Shown here: one piece after another, positions 1-64,000 of the stretch
How positions within the stretch are numbered: the stretch's first letter is position 1
Layout of the letters: each line of letters opens with the position of its first letter
Translations under genes and position numbers: made by a program
Origin: Lingula anatina
Lineage: Eukaryota; Animalia; Brachiopoda
Length of the DNA stretch: 64,000 bases
Direction: 5' to 3'
NCBI GenBank assembly: GCA_051362555.1
Contig: CM120645.1
Location: 19,592,001 to 19,656,000, forward strand
Notes under the pieces: model-generated
What the model saw: only the letters and a program-made list of their open reading frames with translations
What the model was told of the DNA's origin: nothing
Databases searched by the model: none

Positions 1-3
1 CAG

Positions 4-3000
4 ATTCCAGATGGCCTGGGCAAGTCTGTGGGGATGTGTATTTGGAGCCACCCAGGGAACGACGTCACAGGGATAATTAGTCGTTCCGAGAAGTTGGTGA
101 GAACGTCAGAAAAGGTAATGACAAGAGTATTGCCGATGGCTCAGAGAATAAAATTGGCATAGTGACTATATATTATCTTACTGGTTTTTAATTTTATTTA
201 CTTAAATAAGGTACAAAAACTGTAACACTTTTTTGATGCGATGGGGAAGTTACTTCAATCACGCCCGTTATAGGACTTATGTTATGATAATTATCTTAAA
301 CCCCCTTTTACATTGGACGGCGTCCTTTCTACGTTCTTCGTGCGACCATGAAAACTGACATCGCTGTGGTCGTAGAAAGGAGGCACAAGTACCGTTTTGG
401 TTGCAAAATGAATTCTCTGTGATGGGCTAGTTGTCAGCACGTAAAGTTTTTTTTTACCCTAAACAGGACCGTACTAAGGAACGCAGGCTTTAGCCTGTGT
501 AGATACATTGTGAATAAAAAAATCACATTGCATGCCCCTGTAAATGTTTATTATACTGTTGACGATACTATGCACTTTCAGCTAATAGGACACGGTGAGA
601 TCTACCATTATCACACCAAGCTGCCCATCAAGGAGCCAAACACAGGGGGAAGTTTCAGATGGCATCAAGATTATGGGTGATTATGTACAATACACTGTAT
701 ATATATCCCAATCTGAATGACCAAAGGTCCTTTAATGTATATTCCTCCTGTATATCCAGTCAAGGATCAGACTTTGCATCGTCTAGATTATTCAAATAAA
801 TTCTACTACTCGTACGGGACGTACCAGATTTGAAATCCTTATTTTTTAATTTAATCTCCAAGTGAGAGAGAGAGATTGGGAGAGAGAGAGAGAGCGGGGA
901 TAGTTAAAAAACATAAAATGTAAAAAATACAACAATTCAATCTTATTTTAATTTAAACAGGTACTGGTATCAGAACGGAAACCTATTTCCAGACCATCTT
1001 AATACTGTGTATATTGCTTACGATAAGAATGACCGCGAGAATGGCTGCATGCAGGTGAGAGGACATTTCGCCCAATCTCGTGTAATTTCATTTTTCAAGT
1101 TCCGAAAAATATGCTGACTTGATTTGTCTCGGGGTCATTATATAGATTTGATAGGTTCTACTGTGTTTTGCAACAACAACAACAAAAAAACAAAACAAAC
1201 AAAAAACAGTGTGTTAGCGATATTAGTAATGATGACTTTATTCACAATTCATTGAGTAGGGCCTATAAACTTAACCTGTCAGATTCTTGGTACACTTTGA
1301 TATTTTTCACCTTATATCTATTGTGTCATGAGGTAATGCTATTGGTATTTTTAAGGAAAATAGTTCGTATTTTTTAACGACACGTTCGCTTCTTGAAACA
1401 TACCGCTGCTCCGAGCTGTGGGAGTGGAGGAGAAAAAGACCTATGTACATGTACCTGTGTATAATTATCATGTAGGTCCCTTTTTCAATTCACTAGTGTT
1501 TCCTCAATCATTAAAACAGGTTATTTGGACTTTACAGATACTGGTTGCTATGCTACCAAACCACTATTTCGCTCCAAATTTTCAAAAATTTCTCGGGAGA
1601 GTTCACCCAAACCACCACCCCCCCTCCCCGACCCTCCCACCCACCCATCCTTGAGTAGGATAGGTCTTTAAAAGAGAGGAATTAAAATTTCACAAAATTT
1701 ATTTATCTTTTCTGTTATCAAGTTATCAAAACAATTTACAACATAGTAATTATCAAATTATACGTAGGCCTACATGATTATGTGATTTATAAAAAATGGC
1801 ACTTATTCTCTGCACATACAAAAGAAACGTGGTTTTTATCACTAAATTCTATTTAAATGTTTAGAAAATTAGCTTCAATTTTTTGTCTTGGTGAAACTGT
1901 AAGGAAAACTTGAATTAGCATAATTCACTTCTTGATTTTTTTTCAAAATTTATTAAAACTGATGTTTATAGCAGATATTAAATTAATCGTTCTGAGCTGT
2001 TGCAGGCTAGAGTTAAAAAGTCGTCTATATATATTAATAAAGTGGATAGTTTGTTTCATGGAGTCGGCTGTAGAATGGGCTACTTCTAAATGAATCGTGA
2101 AACTTGAGGGAAGTATTGTAGCAGCCGGTGGTTTACAGCAGTCCTCTAGCCATTGTCAACAATATTGCGGACGCTGCTGTTTGCTGTCAGAGGACCCATC
2201 TCAAGCTGTTCTTCCTCCAACACTTCCTATTATGACGAAAAACGCTGCATATAATTAGTCTGTAAACTATACATATATCTATATATTTCAAGCATTGGAT
2301 GTTTACAGAAAAATAAATTCCATCTTTTTTCATTAGATATATTTAGGTTAAAGAGTCGTTAACTTATACATATACAAAGAAGGTTCACAATAAGGAACCA
2401 GCGAGTAATTACTTTATTAGAAACGGTCAGTGTAATAAATCAAGGCTTTACCTGAGCAATGTCTAAAATGGGAGAGGTGACCACATCGGTTGGGAAATTA
2501 TTAACGTAGTAGTCACAGAGCCAACTGCATTAAAAAAAAATGAATATAAAATTATAATAGATATATAGACAAATGAATATAGTGAATGGATGAAAAAAAA
2601 TAGATTAAATACAAAAAATAATAATAAATAAATAAATAAATAAATTTCAGATCTGGCTTAAAAAGTTGTTAGCTATAAGGAGTCTTGCAGTAAGAAAAAC
2701 ATTGATGAAATTCGTACCGATGACTTAAAAGGCCAGTCATGCTGTCAATTCTTTGGTCCACTTCGCTGAAATGAAAAAGAGAGAAACGGTTCGATTTTTG
2801 CTGAAAGTTCAATATGAGACTAAGCAGGGACAATGGAAACTGAAGACAAATGATGTCTACGAGGTTAACATGACTTATTTTGAAAAGTGCACTTATGTAC
2901 TTTTGTGTCTTTAGACAGGCAAATGCTTACGAAGCTAGTGATAGAATTGTTCACGACATTTCATTAAATTATTCATGTAGTTGTATGTCATGACATAGTA

Positions 3001-6000
3001 TTGCCTACCATACTAATCTGTCAATCAGATCCCTGAAGACATGCTCTGTATCTGTGTAGATGATGGTACCTTGGAGGATTTTCAGTCTGGCTTCTGCTCT
3101 GGTCGGCAGTTCAGTCCAAAGTGGGTGTCTAAATAAATCGACCAAAATTTATTGCTGTCTTCCAACACTTCCTACTGTTCTAAAATTCTTAGGTATTTTT
3201 TAGAAAAAATTACTGGCTACATTTTAATTTTCCAGTTCATACCACTAGCAACTCTAAAGAAGGGAGCCGTGTCATTTTGGCTTATATTTCTATCAGAACT
3301 ATTGGCATGAATAACAGTTCTGTCATGATTTACATAGCTGTATCCTTTTCATTACCTTCCCTCCATAAGTTCAAACAACATGACACCCAATGCGTAGAAA
3401 TCGGCTCTCCACGAGGCGGCGCCACCCCTCAGCACCTCTGGTGTCATGTTTTTATAGAGTGTGAAGTTCATAAATTGCACCGCATGGATACTCTCTCCGG
3501 CATCATTTAGAGGGTGAACAGATCCTAGATCACACTGAAAGAAAATAATCCGCATTTAAAATTTGAATAAAAAGGGAATGTGGTTGCCAAAATGAAAGTG
3601 TTGATTACATCCAAAATTTTTTTTTCAAAACAAAACCATATTTTTATCAGTCATAAAATGTATTAATTCAAATTATGACACATCGGTGACACATGAATAA
3701 TCATTTTATGTACGTAAAGAAGCGAGTCTTAGCGAAGAGCGAGACGGTATTCAGGCCCGACCCAGAAACATCAAGGCGAGAAGAGAAAAATAACCTGAAA
3801 AAATCGAACATCTTACCAGTTTAGGGACCCCGTGTAGACTAACCAACACGTTGTTCGTTTTTAAATCAAAATGGGCTACATTCCGTTGGTGCAAGTGCCC
3901 AATAGCCATACAGACGCACGTGGCAATATATTTCACCATCTGAACAGGAACTTCGTCCCTAAGAAATAAATAAATGCAACTGTCAGTATTATATTCAGGT
4001 CAATATTAAAGGAAATAATATTTTGTTGAATAACAAATTTACTGTGAAATAGATATTTTTTATGATCGTACAAGATAAAATCGGAAAAAAATGAAAGTAT
4101 TATTTAAAGAAAAGAAAGTAATATAATTACTTACAGGAAAGTTTCCCAATACTCTTGGAGAATTTCAAGGTCCATCGGACACAATTCCGATAGTAGAACG
4201 GGAAACCCAGGCCTAACATCAAATGAGTGAACGAGTCTGGAACGGAAATTTCTCATATCAGAATGAGTTAAACTAAATCGGGTGGAAGAAATAATTTCAA
4301 TCTGTACATAGTAATTTCTCATTGTATGATAAATAATTGGACATGCGTGTTTCATAGGCATCCAAGCTTACAAATTAACCAACATATTTAATTGTTTGTA
4401 TTCATCTGATAAAATACCTTAAGATAAATTTGCTGTCTATCCTCTTCATAAAAGAAACTTCCTTGTAGATGGACCTTGCATAGGCCTCAGAGGTAGGCAC
4501 CTTCAGTGCTAGGTTGTTTTTAAACTTAACATAAAATATTTCGAACGGTTACTGGGATGTCACTTTCGTAAACAATAATAGCAAAGATAAACTGGTAACA
4601 TTACTACAGGATTAATCACAGTAAACATACATGTATATTGTTCTGCTGCTACTGCTTTAAAATCTTAAACTACAATTACTGTCATGACTGTGTTCTTATG
4701 CTACTACTATTGCTACTCCCTCTATCCCAGTATCACTTTAGTTTATCATGATAAGTTCAATACCTTGTACACTGAACCGAATCCTCCACCTCCCAAAATC
4801 GGAAGCATCGTGTCTTCCTTCCAAAAAAGCGCCCGAACCTTAAACAATGAAGAAAGGGAAAATGATAAAAAATGTACCTAATATTGAAATAGAGACTTTA
4901 ATAAAACGGCCCGATTACTTTGAAAACTAAGCTTTAAAGACGCTCATTTTGATTAATAAGAAACAAAGTTATAAATATCTGTGCGGGGTGAAGTACAGCT
5001 ATATTGATACCAACAGTTCAGTTTTTGATTTTTGTTCTGCTAAAAAGAAATATCTTACCTCGTTTTCGAGTCTGAATATTTCTCTGTGAAAAATATACAT
5101 GTAACTGTATTTCATGCCTAAAAAGGCCAAATGCGACGCAACTATCATCGCGTATATCGTCTATTTTACTCAAAAGAAAATCGCTGTATTCACTTTGCTT
5201 GCGCGCAGCATATCTCCAATAGCTTTTGTGCTACCTGGTAACGTCAGCACGGGCCAATGACGTCACAATATGTTTTACCTTTTAAGGATATATATCTATC
5301 ACGAGAAATACGCATGCGCCTTAAATGGGAAATGGGCGTTTTTTCATGCTAAAATTTATAAGGTTGAAAGTAGGCCTATATTGTTACTGCCCAAAGCAGC
5401 AAATGATTTTGATAAACGCAATATTCTATACCGACTTGTAACTTGCTTACAGGTGAAATACGCCTTCGATTTGAAGAAACATTGAAATTCTCTGTTTAAG
5501 GTAGATCGGTCGTTACATGTTCCAACGTTCGAATTTTTTTATTTTTTATTTTTTTTTTGTTTGAAGAGACACCCAAGTACATTAAAAATTTGCAAAAAAA
5601 ATTGGGGGTCACCGACCAAATAAGAGAACTAGCCCCAAATATGATACACCCTGCATATCGCACTAGTCCCCATTCAAATCAATGGGAAAATGGGTGTTTT
5701 CTCACTAAAGCATTTTTTTTATGACTTTCTGACGTTCGAATTTTTTTTAAATTTTTTTTTGTGTAAAGTGGCCTCCAAGTACATTTAAATTTTACCAAAA
5801 AAATTGGGGGTCACCGACCAAATAAGGGAACTACGCCAAGTTGAAGTGCGCTACACCCTGCGTGACGCACTAGTCCCCATTCAAATCAATGGGGAAATGA
5901 GTGTTTTTCACCAAAACGTTATTTTTTATGATTTTTCTAACGTTTGAATTTAAAAAAAAAAACTTTTTTGTGTAAAGAGGCATCCAAGTAGATTTTAATT

Positions 6001-9000
6001 TTGCCAAAAAAGTTGGGGGTCACCGACCAAATAAGAGAACTACGCCAAGTTGAAGTGCGTTACACCCTGCGTGACGCACTAGTCGGAAGTCCCCATTCAT
6101 ATCATTGGGAAAATGGGTGTTTTTCACTAAATCGTTATTTTTTATGTTTTTTTTGTTTTTTTTTTTTTTTTTTTTTTTTTTAGTGTGTGTGTGTGAAGAG
6201 ACATCTAAGTACATTTAAAACTTTCATTATGTTTAACAGTTGAAGTGAGTATACTCAGCTATTTTCAGATTTGTCAAACTGATGAGAAGGTGTTTACAAG
6301 CCATTAACTTTACAACAAAATTATTGAAGAGAATAATAAGGGAAATGCTCATGCATATGAAAATAGTTTATTGCCGTTGTTATTTATTAATGAATATAAC
6401 ATGAACGTGACATCGTAAACACTGTGTTGTCAAGTAAAATGAAGCGTCTGATACAAAGTATCAAATGCGGCATTCACGTGCTTGCTTGCGGTGCGTTCAG
6501 TACACTTTGTTTACACTGACAAGTCAAGGTCAGAAGTGCACAATTTTTCTGTATAATATAACGCAGTTTCAATTTTGATTAGTGACTTTTCTTCAAGCTG
6601 TAGACCCTATGGTCATTTTCTGAGCATTTGTATAAGCTACGAAATATTTCTCAGTCCAAATTTCTCTAAGTCCAAATGAGTGGCGTTACGACGCACTTCC
6701 GGTTTTCGTCGAAATCTAAACAACAGCAGCACATTCAGGGCGTTTTACCTCAAAATGTACGCAGCCGCTTTGATTGGAATTTACAACACTTATTCTTTAC
6801 ATGACATAGCACCTACGTGCATAATTTGTGAGCTTTAGCTGTCATACATTTTCTAGTGCCAATTCAAATTGGAAAAGGAGCTATTCCGACGATTTCTGTT
6901 GAAGGGCAAGTCTATGAACGTGCTACAGTTGTCGTATGGAATCATAGTCGACAAACGTTGTCGAAAATCTGTATCGATCATACAGAGTTACAGACAAGTT
7001 GATAATGTGTGTTTATCTTATAGATAATTGTTTTATTTCCTAAAATTAATAAAACAGACTGAAGTGTCGTTAGAGACGATTGACGATGCGCTGAAATTGC
7101 GCAAATCGTCAAATTACGTAACGACCGATCTACCTTAAAAGAAAAAAAAAAACATGGGGTTTTTGTTTAAACGGTGCTTTGGTAGGCTTATCATTTTTTA
7201 TTATTTTAATAGACCTAAATGAAAGGGGTCAGGCTAAATATAAACACGTTTGACTTAAAAGTCAATATAGATCAGCAAGATTTGAAATTAATTATGTCGT
7301 GTATATTGAAAAAGAATATCCGAAAGTGTCGAGAATACGGCTACAGAGTGATAGAAGGAGAGTTTATTTTTGCGGGAAATAATGACATGACGTGAATTTC
7401 AAATAATAAAAAGTGCAACTTGACCATTAGGTCTAGATTCTCTGTGAAACACTCTCTGTTGGCTACGGTGCAGTAGGCTTTCATAAGTCAATTAGTCAAT
7501 TGAAGGTTTTTTTTAACAGGGGCCATTTTTACTACCTTGATATCAAATTGAGAATAAGTTATGCAAATCATCAATGTTTAATAAAGTTTTCAAAATTTAT
7601 TAGGGCCTATAGGCCTATTCCGTGAACAATGCTGGCTACTCGACAAATTAGTCATATAGATAATTGTGTTCATTTACAACTAGAAGATATCTTAAAAGCT
7701 CATAAAACAAAGAATTGTAAAAGCCATGAAAAATAAGAATAGCAATGGTTCAACGTAGACCTACATTGTACATTAATTTTATAGATTCCTTGACAATTAT
7801 ATTTTAAGTACAGAAATTTTGGAAAGTATTGCAACCGATTACAGAACGACAAGCAGATCAGCTCCTTTATTTACTGTAGAAACTGCATACACGTCTGTTT
7901 TAATCACTGTCGCGAAAATCGACCGAAGAATGCCACGAAAAAGATATGGCGAGGGGAATTTATAAAACGGTGACAACTCATAGCCAAAATAAGGATGACG
8001 TCCTGACGACCATTCATTATGGAAATTTTCATGCTTTTATCAGCTGTTGCACAATTGTTAGATTTAGCCGCCTGACTAATCTGTCATCGTTTCCCCACTT
8101 ACTTGTAAGTACCGACATTAAGACATAGCAACCAATGCGTTCTAGTTGTGAAGTGAGACCCTTGCGGGTTCTCATGAGCCTTTTTAACCTACCAGGTTTT
8201 CTAATTCTGATTCTGCTGGATACGAATTTTTGTTGGCGCCCCCTATAGCTGATCAACCTACCAGCTTTTCCAATTCTGCTAGACTATGTTTTGTTCTTCC
8301 TAACCATTTGTTCTACTACACTGTAGGTTCTGGTGGGTTCCCACAAGGCCGGACGCCAGAATCATCACAGAGTTGGGGGCCAGAACGGCATTGATGAAGA
8401 ACGAATCGAGCACCTGGCCAAAATTTGTCCATTGAAGTACGTGGAGTTAGAGCCTGGTAAGGGTGTCCTAATCTGAGGACAAATTTATTCACATTATTCA
8501 CACCCACCCACCCACAAACACACACACACACGCACACACACACACGCACACACACACACACACACACGCGCGCGCATGCACACGCGTACATTATGTCAAA
8601 ATCGGTCGGAAAAGAATCAGTTGCAATACTCAAACAGTACTTAAGTGCCAACTACATGTACCTTGTTTATTTCGGTCTTAAAACTAATGTAATTGTCTTG
8701 ACTTTTTTCTTATTTTACATACATCGTCTATTTGCTCACTTTAACTGTACATGTACTGCTTGTGTATTAATTGTTCGTAAAACCTTTTTAACACAATGTT
8801 GCATGGTCGGTTTTACGCATTCAGGTATCTGTCAAGAGACCAGGTTTGACAGACATAATAAAGCCCTTTTATTGAAGTAGTTAAAATTTAAAAACAAACA
8901 TTTATTTCATTTTTGTTTCTTTTGGGAATAAATAGATGCATGTTTTTGGAGCTTTTGGGTATAGCCTTGAATTAGGATGCAGGTCGTCTATTGGGTAACT

Positions 9001-9761
9001 AAGTGAAATGCTGTTGTTTGAGAAATAAATGAGGAACCATAGTCACTTCTCTTACTTATGTAGGTGATGCTTTGATCTTCAACGCCAACTTGATCCATAA
9101 GAGCGACGCCAACAACAGTAACAAGCGGCGGTGGTCGTTCCTCGTTTCTTACAACACCAAGGAAAACAACCCGGTGTACGTTCATCATCATGCCCAGTAT
9201 ACGCCTTTAGATGTGGTACGTCAAGATATTCTGGTCTTTTTTATTTTTAATAAAAATAACCTGGAAAGATTTTGGATAGTTCACGAATATCAAATCTATT
9301 TCATGCTCGCAGTTCGCAAAAGCACTGTTCATTCATTTTAAAATTAAAATTTTTATTGAATTCAAATGAATCCGAATACGCAAGATAACTTTACCGTTTG
9401 TACATTCATGAGGACGGGTAGCAAAGTTACAGGTGTGGATTTGAGGGTTGCACCTGTTTAACTGCTAATTCAAATTAACAAAAAAAAACTTTTATGGTAA
9501 GAATTCAATTGTTCTTAGAGAGGCAAAACGTATTTTTACGTCAGAAAGAGGCAATGGCTCTTTGACACTCCATGACTGACTCGTGATTGACAAACCTTTT
9601 TAACTAACATCATTTCTATGTTGTAGGTTCCTAATTCCGCCATTAAAGCCTGCGCCAACTTCACAGACATGACGGGGAAGGAATTTCTGGACCCGTCCAT
9701 TGACAAGACTGTCATCGCAGATAAAACTAACCCTGTGAAATTACCGAAGACTAGCGACTAA
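4..9761 (+). CDS. PhyH-family Fe(II)/2OG dioxygenase (L-proline trans-4-hydroxylase/ectoine hydroxylase-like), 5'-partial; exons 4-114, 582-676, 961-1054, 8327-8456, 9064-9215, 9627-9761
   Basis: Hand-spliced with GT-AG sites and consistent phases into 238 aa: [23 protein letters not shown]...[33 protein letters not shown]...[15 protein letters not shown]...[30 protein letters not shown]...KTSD*. Contains the HxD...H iron triad (HQD, LIH) and the 2OG-binding Arg of the PhyH fold. The N-terminus lies upstream of the window. Confidence 0.9.
863..893. repeat. (GA)n microsatellite in dioxygenase intron
   Basis: Interrupted gagaga tract seen directly. Confidence 0.8.
2146..5148 (-). CDS. Ser/Thr protein kinase, non-RD (copy 1), about 338 aa, nested antisense in the dioxygenase intron; exons 5148-5059, 4838-4764, 4524-4418, 4236-4135, 3958-3817, 3534-3356, 3128-3009, 2765-2718, 2524-2452, 2226-2146
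   Basis: All ten exons join in phase with GT-AG. Motifs: [11 protein letters not shown] (Gly loop), LALK (beta3 Lys), YKE (alphaC Glu), HFDLKTNN (catalytic loop), CDLG (DFG equivalent), MTPE (APE), ADFYALG (subdomain IX), DQR...HRWL (XI). The first exon and start codon are the least certain part. Confidence 0.88.
5238..5319 (-). promoter_or_regulatory. Putative kinase promoter: perfect CRE TGACGTCA (5258-5265), a CRE half-site, CCAAT and an NRF1-like CGCATGCGC
   Basis: Motif cluster about 90-170 bp upstream of the predicted ATG. The CRE is retained in the five copies whose upstream region is in the window. Motif match only. Confidence 0.4.
5500..7134. mobile_element. Non-autonomous Kolobok-like DNA transposon (1635 bp) with about three ~205-bp internal tandem repeats (5525-6220)
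   Basis: TTAA on both sides (5496-5499, 7135-7138) and a perfect 17-bp TIR GGTAGATCGGTCGTTAC. The empty site gtttaaaagaaa is present in the other units. GG...CC ends with a TTAA TSD fit Kolobok rather than piggyBac (CC...GG). Confidence 0.85.
8499..8588. repeat. (CA)n/(CG)n compound microsatellite after the dioxygenase GSHKAG exon, length-variable in each unit (also about 27415, 41881, 51173, 59090)
   Basis: Seen directly in all five cassettes. Confidence 0.85.
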
Positions 9762-9942
9762 GACCCCATTTCCAGAGATGGGGGTTAACGCTAAATAGCT
9801 GTCAGCCGGGCGGACACGAAAGTTAATTACCCCCTTACAGCTTGTAGTAGGTGGGACGGACATTTAAGCCGGATAATCTGACAGTAATCTAGTGAGACTC
9901 CCCGCGGGGATAGATCGATTTAAAAGCTTTGGGAATACAGCC
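9762..9942. mobile_element. 181-bp MITE-like insertion (PIF/Harbinger-type) at the dioxygenase TAA stop codon
   Basis: TAA at 9759-9761 is duplicated at 9943-9945; the insertion is absent from the other four cassettes (gaataatcctttga). The TIR is imperfect (about 10/16) with G...C ends. Confidence 0.65.
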
Positions 9943-12101
9943 TAATCCTTTGAAGTGAAGAAAAACCAAAATCAAAACGAAGTTAAAAATTGTAAAACAT
10001 TTGACTAAAATTATATGCCAGAATCAGGAGCATAGGCAGTTACTTTTAAAGACTGGAGGGAGGGTTCAAAATAACGAGGGCGACAAAAAATATTTGCTTG
10101 AAATTCAATATCGGTTGACTTAATGTTTTAATGATTTATTTTAATTTTTAACATATAGCTTAAAGAGTTGATAGGCGCAGTGTCCTTCAGACAATGGAAG
10201 AAATATCTGCCAGGTGTTGAGCCAGAGATCTATTGTATTACTGGGAAGATTTCCAGGCATTTTTCTTAACTATTTTAATATTCCGGTGGTTTTCACTCAT
10301 CTTTACGTTGACATAATAGCTGATTGATTTTAAAACTTGGAAGCGGATTCAGAATGCTTAAATAAAGTGTGAAAATGCTTTTCTGTGTACTTTTGCTTAC
10401 AGCAATAAGAAAACGTGGAAAAGGGGTGCTCTAGTGGCGTTGAAGCCGTCCCTGTGTACAGTAGCAGATGATTCCACAATTTTGTTTGATTTTTTAGGTG
10501 CTTAAGATATCCAAGTTGGTGGAAATAAGTTTTAAACAGGTGACTGCAATATCATTTTATTTTTACTAGGCTTTATTTTAACAAGGCAGCAAAGCAAAGC
10601 TGTCAAATGTACAGACAAAAAACAGAATAAAAAGATGCAAAAAAGGTCATTTTGTCAATTTTGATGCAATAATAAATAACGCTTATAATAGTCAGTCAAC
10701 ACTGAAGATGGTCTCAACCCACCCCTTCAATAAGATTACAGTTTTAGGACCATGAGAGTTAAAATTCACATGATGAAAGTCCCAATATATGAAAAATGAT
10801 GACAGTGCATAAAATAATATTACAGCGTGTTTAAAGACATAAATACCAATACAACTGCTTATGTGGAAATACTGAAAATGTGCAGAGCCTCAGGTGGATG
10901 GGAGTTAAAAGTCACATCTTAAAAATGCCAGTGTTGGAGAAAAAATTAAAAAGAAAACAACAAAAATATAATCCCAATGAAGCTGCTATTCACTGCTTCC
11001 TTATTATGGACACTATGTTATCTAGCAGAATGCTTAATTAAGGTGACTGATAGTCAAAGGACCAAAGTCATAGAAACAGAGCCCTGGGCTTATAAGTTTT
11101 TATAAAAAATTAAAACAAACTTCCCAAAAGGCCAATAAAGGACGGGGATTAAGTACAGTGTCCAACGGATGACGCTCTGGCGCCAATTTGAGGGGAAAAA
11201 TGCCGTTTTCGGTATTGGGATTTTCTCTATAACCAAGACAGCTATTCAAGTGATTCAAAAGGCCTCATAAAGTACCCTCTACCAGGGCGACTGAAAGATT
11301 TTTACGGATATTCACAAATATGTCTCTAGCTAGATAGATTGTCATTTTCAACTGAAGTCACCCTGTACAGAAATCCCATGTGGGAGCAATTATCTTTGCC
11401 CGCGCGCAGAGGGCTTTATTCTCGCTCTGCATGAGCTTCGCTTCCCGGCGATGTGCTAACTGCACGTTACGCAACCTGTCTAGGCTCTGCTGTCTGCAAA
11501 AACCAGTCACGTGGTTGGAAGGGGTTTCCCGAAGTAAGCCGTATCCCACAATGCCGTACCGCAGCTTTAAAAAATGGCGGCTATCACGCCCGGTGTTTTC
11601 TCACATAGGCTACTCTGAAGTATTAAATAAACGTACCGGTACGTTAATTAATTTTTCAAATTTCTTCCCATCGGTACGCTCCATTTCCACCCAGTACGCT
11701 TATTAATTTTTCAAAAATCTACCACCCGGTATGTTTATTAAATAGGCCTACCTATCGTACCGGTGGGAAAATATACAAGTACAAGTCAAGTTTTTTATTT
11801 TCTTAAATTTAAATATAATGAGAAGAAATGTCGGTGCAGCTACTGTTCGACATGCGCACTGGAAAGTAGGTCAAGTGGAAGTCGCTCTCTGAACACTACG
11901 ATACATGCGTCATCTGATTTCAGTTCCTATAAATAGACGTACTTTCCCCTCAACAGTGACAACTACTCATGTATATCGATCGAATGATGTAATGTCGCAA
12001 GGTGATAGGATCATATTTATAGCTAAGAAGGTCATTTCAAGTGCAGCAAAGAAGTTGTGTCTGTTTTCAAACGTCAATTATTTCATGCCGATTTATGATA
12101 T

Positions 12102-12563
12102 TGTAAGATTTGCTGTGTTTGTTGTGTTAGCTAGGATTGTGTTCGGTGTGAATCGTGTATGTTCGTATGTGTACGTGGAGGTCAAGGGTTGAAAGACCGC
12201 GCCCCATAAAATTTGATTTCCACCTGAGAGTCGGACGGAGATGCAGGTTGAATAACTGAAATAGGTATTCCAGTGAGCTTGCAGGTAAGTTTAACTATAT
12301 TTAATAAAGGACCAATCCATAGTTTAAATTCACACATTTCTAAATTTATATATTTATTTTTATGGTGTTTTTGGCATTGTTATATTTGTATTTCTTTGCT
12401 CTGTCTTTCTTGTCTTTCGTCAGTGTAAATTTTGTTAATGTAATTGTTTAAAATTAATTTGTTTATATTAATCTTGCAGATATTTGGAGATATTTGGAGA
12501 TATTTGCAGATATTTGTACAATAACAATAAAGAAACATCAACCCGAGCTATCGGTCTGTTACA
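12102..12563 (+). repeat. 5' LTR (462 bp)
   Basis: TGTAAGATTTG...CTGTTACA; only one substitution seen relative to the 3' LTR. Confidence 0.96.
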
Positions 12564-12565
12564 TT

Positions 12566-12583
12566 TGGCGCCCGAACAGGGAC
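12566..12583 (+). promoter_or_regulatory. Primer-binding site complementary to tRNA-Lys3(UUU)
   Basis: TGGCGCCCGAACAGGGAC, 2 nt after the LTR, is the known 18-nt tRNA-Lys3 PBS. Confidence 0.92.
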
Positions 12584-13760
12584 TTGAGTACAAATCGATA
12601 TCTGCAAGAGTCACGGCCTGTTAAGAGAGATTTTCTCCAAGGATCCCCGCTGCCCCGTATAACACGGTCCAGAGAAGAGGGATACTTTCTTTCTCTCCGC
12701 CAAGGATTCCCGCTGCCCCGTAGAACACGGTCCAGTGAAGAGGGATTGTTTTTCTTGCTGTCCGGTAAAACACCGATCAGTATATTCAGATGATGTGGTG
12801 ATGGCCATGGGCGAGTTGTCGTCGATCTAATGCTGTGCGTTTGTGACTGTGCCCGATTCGCATAGGTCTACGTGGTCAGCTACGAGTTGACAGTAGAGGA
12901 TTTGGTTGCTTGGTTTGGCGTAATTGTCGAACTTTACATTGACTGCAGTGTACATATTTTGCCTAGGCTGTATATATTTCATTTGACTGTGGACTTTAAT
13001 ATTTTTTTGCCGATATTCAGACTTTGATTTTGAACTTTTCTGATTGCACTGTTGCATAAAATTGGACTACTATTCACATTGACTATTGGATTTGTTCATA
13101 TAAAGACTTTTGATTAACTAATTTAATACCTGTACATATTTTTTTCATCAGTAATTTGTATATTTGAGGCTAGGTATAATACAAACAGAACGTTGGTAGA
13201 ATTTTTATTTTCATCTAACACGTTGGTTTGTTGATTACCAGGCTTAGTAGGAGTTCTTTAAAGTAATGTATACCAAATAATTTATTTATTTTTTCTTATC
13301 AATTTGATTCTTTACAGTAGTTCGACTAATTTTCTTATTTTTTTTCAGACAGTTCTAAAAACACCAATTTTAGATCATAGTTGGCGATATCTCAGACTAT
13401 TGGATTGGTTCTAATTAGTGAACTAGGTCTATATAAAGACACGGAGTCTTATGGTCCTATATATCCAGCAGATTCTCTCAGGTAAGTGATATTTATTTAG
13501 GGATTTTTTTTTCTTTCTTGCCTGGGGGAAAGGGGGCCTACTTTTCTCCCGATGTGTGAGTTTTGAATGTGTCTTCAACTGATTATGAATATGTTGTGAT
13601 GATATTGATATGATGGTGTGAAATCATGACTGTGCATTGATGCTATTGATATTTACTTGACACTGAATAAATAAACAATTTTGAATATTGTGTTGTTATT
13701 ATTCATAAATGAATGTGATGTATATATATTAGCTAGCATCTGGCATAAAAGTTTTTGAGA

Positions 13761-15139
13761 ATGGCATACCCATCGTCTTTATTAAGGTCAAGAAGCATTG
13801 TCATTACTGGACTGCCTGATCAAATTACAGATTCTGAATTGAAAGACTTTTTAAAATTCCATCTGGTATCAGAGTTTACAATAGAATACATCCATAGACC
13901 TGACACAATATTGGGTGCAATATTTGTAGTATTTGAAGATGCCGCTTTAGCGACAGAAGCCATTGATATTCTTGATAAAAGAAAATATGATGGTCAAACA
14001 GTTGACGTGAAGAAAATAAACAAAAGTATGGAAAGGGATATACTGGATGCACTAGAAACTAAAGAATCAAAACTGTCCGAAGTGATAGGTATGATTAAGT
14101 CGTTACCAGCTGATGATATTGTGAAAGTTTACGAGGAAGTAAAAAGTTTGTTGCCCAAATCATCAAAACCAAAGTTTCCAGTAAATAGTACCCCAAAAAG
14201 GACCCCAATTTTTAGAATACAAAAAGGCAGCACCCCAAGAAGGTTACTACCAAAGATCCCAACTTTTTCAACATCAGGGTCAGAACTCGTTTCATATACG
14301 CATCCCGTCTACCTCTTTTCTCCGGGGATTCCAAGGATGCTAGCTTTAAGCAGTGGTTGTTTGAAGTCAAAGCTCTTCGACGTGACGGTATTTATTCCGA
14401 TGCCGTTTTATTACATGCAATCAGAAGGTCACTCAAAAGTCCTGCGTCTGATGTTTTATATCACCTTGGTGATGTAAAGGAAATTGACCGAGTTTTGGAG
14501 AAATTTGAACAGGTGTTTGGTGATGTGTTGTCATCAGGGGCAATATTACAGCAATTTCATTCTTCTAAACAGCATGATTCTGAGAGTATTGCAGCATGGG
14601 CCTGTAGACTGGAAAGTTTAGTTGCGCAATTACTCTCCATCAATCCACCGGCAGTAACAGACACTGGTGCAAAGTCCATGTTGCGTTTGAAATTTTATTC
14701 CGGGCTTAATTCTAACACTACCAGGCATCTATTAAAAAATAAATTTGATGGTGGTGCCACATTCGAAGAATTACTGGTGGAAGGAAGAACAATAGAGATG
14801 GAGGAAAAAGAAAGATTTCATCTCGATGCAGCTGTATCTGACATGCAGTCTGGTGGCTTAATGAAAGCAATCGATTCTTTAAGTCGTAGGTTAAGTGGGT
14901 TGGAAACTAGTATAGGACGGCGTAATCGAGAGTACTCAGCCAGTAGAAATGTTACTGGTACTGCTCGAGGGGCCACTGGAAATGATTCCGGTCGGAGATC
15001 TTTTTCTGGCGAGTGTTGGAAGTGTGGAATGATTGGTCATAGGCAGTCGGAGTGTCCAACTTTAAACTTAAACCAGTCTGTGAGAGGGGGCACTCAGCAG
15101 ACGCTCAACCCAAACGCCCCAAACTACAATCATCAGTAG
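13761..15139 (+). CDS. gag: Gypsy Gag (N-terminal RRM-like domain, PNMA-like capsid, CCHC zinc knuckle), with a frameshift near 14305
   Basis: RSIVITGLPDQITDSEL...IFVVFEDAALATEAI (RRM-like). The frame switch restores (P)RLPLFSGD...FKQWLFEV; QHDSESIAAWACRL (major homology region); CWKCGMIGHRQSEC. Confidence 0.85.
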
Positions 15140-18100
15140 TTAAGCGATTGGTTGGTAATTCTAATGAATGTATGACAGTTTTTCATGGTAGGGAATTAAG
15201 GGCGTTAGTGGATACGGGATCAGTGGTGAGTACTATCTCTGCTTCATGTGCAAAATCGTGTGGCTTGGAAATAAACCCCCTTGAAAGTGTGTTGGGTTTT
15301 CAAGTAGCCGGAGGTCATACCCTTTCATATTTGGGCTACGTCGAGGCTTCTCTTTCCATTCCCCATGTAGATAGGTTAGAATCCGATGTGTTTCTATTTT
15401 TGGTTGTACCCAATACAGAATATCATACAAGAACACCCTTGCTCTTGGGAACAAATATTTTATCACTTTTTATTGACACACAGGGTGTTAATGAAAACGA
15501 CCTGCCCTATGCATTGAAACTTGCACGTGAGTGTATGGTTAAACAACAAAGGGCACCTGATCATGATGGTGTTGTTGGGAATGTGAGGATCACAAAACCC
15601 ATCACAGTTCGACAAGGTGAAAAAATGTTGATAAATGGCACATCTAACATTTCTACAAATCAACAAATGTTAGTGTTGGCAGAAGAAAATCTCCATTCCT
15701 TTTTACCTGGAGGGTTGTTGCTATCTCCTAGCATTCATATGATACAGCCTTGTTCCTCTCCTTATGACATCTCTGTGGAAATTTCAAATTTCTCTTGCCA
15801 TAGCATTACCATTCCTGGTGGTTCGACAATTTGCAACTTATCTCAAGTTTCCATTGTACCTCCTGAATCAACCATTGGAAATGTGGATAATCATGATGAT
15901 TTTACATGTCAGTTTGATGATATGCTTCAGGAAAATTTAAGTCCAGCACAGGTTTCTGAAGTGAAACATCTGTTGTCTAGGTATAAAACCTCCTTTGCTA
16001 TTCATGACTTGGATTTGGGAAAGTGTACTACTGTCAAGCATAAAATCAATTTAGTTGATGAGATACCTTTCAAGTCCAAACACTGCCACATCCCTCCATC
16101 AATGTTTTCTGAGGTGAGAAATCATCTGAATGAAATGCTTCGACTTGGTGTCATTCGCAAGTCATCTAGTCCATATTCATCAGGTGTCGTTCTTGTACGA
16201 AAGAAAGATGGTTCTCTGCGCTTCTGCATTGATCTCAGGAAACTCAATGCTAAAACCATCAAAGATGCATATGCTTTACCCCGCATTGATGAAACCTTGG
16301 ATATTCTTCATGGTTCTTCGTGGTACAGTTGCCTTGATTTAAAATCTGCATATTGGCAGGTAGAAATAGAAGAATCTGACATTCCAAAAACGGCTTTTTC
16401 CGTTGGACCGTTGGGTTTTTATGAATGTGTTAGGATGCCATATGGGTGTACCAATGCACCAGCGACTTTTCAGCGTCTTCTAGAGTCGTGCATGGGTGAT
16501 TTGAATCTAGAGCATTGTCTCATTTATCTTGACGACATTATTGTATTTAGCAAAACATACGAAGAGCACATAGTTAAATTGGAAAATGTTTTGTCAAGAT
16601 TGCGTGATCATGGTCTCAAGTTGAAACCCAGCAAGTGCAAGCTTTTCCAGCGCAAGATCAATTATCTTGGCCATCTTGTGTCTTCCAAAGGTATTGAGAC
16701 AGATCCCAAGAAACTTGAGGCTGTAAAAAATTGGCCAGTGCCAAAATCTGTTCAAGATATTATGTCCTTTATAGGTTTTGTTGGGTACTATAGGCGTTTT
16801 ATCAAGGGGTTTAGTGAAATTGCCAAACCATTACATGACCTCACAAAAGGTAAAGTGAGTAAAACATCTAGAAAGAGTAGAAAGTCAACTGAAACATTCG
16901 TGTGGCAAGCAGAGCATGAAGAAGCTTTTCAGGAATTAAAAAATGCTTGTGTACATAGTCCTATTTTAGCATTTGCAGATTTTACCCAACCTTTTGAACT
17001 AAGGACGGATGCTAGTGGAAGTGGACTTGGAGCTGTTCTCTATCAAAAACAGAGTGGGTTGGACCGAGTTATAGCGTATGCTAGTAGAGGGTTACGTCAG
17101 TCAGAAAAAAATTACCCAGTTCATAAACTCGAGTTTTTGGCTCTGAAATGGGCGGTGACAGAAAAATTTTCTGACTATCTGTACGGGAATAGTTTTACTG
17201 TCAAGACAGACAACAATCCACTGACATACGTGTTGTCATCAGCAAAATTGGATGTTACAACTCACAGATGGGTTGCCGATCTTGCCAATTACAATTTTGA
17301 TATAGTGTATGTAGCCGGCAAAAGTAATGTAGAAGTCGATGCGCTTTCCCGTGTTCGTTGGCCAGAGACGATATCTGAAAATACTTGTCAGGCTATTTGG
17401 CAAAGTGCTCAATCCGGGGAACCGCTGATCAGTTGTCTGCCATGTTCAGAAGAAGTGATACCCAACGAGATTTTGTCCTCAGCAGTGAATCAGAAGAAAG
17501 ACTGGAAAAGATTGCAAGAAGGTGACCCAGAACTGAAGAAGGTGCGAGATGTATTGAAAGGTCGAGCCGAAAGCATTAAAGGGAACAGTTTTGAAAGTAA
17601 AAGATTTCGAAAAGAGATGAGTAGCTTGATCTTATCTAATGATGTTCTGTTTCGCACAAAACAAAAGAATGATGGGTCAGTTTTGAAACAGTTAGTGTTG
17701 CCAAAAGCATACTGAAAAGATGCGTTGTACGGATGCCATGATGAGATCGGACATTTGGGCAGAGAGAGAGCTATTGATATACTCAATCAACGATTTTATT
17801 GGCCAGGTATGAGTAAACAAATGGGTGAATACATAAGTAAATGCGCTAGGTGCATTAAACGCAAAACGCTGCCTGTTGCTCGAGCAGAATTGTGCCCCAT
17901 ATCCTCATCTGCACCCTTAGAGCTCGTGTGCATGGACTATTTAACTATTGAAGACGGTAAAGGTGGTGTCGGCAATATTTTGGTAATTACAGACCATTTT
18001 ACTAGATACGCGCAGGCCTATCCTACCGCAAACCAAACGGCAAAAACAACCGCCAAAGTATTTTTTGAAAATTTTGTTGTACATTATGGGTTTCCCAACC

Positions 18101-18868
18101 GTATACATACTGACCAAGGACGCAATTTTGAAGGAAAGGTTATAGCGGATTTGTGTTCCATAGCAGGTGTAAAGAAATCGAGAACAACGCCTTATCACGC
18201 TATGGGAAACGGACAATGTGAACGCATGAATAGAACCCTACTTGACATGTTAGGCACATTGTCGCTAAACCAAAAGTCAAATTGGAAAAAACACATTGCT
18301 TCTCTAGTTCATGCATACAATTGTACGCGTAACAGTTCCACGTCATTTTCACCATACTACCTGATGTTTGGCAGGCACCCCAAGTTACCGGTTGATGTAT
18401 CATTGGATGTTTTGCTCAGAGACAACCGCTAAATCTCAGTCTGAGTACGTACGGGAATTAAAAAACCGATTGCGAGAAGCTTTTAACATGGCAAAAGTTC
18501 AAATAGAGAGGGCGAAATCTAGACAAAAACAAAACTTTGACAGAAAAACAGGGGCGGGTGTGTTGTCAATAGGTGACCGTGTTTTAATTCGGAATGTCGC
18601 ATTCGATGGTAAACACAAGATTGCTGATAGATGGCAGAGTGAAGTGTTTGTGGTAGTAGATCAGCCGAATGATGGTATTCCAGTGTATGTAGTGAAAAGA
18701 GAAGATGGTGCGGGAAAGTCAAAGACACTACATCGAAACATGTTACTTCCCATCTATGAAATGAAACAGGAATATGAAGAAAAACAGATTGAAGAACTTG
18801 CAGAAGTACGACCCACAAGAAGTAGGAACAGGCCCGAATGGATGAATAACAAAGATTGGATATTGTAA
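15052..18868 (+). pseudogene. pol: Gypsy Pol (PR-RT-RNaseH-IN), interrupted by an in-frame TGA at 17713-17715 and a frameshift near 18425
   Basis: LVDTGS (protease), YLDD (RT), TDAS (RNase H), H-x4-H...CxxC and D/D/E (integrase). ORF 17725 continues in the same frame after the stop; the C-terminus is in ORF 18368-18868. Confidence 0.92.
15061..15120 (+). promoter_or_regulatory. -1 programmed ribosomal frameshift signal (T TTA AAC + downstream stem/pseudoknot)
   Basis: Heptamer 15061-15067 is in the correct gag phase and pol is in the -1 frame. A GTCTGTGAG...CTCAGCAGAC stem lies 8 nt downstream, and its GGGGG loop could pair with a downstream CCCC. Confidence 0.75.
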
Positions 18869-18948
18869 ATAAAATTATATGGCATAATAAATATAAATCA
18901 AAGATTGATGTTGTTGTTGTTTTTTTTTTAATGGTGTGGAACCCATTT

Positions 18949-18964
18949 CGGGGGGAGGGGAGAA
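18949..18964 (+). promoter_or_regulatory. Polypurine tract
   Basis: GGGGGGAGGGGAGAA-type purine run immediately before the 3' LTR. Confidence 0.9.
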
Positions 18965-19426
18965 TGTAAGATTTGCTGTGTTTGTTGTGTTAGCTAGGAT
19001 TGTGTTCGGTGTGAATCGTGTATGTTCGTATGTGTACGTGGAGGTCAAGGGTTGAAAGACCGCGCCCCATAAAATTTGATTTCCACCTGAGAGTCGGACG
19101 GAGATGCAGGTTGAATAACTGAAATAGGTATTCCAGTGAGCTTGCAGGTAAGTTTAACTATATTTAATAAAGGACCAATCCATAGTTTAAATTCACACAT
19201 TTCTAAATTTATATATTTATTTTTATGGTGTTTTTGGCATTGTTATATTTGTATTTCTTTGTTCTGTCTTTCTTGTCTTTCGTCAGTGTAAATTTTGTTA
19301 ATGTAATTGTTTAAAATTAATTTGTTTATATTAATCTTGCAGATATTTGGAGATATTTGGAGATATTTGCAGATATTTGTACAATAACAATAAAGAAACA
19401 TCAACCCGAGCTATCGGTCTGTTACA
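18965..19426 (+). repeat. 3' LTR (462 bp)
   Basis: Direct repeat of 12102-12563. Confidence 0.96.
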
Positions 19427-22400
19427 TTATAAACGATGTTAAATCACACTTCTATGTAAGTTAAACTCTTAGGAGTTTACAGGTATGCAAAACAAACCTT
19501 AGGCCCTATATCTGAGAATAAATTTAATTTGAATAACGTCTCCGTATGACTATCGGAGGCGGCTTAGGTGCGATATATCTGGGTCTTCGGACCCTGACGA
19601 TTATTAAATTTAACTCCTGGCAATTTTTTTATTTTTTGAAAATAAATTAGATATCTTGTTTTTAAGATAAATAAATTATAATACTGAGTGAATTTTACCT
19701 GGTGAAAGTTTTTTTTTAACATTGATAAATAGCTAGTTTTTTTTCTTTCTCTTCTTCTTTATTTTTATTTATTTATTTCATTTTTTTTTGGGGGGGGGGG
19801 TGTGAAGGTTTTTTCCGGGCAGTACTTTATTCCATCCAGTACTTTTATTAAATTTCGAGATTTTTTTCCACCCAGTACCTTTTATTCCATCAGTACTTTT
19901 ATTAAATTTTGAGATTTTTTCCACCCAGTCCATCAGTACTTTTATTAAATTTCGAGGTTTTTTTCCACCCAGTACTTTTATTCCATCAGTAGGCCTACTT
20001 TTATTAAATTTTGAGATTTTTTCCACCCAGTACCTTTTATTCCATTAGTACTTTTATTCGATACTTTAGAGTATGCTCTTCCCACCTCCTGTAGGAATGC
20101 CAACATACACGTCCTTCCCACTGACTGCAGCACTCACTGCTTCAAATTGATGTTCTGTCAGCCCTTCGAAATTCCAAAATTTGCTTACTATCCGATCTGC
20201 TTCTTCACGCTCCATACCGTAACAATGCTTTCAGGCTGCTACTGCACCAGTATTTATACCTCTGCAAGTTGCAACTACTTCAGGGGATTCCACAGTTAGC
20301 CTCACTCTGAAGTAATAAGCTATTCACTGGGGGCTATTTTTATCTGTGTCAGAAGAGCAAGTGATTAAGGTCAGAGCAATTAACTGTCTTGATTGCTGTC
20401 ACGCAGACTTAGACTGGACCTGCCAAGTGGCAGTGCCTGAGCAGTTATGCAAACAATTACCAGCCATGTAATCAACCTTGGGATTTCTGTACAGGGTGAC
20501 TTCAGTTGAAAATGACAATCTATCTAGCTAGAGACATATCTGTGAATATCCGTAAAAATCTTTCAGTCGCCCTGGTAGAGGGTATCATAAAGGGTGAAAG
20601 CACTACAGCGGGGTACCAGGGAATTGTCTTATATTTACTTTTGATTTTATCATCTTTTACGTTAAATCAGCCCATATTTCAATGGGTTATTCACTTCAAA
20701 AGGCGATAACTTTCAAACAAACAATTTCCTCTTAAACCCCTGATATCATGCTGTAGTCCACATTCCTAACAACAATAGGTGCAACTTTTGTAACGATCGG
20801 TTGCTCAGATAGTGAGATATACTTGGCAGCGATTCACTTATCTCGTCAATATAGAAAGCTGTTAAAACAGCCAAAAACCGTTCACAGGTTGGTTAACAGG
20901 GCTTATTAGTCAAATGCTTAGCTGGTAAATTTAGCTGTTATCGGTTATACGATCAGATGGAACCATTGCTTATTGTCATCTAAAAATATTTTGTTTGGGT
21001 GCTTTGAAGGGGCAGAAAATCGTGCTTTTGTTACATTTTCCGACCACTCGTTAAGCGTGCTGCCATTTTGATTGACAGCTCTGGAGAGGGCCTTAGCATA
21101 GTGATGCCCAGTAGGGTGTCAAGGATATGTAGAAGGAAGCGCTAACAAAGGCGATTACATTTAACCGCAATTAAGAGGTGTGAAGTAGCATTTGAACGTT
21201 TCAATGGCTTTTCCTCGGCAAACGAGTAATTTTACCTGAGAGATTCCTTTTCTGTTATCGGCAAAGTGATCAGATAAAACTGTCTGTCGAGAGCAAGTGG
21301 CCGTCACTTGTGTTAATAAGAGTTTTTTGACGGGTAACGCTGCAGGATTATTTTGCACGGCACTTGGTAATCGTCAGATCAACGGAAAAATCCAGTGATT
21401 ACTTCAGAGCGGTCTCTCTCAAAATGCCAGCGAAGATAAAGGGGAGACGCTCAGCTACACAAGATTCAGCGGTAAAAGTGGCTGAGAGAAGGCTTTTGAA
21501 TAAATATTTTATTTTTACACACATGACACTTAGACCCTATTTGCTTTTTACCTGCTAGTCTTGACTATTTTTGGAGTCTTTTTGTGATTTTCATTTTTGG
21601 ATACATTTTGAACTCTTTCTTCCCGCTTGATCAGTGATTTTGAAATTGTTTTTCTCCAAACATCGCAAAATGCAAAGCCGCTAACATGCGTTTTTATTTT
21701 TATTGTTTTAATCATGCTGTCAACCCTTGCTTGGGTTTCTCTCGTTTGGCCATTCACATCACAATTTTTCGCGTGTCTCTCAAGCTCCATGATATCATAT
21801 CTTGGAGAATAAAATTTTATTTTGTCAACATTAGATTTACCTTTTGCAAACGGCGACCAACAATCATTTCCGGTTTCGTAACGTGTCGCAGATACGCTCG
21901 CCGATATATATCGCAAAAATTAAGAGCTAGGCTAAAAGTATCCTTTTTAGCGTTTTTTTTTTTTTTTTTTTTTAATTTATTTATCGATTTTTCTTTCATT
22001 TTATCAATTAATTTAGGCGATAACTCTTTCACCCATTTATTAGGTATACAGAAATCAGTTATCCGACTGAACAAATACGGTGGGTTTCCCCAACCGCCAC
22101 GCATAGGCCCTACTCTCTTTCAAAATTTTCTTTCTTTCCTCTGGAAATGGACTTTTAACACGAACTTTTCTCTTCCCCATAGTGTACTAGCTAGACTTCT
22201 TCGCTGCTAAGCTGATGTAAGACTTATGACCTATTACCGCACACGTAATCGGCTTATAACTCATTAACTGTGCTCCGACCCCCTCATGACAACGGCCCTT
22301 AGTAACAGAGGCGTGGCTTAGTTGTCAGCCTGACTGGGGCGCGTGCCGGTTGAAAAACTCATCAAAAGACACATTTTGCGATGCAAATTCATAAAAATTA

Positions 22401-23334
22401 TTACATCCAACGTTAGATACTTATTTGATTAATATGAACACACAAAAAACTCAAAAACATGATTTTAAGCGTATTTAACCCTATCACCGGCCTTAACCTT
22501 GAGGAGTTTACAGGGAAATATCAACAAGTGTGCTTTATTAAATCTCATTTAATGGTCAATTAATTAGGCAAATGAGTTTATAGCACTGAACTTAGCCCAG
22601 TGAATACCCAAGGGGAATTTACATGTACCTGTGTATAATTATCATGTAGGTCCCTTTTTCAATTCACTAGTGTTTCCTCAATCATTAACACAGGTTATTT
22701 GGACTTATGAGATACTGAATTTTCCTTGGTTGATATGCTACCAAATCACTATTTCGCTCCAATTTTTCAAAAATTTCTCGGGAGAGTTCACCCAAACCAC
22801 CAACCCCCCCCCCCTCCCCGACCCTCCCACCCACCCATCCTTGAGTAGGATAGGTCTTTAAAAGAGAGGAATTAAAATTTCAAAAAATTTATTTATCTTT
22901 TCTGTTATCAAGTTATCGAAACAATTTACAACATAGTAATTATCAAATTATACGTAGTCCTACATGATTATATGATTTATAAAAATTGGCACTTTTTCTC
23001 TGCACATACAAAAGAAACGTGGTTTTTATCGCTAAATTCTATTTAAATGTTTAAAAAATTAGCTTCAATTTTTTGTCTTGGTGAAACTGTAAGGAAAACT
23101 TGAATTAACATAATTCACTTCTTGATTTTTTTCAAAATTTATTAAAACTGATGTTTATAGCAGATATTAAATTAATCGTTCTGAGCTGTTGTAGGCTAGA
23201 GTTAAAAAGTCGTCTATATATAATAATAAAGTGGATGGTTTGTTTCATGGAGTCGGCTGTAGAATGGGCTACTTCAAAATAAATCGTGGAACTTGAGGGA
23301 AGTATTGAAGCAGCCGGTGGCTTACAGCAGTCCT

Positions 23335-26300
23335 CTAGCCATTGTCAACAATATTGCGGACGCTGCTGTTTGCAGTCAGAGGACCCATCTCAAGCTGTTC
23401 TTCCTCCAACACTTCCTATTATGACAAAAAGCGCTGCATATAATTAGTCTGTTAACTATACATATATCTATATATGTTTACAGAATATAAATTCCATCTT
23501 TTTTCATTAGATACATGTAGGTTAGAGAGTCGTTAACTTATACATGTACAAATTGCTTGAAGTTCGTGAAGGTTCACAAAAAGGAACCAGGGAGTAATTA
23601 CTTTATTAGAAACGGTCAGTGTAATAAATCAAGGCTTTACCTGAGCAATGTCTAAAATGGGAGAGGTGACCACGTCGGTTGGGAAATTATTCACGTAATA
23701 GTCACACAGCCATCTGCATTTAAAAAAATGAATATAAAATTATAATAGATATATAGACAAATGAATATAGTGAATGGATGAAGAAAATAGATTAAATACA
23801 AAAATAATAATAAATAAAAAATATAAATAAATAAATGTCAGATCTGGCTTAAAAAGTTGTTAGTTATAGGGAGTCTTGCAGGAAGAAAAAAACATTGATG
23901 AAATTCGTACCGATGACTTAAAAGGCCAGTCATGCTGTCAATTCTTTGGTCCACTTCGCTGAAATAAAACAGAGAGAGATGGTTTGATCTGTGCTGAAAG
24001 TTCAATATGAGACTAAGCAGGGACAATGGAAACTGAAGACAAATGATGTCTACGAAGTTAACATGACTTATTTTGAAAAGTGCATTGTGTACTTTTGTGT
24101 CTTTAGACAGGCAAATGCTTACGAAGCTAGTGATGGAATTGTTCACGACATTTCATTTAATTATTCACTGCACATATTCATGTAGTTGTATGTCATGAAG
24201 TAGTATTACCTACCATACTAATCTATCAATCAGATCCCTGAAGACAGGTTCTGTATCTGTGTAGATGATGGTGCCTTGGAGGATTTTCATTCTGGCTTCT
24301 GCTCTGGTCGGCAATTCAGTCCAAAGTGGGTGTCTAAATAAATCGACCAAAATTTATTGCTGTCTTCCAACACTTCCTACTGTTCTAAAATTCTAAGGTA
24401 TTTTTTAGAAAAAATTACTGGCTACATTCTAATTTTCCAGTTCATACCACTAGCAACTCTAAAGAAGGGGGCCGTGTCATATTTCTATCAGAACTATTGG
24501 CATGAATAACAGTTCTGTCATGATTTACATAGCTGTATCCTTTTCATTACCTTCCCTCCATAAGTTCAAACAACATGACACCCAATGCGTAGAAATCGGC
24601 TCTCCACGAGGCGGCGCCACCCCTCAGTACCTCTGGTGTCATGTTTTTATAGAGTGTGAAGTTCATAAATTGCACCGCATGAATACTCTCTCCGGCATCA
24701 TTTAGAGGGTGAACAGATCCTAGATCACACTGAAAGAAAATAATCCGCATTTGAAATTTGAATAAAAAGGGAATGTGGTTGCCAAAATGAAAGTGTTGAT
24801 TACATCCAAAATTTTTTTTTTCAAAACAAAACCATATTTTTATCAGTCATAAAAATGTATTAATTCAAATTATGACACATCGGTGACACATGAATAATCA
24901 TTTTATGTACGTAAAGAAGCGAGTCTTAGCGAAGAGCGAGACGGTATTCAAAATTAGGCCCGACTCAGGAACATCAAGGCGAGAAGAGAAAAATAACCTG
25001 AAAAAATCGAACATCTTACCAGTTTAGGGACCCCGTGTAGACTAACCAACACGTTGTTCGTTTTTAAATCAAAATGGGCTACATTCCGTTGGTGCAGGTG
25101 CCCAATAGCCATACAGACGCACGTGGCAATATATTTCACCATATGAACAGGAACTTCGTCCCTAAGAAATAAACAAATGCAACTGTCAGTATTATATTCA
25201 GGTCAATATTAAAGGAAATAATATTTTGTTGAATAACAAATTTACTGTGAAATAGATATTTTTTATGATCGTACAAGATAAAATCGGAAAAAAATGAAAG
25301 TATTATTTAAAGAAAAGAAAGTAATATAATTACTTACAAGAAAGTTTCCCAATACTCTTGGAGAATTTCAAGGTCCATCGGACACAATTCCGATAGTAGA
25401 ACGGGAAACCCAGGCCTAACATCAAATGAGTGAACGAGTCTGGAACGGAAATTTCTCATATCATAATGAGTTAAACTAAATCGGATGAAATAAATAAGTT
25501 CAATCTGTAGGCCTACAGCGTAATTTTTCATTATAATCATAATAATTGAAATTTTACAGTTACAGTTTATGACGTTTATATCCATCCAGTATGTACTGGT
25601 ACTCATTAAATTTAACATAATGATGTTGTGCAAGATGCTGATTGTTGTATGTGTCAAACATTTAACGAGGTGAAGAGATTATTACTTGGTGATGCATAAA
25701 GGACATGCGTGTTTCATAGGTATCCAAGCTTACAAATTAACCAACATATTAAATTGTTTGTATTCATCTGATAAAATACCTTAAGATAAATTTGCTGTCT
25801 ATCCTCTTCATAAAAGAAACTTCCCTGTAGATGGACCTTGCATAGGCCTCAGAGGTAGGCACCTTCAGTGCTAGGTTGTTTTTAAACTAAATATAAAATA
25901 TTTCGAACGGTTACTGGGATGTCACATCCGTAAACAATAATAGCAAAGATAAACTGGTAACATTACTACATAACTTAATATAACATAAATATATTTTGTT
26001 CTGCTGCTACTACTTTCAAATCTAATACTATAATTACTGTCATGACTGTGTGTACTTATGCTACTACTACTATTGCTACTCCCGCTATCCCAGTATCACT
26101 TTAGTTTGTTTTATCATGATAAGTTCAATACCTTGTACACTGAACCGAATCCTCCACCTCCCAAAATCGGAAGCATCGTGTCTTCCTTCCAAAAAAGCGC
26201 CCGAACCTTAAACAATGAAGATAGGGAAATTGATAAAAAGTGTACCTAATATTGAAATAGATACTTAAATAAAACGGCCCGATTACTTTCAAAACTAAGC

Positions 26301-26517
26301 TTTAAAGACGCTCATTTTGATTAATAAGAAACTAAGTTATAAATATCTGTGCGGGGGTGAAGTACAGATATATTGATACCAACAGTTGAGTTTTTGATTT
26401 TTGTTCTGCTAAAAAGCAATATCTTACCTCGTTCTCGAGTCTGAATATTTCTCTGTGAAAAATGTACATGTAACTGTATTTCATGCCTAAAAAGGCTAAA
26501 TGCGACGCAACTATCAT
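23335..26517 (-). CDS. Non-RD Ser/Thr kinase, copy 2 (apparently intact, 10 exons)
   Basis: Same exons and splice sites as copy 1; few substitutions (e.g. YRE, EPVF, VPVHM). Confidence 0.85.
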
Positions 26518-27241
26518 TGCGTATCGTCTATTTTACTCAAAAGAAAATCGCTGTATTCACTTTGCTTGCGCGCAGCATATCTCCAATAGCTTTTGTGCTA
26601 CCTGGTAACGTCAGCACGGGCAAATGACGTCACAATATGTTTTACCTTTTAAGGATATATATCTATCACGTGAAATACGCATGCGCCTTAAATGGGAAAT
26701 GGGCATTTTTTCATGATAAAATTTATAAGGTTGAAAGTAGGCCTATATTGTTACTGCCCAAAGCAGCAAATGATTTTGATAAACGCAATATTCTATACCG
26801 ACTTGTAACTTGCTTTCAGGTGAAATACGCCTTCGATTTGAAGAAACGTTGAAATTCTCTGTTTAAAAGAAAAAAAAACATGGGGTTTTTGTTTAACGGT
26901 GCTTTGGTAGGCTTATCTTTTTTTAATAGGCTTAAATGAAAGGGGTTAGGCTAAATATAAACACGTTTGACATAAAAGTCAATATAGATCATAAGATATG
27001 AAATTAATTATGTCGTGTATATTGAAAGTGTGGAGAATACGGCTCCAGAGTGGTAGGCCTAGAAGGAAAGTTTACTTTTGCGGGAAATAATGACATGGTG
27101 TAGGCCTAAATTTCAAATAATAAAAAGTGCAACATGACCATTAGATCTAGTTTCTTTGTGAAACGCTCTCTGTTGGCTACGTTGCAGTAGGCTTTCATAA
27201 GTCAACTAGTTCTTTCTAAGCATTTGTTCTACTACCTTTAG

Positions 27242-27445
27242 GTTCTGGTGGGTTCCCACAAGGCCGGACGCCAGAATCATCACAGAGTTGGGGGCCAGAA
27301 CGGCATTGATGAAGAACGAATCGAGCACCTGGCCAAAGTTTGCCCGTTGAAGTACGTGGAGTTAGAGCCTGGTAAGGGTGTCCTTATCTTAACACAAATA
27401 AATTCACCTTATTCACACCCACCCACCCACAAACACACACACACG

Positions 27446-27487
<42 letters not shown>

Positions 27488-28573
27488 TGCACACACGTAG
27501 ATTATGTCAAAATCGGTCGGAAACGATTCAGTTGGAATATTCAAACAGTACTTAAGTGCCAACTACCTCGTTTATTTCGGTCTTAAAACTAATGTATTTG
27601 TCTTGACTTTTTTTTTCTTTTTTACATACATCGCCTATTTGGTCACTTAAACTGAACATGTGCTACATGTACGTACTTGTGTATAAATTGCTCGTAAAAC
27701 CTTTATAGAACAATGTCGCATGGTCGATTTTACGCATTCGGGTATCTGTCAGGTATCTAGGTTTGACAGACATAATAAAGCCTTTTTATTGAAGTAGTTG
27801 AAATTTTAAAACAAACATATATTTCATTTTTGTTTCTTTTTGGAATAAATACATGTATATTTTTTGGAGCTTTTGGGGATAGCTTTGAAATAAAATGCTG
27901 GTCATCTATTGGGTAACTAAGTGAAATGTTGTCGGCGGTGGTCGTTCCTTGTTTCTTACAACACCAAGGAAAACAACCCGGTGTACGTTCATCATCATGC
28001 CCAGTACACGCCCTTAGATGTGGTACGTCAAGATATTCTGGTTTTTTTTTTTTTTTTTTTTTTTTAATAAAAATAACCTGGAAAGATTTTGGATAGTTCA
28101 CGAATATCAAACCTATTTCATGTTCACAGTTCGCAAACACGCTGCTCAATCATCAATTTTTATTGAATTCAGATAGAATCTGAATATGCAAGAATAAATT
28201 TAATTTATCGTTTGTACATTAATTTTACAAATTCCGCCATATATTTCATTTTTGTTTCTTTTTGGAATAAATACATGTATATTTTTTGGAGCTTTTGGGG
28301 ATAGCTTTGAAATAAAATGCTGGTCATCTATTGGGTAACTAAGTGAAATGTTGTTGTTTGAGAAATAAATGAGGAACCATAGTCATTTCCCTTACTTATA
28401 TAGGAGATGCTTTGATTTTCCACGCCAACTTGATCCATAAGAGCGACGCCAACAACAGTAAGAAGCGGCGGTGGTCGTTCCTTGTTTCTTACAACACCAA
28501 GGAAAACAACCCGGTGTACGTTCATCATCATGCCCAGTACACGCCCTTAGATGTGGTACGTCAAGATATTCTG

Positions 28574-28620
<47 letters not shown>

Positions 28621-29152
28621 AAAAATAACCTGGAAAGATTTTGGATAGTTCACGAATATCAAACCTATTTCATGTTCACAGTTCGCAAACACGCTGCTCA
28701 ATCATCAATTTTTATTGAATTCAGATAGAATCTGAATATGCAAGAATAAATTTAATTTATCGTTTGTACATTAATTTTACAAATTCCGCCATTAGGAGAG
28801 TTACAGGTGTTACCACCAGTTTAATTGCTAATTCAAATCAGATAATACCAGAGTACTCTAACAGCATCATTTATGGTAAGAATTCAATTATTTTCATAGA
28901 GGCAAAACGTGTTTTCACGTAGGAAATAGTCCTTTTACACTCCGTCTAATAGCGTTGATCACATGACTGACTCGTGATTGACAATCCTTTTTAACTAACG
29001 TCATTTCTATGTTGTAGGTTCCTAATTCCGCCATTAAAGCCTGCGCCAACTTCACAGACATGACGGGGAAGGAATTTCTGGACCCGTCCATTGACAAGAC
29101 CGTCATCGCAGATAAAAGTAACCCTGTGAAAATACCAAAGACTAAAGAATAA
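27242..29152 (+). CDS. Dioxygenase 3' cassette 2 (exons 27242-27371, 28404-28555, 29018-29152), with no 5' exons of its own
   Basis: Intact reading frame and GT-AG sites; variants IFHAN, SKKR, KIPKTKE*. Confidence 0.7.
27816..28789. repeat. Local tandem duplication around the LIH exon; the first copy (27816-28237) is internally deleted and lacks the acceptor
   Basis: catatatttcatttttg...aattccgc occurs twice with CAT microhomology at the junction; the first copy jumps from gaaatgttgt to cggcggtggtcg. Confidence 0.85.
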
Positions 29153-29371
29153 TCCTTTGAAGTGAAGGAAAACAAAAATCAAAGCGAAGTTAATTTTTTT
29201 AAACATTTGACTAAAATTATATGGCAGAATCAGGAGCATAGGCAGCTACTTTTAAAGAGTGGAAGGAGGGTTCAAAATAACGAGGGCGACAAAAAATATT
29301 TGCTTGAAATTCAATATCGGTTGACTTAATGTTTTAATGATTTATTTTAATTTTTAACATATAGCTTAAAG

Positions 29372-29406
<35 letters not shown>

Positions 29407-29853
29407 TACCCATTTTACAGAGGAATGCCATTGAACATAACAATTTTTACATTAAATCCTGAAATATTAATGAGACAATATGCAAATTTCTATGTCCTAG
29501 AGTATTGTACCTCCTCTTACAAATCTTAAGTATTTTATAAACAAGAAAGTCAGGTTAATGAAGTCTAGTATTTTTGAAATCAATAAATCATAGCAATCAA
29601 TAAATATCTATATAAAGGTATACAAAACAGATTTGTTCAAAGTGAGTGTGCAGGAAGGAAGAATGATGATTAAAACTAATATGAATTACGTATACTTTTC
29701 TTTCAGTATTTAAATTAGCAAAAACAAAAACATCACAGCACCTCTATAAAGTGGGTTTATATATAAACACATATTGACATGGACAAGACATAGGACACCT
29801 TTCACTCACTCATTCATTCATATAGTAACAAGTCATTAATATACATGTATTAA

Positions 29854-32800
29854 TTATATTTCCAAAGTTATGTGATTCAAATATAGCCCCCACTTTTTTT
29901 CAAATTTTTGAAGACAATTATTTCTCTGAGAAATTTGTTTTTCTACTTTGCAATAATATTGTATTTCAAATTTCAAACTATCCAGGCATGGCAGATTCTT
30001 TCTCATTTTTTGTTTATAAATATGTAATCTTGCTAATGCAATAAACAGATTAAGCAGTTTATACTTTTTCCCAATTTTTCCAAAAATAATATCTACTGGA
30101 CTAAGATCTATATTGAATTGATGTAATTCACTTATCCATCCACAAAAAGATGTCCAGAAGGTATTAACATAATCACATGCTACAAAAAGATGGAGCAATG
30201 ACTCTATCTCTACATTACAAAAGTCACATTTGTCCTCATTTACCAACCTAATTTTTTTTAGATAGCAATTTGTACTCAATATCCGATGAATAAGTCTATA
30301 ATGGAACCATCTTAGCTTTACATCAATTGTGACAAAGAAAATAGATGAATAATATTTTTTCCATAGTTCGTTATCTGCCGTGAAATTAAGATCTCTTTCC
30401 CATTTATATTCACTTGACAATTTCGATTGAGTTGTAGATAAAAAAACATTGTAAAATTCTTTTGCTCCTTTCTTACTTTTATTCAGCCAGTAAAATAATA
30501 TTGGTTGAGAAGGCAGTTGTTGCAAAGAGTTTATGATAGAATTAATAGTCCATTCACTCAAAATAGCATTTCTTAAACCCATAAAAATTGTAAAGGCCGG
30601 TCTGAAGTTGTATTTAATACAGAATTCGTCATAGGATAGAAAGTTTCCATCTTCCTTTATCAAATCCTGAATGACCATTATCCTTTTCCTTATCCACGTT
30701 TTATACAAAATAGGTTTATTTTCAATTCTAATCCTGAAATTCAACCATAAAGGGTTCTGAGAACATACATTTAAATCATCATCGATAATTGTTTTAAATT
30801 CATACAATGCCATAAGAGCATCTTTCCAAAAATTATTATTATTATCATTTGCAAATTCTTTTAGATTCCAGTTTCCATACACTAAAAAAGTCTCACAAAA
30901 GTTTGGCATCATTGACTTTAAAACTAATTTTTTCCAAGAGGAGTCACCTTCCAACAATCTTCTAAACCATGTAATTTTCATAGATTTTAGTAAGAAAGAT
31001 AAATGTGGCATTTTCAGTCCCCCATGACAATAATCTTGCACAATCGTATTCCTTGATACCCTGTCATTTTTATTGTTCCAAATGAATTTGAAAAATAGCT
31101 TTTCTAAGGATTTAATAATTTCAGCTGATGGATTGGGCAAACTTAGAAAATAATGGATGAGTTTGGGGATTAATATTGTTTTAACTACTGTAATTCTCCC
31201 TATCACTGTAAGCATGCGCTTAGACCAATATGAAATGAGTTTCTTTATTTCTTCGATTTTGCCCTTATAATTTAAAGTAATCATATCTTTTAAGTTGAGA
31301 CTAAAGACAACTCCAAGAACAGTGAAAGGTTCTGAAGTCCAGGATATATTATATTCTGGACATAGTTTTTCTGAATTGTTTATTTTACTTCCAATCCAAA
31401 TACACTGTGTCTTCTCAATATTTGGCATAAGGCCAGAAAACTTTGAGTACTGCTGTATAATATTTAAACATGACTTTAGCGAATTTTCATTGCCATCCAA
31501 TAATATAACCGTATCATCAGCATATTGCATAATTTTGTATGATTCATCCCCTAGATCAATACCTTTTATATCCGCCTGATTCCGAATCATTATACCCATG
31601 ATTTCAGCACACAACAAAAACAAGTACGGTGAGATTGGGTCACCCTGGCGGCAGCCACGTCCTATGTTAAAAAATTTACTAAATATTCCATTTTGAATAA
31701 CACAAAGTTCAAATCCATTAAAAATCAGCTCTATCCACTTTTTGTATTTTGGCCCAAAATTAAATAAGTCTAGTGTTTTAAAAAGAAATTTCCATGAAAC
31801 AGAATCGAATGCCTTTTGAAAATCAACCAATAAAACCATCCCTGGGATATTATTTTCTTCTGTAAACTGCAAAATATCATAAAGTAGTCTAGTATTCTCA
31901 CCAATATATCTTCCTGAAATAAATCCTTTTTGGTTTTCGTGTATCAAATCATCTAAGACTGTTTTGATTTTATTTGCTAAGACTCCTGCCAGTATTTTAT
32001 ATGTTATATTAAGCAGGGAAATTGGTCGCCAGTTCCTGAGGTATTCCCTGGGCTTATCCCCTTTGGGTAGTATAGATATTATCCCTTGTTTTTGTGATAT
32101 TGACAGATGACCTATATCAAAGCTATGCAAATAAGACCTGTATAGAAAAAATCTAATGTCATTCCAGAAGAACTTAAAAAATTCAGCTGTAAACCCATCA
32201 GGGCCTGGTGACTTATCATTACTCATTTTATGGAGAGATTTATGTATATCATCTAGTGTTATATCTTCATCTAAAGCTTGCCTTTGGTTATCCCTTAATG
32301 TTGGAATATTTAAATCTTGAAACATTTCATACAAGTTAACATCGTCTAGATTATCATCCTGTGATCGATATAAATCTTTGTAGAAAGTTTCGATTTCTCC
32401 TAATATTAATTTCTGATCATTTATTTCCTGTCCATCTGTGTTTATCAATTTACGTATGTTTTTATTTATATAATTTCTCTTTTCTAAGCTACAGAAATAT
32501 TTTGTTGCCTTTTCTCCATCTTCAATCCATTTTGATCTACTACGTAATAAAAGTCCTTTCAGTTCATTTTTTCTTATTTCTTCCAGTTGTAATTGTAAAT
32601 CACTCTTCACTTCCATCAACGTTTCACTATGATCGAAATCTGTTAACTCTTGTATGATTTTTATTTGATTTTCTATAGATTTTTTAATTTTCGATGATTC
32701 TCTTTTCTTTTTAGAACAGTAGGAAATAGTCATACCTCTAATGTTCATTAATAACATTTCTAAAAACATTGCATCATCACAAGAAAAACATAATTCCATC

Positions 32801-33675
32801 TCCGAGATGCTATTAATGGCATCCAAATTATATGGTAGAAGGGCATAATCCTTTTTTGTTTCCTCTATTACTTGTTTTACCTTTTTGACATATTCCAAAT
32901 CTTTCAAGACCGAGTTATTAAACCTCCAAAAGCCTGCTCCTTTTGTCTGTTCATTTATTTGCACCTCTAATGAAATATAAGCATGATCTGTTCTATATCC
33001 AGGATTTATCTCTGCCTTTTGTACCAAGTTCATGATCTCTCTAGTTATAAGAAAATAGTCTAATCTTGCTTTTTTGGTAGGATTTCTCCTAAACCATGTA
33101 TATCGTTTAGTATTATGATTTTTTATTCTCCATGGATCAACTAGGTTATGTTTACTTTTCAAATCATGCATAGCTTCTCTGGCCCTGGGATTATTTACAT
33201 TATCTGAATAGTTAAATGTGTCTAAGTTAACATCTTGAGTCATATTCCAATCTCCGCATATTATATTAAAATCCGTGTCATAATTCTCTAAATCTGATGC
33301 AAGCTTAGAGAAGAAATTTGGAGAGTCACTATTTGGTCCGTAAATATTTACAAGATTCACCTCAAAATTTTTTTCAATATTCATTCTTAACGAAATAAAA
33401 TTACCGATATTATCAGTTTGCACACTTTGTACTTTATATTCTATTTTGTTGTTTAAAAGAACTGCGACACCTCTCGAGTCAGTCCTACCAGGACTTATAA
33501 AACATTCATAGCCCCACTGACTTCTTACATATGCATAATCTTTCTCTGAGAAATGTGTGTCTTGAAGGCAATAAATATCAAATTGTTTTTCTCTCAAGAA
33601 TTTGAACACGTCTTTCCTCTTTTTAACATCCTGGAGGCCTCTACAGTTCATTGACATTATTTTAAGATTATCCAT
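29854..33675 (-). CDS. LINE ORF2 (APE endonuclease, reverse transcriptase, C-terminal zinc finger), intact
   Basis: SMNCRGL, LQDTH, GDWN, RLDY, TDH (APE); KSPGPDG, WRPISLL, DFQKAFD, GCRQGDPISP, QYADD (RT); CDFC...HLFVAC. The likely start is MDNLK. Confidence 0.96.
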   Translation of the reverse strand: MDNLKIMSMNCRGLQDVKKRKDVFKFLREKQFDIYCLQDTHFSEKDYAYVRSQWGYECFISPGRTDSRGVAVLLNNKIEYKVQSVQTDNIGNFISLRMNIEKNFEVNLVNIYGPNSDSPNFFSKLASDLENYDTDFNIICGDWNMTQDVNLDTFNYSDNVNNPRAREAMHDLKSKHNLVDPWRIKNHNTKRYTWFRRNPTKKARLDYFLITREIMNLVQKAEINPGYRTDHAYISLEVQINEQTKGAGFWRFNNSVLKDLEYVKKVKQVIEETKKDYALLPYNLDAINSISEMELCFSCDDAMFLEMLLMNIRGMTISYCSKKKRESSKIKKSIENQIKIIQELTDFDHSETLMEVKSDLQLQLEEIRKNELKGLLLRSRSKWIEDGEKATKYFCSLEKRNYINKNIRKLINTDGQEINDQKLILGEIETFYKDLYRSQDDNLDDVNLYEMFQDLNIPTLRDNQRQALDEDITLDDIHKSLHKMSNDKSPGPDGFTAEFFKFFWNDIRFFLYRSYLHSFDIGHLSISQKQGIISILPKGDKPREYLRNWRPISLLNITYKILAGVLANKIKTVLDDLIHENQKGFISGRYIGENTRLLYDILQFTEENNIPGMVLLVDFQKAFDSVSWKFLFKTLDLFNFGPKYKKWIELIFNGFELCVIQNGIFSKFFNIGRGCRQGDPISPYLFLLCAEIMGIMIRNQADIKGIDLGDESYKIMQYADDTVILLDGNENSLKSCLNIIQQYSKFSGLMPNIEKTQCIWIGSKINNSEKLCPEYNISWTSEPFTVLGVVFSLNLKDMITLNYKGKIEEIKKLISYWSKRMLTVIGRITVVKTILIPKLIHYFLSLPNPSAEIIKSLEKLFFKFIWNNKNDRVSRNTIVQDYCHGGLKMPHLSFLLKSMKITWFRRLLEGDSSWKKLVLKSMMPNFCETFLVYGNWNLKEFANDNNNNFWKDALMALYEFKTIIDDDLNVCSQNPLWLNFRIRIENKPILYKTWIRKRIMVIQDLIKEDGNFLSYDEFCIKYNFRPAFTIFMGLRNAILSEWTINSIINSLQQLPSQPILFYWLNKSKKGAKEFYNVFLSTTQSKLSSEYKWERDLNFTADNELWKKYYSSIFFVTIDVKLRWFHYRLIHRILSTNCYLKKIRLVNEDKCDFCNVEIESLLHLFVACDYVNTFWTSFCGWISELHQFNIDLSPVDIIFGKIGKKYKLLNLFIALARLHIYKQKMRKNLPCLDSLKFEIQYYCKVEKQISQRNNCLQKFEKKWGLYLNHITLEI

Positions 33676-34267
33676 TATCCATTTTGATAAACAAACATAA
33701 TATAAATTGCAACATGGATATACATGCATTCACATCTGATGTACTTGTACTATTCCATTTATACAACTCACTTAAAACATGCACTCCCACACATACCCAC
33801 GCACACCACGAATATGTAAACCACATAAGTGAAATTATTTAACCGATAGACGTTCAAATATGCAGTATGTTCACATTATTCATAACAGAATATATAAATC
33901 TACACAGATCCTACATGACAGTGAATAATACAAATGAAATACTTTTTTTCCGTAAAATCAATGCCATTTTTTTAGACGCTTGTAACATTAGAGAAATCTT
34001 TTTTTGTAAAATAATAACACAGCTTGACTCACCTCATCTCAGTAGTGTGAATGATGAGCTAAACTGTACATACCACTGAACATTTTCTCCCTAGTCGAAG
34101 AATCTTAGTAAAGAAGACTGAATATATACCTTAAAACATTAATAATAGAAATAAGTAAGACAGATGGTAATAATTCTTAACATATATCTATATGCAGTCA
34201 CATTCATGCTAATTTTGCTAAGCAGTTTGCTTATGAGTTATTGTTCATATTATTTTTAATTGGTCCT

Positions 34268-35231
34268 TTAACTTTTTCTTAGTTTAAGTTTTTCATCCAA
34301 GTTATCACAAATGTCAATTTTCATCCTGTGACCATTTCCATTTTTCAGCTGACAGAAAACATTACAATTAAAAAACCAGGCTCTTTCTACCTCCTCATAC
34401 TGTTTGAGCTTGTTTAGGAGAGTCAAGTTTTTCAAGGTTATATCGTCAAACAGGCGCACACCAGACTGCAGTTCTTTCTTTTTCCTCATGATTGTTTTTT
34501 TTAATCTCAGTGTTTTTTAGTTTTACAATCACTGGTTTCGCCTGCCCCTGTTTGCCAGGTATACGGTGGATTGCTGTGATGTCCGTGGTAGGGATTTCAA
34601 GCTTCACCTCCTTTTTCAATAAGTTGGTAAACACCACACGGAGATTTTCATCCTTCTGTTCTGGCAAATTGATCACCCGTATGTTTGTTTTTCTGGAGTA
34701 TTGTTCATTATGATTACTAAGGCAAACGGCTTCTTTTGTAAAGTATTCATTTTGTTTAAGTCTTTCATTTAGATCTTTTGTCTCTCTATCTTTACCTCTT
34801 AGAACCTCTTTCAAATTATTGTTTTCCATCATGAGGCTATCAACCTGCTCTTGTAATTTTGCAGAGCGGTTTTCAGTCTCTACTTTCAGTTCCTCAACTT
34901 TTTGTTGAAACTTTGCTTCTAAATCAGACAACATGTGTTTTATTTCTGCTTGGAAGTTGTGAAGAAGCTTGTTCATTACACTAGAGACTGTTTTTTCCAG
35001 ATCATCTTTTTTAATGGTTTCCTGAATTTCGCTTTTTATTTCAGATAGTTCATTCATGAGTAACTGTATTTCATCGGAGCTTGAATTGGCCACCTCAGAA
35101 TGTGGTCTTTTTGGCTTTCCACCTGTTGTGTGTGATTTATTGTTTGCTTTCTCGCTGTCACATGTGAGGAACCTTGACATTGTTCTATTTTCTGCTTTAC
35201 TATGCTTAGATGCCATAGCCTTCTCACACAA
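34268..35231 (-). CDS. LINE ORF1 (coiled coil + L1-type RNA-binding region), with a 1-nt frameshift in an A8 run at 34495-34502
   Basis: EQYSRKTNIRVINLPE, AIHRIPG, KPVIVKL. Removing one A gives IKKTIMRKKKELQSGVRLFDDIT and joins ORF 34268-34489. Confidence 0.85.
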
Positions 35232-37482
35232 TGCAATGGTACTCCTTACAACTTTGATTGGATAATTATGAATCTCTTATTATGTGGATGTCTGTTATTA
35301 CCAGGTATTTATAGCCAAAGGCCTGGATGGTAACTGGGTAGATCTCAGCAGTGTTCACTTCTCACTGAGTCTCCATTATGCTTATGTCCAGTTTTCAGTT
35401 TTATCAAAGATAGTCAAAAAACATACTTGCCAACTTTGGAGTCTCAGATTTTTAGCACCTCTGTTTTCTTTCAACATTCATGAACATCACTGCCGATTTT
35501 CAGGGTCTCTGGATCTACATATCACATAAATTTACCACAAAGTAGAGAGCCACTTTCCTTTTGAACTTCCCTCTCTGATAGCGACCTTGACCTTTATAGC
35601 TTAAAGAGTTGATAGGCGCAGTGTCCTTCAGACAATGGAAGAAATATCTGCCAGGTGTTGAGCCAGAGATCCATTGTATTACTGGGGAGATTTCCAGGCA
35701 TATTTCTTAACTATTTTAATATTCCGGTGGTTTTCACTCATCTTTACGTTGACATAATAGCTGATTGATTTTAAAACTTGGAAGCGGATTCAGAATGCTT
35801 AAATAAAGTGTGAAAATGCTTTTCTGTGTACTTTTGCTTACAGCGATAAGAAAACGTGGAAAAGGGGTGCTCTAGTGGCGTTGAAGCCGTCCCTGTGTAC
35901 AGTAGCAGATGATTCCACAATTTTGTTTGATTTTTTAGGTGCTTAAGATATCCAAGTTGGTGGAAATAAGTTTTAAACAGGTGACTGCAACATCATTTTA
36001 TTTTAACTAGGCTTTATTTTAACAAGGCAGCAAAGCTGTCAAATGTACAGACAAAAACAAACAGAATAAAAAGATGCAAAATAGGTCATTTTGTCAATTT
36101 TGATGCAATAATAAATAACGCTTATAATAGTCAGTCAACACTGATTTTTAATCATGCGCAACAGGTAACATGGTCAATAACAGGAGCAGATGCAGAGATA
36201 TTTTCTGACAGTATTCCAAAGTATCTTTGTTGATCCATCCTCCATTTTGATGGTCTTCCAATAGAAACCCGTTAATATAAACTTTAAAATCTGACTGTCT
36301 TCCAGGAGACCCAGAAGATGGTCTCAACCCACCCCTTCAATAAGATTACAGTTTTACGACCATGAGAGTTAAAATTCACATGATGAAAGTCCCAATATAT
36401 GAAAAATGATGACAGTGCATAAAATAATATTACAGCGTGTTTAAAGACATAAATACCAATACAACTGCTTATGTGGAAATACTGAAAATGTGCAGAGCCT
36501 CAGGTGGATGGGAGTTAAAAGTCACATCTTAAAAATGCCAGTGTTGGAGAAAAAATTAAAAAGAAAACAACAAAAATATAATCCCAATGAAGCTGCTATT
36601 CACTGCTTCCTTATTATGGACACTATGTTATCTAGCAGAGAGCTTAACCTTTGGGAGTTTACAGGGAAATATCAACAAGTGTGCTTTATTAAATCTCATT
36701 TAATGGTCAATTAATTAAGCGAATGAGTTTATAGCACTGAACTTAGCCCAGTGAATACCCAAGGGGAATTTACATGTACCTGTGTATAATTATCATGTAG
36801 GTCCCTTTTTCAATTCACTAGTGTTTCCTCAATCATTAACACAGGTTATTTGGACTTATGAGATACTGAATTTTCCTTGGTTGATATGCTACCAAATCAC
36901 TATTTCGCTCCAATGTTTCAAAAATTTCTCGGGAGAGTTCACCCAAACCACCAACCCCCCCTCCCCGACCCTCCCACCCACCCATCCTTTAGTAGGATAG
37001 GTCTTTAAAAGAGAGGAATTAAAATTTCAAAAAATTTATTTATCTTTTCTGTTATCAAGTTATTGAAACAATTTACAACAAAGTAATTATCAAATTATAC
37101 GTAGGCCAACATGATTATGTGATTTATAAAAATTGGCTCTTATTCTCTGCACATACAAAAGAAACGTGGTTTTTATCACTAAATTCTATTTAAATGTTTA
37201 AATAATTAGCTTCAATTTTTTGTCTTGGTGAAACTGTAAGGAAAACTTGAATTAGCATAATTCACTTCTTGATTTTTTTTCAAAATTTATTAAAACTGAT
37301 GTTTTTAGCAGATATTAAATTAATCGTTCTGAGCTGTTGTAGGCTAGAGTTAAAAAGTCGTCTATATATAATAATAAAGTGGATAGTTTGTTTCATGGGG
37401 TCGGCTGTAGAATGAGCTACTTCTAAATGAATCGTGAAACTTGAGGGAAGTATTGTAGCAGCCGGTGGTTTACAGCAGTCCT

Positions 37483-40400
37483 CTAGCCATTGTCAACAAT
37501 ATTGCGGACGCTGCTGTTTGCTGTCAGTGGACCCATCTCGAGCTGTTCTTCCTCCAACACTTCCTATCATGATGAAAAACACTGCATATAAATAGTCTGT
37601 AAACTAAACATATATCTCAATATTTCAAGCATTGGATGTTTACAGAAAATAAATTCCATCTTTTTTCATTAGATTCATGTAGGTTAGAGAGTCGTTAACT
37701 TATACATGTACAAATTGCTTGAAGTTCGAGACGGTTCACAATAAGGAGCCAGAGAGTAATTACCCTATTAGAAGCAATCAGTGTAATAAATCCAGGCGTT
37801 ACCTGAGCAATGTCTAAAATGGGAGAAGTGATCACATCGGTTGGAAAATTATTCACGTAGTAGTCACACAGCCATCTGCATTTAAAAAAATGAATATAAA
37901 ATTATAATAGATATATAGACAAATAAATATAGTAAATGGATGAAGAAAATAGATTAAATACAAAAATAATAATAAATAAAAAATATAAATAAATAAATGT
38001 CAGATCTGGCTTAAAAAGTTGTTAGTTATAGGGAGTCTTGCAGGAAGAAAAAAACATTGATGAAATTCGTACCGATGACTTAAAAGGCCAGTCATGCTGT
38101 CAATTCTTTGGTCCACTTCGCTGAAATAAAACAGAGAGAGATGGTTTGATCTGTGCTGAAAGTTCAATATGAGACTAAGCAGGGACAATGGAAACTGAAG
38201 ACAAATGATGTCTACGAAGTTAACATGACTTATTTTGAAAAGTGCATTGTTTACTTTTGTGTCTTTAGACAGGCAAATGCTTACGAAGCTAATGATGGAA
38301 TTGTTCACGACATTTCATTTAATTATTCACTGCACATATTCATGTAGTTGTATGTCATGCAGTAGTATTGCCTACCATACTAATCTATCAATCAGATCCC
38401 TGAAGACATGTTCTGTATCTGTGTAGATGATGGTGCCTTGGAGGATTTTCATTCTGGCTTTTGCTCTGGTCGGCAATTCAGTCCAAAGTGGGTGTCTAAA
38501 TAAATCGACCAAAATTTATTGCTGTCTTCCAACACTTCCTACTGTTCTAAAATTCTAAGGTATTTTTTAGAAAATAATTACTGGCTACATTCTAATTTTC
38601 CAGTTCATACCACTAGCAACTCTAAAGAAGGGAGCCGTGTCATTTTGGCTTATATTTCTATCAGAACTATTGGCATGAATAACAGTTCTGTCATGATTTA
38701 CATAGCTGTATCCTTTTCATTACCTTCCCTCCATAAGTTCAAACAACATGACACCCAATGCGTAGAAATCGGCTCTCCACGAGGCGGCGCCACCCCTCAG
38801 CACCTCTGGTGTCATGTTTTTATAGAGTGTGAAGTTCATAAATTGCACCGCATCGATACTCTCTCCGGCATCATTTAGAGGGTGAACAGATCCTAGATCT
38901 CACTGAAAGAAAATAATCCGCATTTGAAATTTGAATAAAAAAGGTAATGTTCTGGTTGCCAAAATGAAAGTGTTGATTACATCCAAAATCTTTTTTTTTT
39001 TCAAAACAAAACCATATTTTTATCAGTCATAAAATGTATTAATTCAAATTATGACACATCGGTGACACATGAATAATCATTTTATGTACGTAAAGAAGCT
39101 AGTCTTAGCGAAGAGCGAGACGGTAGCCAAAATCAGGCCCGACCCAGGAACATCAAGGCGAGAAGAGAAAAATAACCTGAAAAAATCGAACATCTTACCA
39201 GTTTAGGGACCCCGTGTAGACTAACCAACACGTTGTTCGTTTTTAAATCAAAATGGGCTACATTCCGTTGGTGCAGGTGCCCAATAGCCATACAGACGCA
39301 CGTGGCAATATATTTCACCATATGAACAGGAACTTCGTCCCTAAGAAATAAATAAATGCAACTGTCAGTATTATATTCAGGTCAATATTAAAGGAAATAA
39401 TATTTTGTTGAATAACAAATTTACTGTGAAATAGATATTTTTTATGATCGTACAAGATAAAATCGGAAAAAAATGAAAGTATTATTTAAAGAAAAGAAAG
39501 TAATATAATTACTTACAGGAAAGTTTCCCAATACTCTTGGAGAATTTCAAGGTCCATCGGACACAATTCCGATAGTAGAACGGGAAACCCAGGCCTAACA
39601 TCAAATGAGTGAACGAGTCTGGAACGGAAATTTCTCATATCATAATGAGTTAAACTAAATCGGATGAAATTAATAAGTTCAATCTGTAGGCCTACAGCGT
39701 AATTTTTCATTATAATCATAATAATTGAAATTTTACAGTTACAGTTTATGACGTTTATATCCATCCAGTATGTACTGGTACTCATTAAATTTAACATAAT
39801 GATGTTGTGCAAGATGCTGATTGTTGTATGTGTCAAACATTTAACGAGGTGAAGAGATTATTACTTGGTGATGCATAAAGGACATGCGTGTTTCATAGGT
39901 ATCCAAGCTTACAAATTAACCAACATATTAAATTGTTTGTATTCATCTGATAAAATACCTTAAGATAAATTTGCTGTCTATCCTCTTCATAAAAGAAACT
40001 TCTCTGTAAATGGACCTTGCATAGGCCTCAGAGGTAGGCACCTTCAATGCCAGGTTGTTTTTAAACTAAACATAAAATATTTCGAACGGTTACTGGGATG
40101 TCACTTTCGTAAACAATATAATAGCAAAATAAACTGGTAACATTACTACAGGATTTATCACAGTAAACATGTATTGTTCTGCTGCTACTGCTTTAAAATC
40201 TTAAACTACAATTACTGTCATGACTGTGTTCTTATGCTACTACTATTGCTACTCCCTCTATCCCAGTATCACTTTAGTTTGTTTATCATGATAAGTTCAA
40301 TACCTTGTACACTGAACCGAATCCTCCACCTCCCAAAATCGGAAGCATCGTGTCTTTCTTCCAGAAAAGGCCCCGGACCTTACATTTACATTGAAGAAAG

Positions 40401-40647
40401 GGAAATTGAAATAGACACTTAAATAAAACGGCACGATTACTTTGATTAATTAGAAACAAAGTTATAAATATCTTTTCGGGGTGAAGTAGGACTACAGATA
40501 TATTGATAATAACAGTTGAGTTTTTGATTTTTGTTCTGCTAAAAAGCAATATCTTACCTCGTTCTCGAGTCTGAATATGTCTCTGTGAAAAATGTACATG
40601 TAACTGTATTTCATGCCTAAAAAGGCCAAATGCGACGCAACTATCAT
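37483..40647 (-). pseudogene. Non-RD kinase, copy 3, with a nonsense codon (TGT>TGA) at 38900-38902 directly before DLG
   Basis: The + strand reads agatctcactg where other copies read agatcacactg, and the corresponding ORF is missing from the ORF track. Confidence 0.8.
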
Positions 40648-41709
40648 TGCGTATATCGTCTATTTTACTCAAAAGAAAATCGCTGTATTCACTTTGCTTG
40701 CGCGCAGCATATCTCCAATAGCTTTTGTGCTACCTGGTAACGTCAGCACGGGCCAATGACGTCACAATATATTTTGCCTTTTAAGGACATATATCTATCG
40801 CGTGAAATACGCATGCGCCCAAAAATGGGAAATGGGCGTTTTTTCATGCTAACAGCTATAAGGTTGAAAGTAGGCCTAATTTGTAACTGCCCAAAGCAGC
40901 AAATGATTTTGATAAACGTAATATTCTATACCGACTTGTAACTTGCTTACAGGTGAAATACGCCTTCCATTTGAAGAAACTTTGAAATTCTCTGTTTAAA
41001 AGAAAAAAAAACTTGGGGGTTTCTGTTTAGCGGTGCTTTGATAGGTTTAGGCCCCTTTTTTTAATAGGCCTAAATGAAAGGGGTTAGGCTAAATATAAAC
41101 ACGTTTGACTGAAAAGTTAATATAGATCACAAGATACGAAATAAATTATGTCGTGTATATTGTAAAAGAATATCCGAAAGTGTCGAGAATACGGCCCCAG
41201 AGTGGTAGAAAGAAAGTTTTTATTTTTGCGGAAAATAATGAATTTCGAATAATAAAAGTTGCAACATGACCATTAGATCTAGTTTCTTTGTGAAACGCTC
41301 TCTGTTCGTTACGGTGCAGTAGGTCAACTAGTCAATTGAAGTTTTTTTTTTTTTTTTTTTTTTTTTTAACACGGGGTCATTTTTACTAACTTGATATCAA
41401 ATTGGGAAATAGTTATGCAAATCATCAATGTTTAATAATGTTTTCAAAATTTATTAGGGGCCCATATTCCATGAACAATGCTGGCTATTCGACAAATTAG
41501 TCGTCTTGTATAGATAATCGTGTTCATTTACAACTAGAAAATAGCTCAATAGTTCATAAAACAATGAATAGTAAAAGCCATGAAAAATAAGAATAGCAAG
41601 GCATCAACATTCTTGTCGGCTCCCCCTATAGCTGATGAACCTACCAGCTTTTCCAATCCTGCTAGATTCTGTTTTGTTCTTTCTAAGCATTTGTTCTACT
41701 ACACTAAAG

Positions 41710-41878
41710 GTTCTGGTAGGTTCCCACAAGGCAGGACGGCAGAATCATCACAGAGTTGGGGGCCAGAACGGTATTGATGAAGAACGAATCGAGCACCTGG
41801 CCAAAGTTTGCCCGTTGAAGTACGTGGAGCTAGAGCCTGGTAAGGGTGTCCTAATCTGAGCTCAAATTTATTCACATT

Positions 41879-41913
<35 letters not shown>

Positions 41914-43100
41914 TGCACACGCGTAGATTATGTCAAAATCGGTCGGAAAAGAATCAGTTGCAATACTCAAACAGTACTTAAGTGCCAACTACATGTACCT
42001 TGTTTATTTCGGTCTTAAAACTAATGTAATTGTCTTGACTTTTTTCTTTTTTTACATACATCGCCTATTTGGTCACTTTAACTGTACATGTACTGCTTGT
42101 GTATTAATTGTTCGTAAAACCTTTTTAACACAATGTCGCATGGTCGGTTTTACGCATTCAGGTATCTGTCAAGAGACTAGGTTTGACAGACATAATAAAG
42201 CCCTTTTATTGAAGTAGTTAAAATTTAAAAACAAACATTTATTTCATTTTTGTTTCTTTTGGGAATAAATAGATGTATGTTTTTGGAGCTTTTGGGTATA
42301 GCCTTGAATTAGGATGCAGGTCGACTATTGGGTAACTAAGTGAAATGCTGATGTTTGAGAAATAAATGAGGAACCATAGTCACTTCTCTTACTTATGTAG
42401 GTGATGCTTTGATCTTCAACGCCAACTTGATCCATAAGAGCGACGCCAACAACAGTAACAAGCGGCGGTGGTCGTTCCTCGTTTCTTACAACACCAAGGA
42501 AAACAACCCGGTGTACGTTCATCATCATGCCCAGTACACGCCCTTAGATGTGGTACGTCAAGATATTCTGGTCTTTTTTATTTTTAATAAAAATAACCTG
42601 GAAAGATTTTGGATAGTTCACGAATATCAAATCTATTTCATGCTCGCAGTTCGCAAAAGCACTGTTCATTCATTTTAAAATTAAATTTTTTATTGAATTC
42701 AAATAGAATCCGAATACGCAAGATAACTTTACCGTTTGTATATTCATGAGGACGGGTAGCAAAGTTACAGGTGTGGATTTGAGGGTTGCACCTGTTTAAC
42801 TGCTAATTCAAATTAACAAAAAAAAAACTTTTATGGTAAGAATTCAATTGTTCTTAGAGAAGCAAAACGTATTTTTACGTCAGAAAGAGGCAATGGCTCT
42901 TTGACACGCCATGACTGACTCGTGATTGACAATCCTTTTTAACTAACATCATTTCTATGTTGTAGGTTCCTAATTCCGCCATTAAAGCCTGCGCCAACTT
43001 CACAGACATGACGGGGAAGGAATTTCTGGACCCGTCCATTGACAAGACTGTCATCGCAGATAAAACTAACCCTGTGAAAATAACAAAGACAAGCGAATGA
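41710..43100 (+). CDS. Dioxygenase 3' cassette 3 (exons 41710-41839, 42401-42552, 42966-43100)
   Basis: Intact frame; first acceptor is AAG; ends KITKTSE*(TGA). Confidence 0.7.
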
Positions 43101-45205
43101 TCCTTTGAAGTGAAGGAAAACCAAAATCAAAGCGAAGTTAATTTTTTTAAACATTTGACTAGAATTTTTTACCAGAATCGGGAGCATAGGCAGCAACTTT
43201 TAAGGGAGGAGGGAGGGTTCAAAATAACGAGGGGGTGGGGGCGACAAAAAAATGTGCTTGAAATTCGAATATACATTCGGTTGACGTAATGTTTTAATGA
43301 TTTATTTTAATTTTATAACATAGCTTAAAGAGTTGATAGGCGCACAGTGTCCTTCAGACAATGGAAGAAATATCTGCCAGGTGTTGAGCCAGAGACCCAT
43401 TGTATTACTGGGGAGATTTCCAGGCATTTTTCTTAACTATTTTAATATTCCGGTGGTTTTCACTCATCTTTACGTTGACATAATAGCTGATTGATTTTAA
43501 AACTTGGAAGCGGATTCAGAATGCTTAAATAAAGTGTGAAAATTATTTTCTGTGTAGTTTTGCTTACAGCGATAAGAAAACGTGGAAAAGGGGTGCTCTA
43601 GTGGCGTTGAAGCCGTCCCTGTAGACAGTAGCAGATGATTCCACAATTTTGTTTGATTTTTTAGGTGCTTAAGATATCCAAGTTGGTGGAAATAAGTTTT
43701 AAACAGGTGACTGCAACATCATTTTATTTTAACTAGGCTTTATTTTAACAAGGCAGCAAAGCTGTCAAATGTACAGACAAAAAACAGAATAAAAAGATGC
43801 AAAATAGGTCATTTTGTCAATTTTGATGCAATAATAAATAACGCTTATAATAGTCAGTCAACACTGATTTTTAATCATGCGCAACAGGTAACATGGTCAA
43901 TAACAGGAGCAGATGCAGAGATATTTTCTGACAGTATTCCAAAGTATCTTTGTTGATCCATCCTCCATTTTGATGGTCTTCCAATAGAAACCCGTTAATA
44001 TAAACTTTAAAATCTGACTGTCTTCCAGGAGACCCAGAAGATGGTCTCAACCCACCCCTTCAATAAGATTACAGTTTTAGGACCATGAGAGTTAAAATTC
44101 ACATGATGAAAGTCCCAATATATGAAAAATGATGACAGTGCATAAAATAATATTACAGCGTGTTTAAAGACATAAATACCAATACAACTGCTTATGTGGA
44201 AATACTGAAAATGTGCAGAGCCTCAGTTGGATGGGAGTTAAAAGTCACATCTTAAAAATGCCAGTGTTGGAGAAAAAATTAAAAAGAAAACAACAAAAAT
44301 ATAATCCCAATGAAGCTGCTATTCACTGCTTCCTTATTATGGACACTTTGTTATCTAGCAGAGAGCTTAACCTTTGGGAGTTTACAGGGAAATATCAACA
44401 AGTGTGCTTTATTAAATCTCATTTAATGGTCAATTAATTAGGCGAATGAGTTTATAGCACTGAACTTAGCCCAGTGAATACCCAAGGGGAATTTACATGT
44501 ACCTGTGTATAATTATCATGTAGGTCCCTTTTTCAATTCACTAGTGTTTCCTCAATCATTAACACAAGTTATTTGGACTTATGAGATACTGAATTTTCCT
44601 TGGTTGATATGCTACCAAATCACTATTTCGCTCCAATGTTTCAAAAATTTCTCGGGAGAGTTCACCCAAACCATCAACCCCCCCTCCCCGACCCTCCCAC
44701 CCACCCATCCTTTAGTAGGATAGGTCTTTAAAAGAGAGGAATTAAAATTTCAAAAAATTTATTTATCTTTTCTGTTATCAAGTTATCGAAACAATTTACA
44801 ACAAAGTAATTATCAAATTATACGTAGGCCAACATGATTATGTGATTTATAAAAATTGGCACTTATTCTCTGCACATACAAAAGAAACGTGGTTTTTATC
44901 ACTAAATTCTATTTAAATGTTTAAATAATTAGCTTCAATTTTTTGTCTTGGTGAAACTGTAAGGAAAACTTGAATTAGCATAATTCACTTCTTGATTTTT
45001 TTTCAAAATTTATTAAAACTGATGTTTTTGGCAGATATTAAATTAATCGTTCTGAGCTGTTGTAGGCTTGAGTTAAAAAGTCGTCTATATATAATAATAA
45101 AGTGGATAGTTTGTTTCATGGGGTCGGCTGTAGAATGAGCTACTTCTAAATGAATCGTGAAACTTGAGGGAAGTATTGAAGCAGCCGGTGGTTTACAGCA
45201 GTCCT

Positions 45206-48200
45206 CTAGCCATTGTCAACAATATTGCGGACGCTGCTGTTTGCTGTCAGTGGACCCATCTCGAGCTGTTCTTCCTCCAACACTTCCTATCATGATGAAA
45301 AACACTGCATATAAATAGTCTGTAAACTAAACATATATCTCAATATTTCAAGCATTGGATGTTTACAGAAAATAAATTCCATCTTTTTTCATTAGATTCA
45401 TGTAGGTTAGAGAGTCGTTAACTTATACATGTACAAATTGCTTGAAGTTCGAGACGGTTCACAATAAGGAGCCAGAGAGTAATTACCCTATTAGAAGCAA
45501 TCAGTGTAATAAATCCAGGCGTTACCTGAGCAATGTCTAAAATGGGAGAAGTGATCACATCGGTTGGAAAATTATTCACGTAGTAGTCACACAGCCATCT
45601 GCATTTAAAAAAATGAATATAAAATTATAATAGATATATAGACAAATAAATATAGTGAATGGATGAAGAAAATAGATTAAATACAAAAATAATAATAAAT
45701 AAAAAATATAAATAAATAAATGTCAGATCTGGCTTAAAAAGTTGTTAGTTATAGGGAGTCTTGCAGGAAGAAAAAAACATTGATGAAATTCGTACCGATG
45801 ACTTAAAAGGCCAGTCATGCTGTCAATTCTTTGGTCCACTTCGCTGAAATAAAACAGAGAGAGATGGTTTGATCTGTGCTGAAAGTTCAATATGAGACTA
45901 AGCAGGGACAATGGAAACTGAAGACAAATGATGTCTACGAAGTTAACATGACTTATTTTGAAAAGTGCATTGTTTACTTTTGTGTCTTTAGACAGGCAAA
46001 TGCTTACGAAGCTAATGATGGAATTGTTCACGACATTTCATTTAATTATTCACTGCACATTTTCATGTAGTTGTATGTCATGCAGTAGTATTGCCTACCA
46101 TACTAATCTATCAATCAGATCCCTGAAGACATGTTCTGTATCTGTGTAGATGATGGTGCCTTGGAGGATTTTCATTCTGGCTTCTGCTCTGGTCGGCAAT
46201 TCAGTCCAAAGTGGGTGTCTAAATAAATCGACCAAAATTTATTGCTGTCTTCCAACACTTCCTACTGTTCTAAAATTCTAAGGTATTTTTTAGAAAAAAA
46301 TTACTGGCTACATTCTAATTTTCCAGTTCATACCACTAGCAACTCTAAAGAAGGGAGCCGTGTCATTTTGGCTTATATTTCTATCAGAACTATTGGCATG
46401 AATAACAGTTCTGTCATGATTTACATAGCTGTATCCTTTTCATTACCTTCCCTCCATAAGTTCAAACAACATGACACCCAATGCGTAGAAATCGGCTCTC
46501 CACGAGGCGGCGCCACCCCTCAGCACCTCTGGTGTCATGTTTTTATAGAGTGTGAAGTTCATAAATTGCACCGCATCGATACTCTCTCCGGCATCATTTA
46601 GAGGGTGAACAGATCCTAGATCACACTGAAAGAAAATAATCCGCATTTGAAATTTGAATAAAAAGGGAATGTGGTTGCCAAAATGAAAGTGTTGATTACA
46701 TCCAAAATCTTTTTTTTTTTTTTCAAAACAAAACCATATTTTTATCAGTCATAAAAATGTATTAATTCAAATTATGACACATCGGTGACACATGAATAAT
46801 CATTTTATGTACGTAAAGCAGCGAGTCTTAGCGAAGAGCGAGACGGTATTCAAAATCAGGCCCGACCCAGGAACATCAAGGCGAGAAGAGAAAAATAACC
46901 TGAAAAAATCGAACATCTTACCAGTTTAGGGACCCCGTGTAGACTAACCAACACGTTGTTCGTTTTTAAATCAAAATGGGCTACATTCCGTTGGTGCAGG
47001 TGCCCAATAGCCATACAGACGCACGTGGCAATATATTTCACCATATGAACAGGAACTTCGTCCCTAAGAAATAAATAAATGCAACTGTCAGTATTATATT
47101 CAGGTCAATATTAAAGGAAATAATATATTGTTGAATAACAAATTTACTGTGAAATAGATATTTTTTATGATCGTACAAGATAAAATCGGAAAAAAATGAA
47201 AGTATTATTTAAAGAAAAGAAAGTAATATAATTACTTACAGGAAAGTTTCCCAATACTCTTGGAGAATTTCAAGGTCCATCGGACACAATTCCGATAGTA
47301 GAACGGGAAACCCGGGCCTAACATCAAATGAGTGAACGAGTCTGGAACGGAAATTTCTCATATCATAATGAGTTAAACTAAATCGGATGAAATAAATAAG
47401 TTCAATCTGTAGGCCTACAGCGTAATTTTTCATTATAATCATAATAATTGAAATTTTACAGTTACAGTTTATGACGTTTATATCCATCCAGTATGTACTG
47501 GTACTCATTAAATTTAACATAATGATGTTGTGCAAGATGCTGATTGTTGTATGTGTCAAACATTTAACGAGGTGAAGAGATTATTACTTGGTGATGCATA
47601 AAGGACATGCGTGTTTCATAGGTATCCAAGCTTACAAATTATCCCCGGCCTTTAATACAACACTAGGCGTAAAACAAGGTGACACATTGAGCCCATTTCT
47701 TTTTAATATTTTTATTGATGACCGTCTTAGATCAATTGATAGCGAAAGTGCTGCAAGTCCAGATATAAATGGAATACCAATACAAGGTTTACTCTATGCT
47801 GATGACCTCATCCTTATGTCCAAGACCCCCAAAGGGCTAAGGCAAAGTTTGGAAATTGTAGAAAATTTCTGTAACAAGTGGAGAATGACTGTAAATGTCA
47901 CCAAAACTAAAATAGTTATTTTCAACTCAAAATCAAAAGCTCACAGTGAAAAATTTTTTCTTTATGGAAAACCAATCCAAGAGGTCAACAAATACATGTA
48001 TCTAGGTCTCCTTCTAAATCGATCAGGAAGCTTTACAGAAACCCAAAGTAATCTCCTACAACGTGCTACAAAGGCATTCTTCAGTCTGTCAAAGTCTCTT
48101 CCACTTCAGAGTAATGTTAAGATATCCTTAAAAGAGAAATTATTTGATACCCTCATTTCCCCAATCCTTACATATTGCTCAGAGATATGGGGCTACTCTG

Positions 48201-50274
48201 TGTCAACGGATAACTGCCCTACAGAAAAGTTGCACTTAAAATTTTGCAAACAAATCCTTGGCCTCCATCAAAATGTATCAAACTATGGTGTATACACTGA
48301 ACTTGGCCGCCTTCCCCTCTATACCAAAATACAGTTTGCATCTGTCCAACTATGGTGTAAAATTATTCAAATGTCTGATGCTACACTAATGAAACAAGCA
48401 TACATACAAGAGATAAATAGTTACAAGTTGCTGACACCTTATGTCCCACCCGCAGTCCACACACTCAGGCCAGCTTGTATGTCATGGTCTGAGGGTATCC
48501 GAAAAATCCTTTTCACATTTGGCCTTGGAGATGTGTGGCTTAGCCAGTCCCCTCCAAAAAACTTCACCACAATTTTCAAACAAAGACAAACTGACCACTT
48601 TACCCAAATGTGCAATAGCAAACTTCAAGCCAACAGTAAATTGTCTCTCTTCCGTATACTTAACCAAAAGTGTGAAAGGGCAACTTATGTTGATAAAATA
48701 ACAAATTATGACACCTTGTCAACCCTTGCTAAACTACGTCTTAGTGACCATAAACTCCACATCGAAACTGGGCGGCACACCAGGCCAAAAACTGAAAGGT
48801 GCGACAGAATCTGTCGCCTGTGCACCCAAGGGGTACTTGAAGATGAATACCATTTTATATTCCAATGCCCAATGTACAAAACAGACAGAGTCACCTTTTT
48901 AAGTAAAACCTCAATCCTAAAAGCTGATCCCAGGTCACCAGACAGTCATTTATGCCATGTATTTAACAGTGCCAAAAAAGATACTCTAGTGTCCCTCTCC
49001 AACTTTATAATCAAATCATTCAAGAAAAGAAGTGAAGTAGTTGCTCTGCTTGGTAACTCTTAGCATATCCCTTAAAATGTCAGTGTATGGTCCCACTGTT
49101 GTGAGAAGTGACTCGGCAGTGGGACTGAACATGGCACAATATTTATATCTGTGTAACTTATTTACTTATCTGTCTTATGTAATTGTCATTAGTCGTAATT
49201 ATCCATGTCATCAAACTGGCTTTAAACAGCTATGTAACCTTGGTTTAAGTTTAAACATATTCTTTTTGTGTAACATGTTTATAGTATGTTTATGGTAAAT
49301 TTAAAATCACACCAAGGTTTATCGCATTGCTTAGATAGAATATTTTATGAGTAATTTTGCTGATACGTATGTCCATTATATAAAGATGGTAATGCACTAA
49401 CTGTATTGTATCGTCATTAGTATATCATATTGTACAAGGTCATGACAATCTATGCACCAGTACAGAAATAAATTGAATTGAATTGAAATTGAATTAACCA
49501 ACATATTCAATTGTTTGTATTCATCTGATAAAATACCTTAAGATAAATTTGCTGTCTATCCTCTTCATAAAAGAAACTTCCCTGTAGATGGACCTTGCAT
49601 AGGCCTCAGAGGTAGGCACCTTCAGTGCTAGGTTGTTTTTAAACTAAATATAAAATATTTCGAACGGTTACTGGGATGTCACATCCGTAAACAATAATAG
49701 CAAAGATAAACTGGTAACATTACTACATAACTTAATATAACATAAATATATTTTGTTCTGCTGCTACTACTTTCAAATCTAATACTATAATTACTGTCAT
49801 GACTGTGTGTACTTATGCTACTACTACTATTGCTACTCCCTCTATCCCAGTATCACTTTAGTTTGTTTTATCATGATAAGTTCAATACCTTGTACACTGA
49901 ACCGAATCCTCCACCTCCCAAAATCGGAAGCATCGTGTCTTCCTTCCAAAAAAGCGCCCGAACCTTAAACAATGAAGATAGGGAAATTGATAAAAAGTGT
50001 ACCTAATATTGAAATAGATACTTAAATAAAACGGCCCGATTACTTTCAAAACTAAGCTTTAAAGACGCTCATTTTGATTAATAAGAAACTAAGTTATAAA
50101 TATCTGTGCGGGGGTGAAGTACAGATATATTGATACCAACAGTTGAGTTTTTGATTTTTGTCCTGCTAAAAAGAAATATCTTACCTCGTTCTCGAGTCTG
50201 AATATTTCTCTGTGAAAAATGTACATGTAACTGTATTTCATGCCTAAAAAGGCTAAATGCGACGCAACTATCAT
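45206..50274 (-). CDS. Non-RD kinase, copy 4 (exons intact; LINE in intron 3)
   Basis: All exons and motifs are present; a 1.85-kb LINE lies between the LALK and LVHSF exons. Confidence 0.83.
47642..49491 (+). mobile_element. 5'-truncated non-LTR retrotransposon (RTE-X/L2-group-like): 3' half of RT + CCHC domain, (ATTGA)n tail
   Basis: GVKQGDTLSPFLF, LLYADD, YLGL, IETGRH...CRLC...EDEYHFIFQC; stop at 49063; tail AATAAATTGAATTGAATTGAAATTG. AATTA on both flanks; the empty site caaattaaccaac is present in the other units. The clade assignment is an inference. Confidence 0.9.
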
Positions 50275-51000
50275 TGCGTATCGTCTATTTTACTCAAAAG
50301 AAAATCGCTGTATTCACTTTGCTTGCGCGCAGCATATCTCCAATAGCTTTTGTGCTACCTGGTAACGTCAGCACGGGCAAATGACGTCACAATATGTTTT
50401 ACCTTTTAAGGATATATATCTATCACGTGAAATACGCATGCGCCTTAAATGGGAAATGGGCGTTTTTTCATGATAAAATTTATAAGGTTGAAAGTAGGCC
50501 TATATTGTTACTGCCCAAAGCAGCAAATGATTTTGATAAACGCAATATTCTATACCGACTTGTAACTTGCTTTCAGGTGAAATACGCCTTCGATTTGAAG
50601 AAACGTTGAAATTCTCTGTTTAAAAGAAAAAAAAAACATGGGGTTTTTGTTTAACGGTGCTTTGGTAGGCTTATCTTTTTTTTAATAGGCTTAAATGAAA
50701 GGGGTTAGGCTAAATATAAACACGTTTGACATAAAAGTCAATATAGATCACAAGATATGAAATTAATCATGTCGTGTATATTGAAAGTGTGGAGAATACG
50801 GCTCCAGAGTGGTAGGCCTAGAAGGAAAGTTTACTTTTGCGAGAAATAATGACATGGTGTAGGCCTAAATTTCAAATAATAAAAAGTGCAACATGACCAT
50901 TAGATCTAGTTTCTTTGTGAAACGCTCTCTGTTGGCTACGTTGCAGTAGGCTTTCATAAGTCAACTAGTTCTTTCTAAGCATTTGTTCTACTACCTTTAG

Positions 51001-51204
51001 GTTCTGGTGGGTTCCCACAAGGCCGGACGCCAGAATCATCACAGAGTTGGGGGCCAGAACGGCATTGATGAAGAACGAATCGAGCACCTGGCCAAAGTTT
51101 GCCCGTTGAAGTACGTGGAGTTAGAGCCTGGTAAGGGTGTCCTTATCTAAACACAAATAAATTCACCTTATTCACACCCACCCACCCACAAACACACACA
51201 CACA

Positions 51205-51244
<40 letters not shown>

Positions 51245-52491
51245 TGCACACGCGTAGATTATGTCAAAATCGGTCGGAAACGATTCAGTTGGAATATTCA
51301 AACAGTACTTAGGTGCCAACTACCTCGTTTATTTCGGTCTTAAAACTAATGTATTTGTCTTGACTTTTTTTTTCTTTTTTACATACATCGCCTATTTGGT
51401 CACTTAAACTGAACATGTGCTACATGTACGTACTTGTGTATAAATTGCTCGTAAAACCTTTATAGAACAATGTCGCATGGTCGATTTTACGCATTCGGGT
51501 ATCTGTCAGGTATCTAGGTTTGACCACCCTGAGCTTCAGAGATAACTTGGGTTTGACAGACATAATAAAGCCTTTTTATTGAAGTAGTTGAAATTTTAAA
51601 TCAAACATATATTTCATTTTTGTTTCTTTTTGGAATAAATACATGTATATTTTTTGGAGCTTTTGGGGATAGCTTTGAATTAAAATGCTGGTCATCTATT
51701 GGGTAACTAAGTGAAATGTTGTTGTTTGAGAAATAAATGAGGAACCATAGTCATTTCCCTTACTTATATAGGAGATGCTTTGATTTTCCACGCCAACTTG
51801 ATCCATAAGAGCGACGCCAACAACAGTAACAAGCGGCGGTGGTCGTTCCTTGTTTCTTACAACACCAAGGAAAACAACCCGGTGTACGTTCATCATCATG
51901 CCCAGTACACGCCCTTAGATGTGGTACGTCAAGATATTCTGGTCTTTTTTATTTTTAATAAAAATAACCTGGAAAGATTTTGGATAGTTCACGATTATCA
52001 AACCTATTTCATATTCACAGTTCGCAAACACGCTGCTCAATCCTCAATTTTTATTGAATTCAGATAGAATCTGAATATGCAAGAATAAATTTAATTTATC
52101 GTTTGTTCATTAATATTACAAATTCCGTCATTAGGAGAGTTACATGTGTTACCACCAGTTTAATTGCTAATTCAAATCAGATAATACCAGAGTACTCCAA
52201 CAGCATCATTTATGGTAAGAATTCAATTATTTTCAGAGAGGCAAAACGTGTTTTCACGTAGGAAATAGCCCTTTTACACTTCGTCTAATAGCGTTGATCA
52301 CATGACTGACTCGTGATTGACAATCCTTTTTAACTAACATCATTTCTATGTTGTAGGTTCCCAATTCCGCCATTAAAACCTGCACCAACTTCACAGACAT
52401 GACGGGGAAGGAATTTCTGGACCCGTCCATTGACAAGACTGTCATCGCCGATAAAACTAACCCTGTGAAATTACCAAAGACTAGCGAATAA
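51001..52491 (+). CDS. Dioxygenase 3' cassette 4 (exons 51001-51130, 51772-51923, 52357-52491)
   Basis: Intact frame and splice sites; variants IFHAN, KTCTN. Confidence 0.7.
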
Positions 52492-54584
52492 TCCTTTGAA
52501 GTGAAGGAAAACCAAAATCAAAGCGAAGTTAATTTTTTAAAAAACATTTGACTAGAATTATATGCCAGAATCATGAGCATAGGCAGCTACTTTTAAAGAG
52601 AGCAAGAAGGGTTCAAAATAACGAGGGCGACAAAAAATATTTGCTTGAAATTCAATATCGGTTGACTTAATGTTTTAATGATTTATTTTAATTTTTAACA
52701 TATAGCTTAAAGAGTTGATAGGCGCAGTGTCCTTCAGACAATGGAAGAAATATCTGCCAGGTGTTGAGCCAGAGACCCATTGTATTACTGGGGAGATTTC
52801 CAGGCATATTTCTTAACTATTTTAATATTTCGGTGGTTTTCACTCATCTTTACGTTGACATAATAGCTGATTGATTTTAAAACTTGGAAGCGGATTCAGA
52901 ATGCTTAAATAAAGTGTGAAAATGCTTTTCTGTGTACTTTTGCTTACAGCGATAAGAAAACGTGGAAAAGGGGTGCTCTAGTGGCGTTGAAGCCGTCCCT
53001 GTGTACAGTAGCAGATGATTCCACAATTTTGTTTGATTTTTTAGGTGCTTAAGATATCCAAGTTGGTGGAAATAAGTTTTAAACAGGTGACTGCAACATC
53101 ATTTTATTTTAACTAGGCTTTATTTTAACAAGGCAGCAAAGCTGTCAAATGTACAGACAAAAAACAGAATAAAAAGATGCAAAATAGGTCATTTTGTCAA
53201 TTTTGATGCAATAATAAATAACGCTTATAATAGTCAGTCAACACTGATTTTTAATCATGCGCAACAGGTAACATGGTCAATAACAGGAGCAGATGCAGAG
53301 ATATTTTCTGACAGTATTCCAAAGTATCTTTGTTGATCCATCCTCCATTTTGATGGTCTTCCAATAGAAACCCGTTAATATAAACTTTAAAATCTGACTG
53401 TCTTCCAGGAGACCCAGAAGATGGTCTCAACCCACCCCTTCAATAAGATTACAGTTTTAGGACCATGAGAGTTAAATTCACATGATGAAAGTCCCAATAT
53501 ATGAAAAATGATGACAGTGCATAAAATAATATTACAGCGTGTTTAAAGACATAAATACCAATACAACTGCTTATGTGGAAATACTGAAAATGTGCAGAGC
53601 CTCAGGTGGATGGGAGTTAAAAGTCACATCTTAAAAATGCCAGTGTTGGAGAAAAAATTAAAAAGAAAACAACAAAAATATAATCCCAATGAAGCTGCTA
53701 TTCACTGCTTCCTTATTATGGACACTTTGTTATCTAGCAGAGAGCTTAACCTTTGGGAGTTTACAGGGAAATATCAACAAGTGTGCTTTATTAAATCTCA
53801 TTTAATGGCCAATTAATTAGGCGAATGAGTTTATAGCACTGAACTTAGCCCAGTGAATACCCAAGGGGAATTTACATGTACCTGTGTATAATTATCATGT
53901 AGGTCCCTTTTTCAATTCACTAGTGTTTCCTCAATCATTAACACAGGTTATTTGGACTTATGAGATACTGAATTTTCCTTGGTTGATATGCTACCAAATC
54001 ACTATTTCGCTCCAATGTTTCAAAAATTTCTCGGGAGAGTTCACCCAAACCACCAACCCCCCCTCCCCGACCCTCCCACCCACCCATCCTTTAGTAGGAT
54101 AGGTCTTTAAAAGAGAGGAATTAAAATTTCAAAAAATTTATTTATCTTTTCTGTTATCAAGTTATCGAAACAATTTACAACATAGTAATTATCAAATTAT
54201 ACGTAGGCCTACATGATTATGTGATTTATAAAAATTGGCACTTATTCTCTGCACATACAAAAGAAACGTGGTTTTTATCACTAAATTCTATTTAAATGTT
54301 TAAATAATTAGCTTCAATTTTTTGTCTTGGTGAAACTGTAAGGAAAACTTGAATTAGCATAATTCACTTCTTGATTTTTTTTCAAAATTTATTAAAACTG
54401 ATGTTTTTAGCAGATATTAAATTAATCGTTCTGAGCTGTTTTAGGCTAGAGTTAAAAAGTCGTCTATATATAATAATAAAGTGGATAGTTTGTTTCATGG
54501 GGTCGGCTGTAGAATGAGCTACTTCTAAATGAATCGTGAAACTTGAGGGAAGTATTGTAGCAGCCGGTGGTTTACAGCAGTCCT

Positions 54585-57500
54585 CTAGCCATTGTCAACA
54601 ATATTGCGGACGCTGCTGTTTGCTGTCAGTGGACCCATCTCGAGCTGTTCTTCCTCCAACACTTCCTATCATGATGAAAAACACTGCATATAAATAGTCT
54701 GTAAACTAAACATATATCTCAATATTTCAAGCATTGGATGTTTACAGAAAATAAATTCCATCTTTTTTCATTAGATTCATGTAGGTTAGAGAGTCGTTAA
54801 CTTATACATGTACAAATTGCTTGAAGTTCGAGACGGTTCACAATAAGGAGCCAGAGAGTAATTACCCTATTAGAAGCAATCAGTGTAATAAATCCAGGCG
54901 TTACCTGAGCAATGTCTAAAATGGGAGAAGTGATCACATCGGTTGGAAAATTATTCACGTAGTAGTCACACAGCCATCTGCATTCAAAAAAATGAATATA
55001 AAATTATAATAGATATATAGACAAATAAATATAGTGAATGGATGAAGAAAATAGATTAAATACAAAAATAATAATAAATAAAAAATATAAATAAATAAAT
55101 GTCAGATCTGGCTTAAAAAGTTGTTAGTTATAGGGAGTCTTGCAGGAAGAAAAAAACATTGATGAAATTCGTACCGATGACTTAAAAGGCCAGTCATGCT
55201 GTCAATTCTTTGGTCCACTTCGCTGAAATAAAACAGAGAGAGATGGTTTGATCTGTGCTGAAAGTTCAATATGAGACTAAGCAGGGACAATGGAAACTGA
55301 AGACAAATGATGTCTACGAAGTTAACATGACTTATTTTGAAAAGTGCATTGTGTACTTTTGTGTCTTTAGACAGGCAAATGCTTACGAAGCTAGTGAAGG
55401 AATTGTTCACGATATTTCATTTAATTATTCACTGCACATATTCATGTAGTTGTATGTCATGAAGTAGCATTGCCTACCATACTAATCTATCAATCAGATC
55501 CCTGAAGACATGTTCTGTATCTGTGTAGATGATGGTGCCTTGGAGGATTTTCATTCTGGCTTCTGCTCTGGTCGGCAATTCAGTCCAAAGTGGGTGTCTA
55601 AATAAATCGACTAAAATTATTGCTGTCTTCCAACACTTCCTACTGTTCTAAAATTCTAAGGTATTTTTTAGAAAAAAATTACTGGCTACATTCTAATTTT
55701 CCAGTTCATACCACTAGCAACTCTAAAGAAGGGAGCCGTGTCATTTTGGCTTATATTTCTATCAGAACTATTGGCATGAATAACAGTTCTGTCATGATTT
55801 ACATAGCTGTATCCTTTTCATTACCTTCCCTCCATAAGTTCAAACAACATGACACCCAATGCGTAGAAATCGGCTCTCCACGAGGCGGCGCCACCCCTCA
55901 GCACCTCTGGTGTCATGTTTTTATAGAGTGTGAAGTTCATGAATTGCACCGCATCGATACTCTCTCCGGCATCATTTAGAGGGTGAACAGATCCTAGATC
56001 ACACTGAAAGAAAATAATCCGCATTAGAAATTTGAATAAAAAGGGAATGTGGTTGCCAAAATGAAAGTGTTGATTACATCCAAAAATTTTTTTTTTCAAA
56101 CAAAACCATATTTTTATCAGTCATAAAAATGTACTAATTCAAATTATGACACATCGGTGACACATGAATAATCATTTTATGTACGTAAAGAAGCGAGTCT
56201 TAGCGAAGAGCGAGACGGTATTCAAAATCAGGCCCGACCCAGGAACATCAAGGCGAGAAGAGAAAAATAACCTGAATTTATTTACTCAGATAGACAATCT
56301 GAGCCACAAAAAATCGAACATCTTACCAGTTTAGGGACCCCGTGTAGACTAACCAACACGTTGTTCGTTTTTAAATCAAAATGGGCTACATTCCGTTGGT
56401 GCAAGTGCCCAATAGCCATACAAACGCACGTGGCAATATATTTCACCATCTGAAGAGGAACTTCGTCCCTAAGAAATAAATAAAAGCAACTGTCAGTATG
56501 ATATTCAGGTCAATATTAAAGGAAATAATATTTTGTTGAATAACGAATTTCCTATGAAATAGATATTTTTATGATCGAACAAGATAAAATCTGGAAAAAA
56601 AATTAAAGTATTATTTAAAGAAAAGAAAGTAATTACTTACAAGAAAGTTTCCCAATACTCTTGGAGAATTTCAAGGTCCATCGGACACAATTCCGATAGT
56701 AGAACGGGAAACCCAGGCCTAACATCAAATGAGTGAACGAGTCTGGAACGGAAATTTCTCATATCAGAATGAGTTAAACTAAATCGGATGAAAGAAATAA
56801 GTTCAATCTGTAGGCCTACAGCGTAATTTTTCATTATAATCATAAAAATTGAAATTTTACAGTCACAGTTTATGACGTTTATATCCATCCAGTATGTACT
56901 AGTACTCATTAAATTTAACATAATGATGTTGTGCAAGATGTTGATTATTGTATGTGTCAAACATCTAACGAGGTAAAGAGATTATTACTTGGTGATGCAT
57001 AAAGGACATGCGTGTTTCATAGGTATCCAAGCTTACAAATTAACCAACATATTAAATTGTTTGTATGCATCTGATAAAATACCTTAAGATAAATTTGCTG
57101 TCTATCCTCTTCATAAAAGAAACTTCTCTGTAAATGGACCTTGCATAGGCCTCAGAGGTAGGCACCTTCAATGCTAGGTTGTTTTTAAACTAAATATAAA
57201 ATATTTCGAACGGTTACAGGGATGTCACATCCGTAAACAATAATAGCAAAGATAAACTGGTAACATTACTACATAACTTAATATAACATAAATATATTTT
57301 GTTCTGCTGCTACTACTTTCAAATCTAATACTGTAATTACTGCCATAACTGTGTGTACTTATGCTACTAACTACTATTGTTACTCCCGCTATCCCAGTAT
57401 CCCTTTATTTTGTTTGTCATGATAAGTTCAATACCTTGTACACTGAACCGAACCCTCCACCTCCCAAAATCGGAAGCATCGTGTCTTTCTTCCAGAAAAG

Positions 57501-57827
57501 GGCCCGAACCTTAAATTCACATTGAAGAAAGGAAAATTGATAAAAAGTGTAATTGAAATAGATACTTAAATAAAACGGCACGATTACTTTGAAAACTAAG
57601 CTTTAAAGACGCTCATTTTGATTAATAAGAAACAAAGTTATAAATATCTTTGTGGGGGTGAAGTATGACTACAGATATATTGATACCAACAGTTGAGTTT
57701 TTCATTTTTGTTCTGCTGCTAAAAAGAAATATCTTACCTCGTTCTCGAGTCTGAATATTTCTCTGTGAAAAATGTACATGTAACTGTATTTCATGCCTAA
57801 AAAGGCCAAATGCGACGCAACTATCAT
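54585..57827 (-). CDS. Non-RD kinase, copy 5 (apparently intact)
   Basis: Same exon structure; variants VPLQM, WKKDT, SIDAV; a ~30-bp intronic insertion near 56277. Confidence 0.83.
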
Positions 57828-58475
57828 CGCGTATATCGTCTATTTTACTCAAAAGAAAATCGCTGTATTCACTTCGCTTGCGCGCAGCATATCTCCAATA
57901 GCTTTTGTGCTGCCTGGTAACGTCAGCACGGGCCATTGACGTCACAATATGTTTTGCTTTTTAAGGATATAGCAATCACGTGAAATATGCATGCGCCCTA
58001 AATGGGAAATGGGCGTTTTTTCATGCTAACAGTTATAGATCTAAGGTTGAAAGTAGGCCTATATTGTTACTGCCCAAAGCAACAAATGATAAACGCAATA
58101 CTCTATATCGATTTGTAACTTGCTTACGCCTTCGATTTGAAGAAACGTTGAAATTCTTTGTTTTAAAAGAAAAAAAGATGGGGTTTCGCTGAGCTGTTTA
58201 GCGGTGCTTTGGTAGGCTTATCTTTTTTTTTTAATAGGCCTAAATGAAAGGGGTTAGGCTAAATATAAACACGTTTGACTTAAAAGTCAGTAGGCTATAG
58301 ATTAGCAAGATATGAAATTAATTATGTTGTGTGTATTGAAAAAGAAAATGGATATCAGAAAGCGCCGAGAATACGGCCCAGAGTGGTACAAGGAAAGTTT
58401 ATTTTTGCGGGAAATAATGACATTATGTAGGCCTAAATTTCAAATAATAAAAAGTGCAACATGACCATTAGATCT

Positions 58476-58531
<56 letters not shown>

Positions 58532-58926
58532 TGAAACGCTCTGTTGGCTACGGTGCAGTAGGCTTTCATATGTCAACTAGTCATTTTTAAAGCAGGGGCC
58601 ATTTTTACTACCTTGATATCTAATTGGGAATTCGTTATGCAAATCATCACTGTTTAATGATGTTTTTAAAATTTATTAAGGGCCTATATTCCGTGAATAA
58701 TGCTGGCTACTCGACAAATTAGTCATATAGATAATCGTGTTCATTTACAACTAGAAGTTAACTCAATAGTTCATAAAACAATGAATAGTAAAATCCATGA
58801 AAAATAAAAATAGCAAGGCATCAACATTCTTGTCGCCTCCCCCTATAGCTGATCAACCTAACAGCTTTTCCAATTCTGCTAGATTCTGTTTTGTTCTTTC
58901 TAAGCATTTGTTCTACTACACTGTAG

Positions 58927-60045
58927 GTTCTGGTGGGTTCCCACAAGGCCGGTCGCCAGAATCATCACAGAGTTGGGGGCCAGAACGGCATTGATGAAGA
59001 ACGAATCGAGCACCTGGCCAAAGTTTGTCCATTGAAGTACGTGGAGCTCGAGCCTGGTAAGGGTGTCCTAATCTGAGCACAAATTTATTCACACAAACAC
59101 ACGCGCGCACACGTGCGAGTAGATTATGTCAAAATCGGTCGAAATCAATTCAGTTGCAATACTCAATACTTAAGTGCCAACTACCTCGTTTATTTCGGTC
59201 TTAACATTAATGTAATTGTCTTGACTTTTTTTTCTTATTTTATATACATCGCCTATTCGGTCACTTTCACTGTACATGTAAGTACATGTAAGTGAAATGC
59301 TGATGTTTGAGAAATAAATGAGGAACCATAGTTATTTCCCTTACTTATATAGGAGATGCTTTGATCTTCAACGCCAACTTGATCCATAAGAGCGACGCCA
59401 ACAACAGTAACAAGCGGCGGTGGTCGTTCCTCGTTTCGTACAACACCAAGGAAAACAACCCGGTGTACGTTCATCATCATGCCCAGTATACGCCTTTAGA
59501 TGTGGTACGTCAAGATATAACCTGGAAATATTTTGGATAGTTCACGAATATCAAACCTATTTCATATTCACAGTTCGCAATAACACTGTTTATTCATTAA
59601 TTTTCATTGAATTCAGATAGAATCTGAATATGCAAGAATGAATTTAATTTATCGTTTGTACATTAATTTTACAAATTCCGCCATTTAGGAGAGTTAGATG
59701 TGTTACCACCAGTTTAATTGCTAATTCAAATCAGATAATACCAGAGTACTCTAACAGCATCATTTATAGTAAGAATTCAATTATTTTCAGAGAGGCAAAA
59801 CGTGTTTTCACGTAGGAAATAGCCCTTTTACACTCCGTCTAATAGCGTTGATCACATGACTGACTCGTGATTGACAAACCTTTTTAACTAACATCATTTC
59901 TATGTTGTAGGTTCCTAATTCCGCCATTAAAGCCTGCGCCAACTTCACAGACATGACGGGGAAGGAATTTCTGGACCCGTCCATTGACAAGACTGTCATC
60001 GCCGATAAAACTAACCCTGTGAAAATATCAAAGACTAGCGAATAA
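58927..60045 (+). CDS. Dioxygenase 3' cassette 5 (exons 58927-59056, 59353-59504, 59911-60045)
   Basis: Intact frame and splice sites despite shorter, more diverged introns. Confidence 0.7.
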
Positions 60046-62143
60046 TTCTTTGGAGTGGAGGAAAACCAAAATCAAAGCGAAGTTAATTTTTTTAAACATT
60101 TGACTAAAATTATATGGCAGAATCAGGAGCATAGGCAGCTACTTTTAAAGAGTGGAGGGAGGGTTCAAAATAACGAGGGCGACAAAAAATATTTGCTTGA
60201 AATTCAATATCGGTTGACTTAATGTTTTAATGATTTATTTTAATTTTAACATATAGCTTAAAGAGTTGATAGGCGCAGTGTCCTTCAGACAATGGAAGAA
60301 ATATCTGCCAGGTGTTGAGCCAGAGATCCATTGTATTACTGGGGAGATTTCCAGGCATATTTCTTAACTATTTTAATATTCCGGTGGTTTTCACTCATCT
60401 TTACGTTGACATAATAGCTGATTGATTTTAAAACTTGGAAGCGGATTCAGAATGCTTAAATAAAGTGTGAAAATGCTTTTCTGTGTACTTTTGCTTACAG
60501 CGATAAGAAAACGTGGAAAAGGGGTGCTCTAGTGGCGTTGAAGCCGTCCCTGTGTACAGTAGCAGATGATTCCACAATTTTGTTTGATTTTTTAGGTGCT
60601 TAAGATATCCAAGTTGGTGAAAATAAGTTTTAAACAGGTGACTGCAACATCATTTTATTTTAACTAGGCTTTATTTTAACAAGGCAGCAAAGCTGTCAAA
60701 TGTACAGACAAAAAACAGAATAAAAAGATGCAAAATAGGTCATTTTGTCAATTTTGATGCAATAATAAATAACGCTTATAATAGTCAGTCAACACTGATT
60801 TTTAATCATGCGCAACAGGTAACATGGTCAATAACAGGAGCAGATGCAGAGATATTTTCTGACAGTATTCCAAAGTATCTTTGTTGATCCATCCTCCATT
60901 TTGATGGTCTTCCAATAGAAACCCGTTAATATAAACTTTAAAATCTGACTGTCTTCCAGGAGACCCAGAAGATGGTCTCAACCCACCCCTTCAATAAGAT
61001 TACAGTTTTAGGACCATGAGAGTTAAAATTCACATGATGAAAGTCCCAATATATGAAAAATGATGACAGTGCATAAAATAATATTACAGCGTGTTTAAAG
61101 ACATAAATACCAATACAACTGCTTATGTGGAAATAGGCCTACTGAAAATGTGCAGAGCCTCAGGTGGATGGGAGTTAAAAGTCACATCTTAAAAATGCCA
61201 GTGTTGGAGAAAAAATTAAAAAGAAAACAACAAAAATATAATCCCAATGAAGCTGCTATTCACTGCTTCCTTATTATGGACACTATGTTATCTAGCAGAG
61301 AGCTTAACCTTTGGGAGTTTACAGGGAAATATCAACAAGTGTGCTTTATTAAATCTCATTTAATGGTCAATTAATTAGGCGAATGAGTTTATAGCACTGA
61401 ACTTAGCCCAGTGAATACCCAAGGGGAATTTACATGTAACTGTGTATAATTATCATGTAGGTCCCTTTTTCAATTCACTAGTGTTTCCTCAATCATTAAC
61501 ACAGGTTATTTGGACTTATGAGATACTGAATTTTCCTTGGTTGATATGCTACCAAATCACTATTTCGCTCCAATGTTTCAAAAATTTCTCGGGAGAGTTC
61601 ACCCAAACCACCAACCCCCCCTCCCCGACCCTCCCACCCACCCATCCTTTAGTAGGATAGGTCTTTAAAAGAGAGGAATTAAAATTTCAAAAAATTTATT
61701 TATCTTTTCTGTTATCAAGTTATCGAAACAATTTACAACAAAGTAATTATCAAATTATACGTAGGCCAACATGATTATGTGATTTATAAAAATTGGCACT
61801 TATTCTCTGCACATACAAAAGAAACGTGGTTTTTATCACTAAATTCTATTTAAATGTTTAAATAATTAGCTTCAATTTTTTGTCTTGGTGAAACTGTAAG
61901 GAAAACTTGAATTAGCATAATTCACTTCTTGATTTTTTTTTCAAAATTTATTAAAACTGATGTTTTTAGCAGATATTAAATTAATCGTTCTGAGCTGTTG
62001 TAGGCTAGAGTTAAAAAGTCGTCTATATATAATAATAAAGTGGATAGTTTGTTTCATGGGGTCGGCTGTAGAATGAGCTACTTCTAAATGAATCGTGAAA
62101 CTTGAGGGAAGTATTGAAGCAGCCGGTGGTTTACAGCAGTCCT

Positions 62144-64000
62144 CTAGCCATTGTCAACAATATTGCGGACGCTGCTGTTTGCTGTCAGTGGACCCATCTC
62201 GAGCTGTTCTTCCTCCAACACTTCCTATCATGATGAAAAACACTGCATATAAATAGTCTGTAAACTAAACATATATCTCAATATTTCAAGCATTGGATGT
62301 TTACAGAAAATAAATTCCATCTTTTTTCATTAGATTCATGTAGGTTAGAGAGTCGTTAACTTATACATGTACAAATTGCTTGAAGTTCGAGACGGTTCAC
62401 AATAAGGAGCCAGAGAGTAATTACCCTATTAGAAGCAATCAGTGTAATAAATCCAGGCGTTACCTGAGCAATGTCTAAAATGGGAGAAGTGATCACATCG
62501 GTTGGAAAATTATTCACGTAGTAGTCACACAGCCATCTTCATTTAAAAAAATGAATATAAAATTATAATAGATATATAGACAAATAAATATAGTGAATGG
62601 ATGAAGAAAATAGATTAAATACAAAAATAATAATAAATAAAAAATATAAATAAATAAATGTCAGATCTGGCTTAAAAAGTTGTTAGTTATAGGGAGTCTT
62701 GCAGGAAGAAAAAAACATTGATGAAATTCGTACCGATGACTTAAAAGGCCAGTCATGCTGTCAATTCTTTGGTCCACTTCGCTGAAATAAAACAGAGAGA
62801 GATGGTTTGATCTGTGCTGAAAGTTCAATATGAGACTAAGCAGGGACAATGGAAACTGAAGACAAATGATGTCTACGAAGTTAACATGACTTATTTTGAA
62901 AAGTGCATTGTAGACAGGCAAATGCTTACGAAGCTAATGATGGAATTGTTCACGACATTTCATTTAATTATTCACTGCACATATTCATGTAGTTGTATGT
63001 CATGCAGTAGTATTGCCTACCATACTAATCTATCAATCAGATCCCTGAAGACATGTTCTGTATCTGTGTAGATGATGGTACCTTGGAGGATTTTCAGTCT
63101 GGCTTCTGCTCTGGTCGGCAGTTCAGTCCAAAGTGGGTGTCTAAATAAATCGACCAAAATTTATTGCTGTCTTCCAACACTTCCTACTGTTCTAAAATTC
63201 TTAGGTATTTTTTAGAAAAAATTACTGGCTACATTCTAATTTTCCAGTTCATACCACTAGCAACTCTAAAGAAGGGAGCCGTGTCATTTTGGCTTATATT
63301 TCTATCAGAACTATTGGCATGAATAACAGTTCTGTCATGATTTACATAGCTGTATCCTTTTCATTACCTTCCCTCCATAAGTTCAAACAACATGACACCC
63401 AATGCGTAGAAATCGGCTCTCCACGAGGCGGCGCCACCCCTCAGCACCTCTGGTGTCATGTTTTTATAGAGTGTGAAGTTCATAAATTGCACCGCATCGA
63501 TACTCTCTCCGGCATCATTTAGAGGGTGAACAGATCCTAGATCACACTGAAAGAAAATAATCCGCATTTGAAATTTGAATAAAAAGGGAATGTGGTTGCC
63601 AAAATGAAAGTGTTGATTACATCCAAAATCTTTTTCTTTTTTTTTCAAAACAAAACCATATTTTTATCAGTCATAAAACGTATTAATTCAAATAATGACA
63701 CATCGGTGACACATGAATAATCATTTTATGTACGTAAAGAAGCGAGTCTTATCGAAGAGCGAGACGGTAGCCAAAATCAGGCCCGACCCAGGAACATCAA
63801 GGCGAGAAGAGAAAAATAACCTGAAAAAATCGAACATCTTACCAGTTTAGGGACCCCGTGTAGACTAACCAACACGTTGTTCGTTTTTAAATCAAAATGG
63901 GCTACATTCCGTTGGTGCAGGTGCCCAATAGCCATACAGACGCACGTGGCAATATATTTCACCATATGAACAGGAACTTCGTCCCTAAGAAATAAATAAA
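62144..64000 (-). CDS. Non-RD kinase, copy 6 (3' six exons; the 5' part is beyond the window)
   Basis: HFDLK, CDLG, TPE and the C-terminal exons are present. The exon 9 acceptor is AAG instead of CAG. Confidence 0.8.

What the first reader, a model, noticed from the sequence alone, without database searches (positions are those of the whole stretch)
4..60045. One dioxygenase 5' half followed by five intact, in-phase alternative 3' cassettes showing signs of purifying selection
Seen: the duplication breakpoint (1446) lies inside the phase-0 intron after ...ENGCMQ, so units 2-5 carry only the last three exons. Every orphan cassette still has GT-AG sites, a phase-0 start, the distal His and 2OG Arg, and a stop at the same codon. 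In the first cassette exon I counted about 8 synonymous variants (gtg/gta, gcc/gca, gga/ggt, cgc/cgg, ggc/ggt, tgt/tgc, cca/ccg, tta/cta/ctc) against one I/V change, while the introns carry many indels. Known: the HxD half of the active site lies in the shared exons and the H...R half in the cassettes. Inference: the shared 5' exons may splice to any cassette, giving a constant N-half with variable C-halves (N/H in IFxAN, different C-tails). This would be a reversed protocadherin/UGT1-like architecture for an enzyme.
Basis: partly seen in the sequence, partly recalled or inferred. Interest (0 to 1): 0.85.

Follow-up and report, generated by a model that had tools for sequence, protein, structure and literature searches.

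The report
Young tandem array of gene tails
In a lamp shell (Lingula), the last three exons of an iron-dependent enzyme gene are copied at least five times in a row with intact reading frames, but the array is likely young and its copies likely inherited their signs of selection from working alleles, so they are probably spare tails rather than selected splice alternatives.

Summary
The anatomy is real. One 5' half of a Lingula PhyH-family dioxygenase gene is followed by five intact three-exon 3' cassettes; a sixth unit runs off the window. The purifying signature is also real: 13 nonsynonymous against 19 synonymous variants, p = 8e-6.

It probably does not show selection on the orphan cassettes. 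Units 3-6 differ by about 0.5% beside their shared junction, while introns near the exons differ by up to 13% in recombining blocks. The exon haplotypes thus look older than the array. Six of 11 'cassette-specific' residues, including the N/H site, occur in 5'-complete Lingula gene models. Intactness is expected at this age.

RNA could not test the idea: five runs gave 18 exon 4-5 joints, but no exon 3-4 joint was listed for any cassette.

The proposed layout is known: Drosophila pip and CG42235 (PMC6191721). This scan has noted similar layouts on other DNA, including another Lingula gene (unchecked notes).

Verdict: likely a young partial-gene tandem array refreshed by recombination (0.62). 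Selected alternative splicing is not excluded (0.15).

The parts
1..113 (+). 5' exon 'E1', cut by the window start; single copy in the window
   Evidence: protein matches P0004
581..676 (+). Exon E2, with the HxD metal motif (WHQD); single copy
   Evidence: weak Pfam PhyH hit E 0.003, below the cut-off; H 114/115 and D 115/115 in homologues
961..1054 (+). Exon E3, last unshared exon; phase-0 donor after 1054
1446..1447 (.). Left breakpoint of the repeat unit, inside intron 3; TA is shared with the repeat that forms the other side of every junction
   Evidence: other copies of that repeat continue differently after the equivalent position 53874 (loose ends)
8327..9761 (+). Cassette 1: E4 8327-8456, E5 9064-9215, E6 9627-9761; AATAAA at 10361
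27242..29152 (+). Cassette 2: E4 27242-27371, E5 28404-28555, E6 29018-29152; H50, private K63 and K137
27933..28022 (+). Extra 3' part of E5 in unit 2, with its donor but no acceptor (internal duplication plus deletion)
41710..43100 (+). Cassette 3: E4 41710-41839, E5 42401-42552, E6 42966-43100; AATAAA at 43528
51001..52491 (+). Cassette 4: E4 51001-51130, E5 51772-51923, E6 52357-52491; H50, T102, T104; closest to the RNA reads seen
58927..60045 (+). Cassette 5: E4 58927-59056, E5 59353-59504, E6 59911-60045; AATAAA at 60459
22620..61431 (.). Five copies of one head-to-tail junction, with unit starts at 22620, 36771, 44494, 53873 and 61431; unit 6 runs off the window before its exons
   Evidence: the junction at 53873 is bridged by a contig of DNA run X1
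11038..22491 (.). Insertion flanked by TTAA between units 1 and 2; holds a Gypsy-type LTR retrotransposon at about 12102-19428 whose LTRs differ at 1 of 464 sites
29374..35594 (-). LINE (endonuclease plus reverse transcriptase, 1291-aa open frame; 14-nt target duplication) in the 3' UTR of unit 2, upstream of the AATAAA position seen in the other units
47645..49491 (+). Reverse-transcriptase fragment inserted in intron 3 of unit 4, about 1.5 kb before E4
5500..7138 (.). Insertion with terminal inverted repeats, private to unit 1
9762..9942 (.). About 180-nt interspersed repeat inserted right at the stop codon of cassette 1 only
   Evidence: heavily covered by repeat-derived RNA reads

Best explanation
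This is a tandem array of the 3' half (exons 4-6) of a Lingula PhyH-family Fe(II)/2-oxoglutarate dioxygenase gene; it is likely young, its exon blocks were likely brought in by recombination from alleles or near-identical complete copies, and the distal cassettes are likely unselected spares. Step 1 (junction shown, mechanism inferred): one break joined a high-copy repeat downstream of the gene to intron 3 at a 2-nt TA overlap. Step 2 (inferred): unequal crossing-over multiplied the unit to six or more copies. Step 3 (mosaic shown, donors inferred): crossovers and conversions with other haplotypes replaced the parts far from the junction, carrying in exons that had evolved under purifying selection while attached to a 5' half. 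Step 4 (inferred, untested): coding mRNA would mostly use cassette 1 and end at its poly(A) site. Leaky splicing to distal cassettes, or short non-coding RNAs starting inside a unit, may occur without being selected.
For: (1) Age gap. In the 1.4 kb after the junction, units 3-6 differ by 0.43-0.64% (6 pairs). In the 1 kb before it, units 2-5 differ by 0.2-1.0%. Before E4 and in intron 5, 15 of 20 pairs differ by 8-13%. pS in the exons is 0.03-0.15. (2) Mosaic. 130 informative sites fall into 10 split patterns, and 4262 of 8385 site pairs are incompatible. Adjacent incompatible pairs number 20 against 65.6 +/- 5.3 in shuffles; 0 of 10000 shuffles were as low. (3) Import in exon-free DNA. Unit 2 carries a roughly 1-kb intron tract with 54 differences in 980 sites from unit 3 and 35 in 965 from unit 1. 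It is bracketed by 1/196 and 0/264 differences from unit 3, so it is a third haplotype. (4) Six of the 11 residue states by which cassettes 2-5 differ from cassette 1 (V33, H50, T104, S128, I133, E138) occur in the 5'-complete public models P0002 and P0004. (5) With 0.25-0.5% branch length, the chance of no disabling hit in four cassettes is 0.20-0.59. (6) The same junction, with 1 difference in 285 nt, is in DNA run X1; conspecific DNA runs X1-X7 share only 0.38-0.51 of the words of 1-10000, roughly 2-5% site difference. (7) Only 1 of the 54 well-conserved cassette positions varies. (8) Unit 2 has near-miss lesions: a broken extra E5 and a LINE in the 3' UTR.
Against: The exon-flanking introns (8-13%) are deeper than the unit 1 versus rest distance in the far intron (3.9-5.1%) and deeper than the rough 2-5% from word sharing. 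Ordinary allelic diversity may not be enough; balancing selection or older paralogous donors may be needed. At 1% branch length, the chance of all four staying intact falls to 0.04-0.13. The RNA reads match orphan cassette 4 at 8 of 9 listed sites by majority in X13 (the ninth as a 4/11 minority), including a letter private to unit 4; this fits an allele but also fits expression of a distal cassette. P0002 and P0004 are predicted models and could be stitched across a collapsed array. The array is in at least one other DNA run, at contig depth like the repeated intron, so it is not a private accident. No donor haplotype was seen as DNA. Direction of transfer was not tested.
Confidence: 0.62

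Rival explanations
1. Selected alternative 3' cassettes. E3 splices to any E4, each cassette is polyadenylated, and selection keeps all frames intact while recombination homogenises the junction region.
For: All splice sites, phases and stops are intact, with equal polypyrimidine content. dN/dS is well below 1. AATAAA lies 414-428 nt after the stop in units 3-5. RNA letters resemble cassette 4. The layout exists in flies, and an unchecked note reports alternative last exons in another Lingula enzyme.
Against: The junction is much younger than the exon divergence. The variants are shared with 5'-complete models. The proteins are nearly identical. No E3-E4 joint was listed in any of 5 RNA runs, though 4 joint rows were hidden and coverage was too low to test. 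No docking/selector pairing beyond controls: -21.7 to -31.0 kcal/mol against -22.5 to -38.4 for 13 control stretches.
Confidence: 0.15
2. Heterogeneous duplication that fixes a balanced polymorphism. Old N50 and H50 allele classes were captured on one chromosome and are both used by splicing, giving permanent heterozygosity.
For: The one conserved position that varies is cassette residue 50 (P0004 position 208): H in 106 of 115 homologues, N in 0 of 115. Units 1/3 (N) and 2/4 (H) differ by 10.6-12.1% in intron 5. Heterogeneous duplications are selected in mosquitoes (PMC6121789, abstract read).
Against: Needs distal splicing, which is not shown. The close paralogue P0003 has Cys there, so the site may simply be relaxed in Lingula. 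Unit 5 has N50 on an intron-5 background closer to units 2/4 (4.7-4.9%). No activity data.
Confidence: 0.08
3. The orphan cassettes act as a kept reservoir of conversion donors that diversify the expressed cassette.
For: Strong block mosaicism, and units 1 and 3 are only 1.3-2.5% apart around E5.
Against: Variation is mostly synonymous, so there is little to diversify. Direction of transfer is unknown, and neutral exchange gives the same pattern.
Confidence: 0.05
4. Assembly artefact: haplotypes stacked in tandem.
For: The species looks highly polymorphic, and no long read was available to span a unit.
Against: There are more than two haplotypes and unit-specific transposon insertions, two with clear target duplications. 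The junction is bridged in DNA run X1. A public partial model, P0001, starts exactly at E4.
Confidence: 0.03

Closest known systems
Drosophila pip and CG42235 3' tandem cassette clusters (PMC6191721; abstract, introduction, section 12 and discussion read)
   Same: Shared 5' exons followed by tandem multi-exon 3' cassettes: 10 cassettes of 2-4 exons in pip, 5-7 cassettes of 6-8 exons in CG42235. [quoted passage not shown]
   Different: There, use of the cassettes is shown by junction reads and minigenes, and the RNA pairings are conserved across species. Here, cassettes differ by 1-8 residues, the junction is young and no use is shown. That pip encodes sulfotransferase-like domains is recalled; one search did not confirm it.
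Manduca sexta serpin-1 (PMC1761132, passage read)
   Same: Constant N-terminal part with alternative C-terminal ends: 12 reactive-loop variants from alternative exon 9.
   Different: A single alternative exon that changes the reactive site loop. Here the alternatives span three exons and leave the catalytic residues unchanged.
Anopheles GSTD1 alternative 3' exons (recalled; the 1998 paper was not held, and searches gave no passage on it)
   Same: An enzyme with a shared N-terminal exon and alternative C-terminal parts.
   Different: As recalled, those alternatives are far more diverged and are expressed. Not tested here.
Heterogeneous gene duplications of insecticide-resistance alleles in mosquitoes (PMC6121789, abstract read)
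   Same: Divergent alleles of one locus placed in tandem on one chromosome.
   Different: As I read the abstract, those associate alleles of a whole locus. Here only the 3' half is repeated, and the copies have no known promoter.
PhyH-family Fe(II)/2OG dioxygenases (PF05721); invertebrate 'L-proline trans-4-hydroxylase-like' proteins
   Same: 1175 relatives at E <= 1e-30. The model of P0004 (pLDDT 96) matches proline hydroxylase H11, leucine hydroxylase GriE and EctD with TM about 0.65-0.73.
   Different: Only 20-22% identity to those solved enzymes. The substrate is untested; a free amino-acid hydroxylase is an inference.

Membership tests
3' tandem alternative cassette genes (pip / CG42235 / PGRP-LC type) | Tandem duplicated 3' cassettes downstream of unshared 5' exons | tested here: met
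3' tandem alternative cassette genes (pip / CG42235 / PGRP-LC type) | Each cassette has compatible phase, splice sites, stop and a poly(A) signal | tested here: met
   in unit 2 the usual AATAAA is displaced by a LINE, though the LINE supplies other hexamers
3' tandem alternative cassette genes (pip / CG42235 / PGRP-LC type) | Transcripts join the common donor to more than one cassette | tested here: inconclusive
   5 RNA runs, 6-25% of each read: no E3-E4 joint listed, even for cassette 1; 4 joint rows hidden; RNA not known to be from the window's individual
3' tandem alternative cassette genes (pip / CG42235 / PGRP-LC type) | Cassettes diverged and kept under selection in their own right | tested here: inconclusive
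   dN/dS below 1, but the divergence appears older than the junction and is shared with 5'-complete models. The only E4+E5 difference between sister units 2 and 4 is nonsynonymous (n = 1)
3' tandem alternative cassette genes (pip / CG42235 / PGRP-LC type) | Docking-site/selector RNA pairings (present in some members only) | tested here: not met
   coarse scan of 1055-1445 against 400 nt before each E4: energies within the range of 13 controls; other docking positions not scanned
3' tandem alternative cassette genes (pip / CG42235 / PGRP-LC type) | Cassette array conserved across species | not testable with these tools
   no genome held for the window and no related animal genomes to search
Tandem partial-gene segmental duplication / copy-number array | One head-to-tail junction shared by all units | tested here: met
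   the junction is in run X1, and probably X7 (only 23 letters on the left side, below the tool's 31-letter rule)
Tandem partial-gene segmental duplication / copy-number array | Unequal exchange or conversion among units and with outside haplotypes | tested here: met
Tandem partial-gene segmental duplication / copy-number array | Copy number varies between individuals | not testable with these tools
   only assembled contigs were offered for DNA runs; their depth is not a copy number
PhyH-family Fe(II)/2OG dioxygenase | HxD...H triad and distal Arg | tested here: met
   P0004 H123, D125, H213 and R224 are conserved in 114-115 of 115 homologues; HxD is in E2, H and R are in E5 of all five cassettes. 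The roles of these residues are family knowledge
PhyH-family Fe(II)/2OG dioxygenase | Fold of the Fe/2OG dioxygenases | tested here: met
   predicted model of P0004 matches solved members, E about 1e-19
PhyH-family Fe(II)/2OG dioxygenase | Enzyme activity and substrate | not testable with these tools
   needs an assay

The most novel reading that the evidence does not exclude
A pip-like 3' cassette system caught at birth: a young array has captured ancient, balanced alleles of the enzyme's C-terminal half (N or H at a site that is His in 92% of homologues), and shared 5' exons splice to them, so one chromosome makes both allelic enzymes. This would be permanent heterozygosity achieved by splicing rather than by whole-gene duplication.
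Probability: 0.1. Interest if true: 0.7.

Novelty: new member of a known kind. Interest (0 to 1): 0.27.

Why it matters
As read here it is mainly a caution: in a highly polymorphic animal, orphan gene pieces in a young array can show dN/dS far below 1 and intact splice sites without being used, because they are copied from working alleles. Dating the junction against the exons exposes this. If distal splicing were shown, the locus would be a snapshot of how 3' cassette clusters such as pip begin, and of allelic variants being turned into splice isoforms.

Tried and rejected
No whole genome is held for the window, so sequence upstream, the end of the array and other complete copies could not be examined.

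The run search listed no RNA holder among indexed runs; this is no evidence either way. Of 9 raw RNA runs offered, 5 were laid. X15 and X18 had no reads on E4-E6 in the part read. Of 11 DNA rows, 2 were laid.

E3 had depth 0 and 0.24 in X12 and X13, against 2.1-11.4 on E4-E6. The tool warns that a dip in depth is no finding, so I do not count it for or against any model. It would fit short RNAs starting inside a unit (first Met at codon 109, so essentially non-coding), 3' bias or filtering.

The docking/selector scan found nothing beyond controls. The intron-4 distances for unit 5 (24-25%) come from misalignment across a large deletion and were dropped; unit 2 was left out of that intron because of its internal duplication. 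Columns within 5 sites of a gap were excluded (part 3).

Literature: 'Lingula' with 'phytanoyl-CoA dioxygenase' gave 0 papers, and the four-term search on partial duplication and terminal exons gave 0. PMC13121700 (passages) had no heterozygosity figure in its main text; its supplements were not read and may bear on allelic divergence. PMC9540044, PMC4195677, PMC1847502 and PMC4654499 (passages) did not describe Anopheles GSTD1 splicing. Searches were seen as listings only. No earlier scan note lay near this place.
Full report
What is there. The window holds the 3' part of a gene for a PhyH-family Fe(II)/2-oxoglutarate dioxygenase. Exon 5 is 98-100% identical in protein to records named Lingula anatina, so the animal is that brachiopod or a very close relative. 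Three exons (1-113, 581-676, 961-1054) occur once and three (E4, E5, E6) occur five times. Self-comparison shows a repeat unit that starts at 1446 in intron 3, with later units at 22620, 36771, 44494, 53873 and 61431; the sixth leaves the window before its exons. The units differ in length mainly through insertions: 11.5 kb with a Gypsy-type element between units 1 and 2, a 6.2-kb LINE in the 3' UTR of unit 2, a reverse-transcriptase fragment in unit 4, and two insertions private to unit 1. The LTRs differ at 1 of 464 sites, so that insertion is recent.

All five cassettes give 138 residues in phase with E3, with canonical splice sites and the same stop position. The HxD motif is in E2; the distal His and Arg are in E5 and do not vary. 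Pairwise pS is 0.03-0.15 and pN 0.003-0.025. Variant alleles number 19 synonymous and 13 nonsynonymous, where neutrality would give about 77% nonsynonymous (p = 8e-6). Purifying selection therefore acted on these exon sequences. The question is when and where.

Dating. Every junction is the same join of a high-copy repeat to intron 3. Next to it, units 3-6 differ by 0.43-0.64% over 1.4 kb, and units 2-5 by 0.2-1.0% over the 1 kb upstream. Near the exons, 15 of 20 unit pairs differ by 8-13%. Mean divergence among units 2-5 is 0.4-2.6% in the bins within about 2.5 kb after or 1.1 kb before a junction and 5.6-7.2% over the exon block. A contig of DNA run X1 bridges the junction with 1 difference in 285 nt; a contig of X7 has none in 217 nt but only 23 letters on the left side. 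I infer that the junction is much younger than the exon haplotypes.

Mosaicism. The tree changes along the unit: 130 informative sites show 10 splits, in blocks (20 adjacent conflicts against 65.6 +/- 5.3; 0 of 10000 shuffles as low). Unit 2 carries a purely intronic tract of about 1 kb that matches neither unit 1 nor unit 3, flanked by near-identity to unit 3. Old haplotypes therefore enter the array even where no exon can be selected. Conspecific DNA runs X1-X7 share only 38-51% of the sampled words, roughly 2-5% site difference, so divergent donors are plausible. The exon block is deeper than that, which I cannot fully explain.

Shared variants. Public models with a 5' half carry 6 of the 11 residue states that separate cassettes 2-5 from cassette 1, including H50 of IFxAN (P0002) and the S128/I133 tail (P0004). 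Neither model matches any window cassette exactly. A third model, P0001, is a partial that starts exactly at E4, so an orphan cassette exists in that annotation too. These are predictions and could be stitched across a collapsed array. If the four orphans have been neutral for 0.25-0.5% of branch length, the chance of no disabling hit is 0.20-0.59; at 1% it is 0.04-0.13; at 5% it is below 0.001. Intactness is thus unremarkable if the array is young, and would demand selection only if the cassettes had been orphans throughout their divergence.

Little to diversify. Ten positions vary, five of them in the last 11 residues; at four of those five, 99-104 of 115 homologues have no aligned residue. 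Only 1 of 54 well-conserved positions varies: residue 50, His in 106 of 115 homologues, Asn in three cassettes and Cys in the paralogue P0003. The predicted structure of P0004 is confident and closest to proline, leucine and ectoine hydroxylases at 20-22% identity. The substrate is unknown.

RNA. Five of nine raw RNA runs were laid, 6-25% of each. Spliced E4-E5 joints numbered 5, 11 and 2 in X12, X13 and X14 and 0 in X15 and X18; E5-E6 joints numbered 1, 8, 2, 0 and 0. No joint from E3 to E4 and no back-joint from one cassette's exon to an earlier exon was listed; 4 joint rows and several hundred variant rows were hidden by the tool. At the listed exon sites X13 showed at most two letters, which a single heterozygous locus can give. 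The majority letters match cassette 4 at 8 of 9 sites, including one private to it. That fits a cassette-4-like allele at position 1 (P0002 also has H50, T104, L133 and P134) or expression of a distal cassette. Two X14 reads lie in the intron just before E4. E3 was hardly covered, but the tool warns against reading dips, so the RNA does not decide.

How it most likely works. One break created the junction; unequal crossing-over amplified the unit; exchange with alleles or near-identical complete copies keeps replacing the exon block with sequence that was selected elsewhere. The junction and the mosaic are shown. The donors, the default use of cassette 1 and the neutrality of the rest are inferred. 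I give this 0.62, selected alternative splicing 0.15, a captured balanced polymorphism 0.08, a donor reservoir 0.05 and misassembly 0.03.

Comparison with what is known. [quoted passage not shown] Manduca serpin-1 has 12 alternative C-terminal exons (PMC1761132). The locus meets the anatomical features of this class, but use of several cassettes was inconclusive and a docking/selector pairing was not found, so I do not file it as a member. It is a new instance of a partial-gene tandem array. I found no paper on this locus. The lead to pip came from an earlier scan note; I read the paper but did not check that note's own claim.

Noticed in passing
window 12102-19428: Very recent Gypsy-type LTR retrotransposon (LTRs 463/464 identical). 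Its first frame has an RRM domain ahead of PNMA-like and zinc-knuckle domains; gag and pol are split over several frames.
   Followed up: partly
window 11038-12101 and 19429-22491: Host element of the LTR insertion, flanked by TTAA; contains a 53/97-nt tandem repeat at 19809-20058. Not identified.
   Followed up: no
window 29374-35594 (- strand): Apparently full-length LINE with ORF1 (276-aa frame), a 1291-aa ORF2, a poly(A) tail and a 14-nt target duplication.
   Followed up: partly
window 27933-28240: Partial copy of exon 5 with its donor and intron edge, duplicated within unit 2. It resembles the exon-edge duplications described in other scan notes on this genome.
   Followed up: partly
window 9762-9942: A small repeat inserted exactly at the stop codon of cassette 1. 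Its family is abundant in poly(A) RNA, with several hundred-fold depth in all four runs laid.
   Followed up: no
window 961-1054 versus 8327-9761: RNA covers E4-E6 but hardly E3 in X12 and X13. This could mean short transcripts starting inside a unit; the tool warns that dips are unreliable.
   Followed up: partly
window 961-1054, run X15: Twelve reads with three fixed differences on E3, probably from the paralogue P0003.
   Followed up: no
protein P0001: The public partial model has E6 twice in a row, suggesting a further internal duplication in another haplotype.
   Followed up: no
proteins P0003, P0006-P0008, P0063, P0111: Lingula has at least six further paralogues of this dioxygenase subfamily, 51-83% identical to P0004.
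   Followed up: no
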